A stretch of DNA of 64,000 nt from Ignavibacteriota bacterium (GTDB taxonomy: Bacteria; Bacteroidota; Ignavibacteria; Palsa-1295). A model generated the notes under the pieces. That model was not told the DNA's origin. It saw nothing but the letters and a program-made list of their open reading frames with translations, and made no database searches. The stretch is from positions 736,001 to 800,000 of the forward strand of contig CAWBEI010000002.1 of the NCBI GenBank assembly GCA_963787835.1, in the 5' to 3' direction. Made by a program: the position numbers and the translations under genes. Below, piece after piece: positions 1 to 64,000 of this stretch (positions within the stretch are counted from its first letter, which is position 1; each line of letters starts with the position of its first letter).

Positions 1-329
1 TTGAAGTACCCGGCGCGTTGGAAATCCCTATCGCAGCCGAACGGCTTGCAACCATGGGGATGGATGCCGTTATCGCCCTGGGATGCGTCATAAAGGGCGA
101 AACTACCCATTTTAAGCATGTGAGCCGCCTTGCACTCGATGGCATTTCGGCTATTTCCAGGGATTACGAAATACCTGTAACTTGCGGGATTCTGACGACG
201 TACGACGTGGCTCAAGCAGAAGCGCGGTCGGGCCCGGACGAAGCCAATGTCGGAAGTCAGGCGGCGCTTGCAGCAATCGAGACCGCAAATCTACTTCGTT
301 CAATCCCGATAGGGAACTCGGATTATTAA
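1..329 (+). CDS. ribH: 6,7-dimethyl-8-ribityllumazine synthase (5'-truncated by window edge)
   Basis: Frame reads EVPGALEIP...DAVIALGCVIKGETTHFKHV...PVTCGILTT...QAEARSG, the lumazine synthase signature. Confidence 0.95.
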   Translation, partial: EVPGALEIPIAAERLATMGMDAVIALGCVIKGETTHFKHVSRLALDGISAISRDYEIPVTCGILTTYDVAQAEARSGPDEANVGSQAALAAIETANLLRSIPIGNSDY

Positions 330-340
330 CAGATCTGTCG

Positions 341-2638
341 ATGCGCATTTTCATTGCATCTTTTATATTCGCAACGCTCCTCCTGTCATCATGGGCAAGC
401 GCACAGCCGCTCAAGCCCGGTCAGTGGCAGACCTATACCTCTATGCGATCCGTGTCGGACATTGCGGTCAGCTCGGATTCGAACTTCGTGTGGGCCGCTA
501 CCAACGGTGGCGTGTTCCGCGCCGACCTGCGCAATGCACAAGCCTCGCTTCTGGCGCTTCGCACCACGGATGGACTCACAGAGAATGATGTCACCTCCGT
601 TGCCTCGGATGCTCAGGGAAACATCTATTTTGGCGAAGGATCCGGCGGGTTCGATATTTATAATACGAGTACTGGCACGTTTAATAGTCTAAGCGATATT
701 CGAAATCAGGGTTATTCGAACGAAGCGATCAATGGTATTACCATTTTCCGAGATACGGTCTATCTTGCGATGGCATATGGCATCACTGTTTTTTATCCGG
801 GGAAAGATGGATTCGGAGTATTCGGTGCTACTGCGACACAACTTGCATCCTTGCCGCAGCAGGATAGTGTCCGGCAAGTGATCGACGATGGAACATTCGT
901 GTATGCCGCAATGTATCAAGGGATTGTTTGGGCAAAAAATAATTCCGATCTGCACGCCGGTTCGAATTGGACTTTCCTTCCCGACTCCGGATGGGCGGTT
1001 CGCGCACTTGTCAATTTTAATGGCAGGATCTACGCTGGGGCCGAGAATGGACTTTATATGATCTCCGCGAATCGCGATTCTCTTATCTATGTCCCTCTTC
1101 AGGACTCGCTTGCGATCGATCGTTTATTAGTAGCAAATGATTCACTCTATTTGCTCGATGAGTCCGGGATCCTTTATTCGACTCGCGACCTGACCCATCT
1201 TACAACGCGCATGATCAGTTCCGATGCGGGCAGCACGGTAACAGCGATCGCCTTAGCGCACTCTGGCATTGCCGCCGGGACGGTCAGTACGGGAATTGGG
1301 TATCCCGTTAATAGCACCTTCAATGGATCGATCTTTCCACCAGGACCCATTACAAATACCATTAACTGTGTGTATTATGCAACATCCACCGATCAGCTCT
1401 GTGTAACCAATCTTGGCTCCGGATTTGGGCTCTTTCAACCAAGTACCGATGCCTGGACCGATTACCAAAGCGGCGTGAACACAACGCCGATCGCCACTTA
1501 CGATCAAGTGTTCTATGACTCCATTCGGAATGTTACCTGGCTTTCCACACACGGCTCAGGGTTATATAATGTGACTGGATTGGGAACCGGGCAACTAACG
1601 TGGACGGCATTCAACCACACCGAAATTCCCAATACCGACGGCGGCACGGATGATTTTATTATCACGAGCGGAATGGGCCTGGACGCCAATAATAATTTCC
1701 TCGTAACGTCCTGGGCTGGAAACGGGGAAGGACTTTCTATTTCCAGCGATGGTAAAAACTTCAAGTCCTATCCGCTTGGGTTCTATGCTCCGTGGGGTTG
1801 CGTCACGCAGGATCTAAATGGCAATTATTGGGTCGGTACGCAGTTTAACAATGCCCCAAAATCACAAGGCGTCTATTGGTACAATCCATCCACAGGCTTG
1901 AATGGCGTTATTTATGGTGGTTCTGGCGGTACATTAGGGCCTGCCATCGAGGGAACAGAAGATGTGAATGCCATCCTCACCGATCAGGATGACGGCATCT
2001 GGTGCGGCACCGAAGGCGGCGTTGAGATCATCTCCGACCCGGAAACGATCTTGCAAAACAATCAAACGCCGACCTCCATCCGCAGCGTACAATTCACGAC
2101 CAATCAAGTGGTGCATTCCATGGCAGTCGATGGCGTGGGAAATAAATGGATCGGGACCGAAGATGGGATCTTTGTTGTCTCGGCAGATGGCTCCGACAGC
2201 ATTGCGCATTTCACCGCAGAAAATTCCCCCCTGGTGAACGATATTGTAACGTCCATTGCCATCGATCCCACCCGGGGAGAGGCGTATGCAGGTACACCGG
2301 CTGGCATTTCGCGTTTCAGCACCATCTTCAAACGCGGCCAGCCCGATTACAGCGGCATTCGCATTTATCCAAATCCTGTGGTACAAACGGCGGAGCAAAG
2401 CCCCACGGTCTATATCGATGGCCTGGTCGCCGGCTCGACCGTCCAGATCTTTTCCCTTGCCGGCCAGTTAATTACATCGATCGATGGAACCCAGCTTGGC
2501 TCCATCGTTACATGGAACGGCCGCGATGCCCTGGGCAGACAGGTTCCCAGTGGTCTATATCTTGTCAGTGCAACATCGCCTCAGGCCGGAGGAAACGGCG
2601 AAGCCAAAGTGGTCATCGTTCGCAAACCCTCGAACTGA
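341..2638 (+). CDS. porZ: PorZ-like beta-propeller protein with C-terminal T9SS/FlgD-like Ig domain
   Basis: Signal peptide from ATG 341; WQTYTS start; two-component-regulator propeller repeats (DGVGNKWIGT, NSPL); C-terminal IYPNPV...WNGRD...SGLYLV. Confidence 0.75.
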   Translation: MRIFIASFIFATLLLSSWASAQPLKPGQWQTYTSMRSVSDIAVSSDSNFVWAATNGGVFRADLRNAQASLLALRTTDGLTENDVTSVASDAQGNIYFGEGSGGFDIYNTSTGTFNSLSDIRNQGYSNEAINGITIFRDTVYLAMAYGITVFYPGKDGFGVFGATATQLASLPQQDSVRQVIDDGTFVYAAMYQGIVWAKNNSDLHAGSNWTFLPDSGWAVRALVNFNGRIYAGAENGLYMISANRDSLIYVPLQDSLAIDRLLVANDSLYLLDESGILYSTRDLTHLTTRMISSDAGSTVTAIALAHSGIAAGTVSTGIGYPVNSTFNGSIFPPGPITNTINCVYYATSTDQLCVTNLGSGFGLFQPSTDAWTDYQSGVNTTPIATYDQVFYDSIRNVTWLSTHGSGLYNVTGLGTGQLTWTAFNHTEIPNTDGGTDDFIITSGMGLDANNNFLVTSWAGNGEGLSISSDGKNFKSYPLGFYAPWGCVTQDLNGNYWVGTQFNNAPKSQGVYWYNPSTGLNGVIYGGSGGTLGPAIEGTEDVNAILTDQDDGIWCGTEGGVEIISDPETILQNNQTPTSIRSVQFTTNQVVHSMAVDGVGNKWIGTEDGIFVVSADGSDSIAHFTAENSPLVNDIVTSIAIDPTRGEAYAGTPAGISRFSTIFKRGQPDYSGIRIYPNPVVQTAEQSPTVYIDGLVAGSTVQIFSLAGQLITSIDGTQLGSIVTWNGRDALGRQVPSGLYLVSATSPQAGGNGEAKVVIVRKPSN

Positions 2639-2685
2639 ATGTTGCTTGTTAAGGACGAATAAGGAATTATTAACGTTCTCTCTTC

Positions 2686-2715
2686 CAGCATTTCATCATT
2701 CATCATTCATCCTTT
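2686..2715. repeat. Heptameric tandem repeat (TTCATCA/TTCATCC)
   Basis: cagcatttcatcattcatcattcatccttt; same family at 41200-41230 and 49777-49793. Confidence 0.7.
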
Positions 2716-2722
2716 CCCATCG

Positions 2723-3046
2723 ATGCCAACGTACGAATACCGCTGCCGTTTTTGCCATCAAATGACCGATGCATTCCAGCGCATGAGCGATGCCCCGCTG
2801 CTCACATGCCCCCATTGCGGCAAGGATGGACTCGAACGCATCGTCTCCGGTGGCGCCGGGGTCATCTATAAAGGCGAAGGATGGTATGTCACCGATTACT
2901 CCAAGCGATCTTCCGGCGGCAAAGAACCGACTGCCAAAACCGAAGTTAAATCGGATGCTCACAAAACCGACGCCACGAAAACCGATACCCCAAAAACTGA
3001 AACTCCACCCAAAGAGTCAAAAGCTGCCTCGACACCTTCCGAGTGA
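2723..3046 (+). CDS. FmdB-family zinc-ribbon protein
   Basis: MPTYEYRCRFC...CPHCG...IYKGEGWYVTDY plus low-complexity K/T/S tail. Confidence 0.9.
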   Translation: MPTYEYRCRFCHQMTDAFQRMSDAPLLTCPHCGKDGLERIVSGGAGVIYKGEGWYVTDYSKRSSGGKEPTAKTEVKSDAHKTDATKTDTPKTETPPKESKAASTPSE

Positions 3047-3086
3047 AATGCTTTTCGTGTGTTTGTTCATTTCAAATTCATAATCA

Positions 3087-3301
3087 CCCTCGATTCCGAG
3101 CCAATTTCGCCATTTAGTTTGCCAAATATTTTTTTGCATTAGGAAGTCATAAAGGCACCATTTTCTTGAAAACGGGTGCTCATCAAAATCAATTGAATTG
3201 TCATTTAATGAACTCACCCTTCTCTTTCATGAATTCATGCAATGTTTGTTCTCCAAGAAATAGGTGCTCCTAATACCACTTTCTAATATACGACACTTTT
3301 C
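3087..3301 (-). ncRNA. Candidate structured non-coding element, copy A
   Basis: Colinear conserved blocks shared with 49851-50070 (27/29-nt identical core); minus-strand hairpin with G-U pair; TATATTAG promoter-like motif at 3283-3290. Confidence 0.45.
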
Positions 3302-3330
3302 TCAAACTCCATCGAAAATAAATTTTACGA

Positions 3331-5433
3331 CTACTGAGGGTAATTCGGAATTATAACATCCTTTGGTACATCCCAAACCTTGACGTAATCGATCAGATGG
3401 TGTGCAGCATGAACCCAATGCCCACTACCAGGAGGAATTTCTACATCCCAACAACCAGGATTATACGGATGGGTATCAAAGTAGTGATATTCCTCATAGG
3501 TTATTGATTTATAATAGGTAACACCCCCGGAAACCCAAGCTACCGTATCATTCCGGGCGAAGGTATCCTTGATACCGACATCAATATCGGTTTCGGCGGG
3601 ATTAATAGCCACCATTCCACGCGGGAGGGAGTTGGCAAAGTCGTAGTAAGGATTAGTATTCGGGACCAGCCGATCTGGGAATCTTCGCACAACCACACTA
3701 TCGACCAAGTAGCGAATCTCATGCGGAAGCAATTCCATAGCGTATGTATGATATTGGTACCCGCTGACCGTATCCATCCCATTGAAAAGAAGTGGCGGGA
3801 TCGGATAACTATTGTGCGGCGAATAAATATCGTCGATATTAAATGAATAGGCCTCTGTACCGCTGTGAAGATCGCCGGGTGCCATCGTATCGTCCAAATA
3901 TAATTTACCCGAGTCGTGCGGATGGTTCAGGTTATATTCCCAATGACAACCAAATGATTTTTGAATCCCAAAACCTGTCGTCAACGTAATCGAATTTGGC
4001 TGATGCGTTTTTGTGAAATGAAGTGTATCACCCGCCCGATTAATGTGATAGCCAGGAGTGGAAAAGTACCTCCATTTGCCATGGCTATCGGTATCGACTC
4101 TCCATGGGAAGATATCTGAAGTATACGGATTAGCGATCGAATAATTGAATGAAAAAGAACCATGCGGACTCGTGAGGGAGGATGGCCAGCCCATGTTTTG
4201 GGTCCAACTGGCCGCCATAACGGTATCCATGCCATGATGAGGCACAAACTGTACCTGATAGGCAACATTATTGATGATGATCGCATTGGGGTTGTTCGAA
4301 AGGCACCATTCCGGTTGGGAGCTGGTGAAGATAACGGTGTCATGGACCGTTCCAAAGGAACCTTGAAACGGTCCATACTGGAACTGGTGGGAAAATCCTG
4401 GGCTGATGGTATCCATGATATTCCCGTTGTAGTCGGTCTCGTTCAGATCGAATTCGTACCCGTAGTTCCATGAGCCGCCCCAGTTGTTCGTATGGTGAAT
4501 GACATGTGGAATCTTTTCTCGAATTTCATATTTCCCGTAAGGCACGTGCGCGTATGCTGCGGTAAGCGGGAACGTGTCCAATTGTGTAAATGGAAACGGG
4601 CAGCTCCGAATAAACCCGGACGAAAATACAAACCGATCCGTGTCGTAAGGAATTAGAGAATAATTTTGACACTTGTCAAAAGCTGTGTCCGTAAGGATCG
4701 GAGAATTTTCACTATCGCGGAACTCACGGATAATAATATCGAGCGCGTGACCATCATGTGCCTGGTAATCCGTATCGAGATAGACGTTGGTATCGTTATC
4801 ACATTGAAGACCTTGCGGGTAATTGTTGCCGCCATGTCCGCCAACATGCCATTGATTTCGGAACTTTGCGGTATCGTTGAATTCGTCAGAAAAAACGGCT
4901 GTATCCCACTTCGGTTCGGTATAGGCATGAAAAAATGCTCCCGGCTTCACATGGAATCCGGATTTCAACTTTATTCTTCCGCTTGCCCGAAAATCGACAT
5001 CCTCGTTCTTGCTGACCGTAACCCAATCACCAACTCCTCCACCGGCGATAATGTCGGAGGGTGCTCCACCCGGCTGATTCCTGGCTTGAAACAAGCGCTG
5101 CCACACGGCTGTAGGGCCCAGCGTATCGCCATACGGATGCCAGTTTTGCAGCATTACGAAATGCGACCCCGAATCATTGATGATGGGACCGTATTTCGGA
5201 TAGTTCACATTCATGCCATCCGAATCCCGGATCATTATGCTTTGATTGGAAAGGTTTTGTCCAGAATCCAGTGGCCCCGGTGGTTTCATTGGATTGTAAT
5301 ACACGTCGGTATTCTGAAGCGTGATAGTACACGACTGCTGGATATTGTAGGGATTAATAGAATCCTGGGCAACGGCCTTAGTAGTCAGGGCCGATGAGCA
5401 CAGAAGAAAGATTAGGATATGGAAGTATTTCAT
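3331..5433 (-). CDS. Secreted GH16-like (ConA/laminarinase fold) protein with large insertion
   Basis: Signal peptide; VFSDEFN, FSSGFIRS, YGKYEIREKIP, EFDLNE (ExDxxE), YHTYAMEL..HEIRYLVD, DYVKVW motifs. Confidence 0.65.
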   Translation of the reverse strand: MKYFHILIFLLCSSALTTKAVAQDSINPYNIQQSCTITLQNTDVYYNPMKPPGPLDSGQNLSNQSIMIRDSDGMNVNYPKYGPIINDSGSHFVMLQNWHPYGDTLGPTAVWQRLFQARNQPGGAPSDIIAGGGVGDWVTVSKNEDVDFRASGRIKLKSGFHVKPGAFFHAYTEPKWDTAVFSDEFNDTAKFRNQWHVGGHGGNNYPQGLQCDNDTNVYLDTDYQAHDGHALDIIIREFRDSENSPILTDTAFDKCQNYSLIPYDTDRFVFSSGFIRSCPFPFTQLDTFPLTAAYAHVPYGKYEIREKIPHVIHHTNNWGGSWNYGYEFDLNETDYNGNIMDTISPGFSHQFQYGPFQGSFGTVHDTVIFTSSQPEWCLSNNPNAIIINNVAYQVQFVPHHGMDTVMAASWTQNMGWPSSLTSPHGSFSFNYSIANPYTSDIFPWRVDTDSHGKWRYFSTPGYHINRAGDTLHFTKTHQPNSITLTTGFGIQKSFGCHWEYNLNHPHDSGKLYLDDTMAPGDLHSGTEAYSFNIDDIYSPHNSYPIPPLLFNGMDTVSGYQYHTYAMELLPHEIRYLVDSVVVRRFPDRLVPNTNPYYDFANSLPRGMVAINPAETDIDVGIKDTFARNDTVAWVSGGVTYYKSITYEEYHYFDTHPYNPGCWDVEIPPGSGHWVHAAHHLIDYVKVWDVPKDVIIPNYPQ

Positions 5434-5444
5434 AGCTTCTCTCC

Positions 5445-6656
5445 TTATTTATCGATCACGATCTTTTTAAGTGCAATACCGCTTGCCGTTTGAATCTGTA
5501 AAAAGTACGTTCCTGCGGCGAATGTCGAAAGATCGAATGTAAAGCTCGCATTCGATGGCTGTGAAATATCGAGCAAATCCATTCCGAGCAGATTGAGCAC
5601 GATTATTTTTAGAATGCGCGTCGAACCGGCATCGATGGTTACTAACCCCGTTGCGGGATTCGGATAGATCTCCAGGGTATCGCTCGCTGAAGGTAGCTGC
5701 ACCACGCTCGCGGGAGAATCCGGTGCCGTCAACTCCGAGATCGGACGGTCGAATACATAATACTTTCCCGTGCCATATGTGACCTCGATAAAGAGCGATG
5801 TATCGAGAACAATCATTTGGGTTACTGCCGGTGAAATTGCTCCATAGAGACTATAGAGGCTGTCATTCTTTGCATGCCAGGTTGTACCAATATCGGTTGA
5901 GACTAAAACGCCTCGCTGAGTTCCCGCAAACAGATTTTTTCCGTCTGTCGCAAGGCAATTCACTGTTTCCTGCGTACCAGCGCTATCGACGGCAACCGTG
6001 ATCCACTGCGTGCCGCTATCGGTCGATTCCGCGAGAGTACCATTACCAACTATAAAAAGCATGGAATTCATGACGGTCATTGCGCCAATGAATGGGGGGG
6101 GAATTTGAGACCACGTATTGCCAGTATCGTATGAACGTAAGACTTCACTGCCGGTATTCGCAAAAATGCAGATACCAATTGCGGCGTAAGAAAGGGCCTC
6201 AGGACAGGCTATAACTTCCCAATTAGCTCCTGTGTCCCGCGAGCGATATGCTGAAGACAAGCCATTACCGAAAAGATACCTGCCATTTGTGAAAGGAGGA
6301 GCAGCAGCCTGAATGTCGAGCCAATTTGCACCATTGTTGGTCGATTCATACATTGGTCCTACGGTACCGTTTGTTGTGTGTGTAAACCCTGCAAAAAAGT
6401 ACGTTCCCAGCGAAGCAAACGATGTGACATTTCCCTGGGTAAAATCCAATCCACTTTCACTCTTGGCCCAAGAAGTTGGAGGAATGAAGCGATAGACATA
6501 GGACCCTCCGCCAGAATTGTCCACACCGGCCACAAACAGAGTCGTATCGTGAACCCCGAACGCTATGACTTGCCCGCCAAAGGATGCGTTTTTCCATTGC
6601 GCGGAGCAGGGAATGGCAATTGCAATGATGATGATGCAAATAGGCATTTGTTTCAT
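5445..6656 (-). CDS. T9SS-secreted BNR/Asp-box beta-propeller protein
   Basis: Signal peptide, repeated S.D.G.TW boxes, C-terminal IYPNPA...AGTYFLQI...KKIVI. Confidence 0.85.
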   Translation of the reverse strand: MKQMPICIIIIAIAIPCSAQWKNASFGGQVIAFGVHDTTLFVAGVDNSGGGSYVYRFIPPTSWAKSESGLDFTQGNVTSFASLGTYFFAGFTHTTNGTVGPMYESTNNGANWLDIQAAAPPFTNGRYLFGNGLSSAYRSRDTGANWEVIACPEALSYAAIGICIFANTGSEVLRSYDTGNTWSQIPPPFIGAMTVMNSMLFIVGNGTLAESTDSGTQWITVAVDSAGTQETVNCLATDGKNLFAGTQRGVLVSTDIGTTWHAKNDSLYSLYGAISPAVTQMIVLDTSLFIEVTYGTGKYYVFDRPISELTAPDSPASVVQLPSASDTLEIYPNPATGLVTIDAGSTRILKIIVLNLLGMDLLDISQPSNASFTFDLSTFAAGTYFLQIQTASGIALKKIVIDK

Positions 6657-6658
6657 AG

Positions 6659-8083
6659 TTACTTCTCTTTCTGATTTTTTAACTCTTGCACTTCTGCTTC
6701 CAGCGATTCGATCTTGTGATTAAGTTGCTCAATGTAAAGCATTTCTTCTTCGAGTTGCTTTGTAATTGCCTCTTCGGTTCTGCCAACCGGCACCCCCGTC
6801 TTCGCCATCTGTTTTGCAGAAGGAATATCCGGTAAATGATGATTTTCCTTAGTAAAGTTCTCGACTTCGGCAAGCGGCTTGAGTTGGTAACCAGGCTCGA
6901 AGACATAATCGGCCCAAGAGCTATCAAGAATATAAAATTCCTTCGCTATTGCAGCGCCACTCACTGCAAGCATCCATGTTAGTCCATCGCCGATATCAGG
7001 ACGAACATTCGAAAAGTTCGTAAAGTCCGGTAACGGTTTCCCGGGTGTATCCACACCGATACAAAGGGGCGTGTGGAAGTAGGAGATCCCACTTATGTTC
7101 CGCGTGACTCCGTAAGGTAGCGCTCCCGGCTGAAACACATCGAACAGATGATGATAGGGATTAGATGTGGTATCCAAATACCACATTTCTAGACCATAAT
7201 GTCCATCGACTTGCAGTGTGACACACTGGGAGAAATTGTTTTGACCCCGACCGGCACTGTAAGGCCAGGCATTGAGTTCCACGACGCCGCTTTCACTATC
7301 GACACGATTCGTGAACGAAATACCGCAGGAACCCATGCGTGCCAAACGGAAGAAACGTGCAGAGGAGCTATCGGTATGATTAATAGCACTGTTAAAATTA
7401 ATATATCTCCAATCGGCAGGATATTTTCCGCCTGTATTATACAGGCCTTCATAACGGTTACCACCATAGAACGTAAGTCCAGGGGTAGGATCGAGCTCCC
7501 CAGCCGCAGGAAGGGAACCACCACCAAACTGCAACTGATCTTTCGGCGTATCGAGACCTATCGAGTCCGGTGGCAAGTTTATTCCTACATTGCCATTATC
7601 CAAGATAGTCAGACGCTCAAGGTCGTGATGGCTTTGTTTAGGGCTTGGCTGAATGATAGTGTCTCCAGCGGTAGCAAATCGGATCGCTCCTCCTGTTTGT
7701 GATGAAAAAGCGCCGCCCGCCCAGTAATTTGTGATGATAATGTCGCCTCCCTTATTCTCATGAAGCACAAGGTCTTGCCCTTTCGAGAGTGATGAGTAAA
7801 GCGTATCTGTGCTTGGTGACATTAGCCCGAGGATGCCATAATAGTTCGAGGGTGACAATCCTCCGTTCGATAATCGAATAATCGCCTCCATGGTCGAACT
7901 TGATGACGAATCTTTGTTAATGTGCAGGGCATTCAACGCCCCGTCCGTAAGGCCATATTTCGTATCAATTCCAACGGGCGCATGAGCGGGCCAGGGCGAC
8001 GAGTTCGTCGCCTGTGAAAAAACCTCACCGCTTGTTAAAACCAATCCCCAAAACACTACTACTAAAAAACTCCAACGTCTCAT
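6659..8083 (-). CDS. Secreted protein with C-terminal tail-fibre chaperone-like (S74-like) domain and coiled coil
   Basis: ATG 8083 preceded by AGAGGTG; signal peptide; ERLTILDNGNVGIN; WADYVFEPGYQLKPLAEVENF...HHLPDIPSA followed by a heptad coiled coil. Confidence 0.7.
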   Translation of the reverse strand: MRRWSFLVVVFWGLVLTSGEVFSQATNSSPWPAHAPVGIDTKYGLTDGALNALHINKDSSSSSTMEAIIRLSNGGLSPSNYYGILGLMSPSTDTLYSSLSKGQDLVLHENKGGDIIITNYWAGGAFSSQTGGAIRFATAGDTIIQPSPKQSHHDLERLTILDNGNVGINLPPDSIGLDTPKDQLQFGGGSLPAAGELDPTPGLTFYGGNRYEGLYNTGGKYPADWRYINFNSAINHTDSSSARFFRLARMGSCGISFTNRVDSESGVVELNAWPYSAGRGQNNFSQCVTLQVDGHYGLEMWYLDTTSNPYHHLFDVFQPGALPYGVTRNISGISYFHTPLCIGVDTPGKPLPDFTNFSNVRPDIGDGLTWMLAVSGAAIAKEFYILDSSWADYVFEPGYQLKPLAEVENFTKENHHLPDIPSAKQMAKTGVPVGRTEEAITKQLEEEMLYIEQLNHKIESLEAEVQELKNQKEK

Positions 8084-8142
8084 TTTAACACCTCTTTTAA
8101 TAAATAACTTCGTGAAACACGCTTTGTTACTGAATCCTGGTA

Positions 8143-8150
8143 CAAAGATA
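8143..8150 (-). promoter_or_regulatory. Bacteroidota-type -7 promoter element (TATCTTTG)
   Basis: Exact TAnnTTTG 60 nt upstream of ATG 8083. Confidence 0.55.
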
Positions 8151-8202
8151 CGAAATAAAATGGCTGTTAGTCGGTATAGCGACTGGCGCACGATTGGCGT
8201 TA

Positions 8203-8427
8203 ATGCTATTTTATTCCCTTTTGAAACTTCAGGGAATCGTTGGGCAAAATATTCGAGCTTTCAGGAAAGCAAAATCTTGGAGTATCGAAAAATTAGCGGA
8301 ACATGCAAACGTAAGTCCTGCCTATCTTGGCGAACTCGAAAGAGGTAGAGAAAACGTCTCCATTAAAACGATTGAGTCAATTGCCAAAGCCCTAAAAGTT
8401 ACACCCGATCTTCTCTTAAAAGAATAA
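8203..8427 (+). CDS. XRE-family helix-turn-helix regulator
   Basis: GQNIRAFRKAKSWSIEKLAEHANVSPAYLGELERGRENVSI; start may be ATG 8203 or TTG 8221. Confidence 0.9.
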   Translation: MLFYSLLKLQGIVGQNIRAFRKAKSWSIEKLAEHANVSPAYLGELERGRENVSIKTIESIAKALKVTPDLLLKE

Positions 8428-8473
8428 GTTTTTTATACCTTGAAGATTTTAGGACGAGATTGAATTCCTGTCG

Positions 8474-8481
8474 TATTTTTG
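8474..8481 (+). promoter_or_regulatory. Bacteroidota-type -7 promoter element (TATTTTTG)
   Basis: TAnnTTTG ~22 nt upstream of ATG 8503. Confidence 0.45.
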
Positions 8482-8502
8482 CAGCGACTCATTTATATCA
8501 CC

Positions 8503-8887
8503 ATGCAAAAATCACTCTTTGTTTTACTGTGTACTGTTCTGTGTGCTACTCTGATTTCCTGCGGGAAATCTGCCACCTCCTCCGGGGCCTGCCGATGCGA
8601 TCACTGCCACCTATGCCGCGCTCGAAGCGCAGGACTCCACTGCGTTCCTTGCCTCGCTCTCGCAGGATAAGCAGGACGAATACGCCATCAATACCGGTAA
8701 GGTCGATAGCATTCTCAATCACTGGAAAGGACGTCATGCCGAGGTGAAGATCCTCTCGGTAAAACAGAATGACTCTGTTGCGACGGTCGTCTATAACTTA
8801 ACGGTCACCGGCAACAACCCACAAACGCACGATTCGATCATCGCACACACGTACCTCGAAGGCGGAACGTGGAAGCACGGCTATTGA
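8503..8887 (+). pseudogene. Small lipoprotein (NTF2/DUF4878-like) with +1 frameshift at G4 run 8584-8587
   Basis: Lipobox LISC; removing one G gives GPADAITATYAALEAQD...ATVVYNLTV...LEGGTWKHGY* ending at TGA 8885-8887. Confidence 0.7.
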
Positions 8888-8906
8888 TCGCCGCGCGTTC
8901 TGGCAG

Positions 8907-9395
8907 CTAAATGTGGCAGGTTGCCAGCCCGCGCTTTTCGAGATACTGCTGATGATAGTCCTCCGCGATCCAAAAATCGGTGGCAGGAACGATCTGCGTC
9001 ACAATCGGCCGGCGAAAGCGCCCGGATTCCGTCAGGGATTGTTTTGATGCTTCGGCAAGGCGTTTCTGCTCGTCCGAATGATAGAAGATAACCGTCCGGT
9101 ATTGCGTACCGAAATCCGGCCCCTGTCGGTTCACCTGCGTTGGGTCGTGATTCTCCCAAAAAACTTTTAACAAATCCTCATACGACACCACCGAGGGGTC
9201 GTATTCTATTTCCACCACTTCGGCATGACCAGTACGGTCTGTGCAAACATCTTTATAGGTCGGATTTGTGGTATGCCCGCCTTCATAACCAACAGCCGTC
9301 GATCTCACGCCATGAATTTTTCGGAATTCGGCTTCGACACCCCAAAAGCATCCGGCCCCGAATGTAGCCTTTTCTAATGTAGCGATATGTTCCAT
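8907..9395 (-). CDS. msrA: Peptide-methionine (S)-S-oxide reductase
   Basis: [40 protein letters not shown] motifs. Confidence 0.97.
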
Positions 9396-9403
9396 GGTAT
9401 CTA

Positions 9404-9904
9404 TTACGGATCAACGCGCCAAATGTTAATTGTGATCACGCCGTTCTGCAGCTTTCCCAGTATCCATTGACGGTTACCCTTCATGTAGTCGATATACATC
9501 AGTGTAGAGGCTGTTGGAAGCCCGATCTCTTTCGAAATACTCGCAGCGACCTTCGCGAAATCATCCGTCGATGCATTCGTTCCGAGCTTGCGCGGGTAGG
9601 GAGCAGAAACCTCCGAACTGACCGACATGCCCGAATCGCCAACTACCACCGTGATCTTTGCTGGCATTCCTTCGAAAAGAAGGTGCGCAAAAACAAGTTG
9701 TGTGTGTGGTCTGGGATTGGGTGTGCTCTTACCAAGTGGCGAATTAACGGATCGTTGGCGGGTATCCAACGCGGAGCTTGCGTCCGAGATGAGAGACGAA
9801 TCGATCAAATGCTCCCTGCCAAAAAGCTCAATCGCTTCTTTCTGCGAAATCGGGCGAACCAGGTCGCTTATTGTAATAAGTTTGGGTTGCACTGAAATCT
9901 GCAA
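9404..9904 (-). CDS. Hypothetical protein (true start uncertain, possibly ~9977 with indels)
   Basis: 166-aa ORF ending 9 nt before msrA; signal-peptide-like sequence lies in adjacent frames upstream. Confidence 0.55.
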
Positions 9905-10070
9905 TGCACCCCCTCCGTGTGGCCCGATAAAAAAGCCAAAACGCTGAGAAAAAAGCCATTCGTAACATCGTACTCATAGGCTGTTAAACATTTTGCAGGC
10001 TACTGGGTTCAAATCAATCCGCACGAGGAATGCGAATTAGAACAATGAGCATCAAAAATTCATAAAAGGC

Positions 10071-10105
10071 AAAAAAAATGGGCGAGGCGCGGTGCCAAGC
10101 CCATT
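10071..10105 (-). terminator. Rho-independent terminator
   Basis: Minus strand AATGGGC-TTGGCACCGCGCCTC-GCCCATT running into an 8-T tract. Confidence 0.6.
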
Positions 10106-10402
10106 CCTTTGTTCTTCGCTTGCTTTCCCCACTGCACGCATCGTCGCCGATGCTTCGCAGTAGTGAAACACTTGTTTTATACCTGCTCGAGGTGCGAGGT
10201 ATCTAAAATTCTGAAATATCCTCAAAAACGATATATTTCAGAATGGGATCATGTCACTGCTTACATGAATCTAAAGTGTAACCCACGAATCGACGGTTCA
10301 TAACAAAGAATTTTTAAAAATCCAAATATTTCTTATGGAAAGAGTTTGGCGACGAAAAATCAATGAATTAATCCTGTCACAAACCGTTAGGTCTGGGGTT
10401 AC

Positions 10403-11218
10403 ATGTTTAAGAAACGTACTGAATTGAACGAATTCGCCATACCGGTTCCTGCCATCAGGACGCGGCGTGCGCCGGATGAGCGTATCAGGATCGAAGGAGC
10501 CCGCGAACAAGCTCCCTCATCTCGTGGCTCCGAGGCTCACCCAGCGCCGGCGATCGATCATGCAAGACCGTTTCAACTCAAGGAACCAGCCGCTGCGATC
10601 GCCTCCAAAAATGGAGTGTTTAGTAACAATGGTACGTCAGTAGCTAAACGAACAAAGGAAGAGCTTGCAAAGCTTGAAGACAGTGAGCTGCTAACCCTGT
10701 TTCAATCCGGTGACGAGCGGGCATTCTACACACTCTTCGAGCGCCGCCAAAAAGAGATCTATACGCATTGCTTTCGGATGTGCTCGCGGGATGCCGAAAA
10801 AGCCAACGATGCGTTTCAGGATACGTTCGTAAAAGTTTTTACACGAAAGGCGCTTTTTACAGACGCAACGAACGGGCGGGCCTGGCTCTACCGCATAGCG
10901 ACGAACACCTGTTTGAACTATCTTCGGTACGATAAGCGGCATCCGCGCGAAGCGCTCGATGAAAATCTGAACTCACAGGATCCGCAAATGCAGCCGGATT
11001 TTGGCACCGAACAGGAATCGCTGAAAAACTCGCTGGAAGCGGCGATCGCCGAACTGCCGATCGAACTACGAGAGCCATTTTTGCTCCGGGAGATCGATGA
11101 GTTCAGTTATGAGGATGCAGCGGCTCAACTTGGGATCACGGTTCCCGCCTGCCGTCAGCGCGTGTATCGCGCGAAGCAGTTATTACGCGAAGCTTTGGAA
11201 GATGTCGTGAAGGAATAA
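10403..11218 (+). CDS. ECF-family RNA polymerase sigma-70 factor with N-terminal extension
   Basis: GDERAFYTLFER, ANDAFQDTFVKV, AWLYRIATNTCLNYLR (region 2); LPIELREPFLLRE...SYEDAA...RQRVYRAK (region 4). Confidence 0.93.
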   Translation: MFKKRTELNEFAIPVPAIRTRRAPDERIRIEGAREQAPSSRGSEAHPAPAIDHARPFQLKEPAAAIASKNGVFSNNGTSVAKRTKEELAKLEDSELLTLFQSGDERAFYTLFERRQKEIYTHCFRMCSRDAEKANDAFQDTFVKVFTRKALFTDATNGRAWLYRIATNTCLNYLRYDKRHPREALDENLNSQDPQMQPDFGTEQESLKNSLEAAIAELPIELREPFLLREIDEFSYEDAAAQLGITVPACRQRVYRAKQLLREALEDVVKE

Positions 11219-11261
11219 ACGCTGAAGCAAACGCCTATAAAGTTTTATCAGGAATACAAAA

Positions 11262-12629
11262 ATGCAATACGAAGAAAAATCGAATTTAGATGATCGCTCT
11301 GGATTAGAACAGAGGATCATCGCGCATTTCGATGGTTCGCTGAACTCTCAGTCATCGAAAGCACTGCTCGATGAAGTGATGGCGAGCCCGGAGAAGCGCG
11401 CGCTCTTTCGCGCCCACGAGACGCTTAATAGCGTCATCGCGGCCGCACGCGTTCCCATGGAAGCGCCCCTCGAAACCCGGCGCGAGATCGCCGACCGTAT
11501 TCCCGGCCTCATCGCGTTCATTCCCGGTCTTTTAGGAACGGCCGAGACCATGCCGATCCTCCAGCAGGCTACCAATCCGTTCATTTCGTTCTTTGCTCGG
11601 ATGTCACTTCAGACGGCAGTTTCTATCGGCGCTGCGGTTGCCCTGCTGACCACGGCTGGAATCGTCGTTAAGAACAATCTCGATAATAGCAGCCCGCCCA
11701 CACCGAAGATCGCGACCATTCAGCAGGCATCGCCAGCAACATCTCAGCCATCAACGAATTATGCGTTAGGGAACTCTGCGATGAGCGCCACAACTCCGAG
11801 CGCCGCCGTTAGCAATAGTTTGAAGCGTAATTCTGCAAATATTGCTTCGAACACTGTTGCTACTAAACTGAACGTTTCAGAAGCTGTTTCGCAAGACAAT
11901 GTGAATGCTTCGCAGAGCATAGCACCATCCAAGTCAATCGCGAATGCCGCAACGAACAACAGCGACCACCTTCTGGTAAGCAATGCATTCGATTCCCCGA
12001 GATCCACTGCTGCAATCGCTGAGAACATACCTGTGACGCACGCAGGGATCCTCATGCCAACGCCCTATGAAGTGGGCGAAGGAATCACCGTTCGACCGTA
12101 CGCATCGTATGGTTCACGCATGCTTCAGCTTCCAGGCATCGATGCCCCCGGCAAGAGTGCATTCGTATCGAACTCCGTGCTCGGCGTCGAATTCGAAATT
12201 GGAGACCGTTATGCGTTCCGTGTGCAAGGCGGACAAACCGGCTTTGCGCAGTTCGCATACGTGAAGACCTCGCGATCCTTCGCTGGGTTCCCGATCTATG
12301 GCTCTGCGATGTCCACACAGACCGCAGATTGGGCAACCGCCGGAATATCGTATTCCTTTGTTCTGACCCAATCATTCCCACTCATTCTAAGTGCGGATGC
12401 CGGGGCAGTCTTTACGAACACGACAGGCCTGATGGCGATCTTTGGAGCATCCACAGAAATTCCCCTTACCGGGCAGTTAGTAGTGCGGCCAACCTTAACG
12501 TACGACCTGGTTGGAACTTCCCTCTCCTCGCCAACGGTAACGAACGCTATTTATACCAATCCGATCACGCAGACCTCGATGCTCACCGGCGCGTTAGGAT
12601 TCCAGATCAATATACTGTTCCGTCCGTAA
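11262..12629 (+). CDS. Putative anti-sigma factor: N-terminal anti-sigma helix, TM segment, S/T/A/N linker, C-terminal beta-barrel-like domain
   Basis: Directly downstream of ECF sigma; IIAHFDGSL motif; TM AVSIGAAVALLTTAGIVV; alternating beta strands ending LGFQINILFRP. Confidence 0.65.
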   Translation: MQYEEKSNLDDRSGLEQRIIAHFDGSLNSQSSKALLDEVMASPEKRALFRAHETLNSVIAAARVPMEAPLETRREIADRIPGLIAFIPGLLGTAETMPILQQATNPFISFFARMSLQTAVSIGAAVALLTTAGIVVKNNLDNSSPPTPKIATIQQASPATSQPSTNYALGNSAMSATTPSAAVSNSLKRNSANIASNTVATKLNVSEAVSQDNVNASQSIAPSKSIANAATNNSDHLLVSNAFDSPRSTAAIAENIPVTHAGILMPTPYEVGEGITVRPYASYGSRMLQLPGIDAPGKSAFVSNSVLGVEFEIGDRYAFRVQGGQTGFAQFAYVKTSRSFAGFPIYGSAMSTQTADWATAGISYSFVLTQSFPLILSADAGAVFTNTTGLMAIFGASTEIPLTGQLVVRPTLTYDLVGTSLSSPTVTNAIYTNPITQTSMLTGALGFQINILFRP

Positions 12630-14150
12630 ATGCGCAAGCTGATCTACATATCGCTCATTGCGTTGGCTGGGTGTACGACCGAGCTTACGGGGCCACAGGC
12701 GCCGACCGGTGTCACTGGCTCCGATATGGCTGATTATTTCTGGCATGATAGTACGTATCACTATCAGTCTTCCACCGGACTTCAAACCATTCAGGTGCAG
12801 GCCAATGGAACGATTGTCGATTATAATCCGGCTGTTGGACAGAATACGTTCTTTTCAACGACGAAATCCAATGGCGCTTTTTCGTTGAGCGGATTTTCGC
12901 CGTCTGATATTTTTGGCCTGGATCCGTCACTTCAGGTGGTGCCCGATACGATCTTCGGTAACCCTTGGACGGAGACGATTCGCTCGATCGCAGCGGTTAA
13001 TTCAGAAAGCGGCAGTTACTTGTTCGCTGCTTCTGATTCGGTTCTGTATCAGGTTACGTTGCAGCCCATCAATAGCCTTGTCCGTCTGAGTGTGCTGCCC
13101 GTGAGAGGTCTGACGCTCGTACAAGATGTAACAGGAAATGGCCTCTACGCCTATCAAAAAGGTGGTGACACCATCCTCTGGACTGACGATGGCTATAACT
13201 GGTTGGCATTCACAGCACCAACTGCGGGAATTACAGCGTTCGCTTCTTCGAGTCCCACGATCAACGATGGCGATGATCTGTTCTGGGTGGCGTGTGGTGC
13301 AAACCTGTATCAATTCTCCAGCATCTCCAAAGCACTCACTGCCGTTACCTCCTGCCCGCTGACGAACATTGTAGCTTTGGAAGCCAATCGTAACGGCGTG
13401 ATCGCCGGAGGAGACAACGGTCAGATCTACGAAGTCAGCTATTATGGCTCCTCTACGTTGCAAGCAACGGTTCCCGGAACGCTCGATGGGATCGCCGCAA
13501 AGTTTGCTTCTACTTCGAGCGGGGTCTATGATTTTACGAACGCATCCGCTACGGTGCTTTCGGGTAACTATTCGACCATCTATTCCACGGGCGTAAGTAT
13601 CTTTGCTGCTCAAAGCGGCGGCGCTGTAGATCATTTCGCACTGTTCGGCGCTCCGAACGACGTTGTTCTACCGGCGCCAAATGGCAGTAACGTCGTTACC
13701 CAATTTGCTTTACCCTCTCAAGGTCCATACGATCCAAACAGCGGAGTTTTTGCCCTGGCTGGCACGCAAGTGTATTACCGTCAAAATGCGACGACGTGGG
13801 TACCCGTCAATCAGACCGTTGTACCACCCCCCGCTCTGAAACCTGGTTCCCTGACGCTGCTTGATTCCAATAGCTCCTGGATCGCCGGGTATATTGAGCG
13901 AAACAACATGGGTGGTCCACAGCATAGCTATACCTATTATGCTACGAGTTCCGGACCGGTAGCTCAGGTAAAGTTCGGCGGAGCGACGTATAACAATGTG
14001 CTGCTTGTTAATTATGTAGCGAAATTAAATGGCATGACGGATTCGGATGATGTCCCTCAATATAATATCTATTTCGAAAAGGGCTTAGGCCCTGTCGTGA
14101 TCCAGCGATCTGAAAATGGGAGTGTAACAACAACCACGCTCGTGAAGTAG
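12630..14150 (+). CDS. Lipoprotein, probable beta-propeller
   Basis: Lipobox LAGC; beta-rich; abuts upstream stop codon. Confidence 0.75.
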   Translation: MRKLIYISLIALAGCTTELTGPQAPTGVTGSDMADYFWHDSTYHYQSSTGLQTIQVQANGTIVDYNPAVGQNTFFSTTKSNGAFSLSGFSPSDIFGLDPSLQVVPDTIFGNPWTETIRSIAAVNSESGSYLFAASDSVLYQVTLQPINSLVRLSVLPVRGLTLVQDVTGNGLYAYQKGGDTILWTDDGYNWLAFTAPTAGITAFASSSPTINDGDDLFWVACGANLYQFSSISKALTAVTSCPLTNIVALEANRNGVIAGGDNGQIYEVSYYGSSTLQATVPGTLDGIAAKFASTSSGVYDFTNASATVLSGNYSTIYSTGVSIFAAQSGGAVDHFALFGAPNDVVLPAPNGSNVVTQFALPSQGPYDPNSGVFALAGTQVYYRQNATTWVPVNQTVVPPPALKPGSLTLLDSNSSWIAGYIERNNMGGPQHSYTYYATSSGPVAQVKFGGATYNNVLLVNYVAKLNGMTDSDDVPQYNIYFEKGLGPVVIQRSENGSVTTTTLVK

Positions 14151-14254
14151 CCTTTCCCTCTTCGAAGGCCGGATTCTGTTGAGACTAAAATAGGTCAGGA
14201 AGCGTTTATATCACTTCGTTCATAACTCTTCCAATTGATTCTGACTATCTAACT

Positions 14255-15418
14255 ATGCAGATCGCCGACCGCATCAACCGTCTTGGTACTGAAACCTCTT
14301 TTGTCGTATTAGCCCGCGCCCGTGAGCTGGAAGCTCAGGGCAAGGACATCGTCCATCTCGAAATTGGCGAACCCGATTTCGATACCGCACCCAATATTAT
14401 CGCAGGCGCAAAAAAGGCGCTCGATGATGGCTTCACCCACTACGGCCCGGCACCGGGTCTGCCACAGTTTCGCAAGTGTATTGCGGAGGTCGAAGGCGCT
14501 CGCCGAGGTTTAGAATTCAAGCCGGATATGGTCGTGGTTACCCCCGGTGCGAAACCGATCATGTATTACGCCATTATGGCGATCGTTAATCCCGGCGATG
14601 AAGTGATCTATCCGAATCCTGGATTCCCGATCTACGAAAGCGCCATCGAACTTGCTGGCGGCACCGCGATACCGCTTCCGCTCACCGAAGAAACTGGATT
14701 CAGCTTTTCCATCGAGGATCTTCGCTCGCGCATTACGCCGAAGACGAAGATGCTCGTCATCAATTCCCCGCAAAATCCGACGGGCGGAATTCTTACGCAA
14801 GACGATCTCAAACAAATTGCCGAGCTTGCCGTGAAGCATGACTTCTGGGTGCTTGCCGATGAAATTTATGGCCGCATCGTCTATGATGGTTTTAAGAATT
14901 ACACCATTGCGAGCTACCCCGGCATGATGGATCGTACCATTATTCTCGATGGCTTTTCAAAAACGTACGCGATGACCGGCTGGCGATTAGGTTATGGCAT
15001 TATGCCGAAGGAGTTAGCTGAAGTCGTCTCAAAGTTGCAGACGAACGTTGCAAGCTGCACCGCAAGCTTTATTCAGATCGCTGGGATTGAGGCGCTGACC
15101 GGTCCGCAAAAATGGGTCGATGATGTGGTCGAGGAATTCAAACGCCGCCGCGATCTTATCGTCGATGGTATGAATTCCCTTCCCGGATTTAGCTGCCACA
15201 AGCCGCTCGGTGCATTCTATGTGTTCCCCAATGTAACCGGCACTGGCATGGAGTGTCGAACACTTGCGAACCGTCTTCTGACGGAGGCTGGCGTGGCCTG
15301 TCTCTCCGGTGCGATGTTCGGCGAGTATGGTGAGGGCTATCTACGCTTTTCCTATGCCAACTCGATACCCAACATCGAAAAGGCGATAGAGCGCATCCGG
15401 AAATTCCTGGGAACCTGA
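14255..15418 (+). CDS. PLP-dependent class I/II aminotransferase (aspartate aminotransferase-like)
   Basis: GEPDFDT, INSPQNPTG, LADEIY, DGFSKTYAMTGWRLG. Confidence 0.95.
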   Translation: MQIADRINRLGTETSFVVLARARELEAQGKDIVHLEIGEPDFDTAPNIIAGAKKALDDGFTHYGPAPGLPQFRKCIAEVEGARRGLEFKPDMVVVTPGAKPIMYYAIMAIVNPGDEVIYPNPGFPIYESAIELAGGTAIPLPLTEETGFSFSIEDLRSRITPKTKMLVINSPQNPTGGILTQDDLKQIAELAVKHDFWVLADEIYGRIVYDGFKNYTIASYPGMMDRTIILDGFSKTYAMTGWRLGYGIMPKELAEVVSKLQTNVASCTASFIQIAGIEALTGPQKWVDDVVEEFKRRRDLIVDGMNSLPGFSCHKPLGAFYVFPNVTGTGMECRTLANRLLTEAGVACLSGAMFGEYGEGYLRFSYANSIPNIEKAIERIRKFLGT

Positions 15419-15455
15419 ACCTGGATTACGCGGATTGGATGGATTACGCGGATTT
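15418..15455. repeat. Nonamer repeat element (GGATTACGC)
   Basis: aacctggattacgcggattggatggattacgcggattt; related copies near 22001-22030 and 47780-47800. Confidence 0.6.
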
Positions 15456-15464
15456 ATTCCAAAC

Positions 15465-15492
15465 TGTCATTCCCGCGAACGCGGGAATCCAG
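15465..15492. repeat. REP/RPE-like palindrome
   Basis: tgtcattcccgcgaacgcgggaatccag (reads VIPANAGIQ). Confidence 0.7.
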
Positions 15493-17092
15493 TCCCTTGC
15501 CCTACGTGCGATACGTCTTTCCACCCTTCTCTTCTTACTTCTTACCTCTTACTTCGTACCTTCCGCAAAGGCCTATTGGCAGCAGCATGTCTCTTATGAC
15601 ATCCACGCCACACTGATCGATTCCATCCACACATTGGATGGATCGCTCTCGGTCGTCTATACGAATAATTCGCCGGACACGCTGCGGGAAGTATTCTTCC
15701 ACCTCTACGCCAATGCCTTCCAGCCCGGCAGCATGATGGATGAACGCGCCCTTGTGGTCCACACCGCGCCAGTCTATGACCGCATTCATAAACTTCCGGA
15801 ATCCGAATGGGGAAAATATTGGATCAATTCGGTTACTGCCGATCAGCAAAATGCCACGTTCGAAATAACTGGCACGATCATGCGTGTCGCGCTGGCTGAA
15901 CCACTCGCCCCGGGTGCATCCACTACGATCGCCATGCCCTTTCGCGAACAAATTCCCAGGCAGATTCGCCGAAGTGGATGGATGTCCGCTGAAGATGTAG
16001 AATATTCTATGTCGCAATGGTATCCAAAAGTGTGCGAATACGATTTCGAAGGCTGGCACCATCAGGAATATATTTCGAGAGAGTTCTATGGCGTCTGGGG
16101 TGATTTTGATATGGAACTCACCGTGCCCTCTCGTCTCATTGTCGGGGCAACAGGAACGTGCATGAATCCTTCCGAAGTCGGACACGGCTACGAACGGATT
16201 GCGGCCGGCGAAAAAGAGGGACTCGTTCAACCCAACCCCAATCTTCAGGGAATGACGACATGGAAGTTCCACGCATCGACCGTCCATGATTTTGCATGGG
16301 TCGCTGATCCTCAGTACGTTCATGAGTGGACGACGTGGCAGGATTCTATCACCGTTCACGCCATATACAAACGATGGGTACAGCGATGGTGGCAAAAGAG
16401 CGCGCTCGCCTATTCCATCCACGCACTCTCCACCTACAGCGAGCTTTACGGCCCTTACGCCTACCGGAATTTTTCTTGCACGATGGCCGGCGATGGCGGC
16501 ATGGAATATCCGCAGCTCATTATGATCACGGGATACCGCCCAGCGCCGATTTCGCTCGCCGGGGTCATCGCACATGAGGTGGGACACCAATGGTTCTATG
16601 GCATGCTCGGCTCCAACGAAACGCGGGAAGCATTCATGGATGAAGGATTTACCAGCTACGTCACCACCATCGCCATGAATCGGCTGTTTGGCGATTCGCA
16701 GGAGTATCCCGGCCAAAAACATTCCTGGCTTGATTGGTTTATCCCCACCTTTAGTAATAAGCGCGATAATTATCGCGGCTATCAGCAAATAGCTTCCCGG
16801 GGTTACGAAGAACCCCTCGATATTCCGCACGATTGGTTCCGTGAGGACGCAACGGCAGGACAGGTCTATGGCAAAACACAAGCGATCCTCTCCATGCTGC
16901 AATACACCCTCGGCGATTCCACGTTCGCGGCTGGAATGAAAAACTATTACTGGGAGTGGCGCTTCAAGCATCCGCATCTCACCGATTTCAAGAACGTGAT
17001 GGAAAAAACCGCGCACACTGATCTTACATGGTTTTTCGATGAGTGGTTCAAGACAACGCGGACGGTGGATTATGCGGCGGATGGAGTCGAAT

Positions 17093-17185
17093 CTTCCTCC
17101 TCCTTAAGAAGGAGGGGGCCACGGGGGTGGTCTTGATTCAGAGAAGGGACCACCCCCAACCCCCTCCTTCTTAAGGAGGGGGAGT
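17093..17185. repeat. Inverted dyad of REP-like palindromes inside the peptidase gene
   Basis: cctcctccttaagaaggagggggccacgggggtggtc ... gaccacccccaaccccctccttcttaaggagggggag. Confidence 0.85.
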
Positions 17186-18699
17186 ATGTTACTACCGTTA
17201 CACTCCACAATAATCAGCTTGCTGTTATGCCGCTCGATCTGCTCCTGCATTACAACGATGGCACATCCGACGCCGCGACCATTCCGCTTGCAGTAAATAA
17301 AGATCTCGATTATCACAAAGATGGCGTCAGCCTGTTCTTCCCAAGCTGGGATTGGACCGCACCACAATATACCGGTTCCCTCATCACGCCAAAACCCGTT
17401 TCCTGGTTTGAGATCGACACCTCCTGGCGCTTGCAGGATCTGAATTGGCTGAATAATTACAGTACGCTTTTACCACCGGGCGAATGGGTTTTGTGGAAAC
17501 AGCTTTTTCTCAATCCGCCAATTGATAAATATTATGCCGTAGTGCGGCCAATTGTGTGGCCAGATTATTATTCGTTATGGGATGTTGGGGCTGGAATTAA
17601 ATATGGAATGAACAATAGTTTTACAGGGGATTTGAAATTGATGTACACCGGCTATACGGTTGCTGGACCGGACAATGCCGTTCCATGGTATGATGACGTT
17701 GATGCCGCGCTTTTATTCAAGGCTCCTGTTGACTGGCTTGGAAGGCTTTCAGCCTTTGATATTGATGCAGAAAAACTGTACGGTATTTCCACGATCCGAG
17801 CGGAAATCACAAAAACATTCCGGCCAGAATTCTGGCGGCTTGGTGGTTTGCAATCTGCTTCGTTCTATGTCGAAGATCAGCAACTTGTGGATAATAAGGA
17901 ATTTTATCCGGTCTGGCATTCTGGATGGGGCGAACGATCTTTTTTTGATGGAGAAGTTGGAATTATCGTCCCCTATGGAATGCATACTCAAGTTTCCGGA
18001 CTCAAATATTCCATCGCAAGCGAGGGCGGCGAAACGCATTTCGATATGTTCGGCGAATCTAGCATTCTCAATTCCGATGCTACATTCTCGCGCGCGGAGG
18101 CTACGTTTAACAGTACTCTGACCCTCCAGAAAGATATGAGCGCCCATATCAGGCTTGCCGCCGGCATCGCAAGTTCCGGCACGCCTTATCAACGCGAGTT
18201 CTGGCTCGACCGCGCCGATAATTACGAAGAGCAGAATAATGGTTTTTATCGAGCTGTCTCCAGTATCAGCGAACCGTTTAGCCAGAATACTTCCATGTTC
18301 ATCAATGGCGGCGCTGGCGTTCGCGGGTACAATGCAGGAAATGCCGCAGAAAATATTTATGGCGATCAAATGGCGGGAGCCAGTGTAGATCTCAATCTTC
18401 CCAATCCCCTTTCGACGATTTCGGGATTTTCGGCAATCACCCCCGGTATATTTCTGGATGCCGGATGGATCGAAAACGATTCACTTCGTGGCGACGCCGG
18501 AATTAAATTCGATGTAAATATTCTTTCTTGGCTTCCTAATCAACTGCGCGGCGTAGCAGAAGAATACGATAAAATTCCTACCATGGCTGTGAATTTCCCA
18601 TTATACGAAAACCTTCCGCTCGATGGCAAAGCAAATTTCGCATTCAGGTGGGCTGTTTCAATTGGTGCAGCCTTTTGATAATCATGGATTTATTATTAC

Positions 18700-18801
18700 G
18701 TCATTGCGAGGAGTCCCGGAGGGACGACGAAGCAATCTGTTGAGATTTACCTGTAATGCATGGGATTGCTTCGTCACCCCTTCGGGGTTCCTCGCAATGA
18801 C
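18700..18801. repeat. Intergenic REP/RPE-like inverted-repeat element
   Basis: gtcattgcgagga...gacgaagcaatc / gattgcttcgtc...tcctcgcaatgac. Confidence 0.85.
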
Positions 18802-18821
18802 ATTATTCATAAATATCGACT

Positions 18822-21800
18822 ATGCGTCTATTCCTTGTCATAACTTTTTGCATCGTGGCTGGGCTGGAAGTACCATCCTACGCCCAAACCTCCGCCACGG
18901 GGATTCCCTATTTTCAGCAGCAGGTCCATTACACACTTGCTGCGAAATTCAATGACGATTTCGCCAATCCATCCATTGATGGCACCGGTTCTCTCATCTA
19001 CACCAATAATTCGCCGGACACGCTGCACGAACTGTACTTCCATCTCTACTGGAATCTCTTCAAAAGCGGCAGCTATGGCGAGACCGCACCGGAGCGCGAT
19101 CATTCACCGGACTCGAAATATGGGCATGGTGGGATTGATATAGAATCTTGTAAGCGAGAAATAATAATTGGGCCAACTGTTGACGTCATGCCCGGTGGTG
19201 CGAATCCAGTGCCCCTAAGATATGAGATTGACAATACTATCATGCGAGTATTTCTCGATAAGCCACTTTACCCACGAGGGAAGATGACTATAAGGTTCTC
19301 TTGGCACGGCCTCCTCCCCAACTACGGCATTCGTTCCACCTGGGGATGGCACGATAACGGCGCGCGCAGTTTTGCGACAGCACAGTGGTATCCGCAAATA
19401 TGCGTGTACGATAACCACGGCTGGCACCCCGACCAATATATCGGCATGGGCGAGTTTTATACGGATTATGGCTCGTTCGACGTATCACTGACTCTACCGG
19501 AACGATTTTCGACGGTGGTTTCTACCGGTTGGCAAACCAATCCTGAAGAGACGCTGCCGGATTCTGTGCGTGAACGTCTCGCATTCGCCAAAGCGCATCC
19601 TGATTCCATCGTTCGCATTGCGGATTATTCTGATTTTCAGCCATTTCGAATCTCGAAGGACGCACCAGCGCAGACCTGGAAGTTCCATGCCGACTCTGTC
19701 CGTGATTTTGCGTGGTGCGCTGATGAGGCCTTTATTCGAGACGCCGTCTATGATAATGGCATCATGCACAATGCTTTGTATTGGGAAAATTCCCGCGATT
19801 TCTGGTCGAAGGAAGCCGCAAAAATAGAATTGCTGACCATCCAGACCGATTCGAAATTTGCGGGGCAATATCTCTATCCCAATATCTTCATGTGTGAGAC
19901 GTACGAAGGCGGGATGGAATATCCCGGTATCGTTTTTATTGGCCCGTATTCGGATGGCTCGCGCGATCACGACGCACAGAACACCATGATGCACGAACTC
20001 GGACACCAATGGTACCCGATGATGATGGGTTCCAACGAAACCGATTACGGCTACATGGACGAAGGCTTCAATACCTTTATCACCACCTTTGTGCATGAAA
20101 AATATTTCGGAAGGTGGAATAATTCGTACGGCCCGGGACTGGGCTATAACGATGACGAACGAACGGATAATTATCGCACCGCTCTGTTGCAGCAGCTCTC
20201 CGGCAATCAGGAACCCACCAAGCAAAAGGCCGACCTATATTATAGTTACCGCGATTATGCGGATGCGACGTATCCACATCCCTCGAGCGTGTTTTTTATG
20301 CTGCGCTACACGATGGGTGATACGGCATTCGCTGATTTCATGAAGCTGTATTACGAGCGCTGGCGTTTCAAGCATCCCTACCCCGACGATCTGGAAAACG
20401 CCGCCGAAGACATCGATCGCCGCGAAGGCGATACCAACCGCGTCCGCGCGCGCGGCGATCTCCGCTGGTTTTTCAACGAATGGTTCGAGCAAACCTGGAA
20501 GCTGGATTACACGGTGAGCAGTTTTCATACGACCCCTCGCCTTACCCTCTCCCCTAATGGGGAGAGAGAATTCGATGTGTCCGTTACCATCGAGAAGTTA
20601 CAGCGCGCCGTTATGCCGCTCGATCTCGTGTTCACCTTCGACGATGGAACGACAGAACAAAAATGGATCCCCGTCGATGATTGGCTACGGACTGTTGCGG
20701 ATGAGCGAAGCTATACCTACACCTTTTCGAAGCAGCCAACCAAAGTTGAGATCAATCCCTCGCGTGAATTGCTCGATGTCAATCGGCTGAATAATACCAG
20801 CTCGTGGATTCCGCCGTTGGAGGTTGGGCTCGTCCCGAGATTTTTTGGAGATGTGAAACCGATCGACGAATATGCAGTGCGATCCTTACCGTTTATTGTG
20901 CCACAATCGGTCTTCCAGAATTGGACTGTTGGCTGGACGCTGCTCGGCAGCTATCTCGAACGTAGCGACCGAATTGCATTCGGCATTCGCGAGAATACCA
21001 ACGATCTGAACTGGATCCCTGGTATGGTCACACAATATCATACAGTACTGGACTGGCTCTCGCCGTGGACCGATCTCGATGTCGCCGGTCTCATTCATAC
21101 CCAGAACGAGGAATTCTTCGGGATGCAAATGAGTCAGGCTGTTTATGCTCCGGGGAGCATGAAGGCGCGGCATATCTTCAATGCCGGGTATGATCTTTCC
21201 GGGTACATCGTGTCGAAGCAACCCGCCACGCTCGATCCGGATGGTTCCCTTGCATCTCCAATTCCATTGCTGAACCGCGTCACCGCTGGTTATACTTTTT
21301 ATGACGATGAAACGATAAATCAGTTCAGCGTTGCAGCAGAGTTCGAAAGCGGCGTAGGCGATCCGAGAACAACGTATTCGAAACTTGCTGCCCTCGTCGA
21401 TGACCGCGTGCTGCTGGGTCCGGACTGGAATGCATTCCTTCGATTTTTCGGCGGTAGTATGCAGCCAATAAATGGCAATATCCCCACGCAGACACTCTTT
21501 CAACTTGGTGCTTCGAGCGATCTCGATCAACTCAGCGATCTCTATGCCTCGAATTTCGGCAGCACGGACCGGGATAAAATTCGGAATGCGACGATGAGTG
21601 GTCCGTTCGTGCGGGGATATTTAGTCGATGCGAACAACTATGGCCGCGTTGCCGCAAGCGGGACGTTCGAGCTTGGCAATCAATCGCTTTTTCCATTCTC
21701 CTTCCTTACGGATATTCCTTATGCCGGCAAAGTGTTCGATATGTTCGGCCTCAACCTATTCGGCGACGCAGGATTTGTTACCAATGTCCTCAGCCGAGGA

Positions 21801-22001
21801 GATTTGCCTGGTGTTATTAAGAGCGATCTCGGGATTGGACTTCGATTTTTCGGATTCAACAAGTACGCGCATCGAACAGGGAATTTCGATCTCGACCGAT
21901 CCGATATTCAGATCGATTTTCCCTTGTATCTCGATAAGCCCGAAGATGGATCTAAAAAGCTCGCCCTCCGAGCTGTTGCGGTCGTGAGGCAGGATTTTTA
22001 A
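18822..22001 (+). CDS. M1-family aminopeptidase with C-terminal Omp85-like barrel
   Basis: Signal peptide; YFQQQVHY, QWYP, GGMEYP, HELGH, DEGF, WRFKHPYP; C-terminal VRGY, FGDAG, SDLGIGLRF, terminal Phe. Confidence 0.85.
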   Translation: MRLFLVITFCIVAGLEVPSYAQTSATGIPYFQQQVHYTLAAKFNDDFANPSIDGTGSLIYTNNSPDTLHELYFHLYWNLFKSGSYGETAPERDHSPDSKYGHGGIDIESCKREIIIGPTVDVMPGGANPVPLRYEIDNTIMRVFLDKPLYPRGKMTIRFSWHGLLPNYGIRSTWGWHDNGARSFATAQWYPQICVYDNHGWHPDQYIGMGEFYTDYGSFDVSLTLPERFSTVVSTGWQTNPEETLPDSVRERLAFAKAHPDSIVRIADYSDFQPFRISKDAPAQTWKFHADSVRDFAWCADEAFIRDAVYDNGIMHNALYWENSRDFWSKEAAKIELLTIQTDSKFAGQYLYPNIFMCETYEGGMEYPGIVFIGPYSDGSRDHDAQNTMMHELGHQWYPMMMGSNETDYGYMDEGFNTFITTFVHEKYFGRWNNSYGPGLGYNDDERTDNYRTALLQQLSGNQEPTKQKADLYYSYRDYADATYPHPSSVFFMLRYTMGDTAFADFMKLYYERWRFKHPYPDDLENAAEDIDRREGDTNRVRARGDLRWFFNEWFEQTWKLDYTVSSFHTTPRLTLSPNGEREFDVSVTIEKLQRAVMPLDLVFTFDDGTTEQKWIPVDDWLRTVADERSYTYTFSKQPTKVEINPSRELLDVNRLNNTSSWIPPLEVGLVPRFFGDVKPIDEYAVRSLPFIVPQSVFQNWTVGWTLLGSYLERSDRIAFGIRENTNDLNWIPGMVTQYHTVLDWLSPWTDLDVAGLIHTQNEEFFGMQMSQAVYAPGSMKARHIFNAGYDLSGYIVSKQPATLDPDGSLASPIPLLNRVTAGYTFYDDETINQFSVAAEFESGVGDPRTTYSKLAALVDDRVLLGPDWNAFLRFFGGSMQPINGNIPTQTLFQLGASSDLDQLSDLYASNFGSTDRDKIRNATMSGPFVRGYLVDANNYGRVAASGTFELGNQSLFPFSFLTDIPYAGKVFDMFGLNLFGDAGFVTNVLSRGDLPGVIKSDLGIGLRFFGFNKYAHRTGNFDLDRSDIQIDFPLYLDKPEDGSKKLALRAVAVVRQDF
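20533..20569. repeat. REP-like hairpin in frame within M1 peptidase
   Basis: cccctcgccttaccctctcccctaatggggagagaga. Confidence 0.7.
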
Positions 22002-22056
22002 CCTGGATTACGCTGATTTTTCTGATTGGAATTTCAGCTAATCAATGCGACCGCAG

Positions 22057-22884
22057 TTAGGGTCCCACATTTGCTGTGATCGGCGCAGTGCGGAGTACTT
22101 CCGAGCCATTCATGCGGATACCAAGCGTGAGCGAGGCTGGGCCTGGCGCTAAGTCTGGTGGCGCGGTAAATTCAAGGGACATTCCATCGAGCGTAATGCC
22201 ACAGTTCTCGACAAAACAGCGCCAATTTTTCCCTCCCTGCTCGATATAGAGAAAATTCCCACCGGATAATTTATCCCAATCTTTCATAATGCGGTGATTG
22301 ACGGCCGTCCACTGCTCGGCTGGGGAGAGCTTGCTGAGTCCGATATTCTGTTCCAACTCCTCGCGGGCTTGTTTTTCATCGACGAACCCTTCCGGCACGA
22401 ATCCATCCCCGATCACCTGGAAGTTCGCGAGCGGCTTCAGCGTACCACCCCCTACTTTGATGAGCTTTGCCTCCGGTTTCGGCGCGATCGTTAGCGGATA
22501 CGGAATGCTCGGGTCGGTTCCGTTCACGATATAGACCGTCGCCTTGCCAGGCTGAAAGATCGCGGGCGCCATGAACGTGGCGATGCACGAGTCCCCCACG
22601 CTCTGGTACGAACCAAGCGAAGTCCAGACTTGCTTACCATTTTGCTCGATACGCAGGATGGGAACGTCCGATTTCATCCAGGCAATAAGTTTTTCCGCCG
22701 TGCATTTTGAGCGCGTGATCGCGTGATCGGGATCAGGATTCTCGAAAATAATAATGCCAAGCTGACCGGGAATGATCGCTTTCGGGAGGCTATAGATCTT
22801 GAGTTTTCGGGCGTTCGCGGTCAGTGAGAGAATAAACGTGATCGCTATAAGAGCAGACCACACCGCCAAATAACGTTTCATCAT
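22057..22884 (-). CDS. Secreted hypothetical protein, two IPT/TIG-like Ig repeats
   Basis: Signal peptide; internal duplication (IEQNGKQVW...FMAPAIFQPG / IEQGGKNW...FTAPPDLAPG). Confidence 0.7.
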   Translation of the reverse strand: MMKRYLAVWSALIAITFILSLTANARKLKIYSLPKAIIPGQLGIIIFENPDPDHAITRSKCTAEKLIAWMKSDVPILRIEQNGKQVWTSLGSYQSVGDSCIATFMAPAIFQPGKATVYIVNGTDPSIPYPLTIAPKPEAKLIKVGGGTLKPLANFQVIGDGFVPEGFVDEKQAREELEQNIGLSKLSPAEQWTAVNHRIMKDWDKLSGGNFLYIEQGGKNWRCFVENCGITLDGMSLEFTAPPDLAPGPASLTLGIRMNGSEVLRTAPITANVGP

Positions 22885-22962
22885 ATTCGCACTACTTTTT
22901 CCGATTCACAACATCGGGATCGGGTAGTGTTTAAACAACAAACCATACCTATCCTGTTCTCG

Positions 22963-24840
22963 CTATTTCCGAAGCATAAGCCATGCGCCCGCTCGTATGC
23001 GTTCAAGCGTGGTATCGGTGGCTGGCGCAAGCCCCTCAGGCCGATACACGCGGAAGACATTGAATCGTGCAAGAGGAAGCGTGGGAATAAATGGCGGCCC
23101 ATTTTCCTGAGTAACATCTTCTAAGATCGGTTCGCCTTGCAGATCGATCAGGCCGGATTGCATAATGAGCATATCTCCCGAATGAACGAAATCGCTGGAT
23201 AGATAATCTTCAACCGGCAACCTCTGCAAAAGTTGTGCGGAATCCGAGACATGTTTTGTGAGTGCAAGAAATTGCTTTGGCGAGTTTAAAATACGAGAGA
23301 TTCCCCACTCCCGTGCCAGCCTGCGAGTAACTAATACTTTGTCGCCTTTCCATTCGGTAGCATAGGGCACTGCCGCAAATTCAAAGAAATTCTGATCGGC
23401 TGTCGGTCCATCCAGATTTGGACGAACGGCACGAGAGTATCGCTGTGTATAGCCGAGATAATACGCGGCAATGGGTTCCGGCACAAGCCAGAAAGCACGG
23501 CGGGTCGAGGTTACACCAACCTTGTCTGGCTTCTCCAATGAAAGCACCGCGTGCGCAAGGCCTGCATAATCGACATCGTTTCGAAGGTATTTGAAATAAT
23601 TGGAATAGGAATTGTGAGCTCCCATTACGAGAAAAAAGATAATTTCATAACGGGCAAGGAAAAGCACAATATCCATTCCTTTCGCTTTTGGAAGTTTTTC
23701 CTCCTTTGCTTCCATAAAGGCGAACATCCAGCGATTTGGATACCATTTCATGAGGCGTTCCAGAGCCTCGAGTACAGCCACGATCAGGATACACCCAAAT
23801 GGAACAAGCACCAATAAATACCGCTCGAACATCCTGCCGAGCACAATGAGCGCAGCCGTTTGCAATAGCAGAAATATAGTGAGGTGCAGCATCGCTTTTG
23901 ACGATCGTACTATAGTGGCGGACTTATCATCTTGCATCAAACTTGCCTTTCCATGCTTTCGAAGAAGCAGCCAAGCCAACAGGAATGATCCTGCGAACAC
24001 GACCTCCGTGATTCCAAAGAAAACAAGATGAATCTTTGAGAGATAATAATTCAACGCATACGAGAACGTATAACTTCCCGCTTTTCCCATGAACGCGAAC
24101 AACCAAACGGATTCATCGTACGGCCAGATCATCAGGGTTACGAAGGCTCCGAACATCATCGCACAAAGTCCTGCACACGCAGTAGAAATGCGATACCGGC
24201 GAGCGACCACGCCACTGAACATCCAAATAGCTCCCGGAACGACGGCATTGTACTTCATGATGAAGGCCAACCCCCAAATACATACCAAATAGAACAGTAG
24301 CATCCATTTGCGCGGAGCTGTACGCCACGTATTCGTGGCAAGGCGGTCGAACCCATAGCAACCAAGCAATACGAAAAACACTTGAAACGGGTCGGCGAAT
24401 AACACTCGGCTAAAGGCGACAGCGAACGGATGCAGCGCGAGCAAAATTGCACTTGCGTTCGCGATCTTTTCATGGAATAACCGGCGTGCCAACCCATACG
24501 CCGCAGCGATCGTGGCTACACCGATCAGCGCCGATGGAATACGCAGCAGGAAATCACTCGCAAGGCCCGCAGTGCCGAGCATCTGCGCGATCATCCAGAC
24601 GAACGGCGCGTTCGACATTGCTTCCCACATCCGCGTGTGATTCTGGATGATGTCGCGCGCGCCCACGGCAACGGTCGCTTCATCCAGCAGCACGCTATGG
24701 GCAGAAAGCCACAGGATCCTCGCGAGAAGACCCAATGTCATCGCCAAAAGAAGCGGCCAATATTGTTTTAAAGTGCGGGAAATAGGATTCTTGAGATGAG
24801 TATTACTAATGAAATGACCTTTGGCAAGCAATTGTTTCAT
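22963..24840 (-). CDS. GT-C glycosyltransferase, ArnT/PMT-like
   Basis: LDEA loop-1 motif, RIPSALIG, HPFAVAFSRVLFADP, MKY; ~11 TM segments plus soluble C-terminal domain. Confidence 0.85.
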   Translation of the reverse strand: MKQLLAKGHFISNTHLKNPISRTLKQYWPLLLAMTLGLLARILWLSAHSVLLDEATVAVGARDIIQNHTRMWEAMSNAPFVWMIAQMLGTAGLASDFLLRIPSALIGVATIAAAYGLARRLFHEKIANASAILLALHPFAVAFSRVLFADPFQVFFVLLGCYGFDRLATNTWRTAPRKWMLLFYLVCIWGLAFIMKYNAVVPGAIWMFSGVVARRYRISTACAGLCAMMFGAFVTLMIWPYDESVWLFAFMGKAGSYTFSYALNYYLSKIHLVFFGITEVVFAGSFLLAWLLLRKHGKASLMQDDKSATIVRSSKAMLHLTIFLLLQTAALIVLGRMFERYLLVLVPFGCILIVAVLEALERLMKWYPNRWMFAFMEAKEEKLPKAKGMDIVLFLARYEIIFFLVMGAHNSYSNYFKYLRNDVDYAGLAHAVLSLEKPDKVGVTSTRRAFWLVPEPIAAYYLGYTQRYSRAVRPNLDGPTADQNFFEFAAVPYATEWKGDKVLVTRRLAREWGISRILNSPKQFLALTKHVSDSAQLLQRLPVEDYLSSDFVHSGDMLIMQSGLIDLQGEPILEDVTQENGPPFIPTLPLARFNVFRVYRPEGLAPATDTTLERIRAGAWLMLRK

Positions 24841-26368
24841 GCCCATCGCAACCACTCCATTATTTCTCCGCCGTTTCTGGCCCTCTGTCGTCTATCTTGC
24901 CGTGATGGCGATGGCAGGATGGCTCTCGCATTTTGCCATTCTGATCAACGATATTTTCCCACTGAACTGGCAGGCAGAGCATCTTACTATTACCACACCC
25001 GAGAGTTTTTACAACGGCTTTTTCCCCATTGGCTTCCCACTACTGCTGCGCTTGGTGTCTTTCACAGGCAATTCCATTCTTACTCTGATCCTCTTTCAAA
25101 TAGCGATTGCGCCGTTCTATGCAGTGCTCGTTTATCGCTTGATAGACAAACTCGCCCCCGGCCCCAGCGCCGCGATCATACTTCCCCTCGCGCTTTTTGC
25201 ACCGCCAATAATCCACGCCATTCTCGGCGCGACTCCAGATTTTTTTGCTGCGATGGCCGTCCTTGGAGGGTGCCTTTTTATTATTCGCGAGAATGGAAAA
25301 TGGAATTACCTTCTCGCCGGACTCGGAGTGGGATTTGGCTGTCTTTTCCGTTCACATATTTTAGTGCTCGCTGTTACACTTTCTCTTTCGATCCTTCTTT
25401 TTGAAAAAGATCACCGCCTGCGCGCCACTGTAGAATTTTGCCTCGGCGTCCTGCCTTTTGTGATCGCGCAGGGACTGCTACAGGTCTGGTCTGGCCACGG
25501 ATTTTTCGAAAATGCACAAGCCTTCAATATCTGGAAAGCAATGCACGGCATGGATTGGAGCAACCCACCCGCGCTCGCACACACAAGTGCAGTACGTGTG
25601 ATATTAGCAGAGCCTGCATTTTTATTCACATCCACCGGTAAGTGGATCCTCCAAAATTCGCTATACTTCATCTCCTTTGTCGCGGGAACGATCTTTTTGT
25701 TGGTGCATAGAGGAGCGGAAAACTTTGCACGATTTAAACCGCTTCTACTCTTGGCTGTGGCATCGTTCGTGTATCTATTGATCACCTCTGTCGGTAAAAG
25801 TACAAGCGCATTCACGCCGGTCATTCCATTTGCTGCCGCTTGCGTAGTGCCAATGATCGACTTTGTATTTTCCCTCAGCGGAATGAAATTTCTCGACCGC
25901 CATCTTAAGATTCTTGCGGGAGTATGTTGGATCTCTTGTATTATTGGGTTCTATCTGTTTATCGAGGGACAAGCCGGTCGAGTGGAAGACTACGTAAACG
26001 TCGAACGCGTATTGGAATTGCATTCCGTGAGTGCATCATCACCGTCCACAATCGAACGATCGAGTACAACCCTTAAAATTTATACGGACGATTACGATCT
26101 ATATTTTCCAGACCTGCAATATCGCATTCCGCTCACCAGTGGAGGTTGGGCAGCAGTGGGGTTGCCACTTTATCCAAAATATTTTCCACATATTCGCAAT
26201 ATTTCGGCAGAAAAAGAACGAGACGATCTTATCCAAAATGGGATTCAGTGGGCTATTTACCGCACCCCTCCTTATGACCCGCTCGGTTATCAAAATGTGA
26301 AAAGCGATACCTTACACTTCAGGCTAACCTATCGCACTCGCTTTCATGAGATCTATCGCGTTCAGTAA
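24839..26368 (+). CDS. GT-C-like polytopic membrane glycosyltransferase (inverted relative to cluster)
   Basis: Multiple TM helices, FFPIGFP, ATPDFF, LFR; C-terminal soluble domain. Confidence 0.7.
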   Translation: MPIATTPLFLRRFWPSVVYLAVMAMAGWLSHFAILINDIFPLNWQAEHLTITTPESFYNGFFPIGFPLLLRLVSFTGNSILTLILFQIAIAPFYAVLVYRLIDKLAPGPSAAIILPLALFAPPIIHAILGATPDFFAAMAVLGGCLFIIRENGKWNYLLAGLGVGFGCLFRSHILVLAVTLSLSILLFEKDHRLRATVEFCLGVLPFVIAQGLLQVWSGHGFFENAQAFNIWKAMHGMDWSNPPALAHTSAVRVILAEPAFLFTSTGKWILQNSLYFISFVAGTIFLLVHRGAENFARFKPLLLLAVASFVYLLITSVGKSTSAFTPVIPFAAACVVPMIDFVFSLSGMKFLDRHLKILAGVCWISCIIGFYLFIEGQAGRVEDYVNVERVLELHSVSASSPSTIERSSTTLKIYTDDYDLYFPDLQYRIPLTSGGWAAVGLPLYPKYFPHIRNISAEKERDDLIQNGIQWAIYRTPPYDPLGYQNVKSDTLHFRLTYRTRFHEIYRVQ

Positions 26369-27909
26369 CGCATTACCGGAGCGGGAAGCATACCGTTTCC
26401 TTTCTCATTCAACTGACGCAGGAACTCTCTTTTGCAATCGATATAAAACGGACTATTAACATTCAGCAGCCATACCAGCGGATAAGGGAATGCTTCCGTA
26501 GTTGCAACAGCCTCGAAAGAAGGTGATCGTGCAAGACCATAAGCATCTTCAACCCAGCCGCCGGTATCGCGGGAATACACCGGCAACAACATAATATCCG
26601 GCTGCTCTGCGCGAAGAATTTCACCTCTTTCCGCGATGGTATGTGCATGCGCGATTCGTGTATCGTTCAACCCGAAGAGATCGATATGATGAACGTCCGA
26701 CTTATACACAACATATCCGGCATCCCCGTACGCGAATTGAAGCGAATCGGAATGTGGCAGTGTTCGTAGTACCCGAACGATGGGATCCATACTGGCATCC
26801 CACACTTCCTCATGTGCAGCAAGCGCCTGCTGCGTGCGCGGACTGAATACCGAGAGCATTATTTGCACAACAGTCATCAGAACGGTGGGAACTATGAGAG
26901 ATCGCAGGTGCATACGTTGAGCGAGCGCGTGCGTGCCAATGGCCGCAGTAATGCACAGCATCGTAAACACGGGCCAAAGATATCTATCGTAAAGCCCTTC
27001 GAGCGGAAGTACGAATAAGTAAAACGCAAGTAAGGCTACCACCCACAGCACGGGAATCAACACTGCTTTTTCATGCCATTTACGAATCGCGAGCGTTAGC
27101 ACGAGCAACACCAGCATACTTACAAAGAACAATCGAACATATTGCAATCCTGGCAGCAAGGAATGCGGATTTGAAAGGACTTTTACATAGAACGAATTCG
27201 GGAGCCACTCGCCGAAATAACAATACTTCCAGATCGCATATACTATTCCAGGCAGAACAAATGCTATCACAAACGCACGAATGACCTTCTTCAAATTCGA
27301 TCGTTCAAACGGCGGCTTTGATACCATGGCAATGGCCACTAGAATGATCAATCCTATTAATGCACCCTCTGGACGAGTAAGCGTAGCAAGGAACGCAGCG
27401 CCGAACGATAAAAACAATCGATCCCGGACTGCCCAAAGAACAGCAAGTGTTATAAACATCACAAACAGGCTCGTCTCCATCCCACTCAATGCGTTGACCC
27501 ACGTCAGTGGAGTGAAGAGAAAGAAAGCAGCCGCAAGTAAACCAGTCTCTACACTATACGCTTTCGACCCTATTCGATACAGAAGGATACTTGTTATGAT
27601 AGTAGAGACAACACCAACGATCTGTGCAGCAACAAGAAGATCTGATGTGACAGATCGTATCCCGGCGAGAAGCAACACATAGAGAAAATTGGTGTATCCT
27701 TCCGTGGGCGGTCCGCCAACGTTCCACACAAAGCCCAACCCAGCAGCAACATGCTCCGCATAACGAAAAGTGATAAACACATCGTCGAACGGAAATCGTA
27801 AACGGAATTGCCAGATAAGCACGGATATAACAATTCCAACCAGGCCAGCCACGGCTGGATAGAGCTTTTCCAGTCGCCGATGATGAAGGTTCTGCGCCGG
27901 ACTACTCAT
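26362..27909 (-). CDS. GT-C glycosyltransferase, AftB (arabinofuranosyltransferase)-like
   Basis: DDVFITFRYA...G.G.VWN...EGYTN, SGMET, TRPEG, YFGEWLPNSFY, IDLFGLND. Confidence 0.8.
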   Translation of the reverse strand: MSSPAQNLHHRRLEKLYPAVAGLVGIVISVLIWQFRLRFPFDDVFITFRYAEHVAAGLGFVWNVGGPPTEGYTNFLYVLLLAGIRSVTSDLLVAAQIVGVVSTIITSILLYRIGSKAYSVETGLLAAAFFLFTPLTWVNALSGMETSLFVMFITLAVLWAVRDRLFLSFGAAFLATLTRPEGALIGLIILVAIAMVSKPPFERSNLKKVIRAFVIAFVLPGIVYAIWKYCYFGEWLPNSFYVKVLSNPHSLLPGLQYVRLFFVSMLVLLVLTLAIRKWHEKAVLIPVLWVVALLAFYLFVLPLEGLYDRYLWPVFTMLCITAAIGTHALAQRMHLRSLIVPTVLMTVVQIMLSVFSPRTQQALAAHEEVWDASMDPIVRVLRTLPHSDSLQFAYGDAGYVVYKSDVHHIDLFGLNDTRIAHAHTIAERGEILRAEQPDIMLLPVYSRDTGGWVEDAYGLARSPSFEAVATTEAFPYPLVWLLNVNSPFYIDCKREFLRQLNEKGNGMLPAPVMRY

Positions 27910-29492
27910 CGTGATAATTGAAATAGAAGCAGTGTGTCTTGCCAGTGTAACCCATCGAAATAATCGCGGCCCATGTCACCATTCGTGCCAGGATAGCTCC
28001 CCTTCAATATGCCAACTCTCATTACTTGCCGATAGAATGGATCGTCCCGCATTCGATCTTTAGGATAGACCGGCGAATTATACAACACCGCATAATTGAC
28101 ATGCTCCTTTATAAGGAACGAATCTATTGGCAGAAAATATAGTGGGAATGATATAAAATGATCGGTCATCGCCTGAATGCTGGTATCCTGCGAAAGACGG
28201 TCAAGCGCAAACGGCTCGCACACAACGCGCGGCTTACCCGTTCCTTGCCAACTCGAACGAATACTCTCCGTTAAACTATGAATATTCGCTCGATTGGATC
28301 GGTCGATGGCGGCAGCAGTGGACATCGCATTCCAACTATCATCAAATCCAAACCGAACGCTGACAAGAGCAAGCAGCGTAAAAACTGTTACACCAACATA
28401 TCCCCAGCGTTCTACGATGGTAGTAGCAATGAGTGCAATACCGAGAAAAATAAGTGGAAGCAGGTGCATCAAATAATTGATCTCCGCGCCTTCGAGAAGC
28501 AGCCAGCTAAGAAACACAATCCCAACTGCTATTACAAATGAATGTCGATGCTCGGAACTTCGTCTTGGCACGATCACAAACAAGAGCGCTAATACAAAAG
28601 CCTGAGGAGCCTCCGATACGAATTGCTTAAAGCGGATCACAATATTAGAAACCTGAACCGAACGCGAGAACGGACGCCGTATAGGGATCGAAGAAATGAC
28701 ATCGTGAAACTGCACGGGACCAGCCGTTACTGCAAAAAGAGTAAGAATCCCGCTCGTGCAATAATAGACGGCGACCAGAATCGACATCATTCCCGCTGCT
28801 CCAGCAATTGCAGCGGCTGTCAGCGACCACCGCTGCATTCCCCCAAGCCTCCAGAGGAAGTACAAAGAAACCGGTCCTAGCAAGGTTAGTAAATGGATCG
28901 ATGAACTAAAAGCCAGAAAAATGACAACCGCTCCATATCCGAACCAACCCCATGTGCCAAGTTCCTTCCTCTGTTGTGCAAATTTTGTGCATACCACAAC
29001 AAAAGCAAGCACGATACCGCCCGCTAATAGGTCCGGCCTCACAGAATGACTCGCAAAAAAGAACGAGCGCGTACAAACAAGAAGCAACGACGCAAGTGCG
29101 GAAGCAAACCGAGATGCCCCCAACCATCGAGAGCAAAAATACATTGACAAGAGCAACCCGAACGCCAACACTGCTGTAACTACTCTTCCAACTGCAACAG
29201 GATCGTGCCCAGCGACCAATGCTGGGAACCCATATAGAAGCGAAGAAAGCCACGTCATGCTAAGCACAAGCCCCTTGCCATGTTCAAGTGTCGAGCCAAT
29301 TGCCAACGGATAGTGAACAACGCCGGTCGCGATCTGCTGCACTGCTTCGGTCATGAGCCACGTTTCGTCACCGAACCACCGAAGCGAATTCGGCTGCGGA
29401 AAAATAAAAAGCGACTGGAGTTGCAGCGCGAACAGCACACATGCCAGCGTGAGCATCGAAAATGCGATCGTATTTGGGATCCGTATCTTCAT
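27906..29492 (-). CDS. GT-C glycosyltransferase, WxGDE paralog
   Basis: WFGDETW, SHSVRPD, C-terminal DMGRDYF...DTLLLF; ATG 29492. Confidence 0.8.
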   Translation of the reverse strand: MKIRIPNTIAFSMLTLACVLFALQLQSLFIFPQPNSLRWFGDETWLMTEAVQQIATGVVHYPLAIGSTLEHGKGLVLSMTWLSSLLYGFPALVAGHDPVAVGRVVTAVLAFGLLLSMYFCSRWLGASRFASALASLLLVCTRSFFFASHSVRPDLLAGGIVLAFVVVCTKFAQQRKELGTWGWFGYGAVVIFLAFSSSIHLLTLLGPVSLYFLWRLGGMQRWSLTAAAIAGAAGMMSILVAVYYCTSGILTLFAVTAGPVQFHDVISSIPIRRPFSRSVQVSNIVIRFKQFVSEAPQAFVLALLFVIVPRRSSEHRHSFVIAVGIVFLSWLLLEGAEINYLMHLLPLIFLGIALIATTIVERWGYVGVTVFTLLALVSVRFGFDDSWNAMSTAAAIDRSNRANIHSLTESIRSSWQGTGKPRVVCEPFALDRLSQDTSIQAMTDHFISFPLYFLPIDSFLIKEHVNYAVLYNSPVYPKDRMRDDPFYRQVMRVGILKGSYPGTNGDMGRDYFDGLHWQDTLLLFQLSR

Positions 29493-29508
29493 TATCTCGG
29501 TAGATTCA

Positions 29509-31125
29509 TCATCGTTGGTTAACGCGATACAGCCGCAATGTGTCCGGCTCCGATAACGTGGTATCGAAATACGATCGTCCAATATCGGTGAAGTATCCGG
29601 GACGTTCCCATACCGGGGTAGCGATATGAGCGAGCGCCGCGCGGATCGGCCCCACCTCACGCATGTAGTCCGGCTTTAGAGCACTCGAGTAAAGCAGGAC
29701 ATAATTCACCCCTGCACTTCGAAGCACAGAATCCACAGCCACGTTCTCCAAAGGATATTCAATAAATTGCGTCGTCATAAGCCGCACATTGGTATCCCGC
29801 ATCACTTCATGCACGGCTGGATTGAACGCAAGCACAAGTGGATGCTGGCCAGAATCAGGTTGCTCTACTTCTCCAAGAGCTGCCCCAACGGCAAGGGCAT
29901 TTGATGTCATCAAATGGTAACCTTTTCCATGCCTGCCCGGAACATCGCGAAAAGCAACGATCGCAAGAACAATACTAGCACACGCAATGGCCCATGTCCG
30001 CAACTCTTCTCCTAACAGTCGTTTCAGTGCTAGCGCCACTACAACGCTAAGAACAGGCAGCATATAAATGAGATAGCTCGATGGGGCCGAGCTTTCAAGT
30101 TCCAGCCATGAAAAGATCACTACTGCTAATATTACCGAAGTTTTGGAAACAGAAAGTGGGATAGGTTTACGAATATATTGAACAATAGCGAGAACTGCAA
30201 TTGATGCGAATATAAAAATATACCCAAACCCATACATACTTAACATACTCCACCGCTGAACGAGGTTTGCGGCTTGCACCGAGCGTGAATACATCCGCAA
30301 TGCAGGAATATCGTGAATGTTCAGAGCAAACGAATTACTACCCTGCGACCCAAAGAGTGTAGCGCCGCCACGAAGCGCAGATATTGCGATCAAGAATAAT
30401 AAGAATATCACACCCCCACCAATGAATGCAGCAATCATTCGAGGACGATGATTGTGGGAATGGAATATGGCGGTCACTAACGCAGCCAGAGTAAGAGCGA
30501 TCGTCACATGGATGGTGATCAGCATGGTGGCCGCAATTGTGCATCCAAGAATGGCAGCACGAAATATCGTCAGCTCCCGATGAATGCGTAGAAGATAATA
30601 AATTCCGCCAACGATCGCAAGCGCGGAAAGAATATCGTACCGGGCAGAGTGGCTGGTAAAGAGAAACGACCGTGAGGCGAGAAGCAAGAATGCACTGAAG
30701 AGTGCGAGCAGCCTGTCAGAGGTGATCCTTCGTGCGATCTCGTATAAAACAACGAGCAGCGTGAAGGCAAATATCGCGGTAATGCTCCTGCCGAGCAACA
30801 CAATATCCATTTGCTGTGGGCTGACCAGAGCCGCTGGAATCCCATACACGATGGCTGGCACCCACATATTGCCAAAAATAATTCCACTTCCGTACAAGAG
30901 ACTGGAACCAAGTGCATAAGGATGTTGAAAAATCCCGTGCAATATCTGGTTACGGAATTCAAGCATCAGCCAACTCTCATCCCCCCACCAAAGATAGGAA
31001 TCGGGGATGGGCGTCGAATAGAGCGACAGCATTTGGAGCAAGAACAAAGCGGACGCAAACGCGAGCAATCCGGAAAATACGATTTCCTCGCTTCGGGAAA
31101 AAAGAGATGAAAACTTAATGCGCAA
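29509..31125 (-). CDS. GT-C glycosyltransferase, WxGDE paralog
   Basis: WWGDESW, SHSARYD, DIGRSYF...DTLRLY. Confidence 0.8.
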   Translation of the reverse strand: MRIKFSSLFSRSEEIVFSGLLAFASALFLLQMLSLYSTPIPDSYLWWGDESWLMLEFRNQILHGIFQHPYALGSSLLYGSGIIFGNMWVPAIVYGIPAALVSPQQMDIVLLGRSITAIFAFTLLVVLYEIARRITSDRLLALFSAFLLLASRSFLFTSHSARYDILSALAIVGGIYYLLRIHRELTIFRAAILGCTIAATMLITIHVTIALTLAALVTAIFHSHNHRPRMIAAFIGGGVIFLLFLIAISALRGGATLFGSQGSNSFALNIHDIPALRMYSRSVQAANLVQRWSMLSMYGFGYIFIFASIAVLAIVQYIRKPIPLSVSKTSVILAVVIFSWLELESSAPSSYLIYMLPVLSVVVALALKRLLGEELRTWAIACASIVLAIVAFRDVPGRHGKGYHLMTSNALAVGAALGEVEQPDSGQHPLVLAFNPAVHEVMRDTNVRLMTTQFIEYPLENVAVDSVLRSAGVNYVLLYSSALKPDYMREVGPIRAALAHIATPVWERPGYFTDIGRSYFDTTLSEPDTLRLYRVNQR

Positions 31126-32770
31126 TGGCCGGCAGTCTATATAATATCAGGGTATCGAGCGACAGATCTTCATTCAACGCATCTGTGGAAAAATAATCCC
31201 TGTGAACGTCGAAAAGGATTCCGGTTTTGCGAAGAATAATCTTCCCTAAGCTATCTGCAATCGGTCGCAACGCCCGGTAATCAGCCGAATAGATCGATCC
31301 ATCATGTGAAGCATACAGAAGCATATATTGGACGTTAAGTTTTCGCAACACATTCGCAATAGGTTCACTCGAAGTTGGAAAGCTTACGAGATGGGTTGTC
31401 ATAAGCCGCACACTTTTTTCATGCTCGAGCATAGCGATCGCAGGATTTTGAGCTAGCACGATCGGGCGCTCGGCTACTTCACTGCTTCGAATTGAATCCA
31501 TCGCTTCCATAAGTGCTGCGTGGTTATTTCGATCAATTATGCCGGCTGCTCGTACTGCGCGCATCGCATCGCTGAACCCAAAAGCAAAAAGGATAATGGA
31601 AAGAGCCGTCACTATTATGCATGAGGCAAGCGTTGATCTCCACCTCCTATTTATTCCTATCACGATCGCAAGAATAAATAGCGGAATTACTTGTATATAA
31701 TAATATAGCGCCGGACTTTGCAATAGCAACCAAGCCAGACAGATCACAATTGCTGCACGCGAAATCCATTTTTCACGATCCGATCTGTGGCTCAATGGAC
31801 GAATCGCAAATCTTAAGATAGTTGCGGCAACAGCAAGCAGCAAAAATGCCGGTGCTTCATTCCACAGGCCATGGAAACGCTCCAGGATATTTGCAAACTG
31901 CACCGACCGAGAAAACGGACGAAGAATCGGTAACTCCGCCGTAACACTTTGAAATTGATTGGGCGCGGTCGATGGACCATACAAGGAAAACGGTGCGCCG
32001 GACATTGCATAGATCGAAAGCAACACTCCGAGCATAAGCACTGCGCCTCCAACAACCGAAGCTATTGCTGATATTTTGCGATAGGCACGAAATCGCCAAA
32101 ACATGTAAAGTGATAAAGCTCCGAGCAGTGTCAGTAGATGAATAGAGAGCGTTGCAAAGAAGACTACAGTCGCTCCGTAACCAAAATACCACAACCATGT
32201 TGGTTTCCATTTAATCTGGGTAAGCACATCGTACCGCCCTGAAAGATACCACACGAACGTCAGCACTCCAAGCGCAGCAGCGACATCTAAGCGAGCTGCA
32301 TGACTTGCGTAGAAAAAACTTCGGGTTGATACGAGTATCAGCAGTGCAAAAAGCGCGAGCAATTTCGGAACTTGTTCTTCGCGCATCATTCGATACATCA
32401 CCAAAAGGAAAAGAATTGTCAGCCCGAATGTGGCGGTCCGTCCTATGAATACTATATCTGCAACCTTCGAAAAGAGAAGTACAGGAGTGCCATAGACCGC
32501 CGCAGCAAACCAGGAATTTCCGCGAATAAGGCCGTTGGTGATTGCAACACTCGAACCAAGGCCGGTGGGAATACGCGCAAAACCATCGTGCAACTCCGCG
32601 CGAAGCTCAAGCATTTGGCCGGTCTCATCACCCCACCATCGTGCACCATCCGGCTGAGGGAATATGTATAGAGAACGCGTTTGCGCAACGAGAACGATCA
32701 CGATAAGTAGCGCGATGATCGCAACTGCAAATCGTTCGACGCGTGCAGCAGGAAATTTAGACGCCATCAT
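31115..32770 (-). CDS. GT-C glycosyltransferase, WxGDE paralog
   Basis: WWGDETG, SHAARLD, DVHRDYF...DTLILY. Confidence 0.8.
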   Translation of the reverse strand: MMASKFPAARVERFAVAIIALLIVIVLVAQTRSLYIFPQPDGARWWGDETGQMLELRAELHDGFARIPTGLGSSVAITNGLIRGNSWFAAAVYGTPVLLFSKVADIVFIGRTATFGLTILFLLVMYRMMREEQVPKLLALFALLILVSTRSFFYASHAARLDVAAALGVLTFVWYLSGRYDVLTQIKWKPTWLWYFGYGATVVFFATLSIHLLTLLGALSLYMFWRFRAYRKISAIASVVGGAVLMLGVLLSIYAMSGAPFSLYGPSTAPNQFQSVTAELPILRPFSRSVQFANILERFHGLWNEAPAFLLLAVAATILRFAIRPLSHRSDREKWISRAAIVICLAWLLLQSPALYYYIQVIPLFILAIVIGINRRWRSTLASCIIVTALSIILFAFGFSDAMRAVRAAGIIDRNNHAALMEAMDSIRSSEVAERPIVLAQNPAIAMLEHEKSVRLMTTHLVSFPTSSEPIANVLRKLNVQYMLLYASHDGSIYSADYRALRPIADSLGKIILRKTGILFDVHRDYFSTDALNEDLSLDTLILYRLPAIAH

Positions 32771-34374
32771 TCTGCTTTGTAAAGGTGTAAGGTGTCCAAC
32801 TCATTCCAATGCGGATCGTCATACGTTCTTCCAAGATCGGTAAAGTTACCCACCCGCTCGCCGGCAAGCACATAGAGCGAGTCTGCGAGGTGACGGAACG
32901 GACTCCTCCAGTGCGCGCCGGAATATAACAGTAAATATTCGACATGGTGCTCGCGCAAAATATCTGCGACCGGTTTGTTCTCATCGCCAAAAAGAAGCAA
33001 GTGATTCGTCATCAATCGTACCTCTTGGTTGCCGGCAACCACATTCTCCGCAGGTTCATCGGTAAGCATCAACGGAGGATTTGTCCGCGATTCAATGGTG
33101 TCCATGATGCTTCCAATAGCTTGCCGATTTTCCGTTACCAACCGCTTTCCGACGCTGCCGAGCCTCTCCTGCGAAACGACCACAAAAACTGCTACCACGA
33201 TCAGGAGAGGAATCAAAACACCTTGAATAGTTCTCGATCGCGCATCCCCAAATAGCGGCGCTATCAATACAGCAGCCATAACTGCTATCACCGGTAATAC
33301 ATGAATATTGTAGAACACCGCCGGGCCTCCGAAAAGTATCCATCCCAGGATCAGCAAAATGGCGTTGATGAAGAAAAATTGCTCTTTCTGGCCGGATGAG
33401 ACTTTCCGCCAGAGTCGAACGCCGATTCCAATCACCAGCAATACCACCACCGGCCATGCTACATCCCACACCTGCAGAAACCGATCGACCGTATTGATCT
33501 TCTGCACGCGCCAGGATAAAAGATGCAGTATTGGGATCGAATTTGCAACATTATAATATTGATTGTATCCTTTCCCAAGCAGATCCAGGGAGTCAGAATC
33601 GCCCGCGAAATGCATAGAGAGCCAATATGCCGCAACAATTATCGCAACCCCGGCAATAGCACCACACAAAAAGAGTGTGAGGAAGCGAAGGGATCGAAAT
33701 ATCTGGAATTTCCAACAGGAATAAAGTAATGGAAAAATAATAAGGGTTGGAACATGAACGTAGATCGCGAGAGAGAGCGACGCAAGGAACGGTAATAGGA
33801 ATGCCCAGCGGACTATGTATCTGTCCGCTTGCGTTTCTTCTAAAACAAAGACGTGAAGAAATAAATACATCACCACCGCCAATCCTGTTGCTGTATCGAG
33901 CCGGGCAGAGTGGCTGGAAAAATAGAATGCCTTCGAGATAACGAGTACAAACACTCCGAGCAACGAAGCCGCCGGTGATGCTCCTATCCGTCGAGCTAGT
34001 CGATAAACACAATATAGCAAAATCAGCGATAGAATGAATGTGATCGTTCGACCGATCGCGACCGGGCTTGCAACATGGGACCAGATCGCAGCCGGCACTC
34101 CGTAGATCAAACCCGAGATCCAAATGCTGCCATTGATTAAACCATTGGAATGCGCAAGCGACGAACCGATCGCTTCGGGAACCCGAGCTATGCCACTGCG
34201 GGCAAGTGCGCGGAGGGTCAACATCGTCCATGATTCATCACCGAACCACATTCCAGTGTCCGGCACAGGATACACGAATAGAAACCTCGCCTGATCCAAC
34301 AACACGAGCGCGATCAATATTAGAAGCACCGTTGTTAATCTGTCACGCCCGCGAAAAAATGGAATGTTACTCAT
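32767..34374 (-). CDS. GT-C glycosyltransferase, WxGDE paralog
   Basis: WFGDESW, SHSARLD, DLGRTY...DTLHLY. Confidence 0.8.
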   Translation of the reverse strand: MSNIPFFRGRDRLTTVLLILIALVLLDQARFLFVYPVPDTGMWFGDESWTMLTLRALARSGIARVPEAIGSSLAHSNGLINGSIWISGLIYGVPAAIWSHVASPVAIGRTITFILSLILLYCVYRLARRIGASPAASLLGVFVLVISKAFYFSSHSARLDTATGLAVVMYLFLHVFVLEETQADRYIVRWAFLLPFLASLSLAIYVHVPTLIIFPLLYSCWKFQIFRSLRFLTLFLCGAIAGVAIIVAAYWLSMHFAGDSDSLDLLGKGYNQYYNVANSIPILHLLSWRVQKINTVDRFLQVWDVAWPVVVLLVIGIGVRLWRKVSSGQKEQFFFINAILLILGWILFGGPAVFYNIHVLPVIAVMAAVLIAPLFGDARSRTIQGVLIPLLIVVAVFVVVSQERLGSVGKRLVTENRQAIGSIMDTIESRTNPPLMLTDEPAENVVAGNQEVRLMTNHLLLFGDENKPVADILREHHVEYLLLYSGAHWRSPFRHLADSLYVLAGERVGNFTDLGRTYDDPHWNELDTLHLYKAE

Positions 34375-35831
34375 GGCGTGGGAAGAAAAATATGATCGGG
34401 TCTTGTCGATGCGTCGCCGATGCGAGACAGGAACACGTTCGGAGTTTTGAATATGTTGGAAGACTGCACGTAGTGTGGGATTGAATCCCAGCGATACACG
34501 CTTTCTTCATCGAGAATGATAGCCGAAAATTGCTTCGCAGACAGTACGGAATCGATCTGGAGCTGGAACCGCTTGCTTGTACTATCATGAGGCACCAGCG
34601 CATCGTTCATCGCCATATAATGAACGTGCATCGGTTTACCAGCCAACGCACCAATATACCCATGGAATGGAATCCACACATCACCGGGAATTGCTCTCAA
34701 TTTTTCAATGAACTCATCTCCGGCTTGCCGTTGGTGTGCGCTTGCAAAAAGCATCTTCTCCCCGAGTGGATTATATACGAGCGAAAGAAATCCAAGGAGT
34801 ATGAGAAGGTGGACCACGCGTGGCCAGTCTGGAAAGGCATCTGCGATCACCTTAATTCCGATCGGGAACACGATCGCCAACATCATCGTGAACGGCATAA
34901 AAACATTTTTATATCCTCCGAAATTTCCTATGCTGAGCACCGAGGAGATCAGCGCCATTATAGTTACAGACCAAAGAATGGGCCAGATACCACGAAGGTT
35001 TTTCTTTCCAAGCAGGATTATTGCAACAAGCAGGACTAACGTAAATAGACCCATCGTGCTAACAATCCATGTCGGGAAAAACTCGATCGCCGCAAGCCAA
35101 GAAAAGCTTTCTGCTGCTTTCATGCCGGGGATCGTCGTCGTATAAAATACATACCATCCGTTCGTTGACCAATTTAAGATGGTCGATCCAATCACAATGA
35201 GTGCAACGGATAGAACGCTGAACCCCACCGCTTGTTTTCTGCTTCTGAACGCCACGCCGATCAGCAATGCAGGTAACGCAAATATCATTTGCTGCTTGGT
35301 AAAATAGGCAAGTGCGACCAGCACCGCAGCCACGAGATAACCTTGCCGAAAATATAATGCTGCGTAGATACTTCCCGACACAAGGCATATCGCCAGCGCG
35401 TCCATTCGGACAATATCGTAAAAGAAGCCTGTGAGATGATAGAATGCGATATAAAGCGCCATACTCGCAAAAGCGAGCAAGGATGAAGATGTTTCGCGAT
35501 GCACGATCCTTCCCGCTATCATCGCTGTAAGCAGGGTTGCAAGAATTGATATCACCCGACCTGGCCACAGCCCAACACCGCCGATCTTCATGAAAAGTGC
35601 CGTTGCATAATAATAGAGGGGTGTATAAACGAACGCGGTGAAATCGAGTGAAGGGGCAGCGTAAATAGGCATGCCAGTTGCGAGCCGAATTGCATGATCG
35701 AGCACTGCCCCTTCGTTCCATTCAACTTCATAAGGATAAATGAGCCTCAGCACAGCTGAAAATAGGAACAGTAGTATATACGCGCTTCCTGCAAAATAAA
35801 CAAGCCAATCGAGCCTCGAAGAATTTTTCAT
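34371..35831 (-). CDS. GT-C glycosyltransferase (YPYExEWxEG type)
   Basis: YPYEVEWNEG, YTPLYY, DIVRMD, TKQQ; paralog of 42228..43709. Confidence 0.8.
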   Translation of the reverse strand: MKNSSRLDWLVYFAGSAYILLFLFSAVLRLIYPYEVEWNEGAVLDHAIRLATGMPIYAAPSLDFTAFVYTPLYYYATALFMKIGGVGLWPGRVISILATLLTAMIAGRIVHRETSSSLLAFASMALYIAFYHLTGFFYDIVRMDALAICLVSGSIYAALYFRQGYLVAAVLVALAYFTKQQMIFALPALLIGVAFRSRKQAVGFSVLSVALIVIGSTILNWSTNGWYVFYTTTIPGMKAAESFSWLAAIEFFPTWIVSTMGLFTLVLLVAIILLGKKNLRGIWPILWSVTIMALISSVLSIGNFGGYKNVFMPFTMMLAIVFPIGIKVIADAFPDWPRVVHLLILLGFLSLVYNPLGEKMLFASAHQRQAGDEFIEKLRAIPGDVWIPFHGYIGALAGKPMHVHYMAMNDALVPHDSTSKRFQLQIDSVLSAKQFSAIILDEESVYRWDSIPHYVQSSNIFKTPNVFLSRIGDASTRPDHIFLPTP

Positions 35832-37360
35832 ATCCGGATTCGATAGAGATTAAAGCCTTTTATTACAGTATCGGGAACGTAGCGTGCCGAAAGCAGGCTG
35901 TCAAACCCGGGAATCGAATGAAGTGCCGCATCGGCATTCATGCCTACGAATGGCCACCACTCCTGCGATCGCGATGTAATGATAAATCGCGGCCTCACTG
36001 ACACGAGCGAGTCAATAAACTCACGTCTCCAGGTGTTTACATAGATTGGGAGGGATTTTGCGCCAGCATCCGTAGCGCAAAGTGGCACGATCGTCGTGAA
36101 ACCCGTTGCTTCGGGCCTTGCCATCCGCCATCGAAGACTCGGAAAGAGAGAAACGTACTCTACAGGATCGTTCCGACTACTCGAACGGTCAATATAATTG
36201 ATAACTTCTCTTTGAGCCTCCAGGCCAAAAAGGCTATCCGAAAGGACTCGATCATACGTGGCCTGCAAGGGGCGCTCGCGCTTCCGATCTTCAAAAGAAT
36301 AACGCAGCAAGTGTCGAGGATAGTATAAATAAACAAAAAGACCCAAGGCAATAACGATCGCTCCATATTTAAGAACAGGAACCTGAAACAAGCCAGTGAT
36401 ACGATCAAGTCCGATCGCCGCAAACGCGATCGCAATCAGCATAAATGGCTCAAAGTGATACGTGAAATATTTCCCCATTATTATCGGCGAAAGCAACGCA
36501 CATCCTGTGCACAAAAGAAGCATCTTCAGATCAGATTTTCCATCGGACTTGCCGGAACGAGAAAACGCAAGACCAATGAGCGCAAAAAGGTAGATCAGCG
36601 CCCTGCCGCGCGTAAATAGATCAAAGGGAACATGTACTGAGGAATATAGATCGAGATTGAAGCGAATGATAGAATAATAGATCTGTTCGAGGCCTCCATG
36701 CTGGAGCATGTAAGGAAACAGCCATACCACAAACGGCAGTAAAAATCCAAGCAGAGAATTACTAATGAGGCGGACCCTGTTCGGCAGTTCCCATATCAGT
36801 AGAACGAACGCCAGCGCGAAAATAAAATACGTTGGGCGAATAATCGTTGCACATCCGGCCAAAACACCAAGCGCTAATGCACATCCCCATCTCGATCTCT
36901 TATAGAGAGAAAAGAGAAGGATCGTTGATACCATGAGGAGAAATGATGCATAAGTGTCCCGCTGCCCGGCAAGCCCCCATCCACCGCTTGCGTAATACTG
37001 TGCATAGATCAACACAGCAAGGACTGCTTCGCGCGTAGAAATCCATCTGCGAAGAAGTAAATAGTATGCACCGGACATCGCAATATGGAGAAGGTAATCG
37101 AACATGCGGAATCCAAAGTCGCTTGCGCCGAACAACACAATGCTCATCCAATGGATAAAAACGATTCCCGGAAAATTCATATCCCACGACGCAAGGTATG
37201 GAAGCCCGTGATAGGCATAGAGCGTCCATGCCATGGATTCATAGACATCATTATCGAATCCGAGTGGCAACAGTAACGTTACAAGCAGGATAACTGCTGA
37301 ACCTGCCACTGCAATCGCCAATGGAATGGCTTCGCCAGAAGCAATGATGCGTTTTGTCAT
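35828..37360 (-). CDS. GT-C glycosyltransferase (LPY..SWD.NFPG type)
   Basis: FDNDVY, LPYLASWDMNFPGI, AGQRD, IRPTY; paralog of 45429..46949. Confidence 0.8.
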   Translation of the reverse strand: MTKRIIASGEAIPLAIAVAGSAVILLVTLLLPLGFDNDVYESMAWTLYAYHGLPYLASWDMNFPGIVFIHWMSIVLFGASDFGFRMFDYLLHIAMSGAYYLLLRRWISTREAVLAVLIYAQYYASGGWGLAGQRDTYASFLLMVSTILLFSLYKRSRWGCALALGVLAGCATIIRPTYFIFALAFVLLIWELPNRVRLISNSLLGFLLPFVVWLFPYMLQHGGLEQIYYSIIRFNLDLYSSVHVPFDLFTRGRALIYLFALIGLAFSRSGKSDGKSDLKMLLLCTGCALLSPIIMGKYFTYHFEPFMLIAIAFAAIGLDRITGLFQVPVLKYGAIVIALGLFVYLYYPRHLLRYSFEDRKRERPLQATYDRVLSDSLFGLEAQREVINYIDRSSSRNDPVEYVSLFPSLRWRMARPEATGFTTIVPLCATDAGAKSLPIYVNTWRREFIDSLVSVRPRFIITSRSQEWWPFVGMNADAALHSIPGFDSLLSARYVPDTVIKGFNLYRIRI

Positions 37361-39084
37361 TGCAGGCTATCGAGTTGGTACAACGTCAAGGTATCAAGCT
37401 CGTTAAGGGTGTCGCTAAAATAATCGATGGTTCGGTCGAGCATAGGTCCAACGCGTGAAAAGACAGGCTCTCCCCTGCGAACGGCTGTTTCATATTCTGG
37501 AGTCATCGGTTTGTCATAATCGATAACATAATCTACTCCTGCATGCAATAGCACACTATCGACGGGCTCCGTGCTATGATCAGCCGCAGGGCGAACCGGG
37601 AAGAACAGGAACGACTCGCTCATAACGCGGAGTCCGGTATCGCGCAACAGTTCGTGAATGGCAGGCCCCTGCGCAAGCACGAGCGGCCGAGATTGACCAG
37701 GTTCCCAGTCTCGGCTGGTTTCTTCGATCGCGGCCTGAATGGCAGCCGTGTTCGCTTCTCCGATCCGGTTTCCAATACGGCCCGCACGTGCAATGTCCGG
37801 GATCGACCGCCACCAGATCAGTGCGGATAATGCCAGACTTGCCAGCGCGATCATCGGCGCTGACCACCAGGTCTTGCTCCAATCCTCCAGATGCAGCGCA
37901 AAGGAAAACGTTGCCAGAGGTAGTATGTGAACAACATAGTACGGCAGCGTGCTCTGAACGAAGAGTGCCGGCAACAAGGCAAGAAGCAAACTAATAGTAA
38001 CGAAAGAAGTCGCTGGATGTGGGCGCTTCGTCAGGGGCAGGAACACTTCACTCAGCAAAATGATCGAGAGCACGATAGCGAATAGCGGTGCTTCGTGCCA
38101 GAGATAATACCATTTAGCCCACAACTGATGACTCTGGGCCGACCACGAAAACAGATGCCGAATAGGAAGATTATTCAGCACGGACCCAAATTGATTATCC
38201 ATCGAAATCCCCGCAGCGATCGAAAATGAATGATTTGGTATCGCATAGAGAAGAATGAGAAGCCCTGCGACTAAAATTCCTCCAGAAAAAAACCAGGTTG
38301 CAGCAGCAATGCTGCTGAATGCACCATGCCGCCATGCAACGTACAGCATTACAGGAGGGATGAGTACTAAAAGATGCGGGCTAATTGTAAAAGAAGTCAG
38401 CACTCCCAGACTACCGATCAGAAAGCAGATCATGGAGGTGCTCATGGGATGTCTGTCATGACGTTTGTGCCCGCTTGGCAGCAGCAACGTGAATATTCCG
38501 ACGAACACAAGCAAAGCAAAGCCGGTAATAATATCATATCTTGCGCTATGTACTGCAAGCGTAAAACTGCGAGTTGATATCAGCAATGCGATCGCAAGAA
38601 TAGAGATCCACGGCTTGATCTTCAGCCGGTACCCCATCCAGCCGAGGAAAAGAATCAGGGAAATCCCGAGTAGATAGGTCACCATCCTCCCAACACTTAC
38701 AATATCCGTATCAGGAACCACAAAGCATTGCGGCAGACCGTATAGAATCGCCGCGATCCACGGCGAGCCAAGCAACAACCCCGGCGAGGACAAGAGCTGG
38801 GAATGTAGTGCAATGGGAACGGTCAATTTCCCATCGGTGAGAAGACTTTTCCAAGCCAGCATCATCCATGTCTCGTCGCCATACCACCGGAAGCCATCAT
38901 AGACAGGGAATTGGTAAAGCGTGTGCAAACTCATGCCAAGATAGGCAATGGCAGCGATGACCAGGAGCAGGCTCGCCAATCCATCCAGCCTGCGTGGGAT
39001 CGGAAGCGTTCCCGTATCCCGTTTATGCTGCAGAAACATCTCCTCCGATCGAGAAGCACCTGCATCGGACGATTGCTCATCCAT
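37357..39084 (-). CDS. GT-C glycosyltransferase, WxGDE paralog
   Basis: WYGDETW, VHSARYD, DRTIDYF...DTLTLY; likely ATG 39084. Confidence 0.8.
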   Translation of the reverse strand: MDEQSSDAGASRSEEMFLQHKRDTGTLPIPRRLDGLASLLLVIAAIAYLGMSLHTLYQFPVYDGFRWYGDETWMMLAWKSLLTDGKLTVPIALHSQLLSSPGLLLGSPWIAAILYGLPQCFVVPDTDIVSVGRMVTYLLGISLILFLGWMGYRLKIKPWISILAIALLISTRSFTLAVHSARYDIITGFALLVFVGIFTLLLPSGHKRHDRHPMSTSMICFLIGSLGVLTSFTISPHLLVLIPPVMLYVAWRHGAFSSIAAATWFFSGGILVAGLLILLYAIPNHSFSIAAGISMDNQFGSVLNNLPIRHLFSWSAQSHQLWAKWYYLWHEAPLFAIVLSIILLSEVFLPLTKRPHPATSFVTISLLLALLPALFVQSTLPYYVVHILPLATFSFALHLEDWSKTWWSAPMIALASLALSALIWWRSIPDIARAGRIGNRIGEANTAAIQAAIEETSRDWEPGQSRPLVLAQGPAIHELLRDTGLRVMSESFLFFPVRPAADHSTEPVDSVLLHAGVDYVIDYDKPMTPEYETAVRRGEPVFSRVGPMLDRTIDYFSDTLNELDTLTLYQLDSLQ

Positions 39085-39097
39085 CGGAGTACGGTCG

Positions 39098-40123
39098 TCA
39101 GTGATATTCAACCTTTCCACTCTCGGTAATGATCGGGACGTGGCGCATCCACAGAAGCTTTTCCCACCATGCACGATGTGTTTTATACCACGCGATGGTT
39201 TGTTCAAGCCCCTGATCGAACGAACGGCCTGGTTTGATTCCCAGAACTTCGCTTGCTTTGGCCGTCGAAGAAATATGCCGATCGACCTGACCTGGCCGGT
39301 TGCCTATGTGTGAAATGAGATCATCCGGCTTTTTCAGAATATCCAGGACCATTTTTGCAATACTAAGCACATCCAGTTCAAATCCGGAACCAAGATTGAA
39401 CACTTCGCCCTGGATCTTCTCGATCGGCGCGTGCATTACGTGGTCGATCCGTTCGCAGGTATCTTGTACGTAGAGCCAATCGCGAAAGGCATTACCATTC
39501 CCATGGACGGTGAGAGGCTCATCCAGCAAAGCACTTGTAATAAATCGTGGGATCACCTTTTCCAGATGCTGTTTCGGGCCATATTGATTGAAGGGCCGCA
39601 AAATGCAGGCAGGAATTTTATAACTCGCAATGTACGAATAAACCAAACGGTCGGCACCGGTTTTTGCGCTGGCATACGGGGAAAGTGGATTGAGCGGGTG
39701 CTCCTCCGTCATCGGCGCGGTGAGTGCGGTGCCATAGACTTCGCTCGTCGAAATGTGGATAAAGCGATCCAAATCTTTCTTCCGCGTCACGGCATTCGCG
39801 ACAGCTTGGGTTCCGAGCACGTCCGTCACATAAAAGATCTTATTATCGAAGATCGAACGGGCTACGTGGCTTTCAGCAGCAAAATGGACGACTACATCGG
39901 AACGTCCGACAAGCTGGCTTACCAGATCGTCATTTGTAACGTTCCCATACCAGAACTCGAACCGTTTGGATGATTTGATATCGTCCGGGATATTATCCGG
40001 CGAACCTGCATAGGTCAGCGCATCGAGCACAATAATATGATACTCCGGGTATTTACGGAATACGTATTCGAGGAAATTACTTCCAATAAATCCGGCTCCG
40101 CCGGTGATAAGAATGGTCTTCAA
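39098..40123 (-). CDS. rfbB: NDP-sugar dehydratase, dTDP-glucose 4,6-dehydratase-like SDR (STSE instead of STDE)
   Basis: TGGAGFIG, DALTYAG, HFAAESHVARS, STSEVYG, PYASAK, YGPKQHLEKVIP, RDWLYV. Confidence 0.7.
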   Translation of the reverse strand: MKTILITGGAGFIGSNFLEYVFRKYPEYHIIVLDALTYAGSPDNIPDDIKSSKRFEFWYGNVTNDDLVSQLVGRSDVVVHFAAESHVARSIFDNKIFYVTDVLGTQAVANAVTRKKDLDRFIHISTSEVYGTALTAPMTEEHPLNPLSPYASAKTGADRLVYSYIASYKIPACILRPFNQYGPKQHLEKVIPRFITSALLDEPLTVHGNGNAFRDWLYVQDTCERIDHVMHAPIEKIQGEVFNLGSGFELDVLSIAKMVLDILKKPDDLISHIGNRPGQVDRHISSTAKASEVLGIKPGRSFDQGLEQTIAWYKTHRAWWEKLLWMRHVPIITESGKVEYH

Positions 40124-40160
40124 TTAATAGTTAAGAATGAGGAATTAAAAACGAAGGGAA

Positions 40161-42164
40161 TTAGGATGAAGTCCAATGCAGTGTGGCCGCACTTTCTAAA
40201 ATATCCGCGCCCAAATGCACCCACGTATTGATAACACGCTGAGTAGATGCTTGGGTTTTCGTTAAAAGTCCGGCGGCATTATGCTGACGCGCATATTCGA
40301 AGGCGGCAATAACCAGGGCGCGATACACGCCGCGCCCGCGCGAATCGGAGGCTACGGCGTTCAGAGAATCTTTCCACCACAGGGCATTGCCAAAAACTGC
40401 CATCGGTTCGAGGGCGATGTAGCCACAGACTGCTCCATCGAGCTCCGCAGCCAATATCAACGTGCTCTGCGCATGGCTTCGCGCGATATTCGAAAACCAC
40501 TCGCGAAATAGATCCTGGCTGCGCTCTATAGGAATCATAGGCTCAAGAAAGAAGCGATCCTGAATCATGGTGTGATCTCCGAACGATTCTGCTGAAATTT
40601 TGGCAAGGATAGGTTCATCTTCCGGACGCATTGGGCGAACGCGAAGTCCATTGCTGAACTCGACCGAATGTCCATCTCTTGTAAATCCTGAATTTTGCAG
40701 CACACGATCATATTTTGAACTCGGCGCACCCAAGGTAACCAAAAGATCGACAAGGTGAAATCCAGCCGATTCAAATGCACGTGTAACGAAAAGATCTTCA
40801 CTTGAAACGCGCGCATCGAGCAAACGAAGCTTTCGCTTTTCTGCAAATTCCAGAGCACCGTGAAGCACGCGTTCTAAGGCAAGAATTCGTCCGGCTTCAA
40901 CAGCACCACCAAGCGCATTTGCATAGAGGATCCGTCCGGAAGGAATTCCGAGCAACCGCGTATCCCATTCCAATTCTGTCAGTAATGCAGCAGCAGATAT
41001 ATGGTCACCATCACGCCCCCAAAAGACGAATGGGTCAGCGCTCCTCCATGCTGCAAGATGGTAATCTGTCAGCGCACGCGGTTCACTATTCGCGAATACT
41101 TTTGCGAGCGGAAGATGTCGATCGCCTGCGATTACTTGATGAAGCTCTTCTTGCTCAGAATTTGATAATGCTGAAAGACGTTGCGATAAAATTCCCTTAC
41201 CTTCATCCTTCATCCTTCCGCCTTCATCCTTTGATGTTGAGGTAAGATCTCGAAGCAAATAAAGCGGCCTTCCCTGCGATTCGCGATAAATGCGGCTGAC
41301 ATACTCGCCCATCAGCCCAATAACGATAAGCTGCAACGCGCCAAAGAAAAAGATCGCGATCATGATGGAAGCATATCCTGGAACTGCATATCCTCCAAGA
41401 ATTTTGCGGATCACGATATAAATGACAGCAAGCGTGGCAAGCGCTGCAGTGGACATTCCCGCCACAGTCGCAAATTGCAGCGGCGCGGCACTGAAACTCG
41501 TTGCGGTGCTGAGGGCCAGTTTAATGAGACGCCAGAACGAATACTTCGTTTGGCCGGCAAAACGAGCGCCATGCACGACCGGTACGCTTGTTTGCTTATA
41601 CCCGATCCACCGGACAAGCCCCGGAAGATAACGTGCCTTCTCGCGCATCTGCCGGAGATCATCCGCAACATTCTTGCGCATGGCACGGAAAATGCTGGAA
41701 TCGAGCCGCACTTCCGAACGGGCAACGCTATTCATCAGCCATAAAAAGAGATGACTGGAAAGATTCTTGTACCACCTAAATTGCCGCGTCTCGCGCTCGC
41801 CCCACACCACATCATACCCTTTATCCAGCTTGGCGAGCAGCTTGGGAATTTCTTCCGGTTGATCCTGCAGATCGGCATCCATCATAACGATGACATCGCC
41901 AACAGCATGATCGAGCCCGGCGGTGAGCGCAATATGATGTCCGAAATTTCGCGTGAAGCTGAAGACACGAATATGCTCCGGATCGCGCCCCCGAAGTTGC
42001 AAAAGAATATTCAGCGAATCGTCGCGCGAGCCATCATCGACGAGAATAATTTCGTAGGAGCGCCCAAGCGCAGCCATCGCTGCTGTAAGCCGGCGATACA
42101 GCTCCGCAAGCACTTCCTGCTCGTTATAGACCGCGACGACAATGGATAATTCTTTAGGACTCAC
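40161..42164 (-). CDS. GtrB/ArnC-like polyprenyl-phosphate GT2 fused to WecD-like GNAT acyltransferase
   Basis: VDDGSRD, RNFGH, MDADLQDQP, two TM helices, GEYVSRIY; then LEWDTRLLG, DRFF..P, NAVASDSRGRGV, TKTQ. Confidence 0.85.
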   Translation of the reverse strand: MSPKELSIVVAVYNEQEVLAELYRRLTAAMAALGRSYEIILVDDGSRDDSLNILLQLRGRDPEHIRVFSFTRNFGHHIALTAGLDHAVGDVIVMMDADLQDQPEEIPKLLAKLDKGYDVVWGERETRQFRWYKNLSSHLFLWLMNSVARSEVRLDSSIFRAMRKNVADDLRQMREKARYLPGLVRWIGYKQTSVPVVHGARFAGQTKYSFWRLIKLALSTATSFSAAPLQFATVAGMSTAALATLAVIYIVIRKILGGYAVPGYASIMIAIFFFGALQLIVIGLMGEYVSRIYRESQGRPLYLLRDLTSTSKDEGGRMKDEGKGILSQRLSALSNSEQEELHQVIAGDRHLPLAKVFANSEPRALTDYHLAAWRSADPFVFWGRDGDHISAAALLTELEWDTRLLGIPSGRILYANALGGAVEAGRILALERVLHGALEFAEKRKLRLLDARVSSEDLFVTRAFESAGFHLVDLLVTLGAPSSKYDRVLQNSGFTRDGHSVEFSNGLRVRPMRPEDEPILAKISAESFGDHTMIQDRFFLEPMIPIERSQDLFREWFSNIARSHAQSTLILAAELDGAVCGYIALEPMAVFGNALWWKDSLNAVASDSRGRGVYRALVIAAFEYARQHNAAGLLTKTQASTQRVINTWVHLGADILESAATLHWTSS
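41200..41230. repeat. Heptamer repeat (CCTTCAT)x4 in frame in the GT2-GNAT linker
   Basis: ccttcat ccttcat ccttccg ccttcat cct, encoding KDEGGRMKDEG. Confidence 0.8.
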
Positions 42165-42227
42165 CGGGCAATATTTCTACATTGTATGTAAAAGAAGAAA
42201 TTAGAAGAATAAATCCTTTCATGAATA

Positions 42228-43709
42228 TCATTTCGGCACAAACACGAATTCCGGCCTCGTGGCGGCGTCTCCAACGCGAGTGAGATAGATGTTCGGCTCC
42301 GCGATCATACGTCCCACGTAAGTGTAATGCGAGACGGAATCTAAACGAAATGTATCGCTCTCTTCCATGATCACGGCGCTGAACCGGTGCCGAGCGAATG
42401 CAGAATCGAGATCGGCCTGCAATCGCGCGGAAGTAGTGTCATGCACGCGGAGCACATCGATCGTTGCCAGAAGCTGTGCGTGGGAAGCTTTCCCAGCCTG
42501 CCGCGCGATATAACCGTGATACGGAATATACACTTCCCCCGGCATCGCGCGTAGCTTGCGCATGAACTCATCGCCGCCCGCACGCTGCTTCGCACTTGCG
42601 ATCACCATCTTCCCCGACAGCGGATTGAAATAGAGCGCCACAAACTGAAACAGGAACGCAAGATACACATACCGCGCAAATGCCGGACGAACATTCTTCA
42701 TCTCATTCAGCGCAATCGGTAAGAGCGGCAGCACGAACGCGGCAAAGGGCATCATCACATTGCGGTCGCCGCCTTCGTTACCGAGGCTTACCGCTCCGGC
42801 AGACAGTGCGGCGAGGGCCATCATCACAATGAGTCCCGTTTCGCTCTTGAAAAAAGCACGGGACCACACCCCAACCCCCTCCTTCTTAAGGAGGGGGAGT
42901 ATAAACAGTGTAATTGTTGATGCCGCAAATGGTCCCAAAGCAAAATTTGGGAATGCATCGAACATGCGAATGATGGAAAAATCCGCGCGCTTTGCCGATG
43001 GGATGGTGAACATATAGAATGTGGACCATCCATGGGTAGCGCCAAAGATCGCAAAATGAGCAATGAGTGTCAGAACGACCGCGCTCGCTGTAAAGATCAT
43101 TCCCAGCTTTTTATCTTTAAGCCAAAACCAGACTACTAAAGGAGGCAGAAAAAAAACAGCCTGCTGTCTCGTCAAAAAAGCGAAGACAAAAAGAATAGAC
43201 GTGGCAAGCGAACCAATTATCCCCGATAATCGCATTGGCAAAAACGCAAGAAGAATGACTATAGCGGTGAAGAACGCATCGTTGCGCACAATGTCGAAAT
43301 AATATCCTGTTGCATGATACGTTGCAAAATACAGAGCAATCGTTAAGAAGGCAAACAAGCGATTTTTGGTGATACGCTGAACGATCCAGCCCATTAGTCC
43401 CGCAGTAATCAGCGTAGAAGCGAATGAAACGATCCGTCCCGCAAAGAATCCGATGCCAACGATCTTTGCCACACCTGCAACAGCATAATAATAGGCCGGA
43501 GGATACAGCCAGGGAATGAAATCGATCGTTGGCGCTGCATAGATCGGTTTGCCGGCAAGTATTCGGACAACATGATCGAGCATTGCGCCCTCCATCCACT
43601 CGATCTCATAGGGATACATAAGACGCATGACGGAAAGCGTTAGGACCACTGCAATAAATATCGCGCCGAGCGCAATTGCCAGCCAGCGAGTGAGGCGTTC
43701 CAGTGTCAT
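42228..43709 (-). CDS. GT-C glycosyltransferase (YPYExEWxEG type)
   Basis: YPYEIEWMEG, YPPAYY, DIVRND; ATG 43709 overlaps upstream stop codon (ATGA). Confidence 0.8.
   Translation of the reverse strand: MTLERLTRWLAIALGAIFIAVVLTLSVMRLMYPYEIEWMEGAMLDHVVRILAGKPIYAAPTIDFIPWLYPPAYYYAVAGVAKIVGIGFFAGRIVSFASTLITAGLMGWIVQRITKNRLFAFLTIALYFATYHATGYYFDIVRNDAFFTAIVILLAFLPMRLSGIIGSLATSILFVFAFLTRQQAVFFLPPLVVWFWLKDKKLGMIFTASAVVLTLIAHFAIFGATHGWSTFYMFTIPSAKRADFSIIRMFDAFPNFALGPFAASTITLFILPLLKKEGVGVWSRAFFKSETGLIVMMALAALSAGAVSLGNEGGDRNVMMPFAAFVLPLLPIALNEMKNVRPAFARYVYLAFLFQFVALYFNPLSGKMVIASAKQRAGGDEFMRKLRAMPGEVYIPYHGYIARQAGKASHAQLLATIDVLRVHDTTSARLQADLDSAFARHRFSAVIMEESDTFRLDSVSHYTYVGRMIAEPNIYLTRVGDAATRPEFVFVPK
42860..42902. 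repeat. REP copy in frame within a GT-C gene
   Basis: Identical to 17146-17187 except for one inserted base. Confidence 0.9.
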
Positions 43710-44452
43710 CGTTTTCTCAGCACGCAAAAAAGTGATGACCCGAACGCCGGATGGAACCACGATATCTGGCTCGGCTTGACAAAAAGATAGAGGAGGATCT
43801 TATTCATGCTCGGCGAAGGAATGCGGTCCTCAAAGCGGGATTTCAGTTTAAATAATCGGGAGATAGTGCGAAGTGTTAGAATGGGAAGGAATGCGAACGC
43901 ATTGGCGTAGTCAAAATGCAGCACGTCAAATTCAGACTGGTGCGGCGCGAACAGCAATCGAAGCATGGATTTCGAATAGCGGCGAAAATGGCCGAGCGAA
44001 ACATCCCAATCGCTCCAAAGGCTCATGAAGGCAGGTACATTGATGATAACGATACCGCCCCGTTTTGTGATTCGCAGAAGTTCTGAAAACGCAAGCGTAT
44101 CGTCTTCTACATGCTCCAGCACATCGAGCGCAATAGTAACCTGACTGGTCGAGTCTTTTAGAGGGAGATCGAGAATAGATCCTTCGAGCAGTTCCGTGCC
44201 CTTTCGTTCTTTTGCAAGTCGGCGGGCCTCTGCAACATATTCGATGCCGATCACGGAAATTCCATTCGGCTCGAACCGTCCTCTAAGTTCCCGGACCAAT
44301 TCTCCCGTGCCCGCTCCGCAATCGACGATCCGATCACCCTTTGCGAGTTTTGCCGCTCGCTCGATCCAATATTGGACGAGCACCCGTTTGCCCTTGTAGA
44401 ACCAATGCTCGCGCTCAACTTTTTCCAGCGCATCGTATTCAGCAAGCTGCAT
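43706..44452 (-). CDS. Class I SAM-dependent methyltransferase
   Basis: HWFYKGKR, VDCGAGTG, LDVLEHVEDD, VPAFMSLWS, HFRRY. Confidence 0.9.
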   Translation of the reverse strand: MQLAEYDALEKVEREHWFYKGKRVLVQYWIERAAKLAKGDRIVDCGAGTGELVRELRGRFEPNGISVIGIEYVAEARRLAKERKGTELLEGSILDLPLKDSTSQVTIALDVLEHVEDDTLAFSELLRITKRGGIVIINVPAFMSLWSDWDVSLGHFRRYSKSMLRLLFAPHQSEFDVLHFDYANAFAFLPILTLRTISRLFKLKSRFEDRIPSPSMNKILLYLFVKPSQISWFHPAFGSSLFCVLRKR

Positions 44453-44455
44453 AGA

Positions 44456-45421
44456 TCAGTGGTCGTCCGGTTTTGGTGATCGAATGATCTCGCTGATCAC
44501 GTAATGCGGCCGTTGTTTCACCTCATCATAAATACGGCCGAGATATTCGCCTAAAATCCCGATCGAGATTAGCTGAATACCTCCCAACAGTAAAATAGCA
44601 ACGGTCGGGGTGGTAAAACCAGCCACAACATTGATATGCAATACGCGCATAATGACTAAGAAGATCGCGTACAGAAAGGAAAAGGTGCTCACAATAAATC
44701 CCAGCGTCCAGATTGCGCGGAGCGGTTTGAAGCTGAAACTAAAAATGGCGTCAAACGCATACCGGACGAGGCGCCCGAAAGACTGCTTTGGTTTTCCAGC
44801 AGCGCGTTCTTCGCGGTCGTAGAGCACTTCAGCTTGCTCATAACCAACCCAGGTTCGCAATCCAGGCAGGAACCTGTTTCGCTCATGCAACCGCAGCAGG
44901 TCGTTCACTGCTCGGCGGTCCATCAAGCCAAACACTCCGCTGCCGGTCTCCATTTTCATGTCGCTTACGCGAGCAAGCATCGAATGAAATAGCGCGAACA
45001 GCATTCCTTTTATTCCCCGCTCGGCACGCGAACGGCGTTTTGCAACTACTACCCGATTGCCTGATAACCACGACCGAACAAGATCGGGAATTAATTCCGG
45101 AGGGTCTTGCAGATCACCATCCATAATAATGACGGCATCCCCGGTGGCATATTCTAATCCCGCCTGGATCGCGGATTGATGTCCAAAGTTTCGGGACAGA
45201 TTGATGACGGCAAGACGTGCATCCCTCACAGCAAAATTCGAAAGCATTTCCAGCGTTCGGTCGCGCGAGCCATCGTTGACAAGCACCCATTCGCATTCCA
45301 GCCCAAATTCCCGTTCGAGGGAATCGAACACATGCGTCACCCGCTCGGAAAGCTCACTCAACAGTGCTTCTTCGTTATAAATCGGCATGACAATGGAAAT
45401 GGACTTGGCAGGCATAATCAA
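44456..45421 (-). CDS. GtrB/ArnC-like polyprenyl-phosphate glycosyltransferase (GT2)
   Basis: VNDGSRD, SRNFGHQ, MDGDLQDPP, two C-terminal TM helices, GEYLGRIYDEVKQRP. Confidence 0.92.
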   Translation of the reverse strand: MIMPAKSISIVMPIYNEEALLSELSERVTHVFDSLEREFGLECEWVLVNDGSRDRTLEMLSNFAVRDARLAVINLSRNFGHQSAIQAGLEYATGDAVIIMDGDLQDPPELIPDLVRSWLSGNRVVVAKRRSRAERGIKGMLFALFHSMLARVSDMKMETGSGVFGLMDRRAVNDLLRLHERNRFLPGLRTWVGYEQAEVLYDREERAAGKPKQSFGRLVRYAFDAIFSFSFKPLRAIWTLGFIVSTFSFLYAIFLVIMRVLHINVVAGFTTPTVAILLLGGIQLISIGILGEYLGRIYDEVKQRPHYVISEIIRSPKPDDH

Positions 45422-45428
45422 ACAGGAC

Positions 45429-46949
45429 TTAGTGGCGTCTATATAAAGTAAAAGCGCCTATCTTGGTTTCAGCATAATAATTGGAATCGAGCCTCGCCCC
45501 AAGTTCCGTAAAATCCTCCCGAAGGATCTCGTGCCCCAGCCGTCCGCCATAATACTGCCGAAATGCCTCCGGTGCATCGCAAACAATGAAGTAGATGGGC
45601 TTCTCTCTTCGCATATCATTCATATATTCCTCGCGCCACGCTCGCTGGAATGGCTGAAGACTATCGCCGACCCCACGCATGGTAATGGCATGAAGTGTTT
45701 GAAATCGGCTGGCGGTAAGCAACCCAGCTCGGAATTGAGGATAGCTATACGGCCCAAACATTTGGACGGTGTCGTTGGGGCGAGTATGTGCAATGAGGTA
45801 ATCGCCAACTTCTGTTTGGACGCGCACTCCAAACTCCGGTGAAGGCTCGTAACGATCGTAGGACTCGTCGAGGGAATGGATGCGACCCTTCCCAATATCG
45901 ATCAATACACGCTGGATGGTATTACCTCGAAAGGTCGTGATAAGATAATAGATAACGATCGCGATAGGAACTGCAAACTTAATACATCTCCACCTTTGAG
46001 CGAGGAAATCCGCAATGCGCATCCATCCAATTGCCGAAAGCAAAATAAACAGCGTCATCGCCGGATGATAATGATACACGCTATGCCGGTAAAGCATTAA
46101 CAGCGAAATCGCACTTGACGCAAATAGTGCTGCCCAAAGGTAAAGGACTGGACGCTCTTTCTTCCATAAATAATAGAGTGCAACCGCAACAGCGACTATC
46201 GAAATTGCATAAAATCTGACCGGTTCCCACAAACTAAATGAAGCTCCACTACCACCATACACTTTGAGATTAAACAGGATCGTGGCATCCCAAAATTCTT
46301 TCAGACCTCCATAAAACCAATATAGAATGATTGTAAAAAAGATTGGAACGACTCCACCAAGAACGAAGTGCAATACATTTCGCCGATCATCACTTGTTAG
46401 AAAATACCAAACCAAGAATATCACTGCGTAGAGTGCATACGTTGGTCGGAACAGGAATGCCAAACCGCACAACGCGCCGACAAGAAATGACTTCTTCTTT
46501 TCTAATGCAAGATAGAACGCCACAATGAGCATGATCGAAACATATGTATCGCGCTCACCTGCCATCCACAGGCCCTGTTGAACATAATACAATGCTGCCA
46601 GAATCGCCGCAAGCATTCCCGCACGAATATCGTAAAGTCGCTCGCCAATCCGAATGAGAAAATAACTTCCTACAAGCTGAAGAAGAATATCGAATAGATG
46701 GAAGGCTATCTGCGAATGTCCACTAATGAGAATTTGTATCGCATGGACGAGGATTATTCCCGGAAAATTCTGATCCCACGAGCCAAGATATGGAAGATGT
46801 CCTTTCAAGCCAAGATCTGCCATGTAGGCATACAGCGCGTTGTCGTTATTAAAGGGATAGGTGAGCGTGCAGGAAAAAATCGCTGCACAAATGAGAAGCG
46901 TTACCCCTATTCCTGGGCCAAAAGATTTCTTGCTGTTAGTGAGCTGCAT
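45429..46949 (-). CDS. GT-C glycosyltransferase (LPY..SWD.NFPG type)
   Basis: NNDNALY, LPYLGSWDQNFPGI, AGERD, FRPTY. Confidence 0.8.
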   Translation of the reverse strand: MQLTNSKKSFGPGIGVTLLICAAIFSCTLTYPFNNDNALYAYMADLGLKGHLPYLGSWDQNFPGIILVHAIQILISGHSQIAFHLFDILLQLVGSYFLIRIGERLYDIRAGMLAAILAALYYVQQGLWMAGERDTYVSIMLIVAFYLALEKKKSFLVGALCGLAFLFRPTYALYAVIFLVWYFLTSDDRRNVLHFVLGGVVPIFFTIILYWFYGGLKEFWDATILFNLKVYGGSGASFSLWEPVRFYAISIVAVAVALYYLWKKERPVLYLWAALFASSAISLLMLYRHSVYHYHPAMTLFILLSAIGWMRIADFLAQRWRCIKFAVPIAIVIYYLITTFRGNTIQRVLIDIGKGRIHSLDESYDRYEPSPEFGVRVQTEVGDYLIAHTRPNDTVQMFGPYSYPQFRAGLLTASRFQTLHAITMRGVGDSLQPFQRAWREEYMNDMRREKPIYFIVCDAPEAFRQYYGGRLGHEILREDFTELGARLDSNYYAETKIGAFTLYRRH

Positions 46950-47772
46950 CTGGCTTTTTGATAGTCACAGAAAGAACAACAGAGATAATTAAGACCGCGA
47001 TCACTACGCTCAAGGCAACGGTATTACTTATGATCGCCGATGGCCAAAATGCTGGAATGATCATTTTCACGCCAATGAACCACAAAATGACACCCACACC
47101 CTGCTTGACGAATCGGAATGCATCATGCGCTCGCTCCAGCAGAAAATAAAGCGAACGCAGGCCCAATACAGCGAGCATATTCGAAGAATAAATGATAAAG
47201 GGATTTCGAGTAACGGCAAAGATTGCCGGTATGCTATCGACGGCGAAGATCACGTCCATCACCTCGATCACACAAACGACAAGAAAGAGTGGGGTTGCAA
47301 CTCGCCGCCCGTGTTCACAAATAAAGAATCGGGTTCCGTGGAACTCCGGCGATACTGTTACAAATCGTGATACTAATTTGATGGTCCGGCTCTTTTCTGG
47401 TTCGAATTCCTTTTCGCCGCCGAAGGCCATGACAAATCCGGTATAGATCACGATTGCGCCGAAAAGATATAATACCCATTCGAACGATTGAATCAGGGTA
47501 ACACCTGCAAAGATAAGCAGCCCACGTAAGACAAGGACACTGATGAGTCCGTAGTTCAATGCCCGCCGTTGCGCTTCACGTTTCACCCCGAAGAACGTGA
47601 AGAGCATAAGAAACACGAACAGGTTATCGACCGAGAGCGCTTTCTCAAGCGCATAGCCGGTGAGAAATGCCTCGGCGGGAACTGCGCCCCAATAGGAATA
47701 GATCGCAAGAGCCGTAAGCATCGAAAGGCCGATCCAAACGGTGCTCCAGGCAAGTGCGCGTTTAAAAGTCAT
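46936..47772 (-). CDS. TerC/Alx-family membrane protein
   Basis: EKALSVDNLFVF, DVIFAVDSIPAIFAVT, SNMLAVLGLRSLY. Confidence 0.95.
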   Translation of the reverse strand: MTFKRALAWSTVWIGLSMLTALAIYSYWGAVPAEAFLTGYALEKALSVDNLFVFLMLFTFFGVKREAQRRALNYGLISVLVLRGLLIFAGVTLIQSFEWVLYLFGAIVIYTGFVMAFGGEKEFEPEKSRTIKLVSRFVTVSPEFHGTRFFICEHGRRVATPLFLVVCVIEVMDVIFAVDSIPAIFAVTRNPFIIYSSNMLAVLGLRSLYFLLERAHDAFRFVKQGVGVILWFIGVKMIIPAFWPSAIISNTVALSVVIAVLIISVVLSVTIKKPDAAH

Positions 47773-47814
47773 AAGGCAGAACCGGGATTACGCAGATTTG
47801 GGTTCACAATACTA

Positions 47815-48618
47815 TCAACCACTATTCTTCAGTAAAAACTCTCGCTCTTCTTTAGATAGACTTTGCATTCCACTGCTTGCAATCTTATCAAGAATAGCAT
47901 CGATGCGAGCTTCGATCGCTTTGGGATCGTTCAGTACGACTCCTTTTACAGATGCAGTCCTTCGAACTGGCCTGCGCATCAGCACATCCTCAGCGCGATT
48001 GAGAAACGCTCTCCCAAAACTATATTGCCGGTACATCACATGGAAACAAACGATAGCACCAAGTGTGCCAAAAATAGGACCAAAGAGGTTTGCGGCGCTT
48101 GAATCCAAACGAGTTCCATTCATGGGGATCACGGAAAGTACAAATACTGCAACTGCGATCATCCAGGCCTTTAGCCAAAATAATCCTAAAATGGAGATCT
48201 CTCGCTTAGGCCACATATAGGCAAAACCGCCCAGCATGAACATCGTGAGAATGCCTGGCCCGGCAAGTGCTGCATCTGGGCTGAGAACGGAAAAGATCAG
48301 CCCGCCAGCAACGATCGTAATGGCAAGCATAATGGTAAGCCGCTTGGTATGAATGATCGTCTCCAGTTCCCCACCGAACATAGCAATGATGATCGCTATC
48401 CACAACAAGGAGAAAATAGCAGGAAGCAAACTCTGCATCGAAGCAGCCATGAAAAAGGGATACGTCACGAGCCGCCATACCTGAAACCGTCCCCAAAGCA
48501 GTTCCGGGTAGAGCGGCATCGCCGAAACCATCATTCCCGGAACGATCAGCGAAAGCAACGCCGATCCCACGAGGGCAATTATTAGTCCTTTACAGAGCGG
48601 GGGAAGGTTCCGAAACAT
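47815..48618 (-). CDS. Rhomboid-like membrane protein with C-terminal IDAILDKI domain, probably inactive
   Basis: QVWRLVTYPF, GGELE, IDAILDKIASSGMQSLSKEEREFL; lacks GxS and catalytic His. Confidence 0.75.
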   Translation of the reverse strand: MFRNLPPLCKGLIIALVGSALLSLIVPGMMVSAMPLYPELLWGRFQVWRLVTYPFFMAASMQSLLPAIFSLLWIAIIIAMFGGELETIIHTKRLTIMLAITIVAGGLIFSVLSPDAALAGPGILTMFMLGGFAYMWPKREISILGLFWLKAWMIAVAVFVLSVIPMNGTRLDSSAANLFGPIFGTLGAIVCFHVMYRQYSFGRAFLNRAEDVLMRRPVRRTASVKGVVLNDPKAIEARIDAILDKIASSGMQSLSKEEREFLLKNSG

Positions 48619-48657
48619 TATAGCAGCATCCGTTCGACAATATCTTCTCCATGAACA

Positions 48658-48689
48658 ACAAAAGACCGGCGATTGCGCCGGCCTTTTGT
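48658..48689 (-). terminator. Rho-independent terminator
   Basis: ACAAAAGGCCGGCG-CAAT-CGCCGGTCTTTTGT downstream of 48715..49650. Confidence 0.75.
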
Positions 48690-48714
48690 AATATTAGTAG
48701 AATTTGATTTTAAT

Positions 48715-49650
48715 TTAGCCAATATGATCGTCACGGAGCCAGATGCCATAGCGAACATCGATCGTGAAAGTATCCGTCTTGCCATCGCCGCTGATGCGAG
48801 TGATCGTAAGTGTGGCTGTGCCGTCACCATTATAGACGATCGAGACCTGCCGTTCGAACGTACTATCCTTGAAGCCGACCGCTTTGAAATCGCTGTTGCC
48901 GGTTCCAAGCAGATACGTTACGTTACCGCCCATCCAGTTATCATAGACTTTCACAAGCGTGTCATTCGTCCAGTTCATAGTGAACGTATGGGTGAATGTC
49001 GTGCCATTGGAGAGCTTGGTCGTCTCGCCGGCACGGGTAAGCGTGCCATTAAGCGTAGCAGAATCCGGTTCTGCGATCAGGTTCGTGATCGTCCAGGAGC
49101 CGTTCGAAGAATCGCTCAGGCTGACGCGTGGCGTCGATACGGTATGCTGGCCATGCGAAGTAATCGAAACCTCGTTCGTCTGCCCCTTGATGAATTTGGG
49201 CATCGCATTGCCGTTGGCGTCGTAGTAGGTCCATGTATGCGTCCAGGTTCCCGAATAACTGTAGCCATTCTTCGAGAAGCTGCGCGAGACCGTTGCAATA
49301 TGCACCGTCGTCGTATCGCTCGGAGAACTAAGTACGTTAGCATCCGGAATGACCTGCCCGTGCGCCAGCGTCATCGCATCGCTGAAGATCATGCCCGAAC
49401 CGCCGGAGCTGGTTCCGACCGATGTTGCGATCACATCCGCAGCATCGCGGGAATTCGCGGCTTGTACCGCATCCGGGAACGATGCTTCCGTATTAGAAGA
49501 TGATGGCGCCGTTGACTGCGATGCGCAGCCACCAAGCATCATCGATGAAGCGCCCAAAGCGACCATGGCGACAAGTGAAAGGAAGCCGGTTCTGATAGCT
49601 CCGCTTTTCCAGAAGGTGTTGAGTACCGAAAGGTTTTGATAGTAATTCAT
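48715..49650 (-). CDS. Beta-rich lipoprotein, hypothetical
   Basis: Lipobox LGGC; S/T-rich beta strands; followed by a terminator. Confidence 0.75.
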   Translation of the reverse strand: MNYYQNLSVLNTFWKSGAIRTGFLSLVAMVALGASSMMLGGCASQSTAPSSSNTEASFPDAVQAANSRDAADVIATSVGTSSGGSGMIFSDAMTLAHGQVIPDANVLSSPSDTTTVHIATVSRSFSKNGYSYSGTWTHTWTYYDANGNAMPKFIKGQTNEVSITSHGQHTVSTPRVSLSDSSNGSWTITNLIAEPDSATLNGTLTRAGETTKLSNGTTFTHTFTMNWTNDTLVKVYDNWMGGNVTYLLGTGNSDFKAVGFKDSTFERQVSIVYNGDGTATLTITRISGDGKTDTFTIDVRYGIWLRDDHIG

Positions 49651-49756
49651 GATTGTGCAAATAGTGTGAATGGTTGAAATTGTATTAGTGTGTTATTAAA
49701 TATCCCATTTGCTTAATAGACTTCCTACCCGCCCGAAAGTTTAATCCTCAATTATT

Positions 49757-49770
49757 ACAATTTCTTAAGC
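49757..49770 (+). repeat. 14-bp direct repeat, left copy
   Basis: ACAATTTCTTAAGC, identical at 51924-51937. Confidence 0.6.
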
Positions 49771-49850
49771 CAAGGATTCATCCTTCATCCTTTCCCCCGG
49801 AAATAGGTGCCATTTCTTTTTCTTGCGAGTTCCCGATATTCCTTGCTCCT

Positions 49851-50070
49851 CCCTCGTTTCCGTGCCAATTTCGCCATTTGTTCCAACAGGTATTCATAAA
49901 AGTCCCTTCACAGAGAACTCGTTCATAATGAAACCTACCGCCGAAATCAATTTTCAATGAACTCCCCCATCCTTCCCTAATCCCGAGAATCCTGTAAATC
50001 GTGGTCTAATTCTTATTTCTTAATTGATACAGGTGCCCATCATCTCACCACCAAATATACAACACTTTTC
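49851..50070 (-). ncRNA. Candidate structured non-coding element, copy B
   Basis: Homologous to 3087-3301; TATATTTG (-7 consensus) at 50052-50059; minus-strand GNRA-capped hairpins. Confidence 0.45.
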
Positions 50071-50151
50071 CGATGAGCCACCAAATTCGAAATTTTCTTT
50101 TGGCCACGCATACGGATAACACAAGCCGTGTCTCGGGAAGCGGCGCTTCTT

Positions 50152-50384
50152 AGACCCGAAGGGACGGAGTACCCGCAGCCCAGGGTGAAGTCCGCCGCGG
50201 CGGACGGAACCCTGGGTAACGGAATATGAACAGGAAGTTATAGCCCTGAAAGGGCGATGTTAGCCGTGCGGCATTTACTCCGTCCTTGCAGGACTATGGG
50301 AACATAAAGGGCATCTATACCTGGGGTTCCGTCCGCCGCGGCGGACTCCACCCCAGGCTGCGAGTACTCCGTCGCGTCGCGACT
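50152..50384. repeat. MITE/REP-like element with ~56-bp inverted arms
   Basis: Arms 50163-50218 and 50318-50373, each containing GTCCGCCGCGGCGGAC. Confidence 0.85.
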
Positions 50385-50457
50385 GAAACAATCCTGAAAA
50401 TCCAGTGAATTATGGCCCATTTTTCCCGCCCGCCATGAAATTCGGAATTTCTCCTAA

Positions 50458-50584
50458 CGTAGGGATCCGCCGCGGCGGACGCACGTCCGCGCCCGAGGAA
50501 TTAGAAGGGCTATTATGATGTATATTCAAACCGAACCGACCGATAATGGGACGGACATGCGTCCGCCGCGGCGGATCCCTGCGA
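50458..50584. repeat. GTAG-type REP dyad
   Basis: cgtagggatccgccgcggcggacgcacgtcc ... ggacatgcgtccgccgcggcggatccctgcg. Confidence 0.85.
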
Positions 50585-50635
50585 ACCTACCGACATGCGT
50601 TCCCCGGTCCGGGAATTATCATAAATTGTTAGGGT

Positions 50636-51874
50636 ATGAAAAAAATTGCTGTTGGTTGTTTGACGATCTTGCTGTGCACTGCCACATCTCTGCATGCGCA
50701 ATTGAACAATGGAACGGACGTGCGCAGCACGTCCCTACGGACGGAACAACCGGCAGGCGTGCCACAAAATGTCAGTTTGGATGCAATGGGGACTGTATGT
50801 GCCAGCCCTTGTTTCTCGACAGGATCATATAATTGGCTTCCATATACAAGTGGAATTGTAAATGCTTATGGCATTACATATTGTGCTACAAATGGCGGCA
50901 ATTTAGGTAGTTCAAGTTCGCCACCTTCCTGGGCTTCTGGATGTCAGGATTGGGTGAACATTTTGGGAACCGATGCAGGGAAGAGTGGATCGGCCCCCCT
51001 ATCAGTTGATAGCATTAGTGACACCTGTACCTTCCTTCTCAATTATGGTAATTCTCTTTCACAGTTCCAGTCTTGGCAATCTTCATACGACACACTTCAA
51101 TTATTCATCGATAGATGCGCGCTCCGCACCAGATCGTGGTCCGCATTTGGGAGCTTGGGGAGCGATGTCCAAAATTTGCTTCCCACAGCTTACAACTTTC
51201 CAGAAGACTCTACAATTTATGCGCAATATCGGACTTGGTTATACTCAGTACTGTATCTGAACACAACAGACCCGGAGTACTTTTGCCAGTGTGTTGAACA
51301 AATTTTTGGAACCTTTGGCTATGTTAGAGTTGACACAGCAAACGAGCAAAGCTTCATTGCAGATAATTTCGGCATTGCAGTTGACCGATGGTTATTACTT
51401 AACACGAATTGCGATTCTTCTCAAGAGTGGGCTAATTGGCAATATGCACGATCGCAGCAACGCCAACTCTGGCAAAGCGACTCTATTGAAGGCACACATT
51501 ACCCCTATGATACAACAATTCCGCCTTTGGATTCGATTTACCCAGGTCTTGATACTCTCCTGGCTCGGCATGCACTGTACGCGAGCGTGAGTGAAACGCC
51601 GCAGCCAGGTATTCTTTCAAATGCCACAGCAAATCCCAACCCTGTAACCGAAGGAACTGTAATCTCCTTCAGCATCAGCAAAGAGGCGTATGTAAAGATC
51701 GAGCTTTTCGATGTGCTGGGCAAACAGGCATCTTCTTACGGCTACGAGAGCCTGTTCGAGCCGGGAAATAAATCGGTTTCCTTCTCGCTTGCCGGGCTTC
51801 CTTCCGGCACATACTATGCCCACATCATCACAGCTTATGGCGAAGTGCAAACCGTGAAATTGGTGAAGGAATGA
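50636..51874 (+). CDS. T9SS-secreted Cys-rich hypothetical protein
   Basis: Signal peptide; C-terminal ANPNPV...IELFDVLGK...LPSGTYY...TVKLVKE. Confidence 0.85.
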   Translation: MKKIAVGCLTILLCTATSLHAQLNNGTDVRSTSLRTEQPAGVPQNVSLDAMGTVCASPCFSTGSYNWLPYTSGIVNAYGITYCATNGGNLGSSSSPPSWASGCQDWVNILGTDAGKSGSAPLSVDSISDTCTFLLNYGNSLSQFQSWQSSYDTLQLFIDRCALRTRSWSAFGSLGSDVQNLLPTAYNFPEDSTIYAQYRTWLYSVLYLNTTDPEYFCQCVEQIFGTFGYVRVDTANEQSFIADNFGIAVDRWLLLNTNCDSSQEWANWQYARSQQRQLWQSDSIEGTHYPYDTTIPPLDSIYPGLDTLLARHALYASVSETPQPGILSNATANPNPVTEGTVISFSISKEAYVKIELFDVLGKQASSYGYESLFEPGNKSVSFSLAGLPSGTYYAHIITAYGEVQTVKLVKE

Positions 51875-51887
51875 TCTGAAAACGAAC

Positions 51888-51917
51888 ACCTCTCTCCGCG
51901 GTCGGGGAGAGGTCTTT
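51888..51917 (+). terminator. Probable terminator hairpin
   Basis: ACCTCTCTCCG-CGGT-CGGGGAGAGGT-CTTT. Confidence 0.6.
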
Positions 51918-51923
51918 CGCGTA

Positions 51924-51937
51924 ACAATTTCTTAAGC
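51924..51937 (+). repeat. 14-bp direct repeat, right copy
   Basis: ACAATTTCTTAAGC. Confidence 0.6.
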
Positions 51938-51992
51938 TGGAATTCATGGTTGCGGTGGGAATCCATTGCGATAAAATGTGTTTGGTTGACGT

Positions 51993-52000
51993 TAGTTTTG
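51993..52000 (+). promoter_or_regulatory. Bacteroidota-type -7 element (TAGTTTTG)
   Basis: TAnnTTTG ~93 nt upstream of ATG 52093. Confidence 0.4.
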
Positions 52001-52092
52001 CAAACTTTTCACGCTAATTTTCGTTGGTTGGCGTCCGGGCTGTTACAATGCCCCTATCCTGCCATTGGGAGTTAGATAATACACTTTTTCTT

Positions 52093-53277
52093 ATGCTCAA
52101 TAAAAATCATTTTCTTCGCGCAAGCTTGTTTCTGAGCCTTGTCGCCGTATCATTCACGTTATGGAGCTGCGACCAAAGCGGCTCCCCCTCATCATCGGGC
52201 ACTATGCCCTCATCCGTCGGCGCGGCTGCCATTCCTGCTGCTATTCAGAGCAAATGGTCGAACGAGCCGGTATTCGTGCAGAATGCTATCGGCGTTCAGG
52301 GCCGTCATGAGGACGATCTGCTTGCCATCCCCGGTGTTATCGGCGATGGCGTAGGTCTGGATAAGACGAACCCCAACGCCGCCGTGATCCTCGTGTTCAC
52401 GAGCCGCAACGGTGTTGAGGGTATTCCTGCCTCGCTCGAAGGCGTTAACACGCAGGTCACCATGGTTGGCAACGTTACCGCCCATGCGTTCACCGGAACC
52501 TATAGCGACCCGCTGCCCTGCGGCGTGACCATCGGCCCGGATAACGAATGCGCATCCGGCTCCATTGGTGCGCTTGTGACCAGCACGCTCACCAAGAGCG
52601 GTACTTCCACGTACGGCGGTTCGATGACGGTCTATACCAACCAGTACTCCTGGGGCTCAACTACCCCAGTCTATATGCTGAGCTGCAATCACGTGTTCGC
52701 TGGCGAGAACAGCGCCGTGAAATACGAGCAAGCCGATCAGCCCGGCCGCTACGATGTAAGCTGCAATGCATCGAACGCCGTTGGCAAGCTTCACTCCTGG
52801 AATTTTATCAACCACACGCGAAATTCCTCAAACTATTACGATTGTGCGCTCGCAGAGTGCAATCCAAATCTTCCCGGTGGCTGGACACCTGCCATGCTCT
52901 CCGATGCCTCGACCACCCCGTACACACTTTCGTACACGCCATCGAACAGCGTGGTCGCGCCTGCCCTGAATATGGCCATCAAGAAGACGGGTCGTACCAC
53001 CGGGTATAACACTGCGACGATCGCAGGCATCAATGTGACGATCACGGTTGGTTACACGAACTTTACCGCAAAGTTCATCGATCAGATCTACGTGGCTAAC
53101 GGAACCTATATCGAAGCCGGCGACAGCGGCTCGATGTCCGTCGAGAACAGCGCTACCGGAACCAACAACGATCCCGTCGGCCTTGATTTTGCCGGAAGTT
53201 CCACGTCCTGCTTCATGAACCGCATGGATCACATTGCGCACGATTTCGGCCTCTCCTTCGTGCAGAGCGGATTCTAA
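52093..53277 (+). CDS. Lipoprotein trypsin-like (S1, Nal1-like) serine protease
   Basis: Lipobox LWSC; triad motifs LSCNHVF, YDCALA, AGDSGS; KKTGRTTG. Confidence 0.85.
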   Translation: MLNKNHFLRASLFLSLVAVSFTLWSCDQSGSPSSSGTMPSSVGAAAIPAAIQSKWSNEPVFVQNAIGVQGRHEDDLLAIPGVIGDGVGLDKTNPNAAVILVFTSRNGVEGIPASLEGVNTQVTMVGNVTAHAFTGTYSDPLPCGVTIGPDNECASGSIGALVTSTLTKSGTSTYGGSMTVYTNQYSWGSTTPVYMLSCNHVFAGENSAVKYEQADQPGRYDVSCNASNAVGKLHSWNFINHTRNSSNYYDCALAECNPNLPGGWTPAMLSDASTTPYTLSYTPSNSVVAPALNMAIKKTGRTTGYNTATIAGINVTITVGYTNFTAKFIDQIYVANGTYIEAGDSGSMSVENSATGTNNDPVGLDFAGSSTSCFMNRMDHIAHDFGLSFVQSGF

Positions 53278-53391
53278 CCGCAGTGGTTTTCTAAGTTTTT
53301 TAATCACTACTTGCAAACAAGCGCCTCTGCAGTGCGATACCGATCGCGGCAGGGGCCTTGTTATTTTATAGGGTTCCAACTTGTTATTGAG

Positions 53392-53724
53392 ATGATAAAA
53401 TTTCGCTGGTTATCCATCCCCTTATTGCTTGGAGCATGCGCTCCGAAGCCAGCGAATCAGCAATCTTCGATCGCAGATACAACCCAAATTGCGCAACCTG
53501 TGTCCGATTCCCTAAAACCCATCGCTGAAGTCCTCGCCGAGCATACCTCTGCATGGATGAAGCTCCCCGGCGTAACAGGAACCGGCGAAGGACTGAAAGA
53601 TGGCAAACCCGCCATCCTCATCTTTGTCGATTCGCTTACCGATAGCGTAAGATCCCAATTGCCGCAGACGTCGGAGGGGTATCCGGTGGTGATAAAAGAG
53701 ACGGGGATAATCCGAGCAAGATAA
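53392..53724 (+). CDS. Small lipoprotein homologous to the N-terminal (pro)domain of the upstream protease
   Basis: Lipobox LGAC; HTSAWMKLPGVTGTGEG...AILIFV...LPQTSEGYPV...TGIIRA. Confidence 0.75.
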   Translation: MIKFRWLSIPLLLGACAPKPANQQSSIADTTQIAQPVSDSLKPIAEVLAEHTSAWMKLPGVTGTGEGLKDGKPAILIFVDSLTDSVRSQLPQTSEGYPVVIKETGIIRAR

Positions 53725-53753
53725 GTGTTCTTTTTTGAAACTCTTTTTCAAAT

Positions 53754-54929
53754 ATGAAACGAAGTGTCTCTGTCATCGCAGCCGCCATTATTCTTGCTCT
53801 TCTATATTCTCATGACGTAAACGCACAATGGGAACGCGTATCATCGTTCTCATTTAATTCCATTGCATTCAATGGATCAAACTGGTTCGGAGCGGGTCAA
53901 GATAGCGGTGGTAGTGTCTTTCGTTCGACCGATCAAGGTGTAAATTGGATCGAATCGGATTCAGGCATAGCAAACCCCGGTCTCATTGATCTATATGTTA
54001 ACACCGTAGTGATCAATGGAACGAATATTTTCGCTTCATCCTTGGGCGGAGGAGTATATCTATCGACCAATGATGGTGCGACATGGACTACCAGAAATGT
54101 TGGCCTCGGAGACAGTTTGACGGAGGATATGCTGCTGGTCGGCAATCATCTCTTTGTGAGTACCGATGATAGTGGGGCGTATCGATCAACCGATAGCGGC
54201 GCCACGTGGGTTTCCATTAATAATGGCTTGATGACCCCAGATGCACTTGTGTTTGCTTCAAACGGCTCCGATCTTTTTGTAGGGACCTATGATCAAGGCG
54301 TTTTTCGCTCAACGAATGAAGGAACGAGCTGGGAACCTGCCAACCATGGAATCGAGTCACTGGATATTCTCACCATTGCGATCGGAGATTCTGCCGTATG
54401 GGCTGGGACATATTACGGGGTCTTTCGATCTACCGATCAAGGCACGACCTGGAATTCTGTGACGAACGATTTATCTGATAGCGAAATTCTCGAAATTGAA
54501 GTGGTCGGAACAAATATATTCATTGGTACAGATGCCAGTGGTGTTTTCAGATCAAGTGACAATGGTGAACATTGGACCGCCGTTAATACTGGCTTTACAG
54601 ACTCCAACATGGTACTCCTTACCGTCATTGATTCAGATCTTTATGCGTCGACTTATTCTGCTTTTTGGCGCAGACCCCTCTCAGATTTTGGGATCGCTGC
54701 TTCTGTTAATTCTGCTCACACATCAGACTTGACTCTCACCGCATACCCAAATCCGGCAACCAGCATTCTCAACTTCGAATCGTCAGGCGGAGTAATCTCC
54801 CTTTGCGATCCCCTTGGCCGCACCTACGACGTACATCAAACCAGCAACACGCTCGATGTTTCCTCGCTTCCCTCCGGTGTATATTTCGTAAGCGATGGGC
54901 ATTCGCGAACGAAATTCGTAAAAGAGTAA
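53754..54929 (+). CDS. T9SS-secreted BNR/Asp-box beta-propeller protein
   Basis: Six GVFRST..G.TW repeats; AYPNPA...LPSGVYFV...KFVKE. Confidence 0.88.
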   Translation: MKRSVSVIAAAIILALLYSHDVNAQWERVSSFSFNSIAFNGSNWFGAGQDSGGSVFRSTDQGVNWIESDSGIANPGLIDLYVNTVVINGTNIFASSLGGGVYLSTNDGATWTTRNVGLGDSLTEDMLLVGNHLFVSTDDSGAYRSTDSGATWVSINNGLMTPDALVFASNGSDLFVGTYDQGVFRSTNEGTSWEPANHGIESLDILTIAIGDSAVWAGTYYGVFRSTDQGTTWNSVTNDLSDSEILEIEVVGTNIFIGTDASGVFRSSDNGEHWTAVNTGFTDSNMVLLTVIDSDLYASTYSAFWRRPLSDFGIAASVNSAHTSDLTLTAYPNPATSILNFESSGGVISLCDPLGRTYDVHQTSNTLDVSSLPSGVYFVSDGHSRTKFVKE

Positions 54930-54937
54930 GCAGCAAT

Positions 54938-54975
54938 AAAAAACGAGTGACGGGCTTTCGCCCATCACTCGTTTT
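54938..54975. terminator. Bidirectional rho-independent terminator
   Basis: AAAACGAGTGACGGGC-TTTC-GCCCATCACTCGTTTT between convergent genes. Confidence 0.8.
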
Positions 54976-54994
54976 CGTAAAACTTGAGCTATGC

Positions 54995-56068
54995 TTATTT
55001 CGCGGCTGGAGCGGGAGCTGAACTAAGCTCGGCGGCAACGGCTGCGGCAGCAGATTGCGGGATCGGCGCATAATAGAGCGCTTTGCAATCGGCCTGTCCC
55101 TTGGTGGTGATGAAAGAAATGAATTTCTTTACGGCCTCGCCCTTCGGTGAATCCTTCCAGGTGATGATCCAGCTAAACCCGGTGATCGGGTAGCCTTGCG
55201 GAGCGGAGGTATTGGTGATCATCGAGGTCATGTTATCCGGCATTGGGAATGCTTCGGCTGCAGCAGCGGCGCCATCGACGCTCGGAGCAATGAAATTACC
55301 GGAAGCATTCTGGACGCTCGCATACGTGATCTTATTTTGCTCGGCATACGCAAGTTCCACATAACCGATGGAATTATCGTGCTGCTGGAGCACACCGGCA
55401 ACACCGGCATTGCCCTTACCGCCAACGCCGCCTTCGGGCCAGTTGACCGTCTTGCCAGCGCCGATCTTGGATTTCCAATCCGGGCTGACCTTCGAAAGAT
55501 AATCCGTGAAGATAGCAGTCGTTCCAGAACCGTCAGAGCGGTGAGCTGTGAAGATCTTCTCGTGCGGGAGTTTCATGTCTGCATTCTGGCTCTTGATGGC
55601 CTTATCGTCCCACATGGTGATCTTGCCAAGGAAAATACCGGCGATCGCATCGGGAGTGAGTTTGAGGCCGCTCGAAAGACCCTTGACATTATACGCCACG
55701 CATACCGCACCGATAACAGCCGGCACATGAATGACGGGAGCTTTTGCGCGGGCAAGTTCATCAGCGTTCATCGGAGCGTCCGAACCGGCGAAATCGACGG
55801 TGTGGTCGATCAGGTTATTGATACCAGCGCCAGAACCTACGGCCTGATAATTAATAGCGACGCTGTCCGACTTCTGGTATTCCGATGCCCAGTTGGTCAT
55901 GATCGGATTGATGAAGGTCGAACCGGCACCGGTGAGGGAATTCGAGTTGGCCGCTGCGGTCGAATCCGCGCTGCTACCCGATTTTCCGCCGCAGCTCACA
56001 AGCATCGAAGAAGATGCTACGAGCGCCGCAAGCAATGCGAGACTTAGAAGTGATAAACGGTTTTTCAT
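54995..56068 (-). CDS. pstS: Phosphate ABC transporter substrate-binding lipoprotein
   Basis: GAGSTF, NYQAVGSGAG, DFAGSD, HRSDGSGTT, GGKGNAGV, IGYVE, YPITGFSW. Confidence 0.96.
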   Translation of the reverse strand: MKNRLSLLSLALLAALVASSSMLVSCGGKSGSSADSTAAANSNSLTGAGSTFINPIMTNWASEYQKSDSVAINYQAVGSGAGINNLIDHTVDFAGSDAPMNADELARAKAPVIHVPAVIGAVCVAYNVKGLSSGLKLTPDAIAGIFLGKITMWDDKAIKSQNADMKLPHEKIFTAHRSDGSGTTAIFTDYLSKVSPDWKSKIGAGKTVNWPEGGVGGKGNAGVAGVLQQHDNSIGYVELAYAEQNKITYASVQNASGNFIAPSVDGAAAAAEAFPMPDNMTSMITNTSAPQGYPITGFSWIITWKDSPKGEAVKKFISFITTKGQADCKALYYAPIPQSAAAAVAAELSSAPAPAAK

Positions 56069-56282
56069 ATACAGAGCTAATAAAAATGAAGTGTGTCGTG
56101 AGTAAAAACTTTATGTTTGATCAGGACGAAAATGAGGGATGTAAAAAGTATTTCATCCTTACATCCCTAATCAATCATCTTCCTAAGAGGTATGCTTAGA
56201 ATGCGGGTACAAAAGGCTTTTTTACCCAATTTCCGTTCGGAAAAGTGTAATATGTTATTGTTAACAAACGGTAAGAGAATCT

Positions 56283-57420
56283 TTAAGAGCTTTTAGTATT
56301 ACCTTCAGGCTGCACATGTTCGCCTTCCACTATGCCATTCCCGATATTCACCCCAATTTTCTCATTTCCTTGAAGACCATCAAGGATCTCGATCGTTTTC
56401 CCATTATTGTTGCCAATATGGACTTCGTGAAAGCTAACCTTATCATCGGCATCCACTACTGGAACGTAGAACTTGTCTTTGCGAACGATTAACGCTTCTG
56501 ATGGTATCTCTATCTGTGCCGGAAGCGATACGCTCAGTTTAACATTTACCGTGCTCCAGGGCACGATCTTCCGATCCGCATTTGGAACCTCGATCTCGAC
56601 AAGCTGCATCCGGGTTTGAGGATCGAGCTCCCCGGTATAACGGGTGACCGATGCCTTTATAAGAAAACCCGGACGCTCAGGAAGACTTATTTCTACAGGA
56701 TCGCCTACATGAACGAACGAAGCGTATCGCTGATCGATATATACATCCACGCGAAGCCTATCCACTTGAGCAAGTGAAACGAGAGGTTGTGTGGTCGTCT
56801 CCTGATTCACAGCATTTTGAATAAGCGCCCCAGGATCGACAAATCTTCCAGTTATGCGGCCAGAGAACGGCGCTGTTATGATCTCATATCCTTTGTTCGT
56901 CTTATCTACGGCCAATGTCTGCTTCGCGATCTCGGCATCGGTTTCGCTTTGCTCGGCTGTTTCCGGAGCAATGAGTTGCTTTTTCAGCAATTGTTGATTT
57001 CGCTCGTTGATCCTCGTTTTATTCTCAAAATCGGCAAGAGCAGCAGTATATTGTTGATCGGTCTCTGGCGATTCGATTGTGGCAGAGACTCTGACCTTGC
57101 TTAACCTCATCGCCTTTATCAACAGATATGCTATGCAAATACCCGCCGATCTTAGCATAGAGTGTAGTACTCGCGTAAGGCAGCGCATCACCCTCTAATG
57201 TGATCGAGGTCTGTGCAGCGGAGCGTGTAGGGCTGATAGTTCGAATGAACGGTCCCGCCGCTGCAATGTCCGCACGGTGTGCCGTTTCCATCTCGATCTT
57301 ATTCTTTTTTGAGAATGTCAGAAGTCCGAGCACGATAACCGCACCAACAAAAATGATGACCGCGCCTACGTATAATGCAATTGGGCGCTCACTGCCAGAT
57401 TTTGAAAGCTTCACTGTCAT
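56283..57420 (-). pseudogene. RND efflux periplasmic adaptor (MFP), frameshifted near 57085
   Basis: N-terminal part ...LYAKIGGYLHSISVDKGDEVKQGQ continues in another frame as ATIESPETDQQ...ITAPFSGRIT.RFVDPG. Confidence 0.8.
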
Positions 57421-57432
57421 ACCAATATAGAT

Positions 57433-60400
57433 TTATGCTTCAACGCTAAACGAACCTTCTGGAGAATCTTCTTCGATCGCTGCATTGCTTGTTTCACCAT
57501 CGAATTGCATTCCTTGTTTTTCAGCTTGGAACCGGAGATCGAATAAGTGTTTCTGAGGTTCCTTTTTCCGAAGAATCGAATAAACAAGTGGCACAATAAA
57601 AAGCGTGGTAATGGTGGCCACAATGAGTCCGCCAATGACCGCGCGAGCCAATGGTGCATTTTGTTCGCCGCCTTCCCCGAGCGCAAGCGACATTGGTATC
57701 ATACCAACGATCATTGCCAGTGCTGTCATGAGCACCGGGCGCATTCTGGTTTTGCCAGCCTCGATCGCCGCTTCAAATGCAGAGATACCTTTCTCGACTC
57801 GAATATCATTCGCAAAGCTTACCACTAAGATCGAGTTCGATACTGCAATGCCGATCGTCATGATAGAACCCATCAGCGAAACAACATTGATTGTTGTCCC
57901 AGTAACAGCGAGCATCCAAAGAATTCCCACGAGCGCGCCGGGAACGGAGATCATTGTAATAAATGGATCGATCCATGATTGAAAGAACATCACCAGCAGC
58001 AAGAATACCAGCAGTATTGCGAGCACAATCCCAAATCCCAAACTACGGAATGAATTATTCATGACCTCATTCTGACCCAAAACAGATATTTTCATGCCAG
58101 CAGGAAGTGTACCAAGTGAGCCGATCTGTTTTTGTATGTCACTCGCCACGGATCCTAAATCCCGTCCTTCGAAGTTGGAAGTAATATCAATGACACGCTG
58201 AACAGTATGGTGATTTACCTGGCTTGGCGTCACGACAGTATTCAATGCAACAACATTCCCCAACATTTGAGCAGGAGCCTGTGCAACTTGTAACGGATTC
58301 ACCTTCTGATCACCGTGATGTACTTCTGACCCCGGTGTAATGGGTGTTCGAAGCAGATCGCTCACGGACTGCACCTTGTCGAGAGGTGTTTGAACCACGA
58401 CATTATAATTAACATTGTTCGAAGGGTTCACATAATATGATGGCGCAACCAACTGGCTCGACGACAGTGATACCAACATACTGCTTGTGACATCGCGCTC
58501 GTTGAGGCCCATGAGCGAAGCTCGTTCGCGATCAACGTTTAACCGGAGCGTCGGATAATCCAAAGCTTGCTTGATATTAACATCTGCCGTTCCTGGAACC
58601 CGTTTTACCATTTCCTTAAGGCGCACAGCATACGTAAACGCCTTATCGAGATCAGGATATTGTATCTGTATATCCAGCGGCGCCGATAGTCCGAAGTTCA
58701 GCACCTGGCTTACGATGTCCGCGGGCTGGAAATAAAAAGCGGAACCCGGAAAATCCACACTAAGCGAATCGCGCAACCGATTCATATAAAGCTGTGTCGG
58801 ATGATGATCGGGCTTCAGCGCGATCAGAAAATCCGCGTCCATACCGGCAACGTTATCCGTACTGATATAAGCGAGGTTATAGGAACTTGGCGGAACGCCG
58901 ATCATGTCATTGATCGTCCCCAGTTCATTCGCAGGAATTATCTTCCGCGCCACATCCTCCACCTGAACTGCTTCCTTTTCCGTTTCTTCGATGCGCATCC
59001 CGATCGGCGCGCGCATGTGCAGCTTCATCAAACCTGTATCTGTCGTGGGAAAGAAATCCGTCCCAATGATCGATGGAAGGAAAAATGTTAACAAAAAGAC
59101 AGTAACCGCAAAGCTTAACGCAAACTTTCCATTGCTAAGTACTTTTTCAAGTAATCGGCCATACGCATGCTGCATGCCCTGAAACGCCTTATCTCGCCGC
59201 TGATCCACTTTCTTGAAAAACGTCCCAACTCTTCCCAACCGTTTTGGAGACTCGCCAGTGTGGTGTATAAAAGACTCGTCATGATGTTTTTCTCCGGCAA
59301 GTAGGAGCCGCGATAACATCGGCACTGCGGTGGTGGTAATGATAAATGAAAAGATCATCGCCGCGACCACAAAGAGCGCCATTGGAATAAAGAGATACCT
59401 TCCCGGACCCGTGAGTAACGCGACTGGGAAAAATACTACGCAGATCGCAAGAATAGCAACGGCTGTTGGAATAAGAATTTGCTGTAAACCTGCAAGAATC
59501 GCCATCGTGAGCGGCTTACCAAGCATTCGGTTACGGTGAATATTTTCAATCGCTACAGTTGCACCATCCACCAGCATACCGATCGAAAGCGAGAGGCCGC
59601 CGAGCGTCATGATATTGATCGTGTTGCCGGTGAATTTTAGCACCATGATCGCCGCCATGACCGAAAGTGGGATCGAGGCAGATACAATAATAACACTCCG
59701 CCAGCTTCCAAGAAATAAAAGAATGAGCAAGGAAACGAGAATGGATGAGATCAGCGCTTCGCGTACTACGCCATCAATTGCAGCTTGCACAAACGTCGAT
59801 TGATCGAAATCTACTTTTACATCGAGTCCTTCCGGCGCAACGGATTTGATCTCGGGAATCATATCCTTGACTGACTGTACCACGGCAAGTGTAGATGCGT
59901 CAGCCTTTTTCAGAATTGCAATGTACGCGCCTCGTTGTCCATTGACGCGCACAATATTCGTCTGCTCCGAAAATCCATCGGAAACATGCGCTACATCGCC
60001 AAGCAATACGCTCTGCCCTCCGGACACTTTTACAGGAATTTGATTGAATCGGTCCACGGTCCTGGGGCTGGCATTGGTCGTCACGTTATATTCAACATTG
60101 CCAATACGCGCCGATCCTGCCGGCAAGATCACATTGGAGTTTTGAAGCGCCGTTACAACATCTCGCGGGGAAAGTCCGCGAGCCTCTAATGCTTTGGGAT
60201 CGATGTCAATAGAAATTTGCCGTGTCATTCCACCATACGGAGGTGGAGCAATCAGACCAGGTATCTCAAAAAGACTAATGCGAATGAAATTTCTGCCATA
60301 ATCGAATATCTTTTCCTCCGGCATCGTCTTGCTCGTAAGCGTTAGCTGCATTACGGGAACATTCGATGCATTGAATTGCAGAATGACCGGCGGTTGTATT

Positions 60401-60768
60401 CCCGGCGGCATCTGACTGATCGCCGTATTGCTCGATGCGGAGATCTGCGCTATTGCAGAGCCAATATCCGTGCCTTGCTGAAAATAGACTTTGAGGATGC
60501 CAACACCGGCTATCGACTGCGACTCTATTCGCGAAACGCCATTCACCGTCTCGGAAATTTGCCGCTCATTAATAAGCACAACCCGGCGCTCCATATCATC
60601 GGCGGAGAGACCCCGAAAATTCCATACTACGCCAACGACCGGAATATCTATCGCTGGGAATATATCAACCTGCATGCTCTCAAGGGCGATAAGGCCCATG
60701 ACAACCAGCAAAAAGCAGGTGACTGCAATGGTATATGGGCGCCGAAGCGCCATTTCAACTAACCACAT
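57433..60768 (-). CDS. RND efflux permease (AcrB/AcrD/AcrF family)
   Basis: [64 protein letters not shown]. Confidence 0.95.
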   Translation of the reverse strand: [1111 protein letters not shown]

Positions 60769-60863
60769 TGTGAGAACCTAAGAATGATTGACGGTAAAGA
60801 TTATTCGGTCTTTTGCTGAGAAGGTTACATTAATAATGACATTTCGGTTTCTGCTGGAATCTC

Positions 60864-60900
60864 AAAAAAAAGCGTGGCGCAAAATAATTGCGCCACGCTT
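60864..60900 (-). terminator. Rho-independent terminator of porin gene
   Basis: AAGCGTGGCGCAA-TTATT-TTGCGCCACGC followed by an 8-T tract. Confidence 0.85.
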
Positions 60901-60927
60901 GAGATTTCAATCTTTTCGATTATCCTC

Positions 60928-62142
60928 TTACGGGATCTTCGTGAAAAATGTAAGACGATACACCAGATCACCGGCACGAGTTGCAGCACCATTTTGTGCA
61001 TTGTAGGATGTCAACCAAACGTTCGGCTCGATGTGCAGATTGTTTTCTGGCTGATAATCAAGACCCGCCGTAGCAAAGCCTTCCTGATAATAAGCCTGGG
61101 TATATTTGGAATCGGGATTCCACATGTCATAGCGAGCGAAGTACCCAAGTGTGCTGCCAATGATCTTGCCACGAGCCCAAATGGAAAGACCGGTCGGATC
61201 CTGATCGTTGGCCGTTGCAGACTTGTTACCAGTCAAAACATAATTTTCCACTGCTGGCTGCATCACATATTCCAACCCGATTGAGCAGGGGTCGAATAGC
61301 GCTGCCGCAAAAAATTTCATGGTCATGTAGTGGGTAGAATCAGACTGGGGCATGTAATCGAAATAGGCTTCTGCTGCAAGATGATGATCGAGGAAAAAGC
61401 CATTCAGCGATGCATAATATTTTTTATACTTCGAGAAATCGGGTTTCTTGTTTGACCCGTCGCCGATCATCGCAGTGTACCCATAATCGCCGCTCTGATC
61501 GAACTTGCCACTCAACTGAATACCAAAATCGGTCGAGCTGCCAATACCGCGCATGTCCATGATCGTCTTTTCGATGGAGCGGTATGCCCAGAGATACTCA
61601 GTAAAGGGCACGAAGGTGGGTGGCGCCTGTTGACCGAAGGTTAACTTGGCGTAAGGAATCATATTCTTCCACTGCACATTCGCCATTTTCACATAAACGC
61701 CGTTCGTACCATCCGCATTGATCGGACCAGCATTGCCCGCCGCTAAGGCTGCGGTGGCATACTCCTCAGCAGGTTCATCTGCAAGCAAAACTTGCCCGGT
61801 AAAATTGCGGGTAAAATTATAATCATATCCAAAATATATTCGGCGGGCATTAAAAGCCTGATCCGTTTTGGGTGTGAGTTGATAATAACCCGGAGATACA
61901 GATTGACCTTTATATGGCTGTGTTACAGCATTGCTATCACCACTACCCTTGTAGTTGTAATCAGCAATAAGCTGGAAATTTACTTTGCCATTCGGGATAA
62001 ATGGCGTGGTGCTTGTGTCAACCGGCGATTGCGTGGCAGTCATCGACTTGATGAGTGTGGCGTTGTCCTGCGCACGTGAGGATGCGGCGAACCCAGCAAT
62101 AAAAAGTAGCGAAAAAGCGGAAAGGAGAATGAGTTTTTTCAT
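60928..62142 (-). CDS. Outer-membrane porin, phosphate-selective (OprO/OprP-like)
   Basis: Signal peptide, FNARRIYFG, YRSIEKT, DFGIQLSG, FARYD; located in the pst locus. Confidence 0.7.
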   Translation of the reverse strand: MKKLILLSAFSLLFIAGFAASSRAQDNATLIKSMTATQSPVDTSTTPFIPNGKVNFQLIADYNYKGSGDSNAVTQPYKGQSVSPGYYQLTPKTDQAFNARRIYFGYDYNFTRNFTGQVLLADEPAEEYATAALAAGNAGPINADGTNGVYVKMANVQWKNMIPYAKLTFGQQAPPTFVPFTEYLWAYRSIEKTIMDMRGIGSSTDFGIQLSGKFDQSGDYGYTAMIGDGSNKKPDFSKYKKYYASLNGFFLDHHLAAEAYFDYMPQSDSTHYMTMKFFAAALFDPCSIGLEYVMQPAVENYVLTGNKSATANDQDPTGLSIWARGKIIGSTLGYFARYDMWNPDSKYTQAYYQEGFATAGLDYQPENNLHIEPNVWLTSYNAQNGAATRAGDLVYRLTFFTKIP

Positions 62143-62261
62143 TGTAAATTAGTAAGAATGAGCGAATTTACGGCTTTAGATTAAGAAATCATTTATTCGG
62201 GATCACCAAATCGCAGCCACATGCATAATCTGTTACGCGACACAAAAATACACGTTTTAAT

Positions 62262-62299
62262 GTTATCAAATCGTTACGCCTTGGTTATCAGTAAGATAA
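62262..62299 (-). promoter_or_regulatory. Putative Pho box (11-bp-spaced direct repeats)
   Basis: GTTAT/GTTAC/GTTAT at 62262, 62273 and 62284, plus GATAA at 62295, upstream of the porin. Confidence 0.55.
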
Positions 62300-62322
62300 T
62301 CTTCCGTTCGAAAACAGCAGTT

Positions 62323-63207
62323 TTATCCTAATTTCTGACCCTTTAGCGAGAAGCGCGCCGCAAGCGAAAGCACGAGTATGATCGCTAATAAAATAATGGC
62401 TCCAGCGAAGGCAAGATGGTGCAGATTATCGTAGGGTGATGTTGCGTAGTTATAAATATTAAGCGGGAGCGCATCGATGGGCCGGTCGAGCCGGGCATTG
62501 AAATCCAGATTGCCAAAGGCAGTGAAAAGCAGCGGCGCCGTCTCCCCGGAAATTCTCGCGAGCGCAAGCAGGATCCCAGTAACCACGCCGCTTCGGGCAG
62601 CAGGAAGGATCACACTCCAGGTGGTTCGCCATCTGCGAGCGCCCAGCGCAAGCGAGGCATCGCGTAATGCCGTCGGGACGAGCCGCAGGATCTCCTCGGT
62701 GGTTCTCATGACCGTTGGGATCATCAAAAATCCGAGAGCAACGCCACCAGCGAATGCAGAGAACGCATGGCCCGGATTCAATTCTGCCACGGGAAGTACC
62801 ACAATAAGATAGGCGAAAATTCCCATGACAATGCTCGGGATCGAGTTCATGACATCGGTGAAGAACCGGAGCGTGCGTGAAAAGGTGGTATCCGTCTCCA
62901 ATTGATAGACGCCCCCTAAGATTCCGATCGGAAGCCCGATGGCACAGCCAACGGCCATTAAAATAAGCGTTCCTACAATTCCGTTGAGCAATCCGCCGCC
63001 AAGCTGCCCCTGAGGCACGGGGCCCTTGGTAAACACATCCAGATTGATGGAGCCAATGCCCTCGATCAAGATATAAAGCAGAACGGCCAATAACGCAATA
63101 ATGCAAATGATCGCAGCCGCAAGGGCCACGCCGCCCATGACCGCGCTAAGCGACCTTCGATAGCGCGATTTTCCTGTCGGACGGCCAAGTGTTGAAGTTT
63201 CGCTCAT
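62323..63207 (-). CDS. pstA: Phosphate ABC transporter permease PstA
   Basis: GGGLLNGIVGT, SIPSIVMG, RTTEE, ASLALGA, ARISGETAPLLFT. Confidence 0.96.
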   Translation of the reverse strand: MSETSTLGRPTGKSRYRRSLSAVMGGVALAAAIICIIALLAVLLYILIEGIGSINLDVFTKGPVPQGQLGGGLLNGIVGTLILMAVGCAIGLPIGILGGVYQLETDTTFSRTLRFFTDVMNSIPSIVMGIFAYLIVVLPVAELNPGHAFSAFAGGVALGFLMIPTVMRTTEEILRLVPTALRDASLALGARRWRTTWSVILPAARSGVVTGILLALARISGETAPLLFTAFGNLDFNARLDRPIDALPLNIYNYATSPYDNLHHLAFAGAIILLAIILVLSLAARFSLKGQKLG

Positions 63208-64000
63208 TTATTTATGCTTGCGATTCGTAGTCGCATTAATGTCCTGCGCGGTATAAAAGATAAGCAGCTTCGCGCCTGCATTCACTACGAGCGTGATTAG
63301 GAACAGGCACAAGCCGATCTCGATGAGTGCAGAACGGTACAAGCCCGACGCCTCCGCCAATTCGTTAGCAATGACACTGGCAAGGGTATAGCCGGAATTA
63401 AAAAGATTAAGCTTGAAGACCGGGGCATTGCCGATGACCATCGTAACGGCCATCGTTTCACCAAGCGCACGGCCAAAGCCAAGCATCACGGCACCAATAA
63501 TACCCGCGCGTGAATACGGAAGCACCACACCTTTGATCGTTTCCCATTGTGTTGCGCCAAGCGCATACGAAGCTTCGCGCACGGCTCTTGGGATCGCCTG
63601 CAAAATATCCCTCGAGACCGCCGTGATATAGGGAAGGATCATGATCGCAAGGATCACGGACGCCGAAAGCATGTCGTACCCATTCGGCGAATCGCCAAAG
63701 ATAGGAACACCCGCTAAGGGCCCTTTGCTGATGGGGCCCTCGACATACTTTACCAGTAAGGGCTGCAAAATGAAAAGACCCCAGAGACCATAGACAACGC
63801 TCGGAATAGCCGCGAGCAATTCCACCATGAAGGACATCGGCTTCTCGAGCCAGCTCGGGGCCATCTCCGAGAGGAACACCGCAGTAAAGATGCTGATCGG
63901 AAGCGCAATCACGAGCGCCCACATGGAAGAATAAAGGGTTCCGAGAATAAAGGGGAGCGCCCCGAAAAGGTTGTGACCCGGATCCCAGTTGCTATCTGCA
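63208..64000 (-). CDS. pstC: Phosphate ABC transporter permease PstC (5'-truncated)
   Basis: WDP..NLFGALPFILGTL, ELLAAIPSVVYGLWG, GRALGETMAVTMVIGN. Confidence 0.96.
   Translation of the reverse strand, partial: ADSNWDPGHNLFGALPFILGTLYSSMWALVIALPISIFTAVFLSEMAPSWLEKPMSFMVELLAAIPSVVYGLWGLFILQPLLVKYVEGPISKGPLAGVPIFGDSPNGYDMLSASVILAIMILPYITAVSRDILQAIPRAVREASYALGATQWETIKGVVLPYSRAGIIGAVMLGFGRALGETMAVTMVIGNAPVFKLNLFNSGYTLASVIANELAEASGLYRSALIEIGLCLFLITLVVNAGAKLLIFYTAQDINATTNRKHK

Follow-up and report, generated by a model that had tools for sequence, protein, structure and literature searches.

The window analysed here, meaning the whole 64,000-nt stretch with positions counted from its first letter, derives from the 3.57-Mb genome of an uncultured Kapabacteria-like bacterium (G000) and contains two copies of a dispersed, mosaic and non-coding repeat, both read on the minus strand. 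Copy A (3045..3326) is flanked on one side by a plus-strand gene for a zinc-ribbon protein (2723..3046; Pfam PF09723), which we take to be of the FmdB type, and on the other side by three minus-strand secreted-protein genes separated by 2–11 bp, one of them with a T9SS C-terminal domain (3331..8191). Copy B (49800..50096) is situated between a minus-strand gene with no Pfam match (48715..49650) and a plus-strand gene for a secreted protein (50636..51874), in which the match to the T9SS C-terminal domain lies just below the cut-off. The presence of secreted-protein genes beside both copies had been pointed out in an earlier sequence-only reading. Between the two copies, a long minus-strand run of mostly ~500-aa genes (22963-46949) ends near a glycosyltransferase-like and a methyltransferase-like gene.

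Copies A and B resemble each other beyond chance (BLAST E 5e-5 for a 29-nt block; nhmmer E 6.8e-7 from B to A). The 29-nt block, here termed M1, is located at 3087..3115 in copy A and at 49851..49879 in copy B, both on the minus strand, with 27/29 identical positions; together with the GGTGC...AATATAC end, it stands where the sequence-only reading had placed it, and the boundaries drawn in that reading (3087-3301 and 49851-50070) prove too narrow. Copy B represents the main type and comprises the promoter, the box, a filler of heptamers and nonamers, and the N, S, M1, T and L blocks. Its L block (the half-site GGCACC plus TATTTC) and T block occupy 49800..49836, and the S block, with its tandem TTC-N5-GAA sites, and the N block occupy 49915..49962, all on the minus strand. 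Copy A carries a variant set consisting of the promoter, the box, A3, A2, an internal palindrome, A1, M1 and the A0 end. The palindrome is a head-to-head GCACC...GGTGC arrangement of two half-sites (3154..3179, no strand), and the A2 module (3190..3214, minus strand) is also present in the lexA leaders of the genus. Copies A and B have only M1 and the promoter end in common. Five shared colinear blocks had been proposed; the first (M1) and the promoter end hold, and the second and third turn out to pair A1/A2 of copy A with the S-M1 spacer and N of copy B. Homology therefore does not extend to all five blocks, A and B being built from different sets of modules.

Across G000, motif clustering gave 79 clusters, which were reduced to 76 copies by the removal of three, one within a gene and two with one weak motif each. 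The supposed two-copy duplication is thus one pair from a family of ~76 copies in this genome, and four relatives carry the repeat in comparable numbers. The copies are 230-300 bases long and share a mean identity of 76%. Three core motifs occur 53, 45 and 54 times in G000 versus 0, 0 and 1 times in the reversed genome. Both end motifs are present in 51 of the 76 copies, referred to as full copies, and L, S and R together in 49. In main-type copies, the ends are formed by direct GGCACC repeats, and the S block contains TTC-N5-GAA twice with a variable centre. Length differences of 1 nt and 10-11 nt disrupt the frame between copies, in agreement with the non-coding character assigned to them earlier. 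A conserved small ORF was rejected: one copy is open in frame, but the same length differences break the frame elsewhere. In many copies, heptamer and nonamer runs directly follow the GGCACC sites (49760-49799 and 49963-50030 in the window), and a similar inverted heptamer pair lies in frame inside a xerC-like gene (G000 C2:371627-372706). In addition, a REPIN-like GC-rich inverted repeat with a sub-threshold Acido-Lenti-1 match adjoins copy B (window 50150-50400); similar REPIN-like repeats are situated on the cargo side of many copies, and their hairpins form a family separate from the repeat.

One end of the repeat resembles a promoter. All 51 full copies contain, on the minus strand, a TATATT-type hexamer followed 4-5 nt on by a 16-mer box, GTGC-N8-GCAC, in which the right arm GCAC is invariant and the left arm is weaker (GTG[AC]), so that often only one arm is strong. 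The likely LexA boxes are located at 3264..3279 in copy A and at 50033..50048 in copy B (no strand), each matching 7/8 arm positions, and the predicted sigma70 -10 hexamers TATATT at 3285..3290, 5 nt from the box, and at 50054..50059, respectively, on the minus strand. A TTGACA/T element is present 17 bp upstream of the -10 in 16/51 copies and TTGC[AT]T in 8; no good -35 was found in copies A and B. The promoter-like minus-strand end reported earlier is therefore upheld; its assignment to the Bacteroidota -7 element is not, as a canonical sigma70 -10 box fits TATATT better. A sigma54 reading of TGGCAC was rejected because its spacing does not fit the general -24/-12 consensus.

The same box lies upstream of lexA in 21/21 and of recA in 20/20 cases within the family, compared with 0/9 and 0/10 outside it, as counted over the best 30 loci for each gene with a pattern written after the data had been inspected; LexA and RecA were identified by profile. 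In G000, the recA box is a perfect palindrome, and the box also precedes two dinB-like genes, ssb, recQ and DUF72-like genes, which we presume to be such from their sequences. Because the box stands before lexA and recA in this family and in no other family tested, GTGC-N8-GCAC is likely an undescribed, family-specific LexA box. In the SOS regulon, LexA operators lie upstream of SOS genes and overlap the promoter (PMC8565304), and the box is similar in its promoter overlap and in the genes concerned (lexA, recA, dinB-like, ssb and recQ). The E. coli operator CTGT-N8-ACAG (PMC8565304) is likewise a 16-bp palindrome with an N8 spacer. Unlike the operators of the SOS regulon, most box sites here sit in the repeat and drive no SOS gene. 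In the available main text of PMC8565304, 'GTGC' has 0 occurrences and GTGC-N8-GCAC is not among the motifs; likewise, no LexA box of this form was found in openly available main texts, and a Balneolaeota LexA study cited in PMC8565304 could list it.

The lexA leader of the genus contains M1-like and A2 modules, and the repeat and the leader are therefore related. This shared make-up favours the view that the repeat is a portable LexA-controlled promoter or leader, kept to drive a downstream core gene after an island displaced the native promoter, with the phased motifs serving as transcription-factor or nucleoid-protein sites. Likewise, the joint-side gene is oriented with the promoter in 52 of 75 cases, and in ~10 of these its start lies no more than 60 bp away. 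DnaA-box matches, found in 13 G000 copies versus 2.9 in shuffles, a count inflated by the kinship of the copies, would also agree with regulatory sites. However, long intergenic gaps lead one to expect a fraction of 0.59, against which the orientation bias is not significant (p=0.08); copy A is directed into a gene that runs convergently, at its 3' end; and the fixed joint and the cargo polarity described below are left unexplained. A portable promoter is thus regarded as quite unlikely. Eight of the DnaA boxes are perfect TTATCCACA matches, and the boxes occupy two positions in the repeat (for example, in the copies at C2:583759 and C2:426578); no cluster of DnaA boxes was found next to dnaA.

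The sequence-only reading had proposed a new structured ncRNA outside the known families. The latter part is confirmed by 0 Rfam covariance-model matches on the repeat; the window contains 0 gathering-score matches, and with an E-value threshold three loci gave only sub-threshold matches, all outside the repeat. The proposed structure fares less well. The mean folding z of 50 copies is -0.75 for the sense and -0.76 for the antisense strand, with -2.24 for copy A and +1.18 for copy B. For 62 aligned copies, alifold predicts no consensus pairs for either strand by default and helices for both under relaxed settings. Covariation was scored on the same 62 copies with our own scripts: the N/S and S/T helices exhibit no two-sided pair change and contain C-A mismatches in 13/50 and 8/62 copies at one pair each, and the top mutual-information pairs are mostly non-complementary, corresponding to haplotype linkage and not to pairing. 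One pair of the M1 hairpin reads C-G (31) or U-G (25), with 2 U-A, and its neighbouring pairs are broken in 18-22/62. The repeat-to-gene depth is ~15-fold in an RNA run (X6, share 0.07) versus ~45-fold in a DNA run (X5, share 0.12), both being small shares from a related strain, with contigs only and no strand, start or level; one RNA contig covers the upstream, untranscribed side of the promoter. Skip-joints in the RNA and DNA contigs were rejected as signs of excision, having short sides and matching paralogous copies.

With no Rfam match, no default fold, no RNA enrichment and nearly no compensatory change, a structured ncRNA is unlikely, and the repeat is conserved in the way that a DNA site is. 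A transcript from the repeat probably exists, because a promoter is predicted. In a weaker form of the earlier proposal, such a transcript could be a multi-copy SOS-inducible small RNA that works through repeated words in single-stranded form (AUGAA/GUUCAU), for instance as a sponge for a protein. This would agree with the promoter at one end, the near-invariant blocks that are able to pair under relaxed settings (N/S and S/T), the M1 hairpin pair, the z of copy A and the contigs matching the repeat in one metatranscriptome. The lack of two-sided changes and the mismatches in the same helices, the equal fold z on both strands, the lower depth ratio in RNA than in DNA and the contig reaching the untranscribed side all speak against it, as does the result that no terminator was found at copy B. 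The small-RNA reading is accordingly considered very unlikely.

The spacers between the internal blocks, previously described as varying in length, do not do so freely and fall into classes 10-11 bp apart. In 61 of 62 aligned main-type copies from G000 and relatives that were scored, the S-M1 spacer measures 21-22 nt (10 copies) or 31-33 nt (51), and the M1-T spacer 23-24 nt (38 copies) or 34-35 nt (23), with none between the classes in either case. The variable end of the 34-nt class comprises 20 distinct sequences that are only ~49% alike. Free sequence with lengths that change by a whole B-DNA turn suggests proteins bound to one helix face. A small number of indel events may account for the two spacing classes, and no such steps are seen in the N-S spacing.

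At the end opposite the promoter, the repeat meets the host DNA at a fixed joint. Main-type copies end in GGCACCTATTTC and copy A-type copies in the unrelated GAAAAGCATTTC; beyond either end follow five variable bases, G[AC][AC]A and then unrelated host DNA. The G at +6 after the terminal TTTC is present in 50/51 copies, preceded by the five variable bases, and G[AC][AC] at the joint offset in 46/51. The same pattern fits 21 of 22 GCACC- or A0-type sites in non-main copies, a few of which are the promoter-side site. In copy B, the joint TTTC-N5-GAAA is located at 49791..49803 (no strand), and the joint-side gene starts 150 bp past it in the promoter's direction. In copy A, the joint reads TTTC-N5-GAAG in the minus-strand reading (3036..3048, no strand), and the N5 and the outer arm are situated in the last codons of the zinc-ribbon gene. 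The likeness of copy A's flank to the orthologue in G014 begins exactly at the outer GAAG arm, and the empty site in G014 is without the inner (left) TTTC arm. Similarly, host similarity at shared junctions begins at the joint, as judged by eye; the N5 differs in 8/9 of these, and in G000 and G002 the same host flank is joined by two different end types. The copy's own N5 was not found duplicated at the promoter-side site (0/51), and in the cargo it was found 8 times versus 6.3 times when shuffled.

A strict scan for the joint site gave 88 matches; 68 are located within copies, and about half of the other 20 are in coding DNA. Integron-like stacking of leftover sites in the cargo was rejected on this count. 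Inverted core arms around a short variable overlap, as expected of att sites, are present, with arms of only 4 bp for which an operator reading is possible. The motif GGCACC-TATTTC-N5-GAAA also occurs in the lexA and dinB promoters, and the inner joint arm overlaps the LexA half-site; the joint may therefore be operator context and not a crossover.

The two sides of the repeat differ in their neighbours. The GC content of the 2-kb flank is 0.509 on the joint side versus 0.468 on the promoter side (68/76 copies, p=2e-11), and a T9SS CTD-like gene, as detected with a crude motif, lies within two genes of 20/75 promoter sides versus 2/75 joint sides. The joint-side neighbours include ribosomal-protein, tRNA-synthetase and metabolic genes, and the promoter-side neighbours include secreted-protein, restriction-modification, toxin-antitoxin and Cas9 genes, which we take to be correctly named. 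The copies are polar, with accessory genes at the promoter side and core genes at the joint side. A Cas9-like gene is the cargo of the G000 copy at C2:1211729.

The cargo also differs between species at the same site. In G014, the zinc-ribbon gene is directly next to msrA without the ~5.8 kb island of copy A, and in G001, G002 and G009 its end adjoins other genes. Clusters paralogous to the copy A cargo were found next to G000 copies at C1 and C3, and also at a different locus in G006. At its N- and C-terminal parts, the cargo gene of copy B has DNA in common with paralogues next to three other copies (C2:997868, C4:205556 and C4:332351), and the middle differs, which suggests cassette-like exchange within the gene. 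Thirteen loci were compared in relatives, thus between species and not strains, and nine junctions were shared with G000; the nearest cargo differs at 8/9 of them. Relatives of the copy A gene trio and of a restriction enzyme are located at different junctions in different species. When the same-site copies are ranked by similarity among 51, they take ranks 1, 15, 33, 32, 20, 23, 30 and 48; rank 1 belongs to the closest relative, and the ninth junction has a different end type on the same host flank. No shared motif or second att-like site was found at the far end in three islands read. At the far end of the copy A island, a short XRE-type HTH reading frame was recognised by eye (window ~8200-8430), and similar frames exist in at least three other islands.

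In some cases, the slot between the promoter-box and the repeat's downstream modules holds a gene. Three distinct passenger genes of this kind exist in G000 (L025, C2:1411540-1412325; L024, C2:1381574-1382383; L026, C2:4752-5522), and a fourth match looks like an assembly duplicate. The family is present in 14/15 genomes of the genus with 1-7 matches each and falls into 193 clusters. It gave no Pfam match and contains no Walker A motif; the predicted fold (pLDDT 83) resembles the DnaB/KaiC/RecA core at a TM of ~0.5. On this modelled fold, the passenger looks like an SOS-induced, inactive RecA-fold protein and not a transposase, presumably comparable in concept to SulA or ImuA. One slot holds the passenger gene in G014 and a non-coding form in G000. 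The 3' end of one passenger orthologue adjoins the repeat in G000, whereas in G002 and G006 it adjoins CRISPR leaders, and the junction is at TTTC-N5 in every case; at L045 and L046 (G006 and G002), a CRISPR array with ~46-nt repeats directly follows the passenger gene.

These slots raise the possibility of a MITE-like relic, namely internally deleted copies of a unit with an SOS-regulated passenger gene that has lost its transposase and now serves as a RecA homology anchor for illegitimate cargo capture. The enclosed passenger genes in G000 and relatives and the slot occupied in one genome and non-coding in the other are what such a relic would leave behind. One-sided islands and the presence of ComEC also agree with it, and the terminal motif variants are species-specific, as gene conversion predicts. 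On the other hand, there are no terminal inverted repeats and no target duplication, the passenger has neither a transposase fold nor a Walker A motif, the copies average only 76% identity, and a passive relic would not hold its spacers in one-turn steps. A relic origin is therefore judged unlikely.

With copy B as query, 21-25 matches were obtained in 4 of 14 other genomes of the genus and 0-5 in the rest. The promoter-plus-box pattern is present in 24/24 other genomes of the family versus 0/16 from other families, and the reversed control gave 0. G000 has 59 promoter-box sites and the four carriers have 45-52 each; seven more genomes have 20-33, and the remaining ones 1-11. Of 30 such sites read in G001, G004 and G020, many are non-coding versions that have diverged and contain related modules; the others drive genes directly. 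A homologue of a protein linked to the repeat is labelled Candidatus Kapabacteria.

Among the families searched in the carriers, no recombinase was found that tracks the repeat. Of the three tyrosine recombinases encoded in G000, two are read as XerC and XerD and one as a tRNA-linked integrase, which has close orthologues only in G000, G001, G006 and G014; G002, which is 97% complete and has 51 promoter-box sites, encodes only two tyrosine recombinases. A reverse transcriptase (absent from G000), IS110 (2/5 genomes), rve (above the cut-off in 1/5 genomes) and DDE_Tnp_1 (3/15 genomes) were rejected as mobilisers. IS1595 is present as a single copy in G000, and resolvases occur in 5/5 genomes, that of G000 being split and near a tRNA island. 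Y1/RAYT gave 10 matches in G000, four of them within cargo, and is a possible helper. The Y2 (IS91/ISCR) search gave 0/5 genomes, with a control that also had no match anywhere, and a ComEC-type competence gene is present in 5/5. In a dif/pdif (Xer) test, no XerD-like arm was found in the repeat, and an XerC-arm reading of GGTGCCCATCA was rejected, since the spacing and the partner arm misfit the general consensus. Because no recombinase was found to be common to the carriers, the mechanism set out below is one that we infer.

Several known systems provide partial parallels. Integrons consist of attI and attC sites with a LexA-regulated intI, and the repeat shares with them the SOS link and cargo turnover beside a fixed site; it differs in having no integron integrase, no attC between cargo genes and a promoter directed away from the cargo. 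MITEs and REPINs are also dispersed short repeats, and here terminal inverted repeats and target-site duplication are lacking. [quoted passage not shown] Like the repeat, NIMEs are many intergenic, mosaic, non-coding units with a short palindrome of variable core at their bounds, at syntenic yet dynamic positions beside variable surface-protein genes (PMC1797815). The NIME site is ATTCCC-N8-GGGAAT, whereas the repeat has TTTC-N5-GAAA and GGCACC half-sites; NIMEs form long arrays, whereas the repeat forms single polar units and adds a predicted promoter, a likely LexA box and fixed helical phasing. In the att sites of CTnDOT/IntDOT, according to the available text of PMC2817482, the core site tolerates a heterologous overlap, as proposed for the joint here, and arm-type sites with accessory proteins would fit the phased blocks. 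Compared with these, the repeat has no cognate integrase found, no far-end att site and ~76 sites per genome. Homology-facilitated illegitimate recombination, in which a one-sided anchor and an illegitimate far end give one-sided insertions (PMC5361080, as far as its text is available), is a process and not an element, and it predicts neither a fixed joint nor phasing. The repeat would work like NIME or att-type systems yet lacks features that define membership in them, no account of it was found in openly available main texts, and there is a real chance that it represents a new gene-capture system.

The fixed joint with its variable core, the phasing, the polarity and the combined turnover of allele and cargo fit a one-sided landing site similar to NIME/dRS3. 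At close to an even chance, we hold that the mosaic repeat marks one side of accessory islands and is an SOS-controlled landing site at which foreign blocks are swapped at TTTC-N5-GAAA. The observations on which this draws are the copy number, the polarity, the fixed joint, the one-turn spacing, the cargo and allele differences at the same junction and the box at lexA and recA. The ComEC-type competence gene in 5/5 genomes also speaks in its favour. In such a scheme, LexA would bind the box and DNA damage would open the promoter, and proteins on the phased internal motifs would build an att-like complex. Incoming DNA composed of cargo and repeat would then cross over at or near the joint through a heterologous 5-bp core, in an IntDOT-like manner, and the far end would be resolved illegitimately, giving one-sided islands. 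RecA-type conversion between copies would shuffle the modules and homogenise the copies within a genome. Either a host enzyme or an enzyme brought by a visiting element would act as the recombinase. A stronger version, in which the repeat is a dispersed, integron-like capture system without its own integrase, with dozens of LexA-gated, phased sites built from lexA-leader modules and a host enzyme that exchanges blocks of secreted-protein and defence genes there, at TTTC-N5-GAAA, upon DNA damage, is more speculative and appears doubtful.

If the landing-site reading is right, the accessory genome of the lineage would be laid out as ~76 stress-gated slots per chromosome for the turnover of secreted-protein and defence genes; this would amount to the Neisseria NIME model, itself still under debate, in a more ordered form, with a precise joint and a spacing rule open to mutation. 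Independently of the mechanism, the analysis yields GTGC-N8-GCAC as a candidate LexA box, together with an SOS regulon in a so far unstudied family. Sites of this box have greatly increased in number, from 1-11 promoter-box sites in some genomes to 45-59 in carriers, and the P-loop-degenerate DnaB/RecA-fold proteins form a lineage-restricted family under control of the box.

Two further features were observed in G000. A dif-like 28-mer, unrelated to the repeat, is located at C6 ~117500 near the GC-skew turn. In addition, C2:1-14500 contains an inverted duplicate of typA and its neighbours at the contig start, which is probably an assembly artefact.

Follow-up and report, generated by a model that had tools for sequence, protein, structure and literature searches.

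An uncultured Kapabacteria genome carries, within the 64,000-nucleotide stretch of DNA analysed here (the window), twelve GT-C-type membrane glycosyltransferase genes interleaved with predicted lipid-linked sugar donor genes. The twelve proteins share the GT-C fold, with genes D, G, J and K assigned to it by paralogy, and conserved acidic residues in the first external loop. Gene order is constant across the genus, from which we take the acceptor to be conserved as well. Our preferred explanation, which we hold tentatively, is that these enzymes, together with a 13th encoded elsewhere in the genome, would likely act in the periplasm and transfer sugars one by one, with polyprenyl-phosphate sugars as donors, to a conserved glycan of the envelope; the likeliest candidate is the O-linked glycan that exported proteins are predicted to bear. 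Transfer from lipid-phosphate-linked donors would be in keeping with the fold and the linked GT2 genes. The preliminary description of this locus is confirmed in its observation, and its interpretation as an extracytoplasmic assembly line is partly supported. No paper on the locus or lineage was found in a search mostly of open-access texts without supplements.

Gene content and fold of the GT-C array

All 12 GT-C ORFs are intact, with 7-10 hydrophobic segments each in a crude hydropathy scan; their likely true lengths are ~486-600 aa, slightly below the ~490-630 aa given before. BLAST within the locus returned the same six sequence types as the preliminary description: five WxGDE proteins (26-36% mutual identity), two YPYExEW proteins (40%), two SWDxNFPG proteins (27%) and three singletons. 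The singletons are gene A (22963..24855; this and all following genes are on the minus strand except B), which is ArnT/PMT_2-like (PMT_2 E 1.7e-12) with an uncertain start (orthologs 547-620 aa); gene B (24821..26368, plus strand; PMT_2 E 1.9e-6), which is inverted in 7/7 same-genus loci; and the AftB-like gene C (26362..27909), which has a DD motif and occurs in each of the four genera that have the system. The WxGDE family comprises D (27906..29492), E (29509..31125), F (31115..32770), G (32767..34374) and J (37357..39084), with D, G and J showing 36%, 30% and 31% identity to F. H (34371..35831; PMT_2 E 8.5e-8) and K (42228..43709; 40% to H) are of the YPYExEW type, and I (35828..37360; PMT_2 E 5e-10) and L (45429..46949; PMT_2 E 5.8e-10) are of the SWDxNFPG type. 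A, B, E, H, I and L all have PMT_2 matches over the cut-off, that of E at 28.5 bits.

Among these genes lie an extended SDR (39098..40123), a fused GT2a-GNAT gene (40161..42164), a class I SAM methyltransferase (43706..44452; PF08241 E 4.6e-15) and a second predicted polyprenyl-phosphate sugar synthase, the GtrB/PgfS-like GT2b (44456..45421). The range described earlier, 22963..48618, does contain the GT-C array, but 46936-48618 holds two genes that had been missed: a TerC/Alx metal-homeostasis membrane protein (46936..47772; TIGR03718 over cut-off), whose stop overlaps the start of L, and a loosely linked rhomboid-fold protein with DUF6576 (47815..48618; Pfam). An alignment of five orthologs of the latter lacks what we take to be the catalytic Ser/His motifs of rhomboids. 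In the minus-strand run from the rhomboid-fold gene to gene C, 8/15 junctions are overlaps at the likeliest starts and the widest gap is at most 63 bp, in agreement with the stop/start coupling reported before. Also as reported, no Wzx, Wzy, Wzz, GtrA or GT4 protein is seen among the 43 window proteins that were scanned with Pfam. Between 39000 and 50700, promoters and terminators were about as frequent as in shuffled sequence, and neither an Rfam match nor a tRNA was found.

The proposed GT-C fold was borne out by structure comparison. The top 20 structural matches of the F model were all GT-C proteins, the best Foldseek matches being ALG12 and ALG9, which are elongators of lipid-linked glycans. 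The profile of gene C (A4) matched AftB (9dlf) with E 2.4e-13 over profile positions 9-259, in the N-terminal half; gene C alone found nothing among PDB sequences, and the match appeared with the profile only. Profile searches of PDB sequences with the WxGDE (A2) and YPYExEW (A5) types gave nothing significant. In comparisons of one type with another, HHalign probabilities were 88-97% in six pairings (SWDxNFPG with each of the other five types, and B with WxGDE) and at most 55% in the remaining nine. ESM Atlas look-alikes were PMT_2-type clusters from other phyla, and most members of the WxGDE family have no Pfam model.

The acidic loop-1 motif noted earlier also stands. Its residues are invariant among orthologs of A (D58/E59), B (D44), C (D42), the Y-type (E35/E37/E40) and the S-type (D36/D60), and in the WxGDE family D48/E49 reach 90% conservation or more across 95 sequences. 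W-x-G-D-E is kept in 47/49 sequences of the tree set. A quick tree, from which a length filter dropped the frameshifted G gene of G001, supports local duplication of the WxGDE genes. Each of the five formed a clade of its own, with support of 100 for same-genus members; we therefore read them as five distinct retained functions.

Predicted donor-sugar genes and distribution of the two modules

The SDR is a predicted NDP-sugar 4,6-dehydratase. It had been called RmlB-like; it is an SDR, but it scores 322.9 bits against the RmlB model (cut-off 365) and carries the motif STSEVYG instead of STDEVYG, and a true RmlB (381 bits) adjoins rmlA on contig C4, away from the array. The T-S-E form is present in 119/120 top SDR homologs. 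Orthologs at 80-96% occur in 16 relatives; homologs at ~70% were also found. Against the ArnA model it reaches 39 bits (cut-off 777), and the formyltransferase domain is absent.

The GtrB/ArnC-type assignment of GT2a holds, with matches to sll0501 (GtrB; E 2e-71) and ArnC (E 2e-65). The WecD-like GNAT described as a separate gene is present, but it makes up the C-terminal half of a 667-aa protein in which it is fused to GT2a, and its match to the WecD model (E 1e-7) is below the cut-off. The fusion is seen in 7/7 same-genus loci; in G017 and G018 the two parts are separate. GT2a and GT2b each have two C-terminal hydrophobic segments; the best model for GT2b is PgfS (NCBIfam NF047588; 297 bits, cut-off 500), and its orthologs occur in 17/35 family genomes. 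A DegT aminotransferase nearest to the ArnB and PseC models is unlinked to the array in this genome (G000:C2:1437429-1438607). ArnB-like and ArnC-like homologs are present below equivalog cut-offs (277 vs 631 and 230 vs 529), and the donor sugars named below are predicted from family resemblance of this kind, below curated cut-offs. The earlier estimate of about two lipid-phosphate-sugar donors suits the locus but not the genome, which encodes further donor synthases, including a polyprenyl-phosphoribose (DPPR) synthase, unlinked to the array. With regard to the polyprenyl-phospho-arabinose donor of AftB enzymes, the genome has this synthase and only a weak DprE1-like match.

By Pfam, the locus contains no formyltransferase, deformylase or ArnEF. 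Neither a GtrA flippase (PF04138; controls positive in 8/14) nor an SMR flippase (PF00893) was found in the genome, which is 97.9% complete, and its two PF03706 proteins are both unlinked to the array. A 708-aa protein with 13 TM segments beside the aminotransferase was considered as the missing flippase and ruled out, as it modelled as a GT-C, the 13th of the set. An EamA gene adjoins another GT-C of the genome.

WxGDE genes occur in 18/61 relatives and in 0/300 other genomes of the phylum, and the array SDR was absent from 400 other phylum genomes searched. The aminotransferase occurs in the same 18/61 genomes, 17 of which have an SDR ortholog; its gene lies next to the array in G007, G008, G017, G018, G021 and L077. 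Four genera share a core of SDR, GT2a (this part truncated by the contig end in G021), GNAT, aminotransferase, at least two WxGDE genes and gene C. Conserved synteny, which had been proposed as a check in related genomes, was recovered, but not an ordered assembly line on one product: the array splits into two modules, the second comprising K, the methyltransferase, GT2b, L and terC, and the two are separated in G001 and G021. Several loci, G003 and G009 among them, have lost both H and I. Nor is the locus a complete system, because the aminotransferase and the 13th GT-C are encoded elsewhere. TerC adjoins GT2b in 15/17 genomes; it also occurs in array-lacking genomes in a context common to some array genomes, and its linkage to the array may therefore be an accident of insertion. 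The genus has 12-26 PMT_2 matches per genome, and multi-GT-C arrays are thus not confined to mycobacteria and eukaryotes, of which multi-GT-C pathways had been called typical.

The glycan acceptor and competing explanations

In 652 predicted secreted proteins, the motif D[ST][AILVMT] occurred 2864 times where 1234 were expected; the ratio was 0.80-0.96 for control motifs and 1.17 in cytoplasmic proteins. The ratio was 3.0, with 8.4 sites each, in 50 T9SS cargo proteins, and all 12 array enzymes have the sequon within their C-terminal tails. Enrichment was class-wide, at 1.88 in seven array genomes, 1.63 in eight array-lacking relatives and 1.66 in five other families, with single genomes ranging from 0.88 to 3.52. 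A paired ortholog test gave 0.94 in the genus, 0.85 in other array genera and 0.77 in array-lacking kin, values that follow kinship. As far as sequence can tell, the enrichment shows that the organism has an O-glycosylation system but does not bear on whether the array belongs to it. It was discarded as an array marker for lack of specificity, and a role of the array as the phylum-wide initiating O-glycosylation enzyme was ruled out by the narrow WxGDE distribution and the class-wide enrichment. PMC8729774 supports a two-step O-glycan model, with the core made first and the outer glycan later, and suggests that cargo O-glycans can be the dominant surface glycan of T. forsythia.

In our preferred reading, the SDR would dehydrate an NDP-hexose (or HexNAc), the DegT enzyme would aminate C4, the GNAT would N-acylate the aminated sugar, and GT2a would place the 4-acylamino-4,6-dideoxyhexose on polyprenyl-phosphate. 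The five WxGDE paralogs, whose distribution matches that of its module, probably use this donor at different acceptor positions. GT2b, probably with the methyltransferase, would give a second, possibly O-methylated sugar to K and L, and C may use the polyprenyl-phosphopentose pathway encoded elsewhere. Export of the donors would fall to a putative flippase, and Mn2+ may come from TerC. The array would extend or decorate, not initiate, a glycan started by family-wide machinery (TMEM260-like GT-Cs and a Wzx locus). The full version of this scheme is more speculative, and we consider it doubtful as a whole: an outer protein O-glycan built stepwise in a Gram-negative periplasm, as in the eukaryotic ER lumen, in which TMEM260-like enzymes would start at thousands of D-S/T-x sites, 13 GT-Cs, five of them a new family, would extend the glycan by drawing on a polyprenyl-phospho-acylamino-dideoxyhexose not described before and on a methylated sugar, and co-transcribed TerC would supply manganese. 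A protein O-glycan acceptor would imply a new bacterial glycoprotein route and new transferase specificities.

No result ties the array to proteins over LPS; a protein acceptor is, tentatively, the likeliest of the readings compared. The same enzymes and donors could decorate LPS (core, O-chain or an A-LPS-type T9SS cargo anchor) once polymerisation is complete, which would amount to a greatly enlarged Gtr-type system; we regard this as somewhat unlikely. The genome has LpxC, so LPS is made, along with PorU-type C25, PorV, SprA, at least 148 CTD matches over the cut-off and Wzx/Wzy loci, and a Wzx locus that has a GT-C neighbour of its own is conserved in 27/35 family genomes. The best known diderm use of GtrB-type donors is periplasmic GT-C modification of O-antigen (PMC11127046). 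However, C25/PorU-type genes occur in 35/35 family genomes, with or without the array, which is therefore unneeded for anchoring; a role as T9SS anchor machinery is weakened accordingly. Thirteen transferases are also many for a single repeat unit, and the array is fixed across the genus; O-antigen loci usually vary between species. An LPS acceptor would make this an unusually elaborate yet familiar decoration system. Less probable still is that there is no single pathway, and that co-expressed transferases share donors but each have their own acceptor (proteins, LPS or lipids). The six unrelated sequence types with remote profile similarity, the separable modules, the joint loss of H and I and the ~27 other GT-C genes dispersed in the genome fit this view; the constant order with overlapping reading frames genus-wide and the common core in four genera speak against it.

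De novo synthesis of a free-standing, lipid-anchored glycolipid or lipoglycan, comparable to mycobacterial PIM/LAM or to the lumenal steps of GPI/N-glycan synthesis, appears improbable. This reading could draw on the ALG12 and ALG9 matches of F, the AftB-like C and the polyprenyl-phosphoribose synthase, but inositol phospholipid anchor synthesis (PF01658) was found in 0/35 family genomes, and the GPI/LAM analogy of the preliminary description fails on this point. Most improbable of all is an Arn-like addition of an amino sugar to lipid A phosphates with surplus transferases. The SDR, ArnB-like aminotransferase, ArnC-like GT2 and ArnT-fold transferases do parallel arnABCT (ArnT is CAZy family GT83); against this, the SDR is not ArnA, the locus has no formyltransferase or deformylase, the strongest PMT_2 gene of the genome lies elsewhere beside two GT9 genes, and the sites on lipid A are too few to occupy 13 enzymes.

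Comparison with known systems

In characterised diderm GT-C systems, a lipid donor serves roughly one transferase. The present system links a dedicated rare-sugar donor pathway with an invariable complement of 13 transferases; the four soluble or near-soluble enzymes of the pathway are open to laboratory reconstitution, and it predicts a diagnostic sugar for metaproteomics. Bacteroidota general protein O-glycosylation (PMC8729774, PMC10897501) has the same D-S/T-x sequon enriched in exported proteins; however, the outer-glycan enzymes of characterised members are soluble glycosyltransferases, not GT-C arrays (PMC8729774), and WxGDE and the array SDR were not found in 300 and 400 other phylum genomes, respectively.

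Mycobacterial arabinan synthesis (AftA-D, EmbA-C) likewise has many GT-Cs per lipid donor, an AftB homologous to gene C and a DPPR synthase, but that synthase is unlinked to the array here, the predicted array donor is an amino-dideoxyhexose, and the inositol lipid anchor is absent. The SccN/SccP and SccM/SccQ systems of Streptococcus mutans, as described in PMC11754754, resemble the array in having two donor synthases and several GT-Cs, in that more than one transferase draws on the same donor, and in a flippase not yet assigned. The S. mutans Scc and PgfS systems differ in that the acceptor is a rhamnan or protein of a monoderm, the donors are plain Glc/HexNAc and the GT-Cs number two or three. 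GtrABC and the Citrobacter GT136 pentofuranose system, as presented in PMC11127046, share the pairing of a polyprenyl-phosphate-monosaccharide synthase and a GT-C acting outside the diderm inner membrane, whereas the array locus has no GtrA, SMR or MATE flippase, has about six GT-Cs per synthase instead of one, and has a dedicated rare-sugar pathway. ArnABCDTEF (ArnT, PDB 5f15) offers the parallel of an oxidising SDR, a DegT aminotransferase, N-acylation, an ArnC-like polyprenyl-phosphate synthase and an ArnT-fold GT-C. In contrast, the array has a 4,6-dehydratase and a GNAT in place of ArnA, its locus is without deformylase and ArnEF, and it has 13 transferases of seven types where Arn has one.

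The glycosyltransferase array and its distribution

Twelve polytopic ORFs (A to L) occupy positions 22963-46949 of the window and fall into the six types that the preliminary description had proposed: WxGDE (five members: D, E, F, G, J), YPYExEW (two: H, K), SWDxNFPG (two: I, L) and three singletons (A, B, C), of which B is inverted. Its reading of these proteins as GT-C glycosyltransferases was correct, and the array is real and conserved. Neighboring genes overlap at 8 of 15 junctions of the minus-strand run, where the widest gap is 63 bp, and the GC content (~50%) is like that of the remainder of the window. The operon is headed by terC and a rhomboid-like gene, both missing from the earlier account. 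The gene at 182-2638 (plus strand), about 20 kb from the array, encodes a PorZ-like beta-propeller protein whose C-terminal domain is Ig-type. The M1 peptidase gene at 15439-18678 (plus strand) consists of two ORFs (565 and 483 aa), likely reflecting a break or an assembly error, and the same position in relatives G002, G009 and G014 holds one ORF of 1051-1075 aa.

WxGDE genes were found in 18 of the 61 relatives (source genome included), namely the source genome, all 14 other members of its genus and one genome from each of three further genera of the family; none were found in 26 genomes of other families or in 300 further genomes of the phylum. Among seven same-genus loci, four had all twelve genes in identical order, two lacked H and I, and one had the K-to-rhomboid block at another site. 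In relative G001, gene G is in two frames (L024:17969-19673), as are some other genes, and these splits are probably assembly errors. A quick tree of 49 WxGDE proteins resolved D, E, F, G and J as one clade each, with support of 100 for same-genus members. By this tree, the duplications are older than the genus and every copy has been retained, which argues for distinct jobs of the copies. A sixth WxGDE paralog (contig C6, 103336-104991) is solitary, with a long branch and no adjoining glycan genes; solitary copies also recur in relatives. GT-C expansion is a general trait of the lineage: a genome of the genus has 12-26 PMT_2 matches, compared with 4-19 for the family's other genera and 0-9 for other families. 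The source genome has ~39 GT-C-like genes overall (31 + 4 + 4 from three listings).

Predicted sugar donors

The system extends beyond the window. The SDR, described earlier as RmlB-like, is not RmlB: its nearest family is the dTDP-glucose 4,6-dehydratases, yet T-S-E replaces T-D-E, and a genuine rmlA-rmlB pair is located on contig C4. T-S-E is also present in 119 of the 120 best SDR homologs and is known from GDP-mannose dehydratases, LegB and UDP-xylose synthases. The DegT aminotransferase, encoded away from the array, has ArnB as its nearest relative among solved structures. GT2a, the first predicted polyprenyl-phosphate sugar synthase, is nearest to GtrB and ArnC; the WecD-like GNAT reported previously is present, as a domain fused to GT2a rather than a separate gene. 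Together, these enzymes are predicted to yield a polyprenyl-phosphate-linked 4-acylamino-4,6-dideoxyhexose, with no particular nucleotide or stereochemistry implied. The donor module was probably acquired from outside the phylum, since the SDR subfamily was not found in the 400 other phylum genomes searched, and records from Nitrospirae and Desulfobulbaceae are among its ~70% homologs.

The second predicted synthase, GT2b, and the methyltransferase are predicted to supply a second donor. Searches for GtrA and SMR flippases found none in the source genome. TerC adjoins GT2b in 15 of 17 genomes. TerC proteins supply Mn to exoenzymes, according to the part of PMC10550928 consulted, and a role in Mn metalation would fit TerC at the array locus; however, terC also occurs in genomes without the array.

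Candidate acceptors and other glycan loci

We tentatively favor a reading in which the array would extend or decorate an O-glycan. The source genome (3.57 Mb; completeness 97.9%) encodes a T9SS with SprA, PorV and a PorU-type C25. Of 250 candidate T9SS C-terminal cargo signals, 150 were scored, and at least 148 are over cut-off. The Bacteroidota O-glycosylation sequon was 2.32-fold enriched in 652 secreted proteins, a crudely predicted set, compared with 0.80-0.96 for control motifs and 1.17 for cytoplasmic proteins, and 3.0-fold enriched in 50 T9SS cargo proteins (the best 50 of 150 matches). Its third-position preference mostly agrees with the motif as given in the part of PMC10897501 consulted, except that Phe was not enriched. 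However, the enrichment is class-wide (20 genomes, samples of up to 100 kb each), which argues against an array-specific link, and a paired sequon test was confounded by kinship. LPS synthesis is also encoded, and decoration of LPS by the array is the next reading, which we consider rather unlikely. That the enzymes act on independent acceptors is improbable, and de novo synthesis of a glycolipid is more doubtful still, with inositol synthase found in none of 35 genomes. Modification of lipid A ranks last and is very improbable.

For O-glycosylation, according to the sections of PMC8729774 consulted, neither the transferase nor the core enzymes were known in 2022, and a core-then-outer model is preferred. 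The initiating role is fitted better by TMEM260-like (PF11028) GT-Cs than by the array. Two of these, a DPM-synthase-like GT2 and a YfhO GT-C form one run after lepA-lepB-hemN (contig C5, 41067-50382; L184:5067-14382), a candidate initiator of Bacteroidota O-glycosylation. All 61 relatives examined have PF11028; of the 14 control genomes, only that of B. thetaiotaomicron does.

Three further loci lie on contig C2, as does the window itself, at 736001-800000. At 680783-688328 (L047:4783-12328), four GT-C-like genes flank a polyprenyl-phosphate phosphoribosyltransferase (NF008977 over cut-off), making a second mini-array whose donor is likely a pentofuranose. The locus at 216050-229404 (L061:4050-17404) contains Wzy_C, GT-C, Wzx, GT2/GT4, priming transferase, DegT and DPM-like genes; its Wzx is common to 27 of 35 family genomes, and the locus is a possible scaffold for the array. 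At 365457-367511 (L050:7457-9511), an ArnC-like GT2 with a charged, low-complexity N-terminal extension of ~330 aa adjoins a GT9 gene.

Comparison with known systems

Our literature search found no description of the array locus. The array does not belong to the Arn, Gtr or PIM/LAM systems, because ArnA, GtrA and inositol synthesis, respectively, were looked for and not found. It resembles a multiplied form of the three-component Arn/Gtr system, as outlined in the portion of PMC11127046 consulted, and SccN/P-SccM/Q of S. mutans, in which, by the excerpt of PMC11754754 consulted, more than one GT-C uses one donor. What is distinctive here is the pairing of a new GT-C family with a dedicated, predicted pathway to a rare-sugar donor, in a diderm where O-glycosylation signals are dense.
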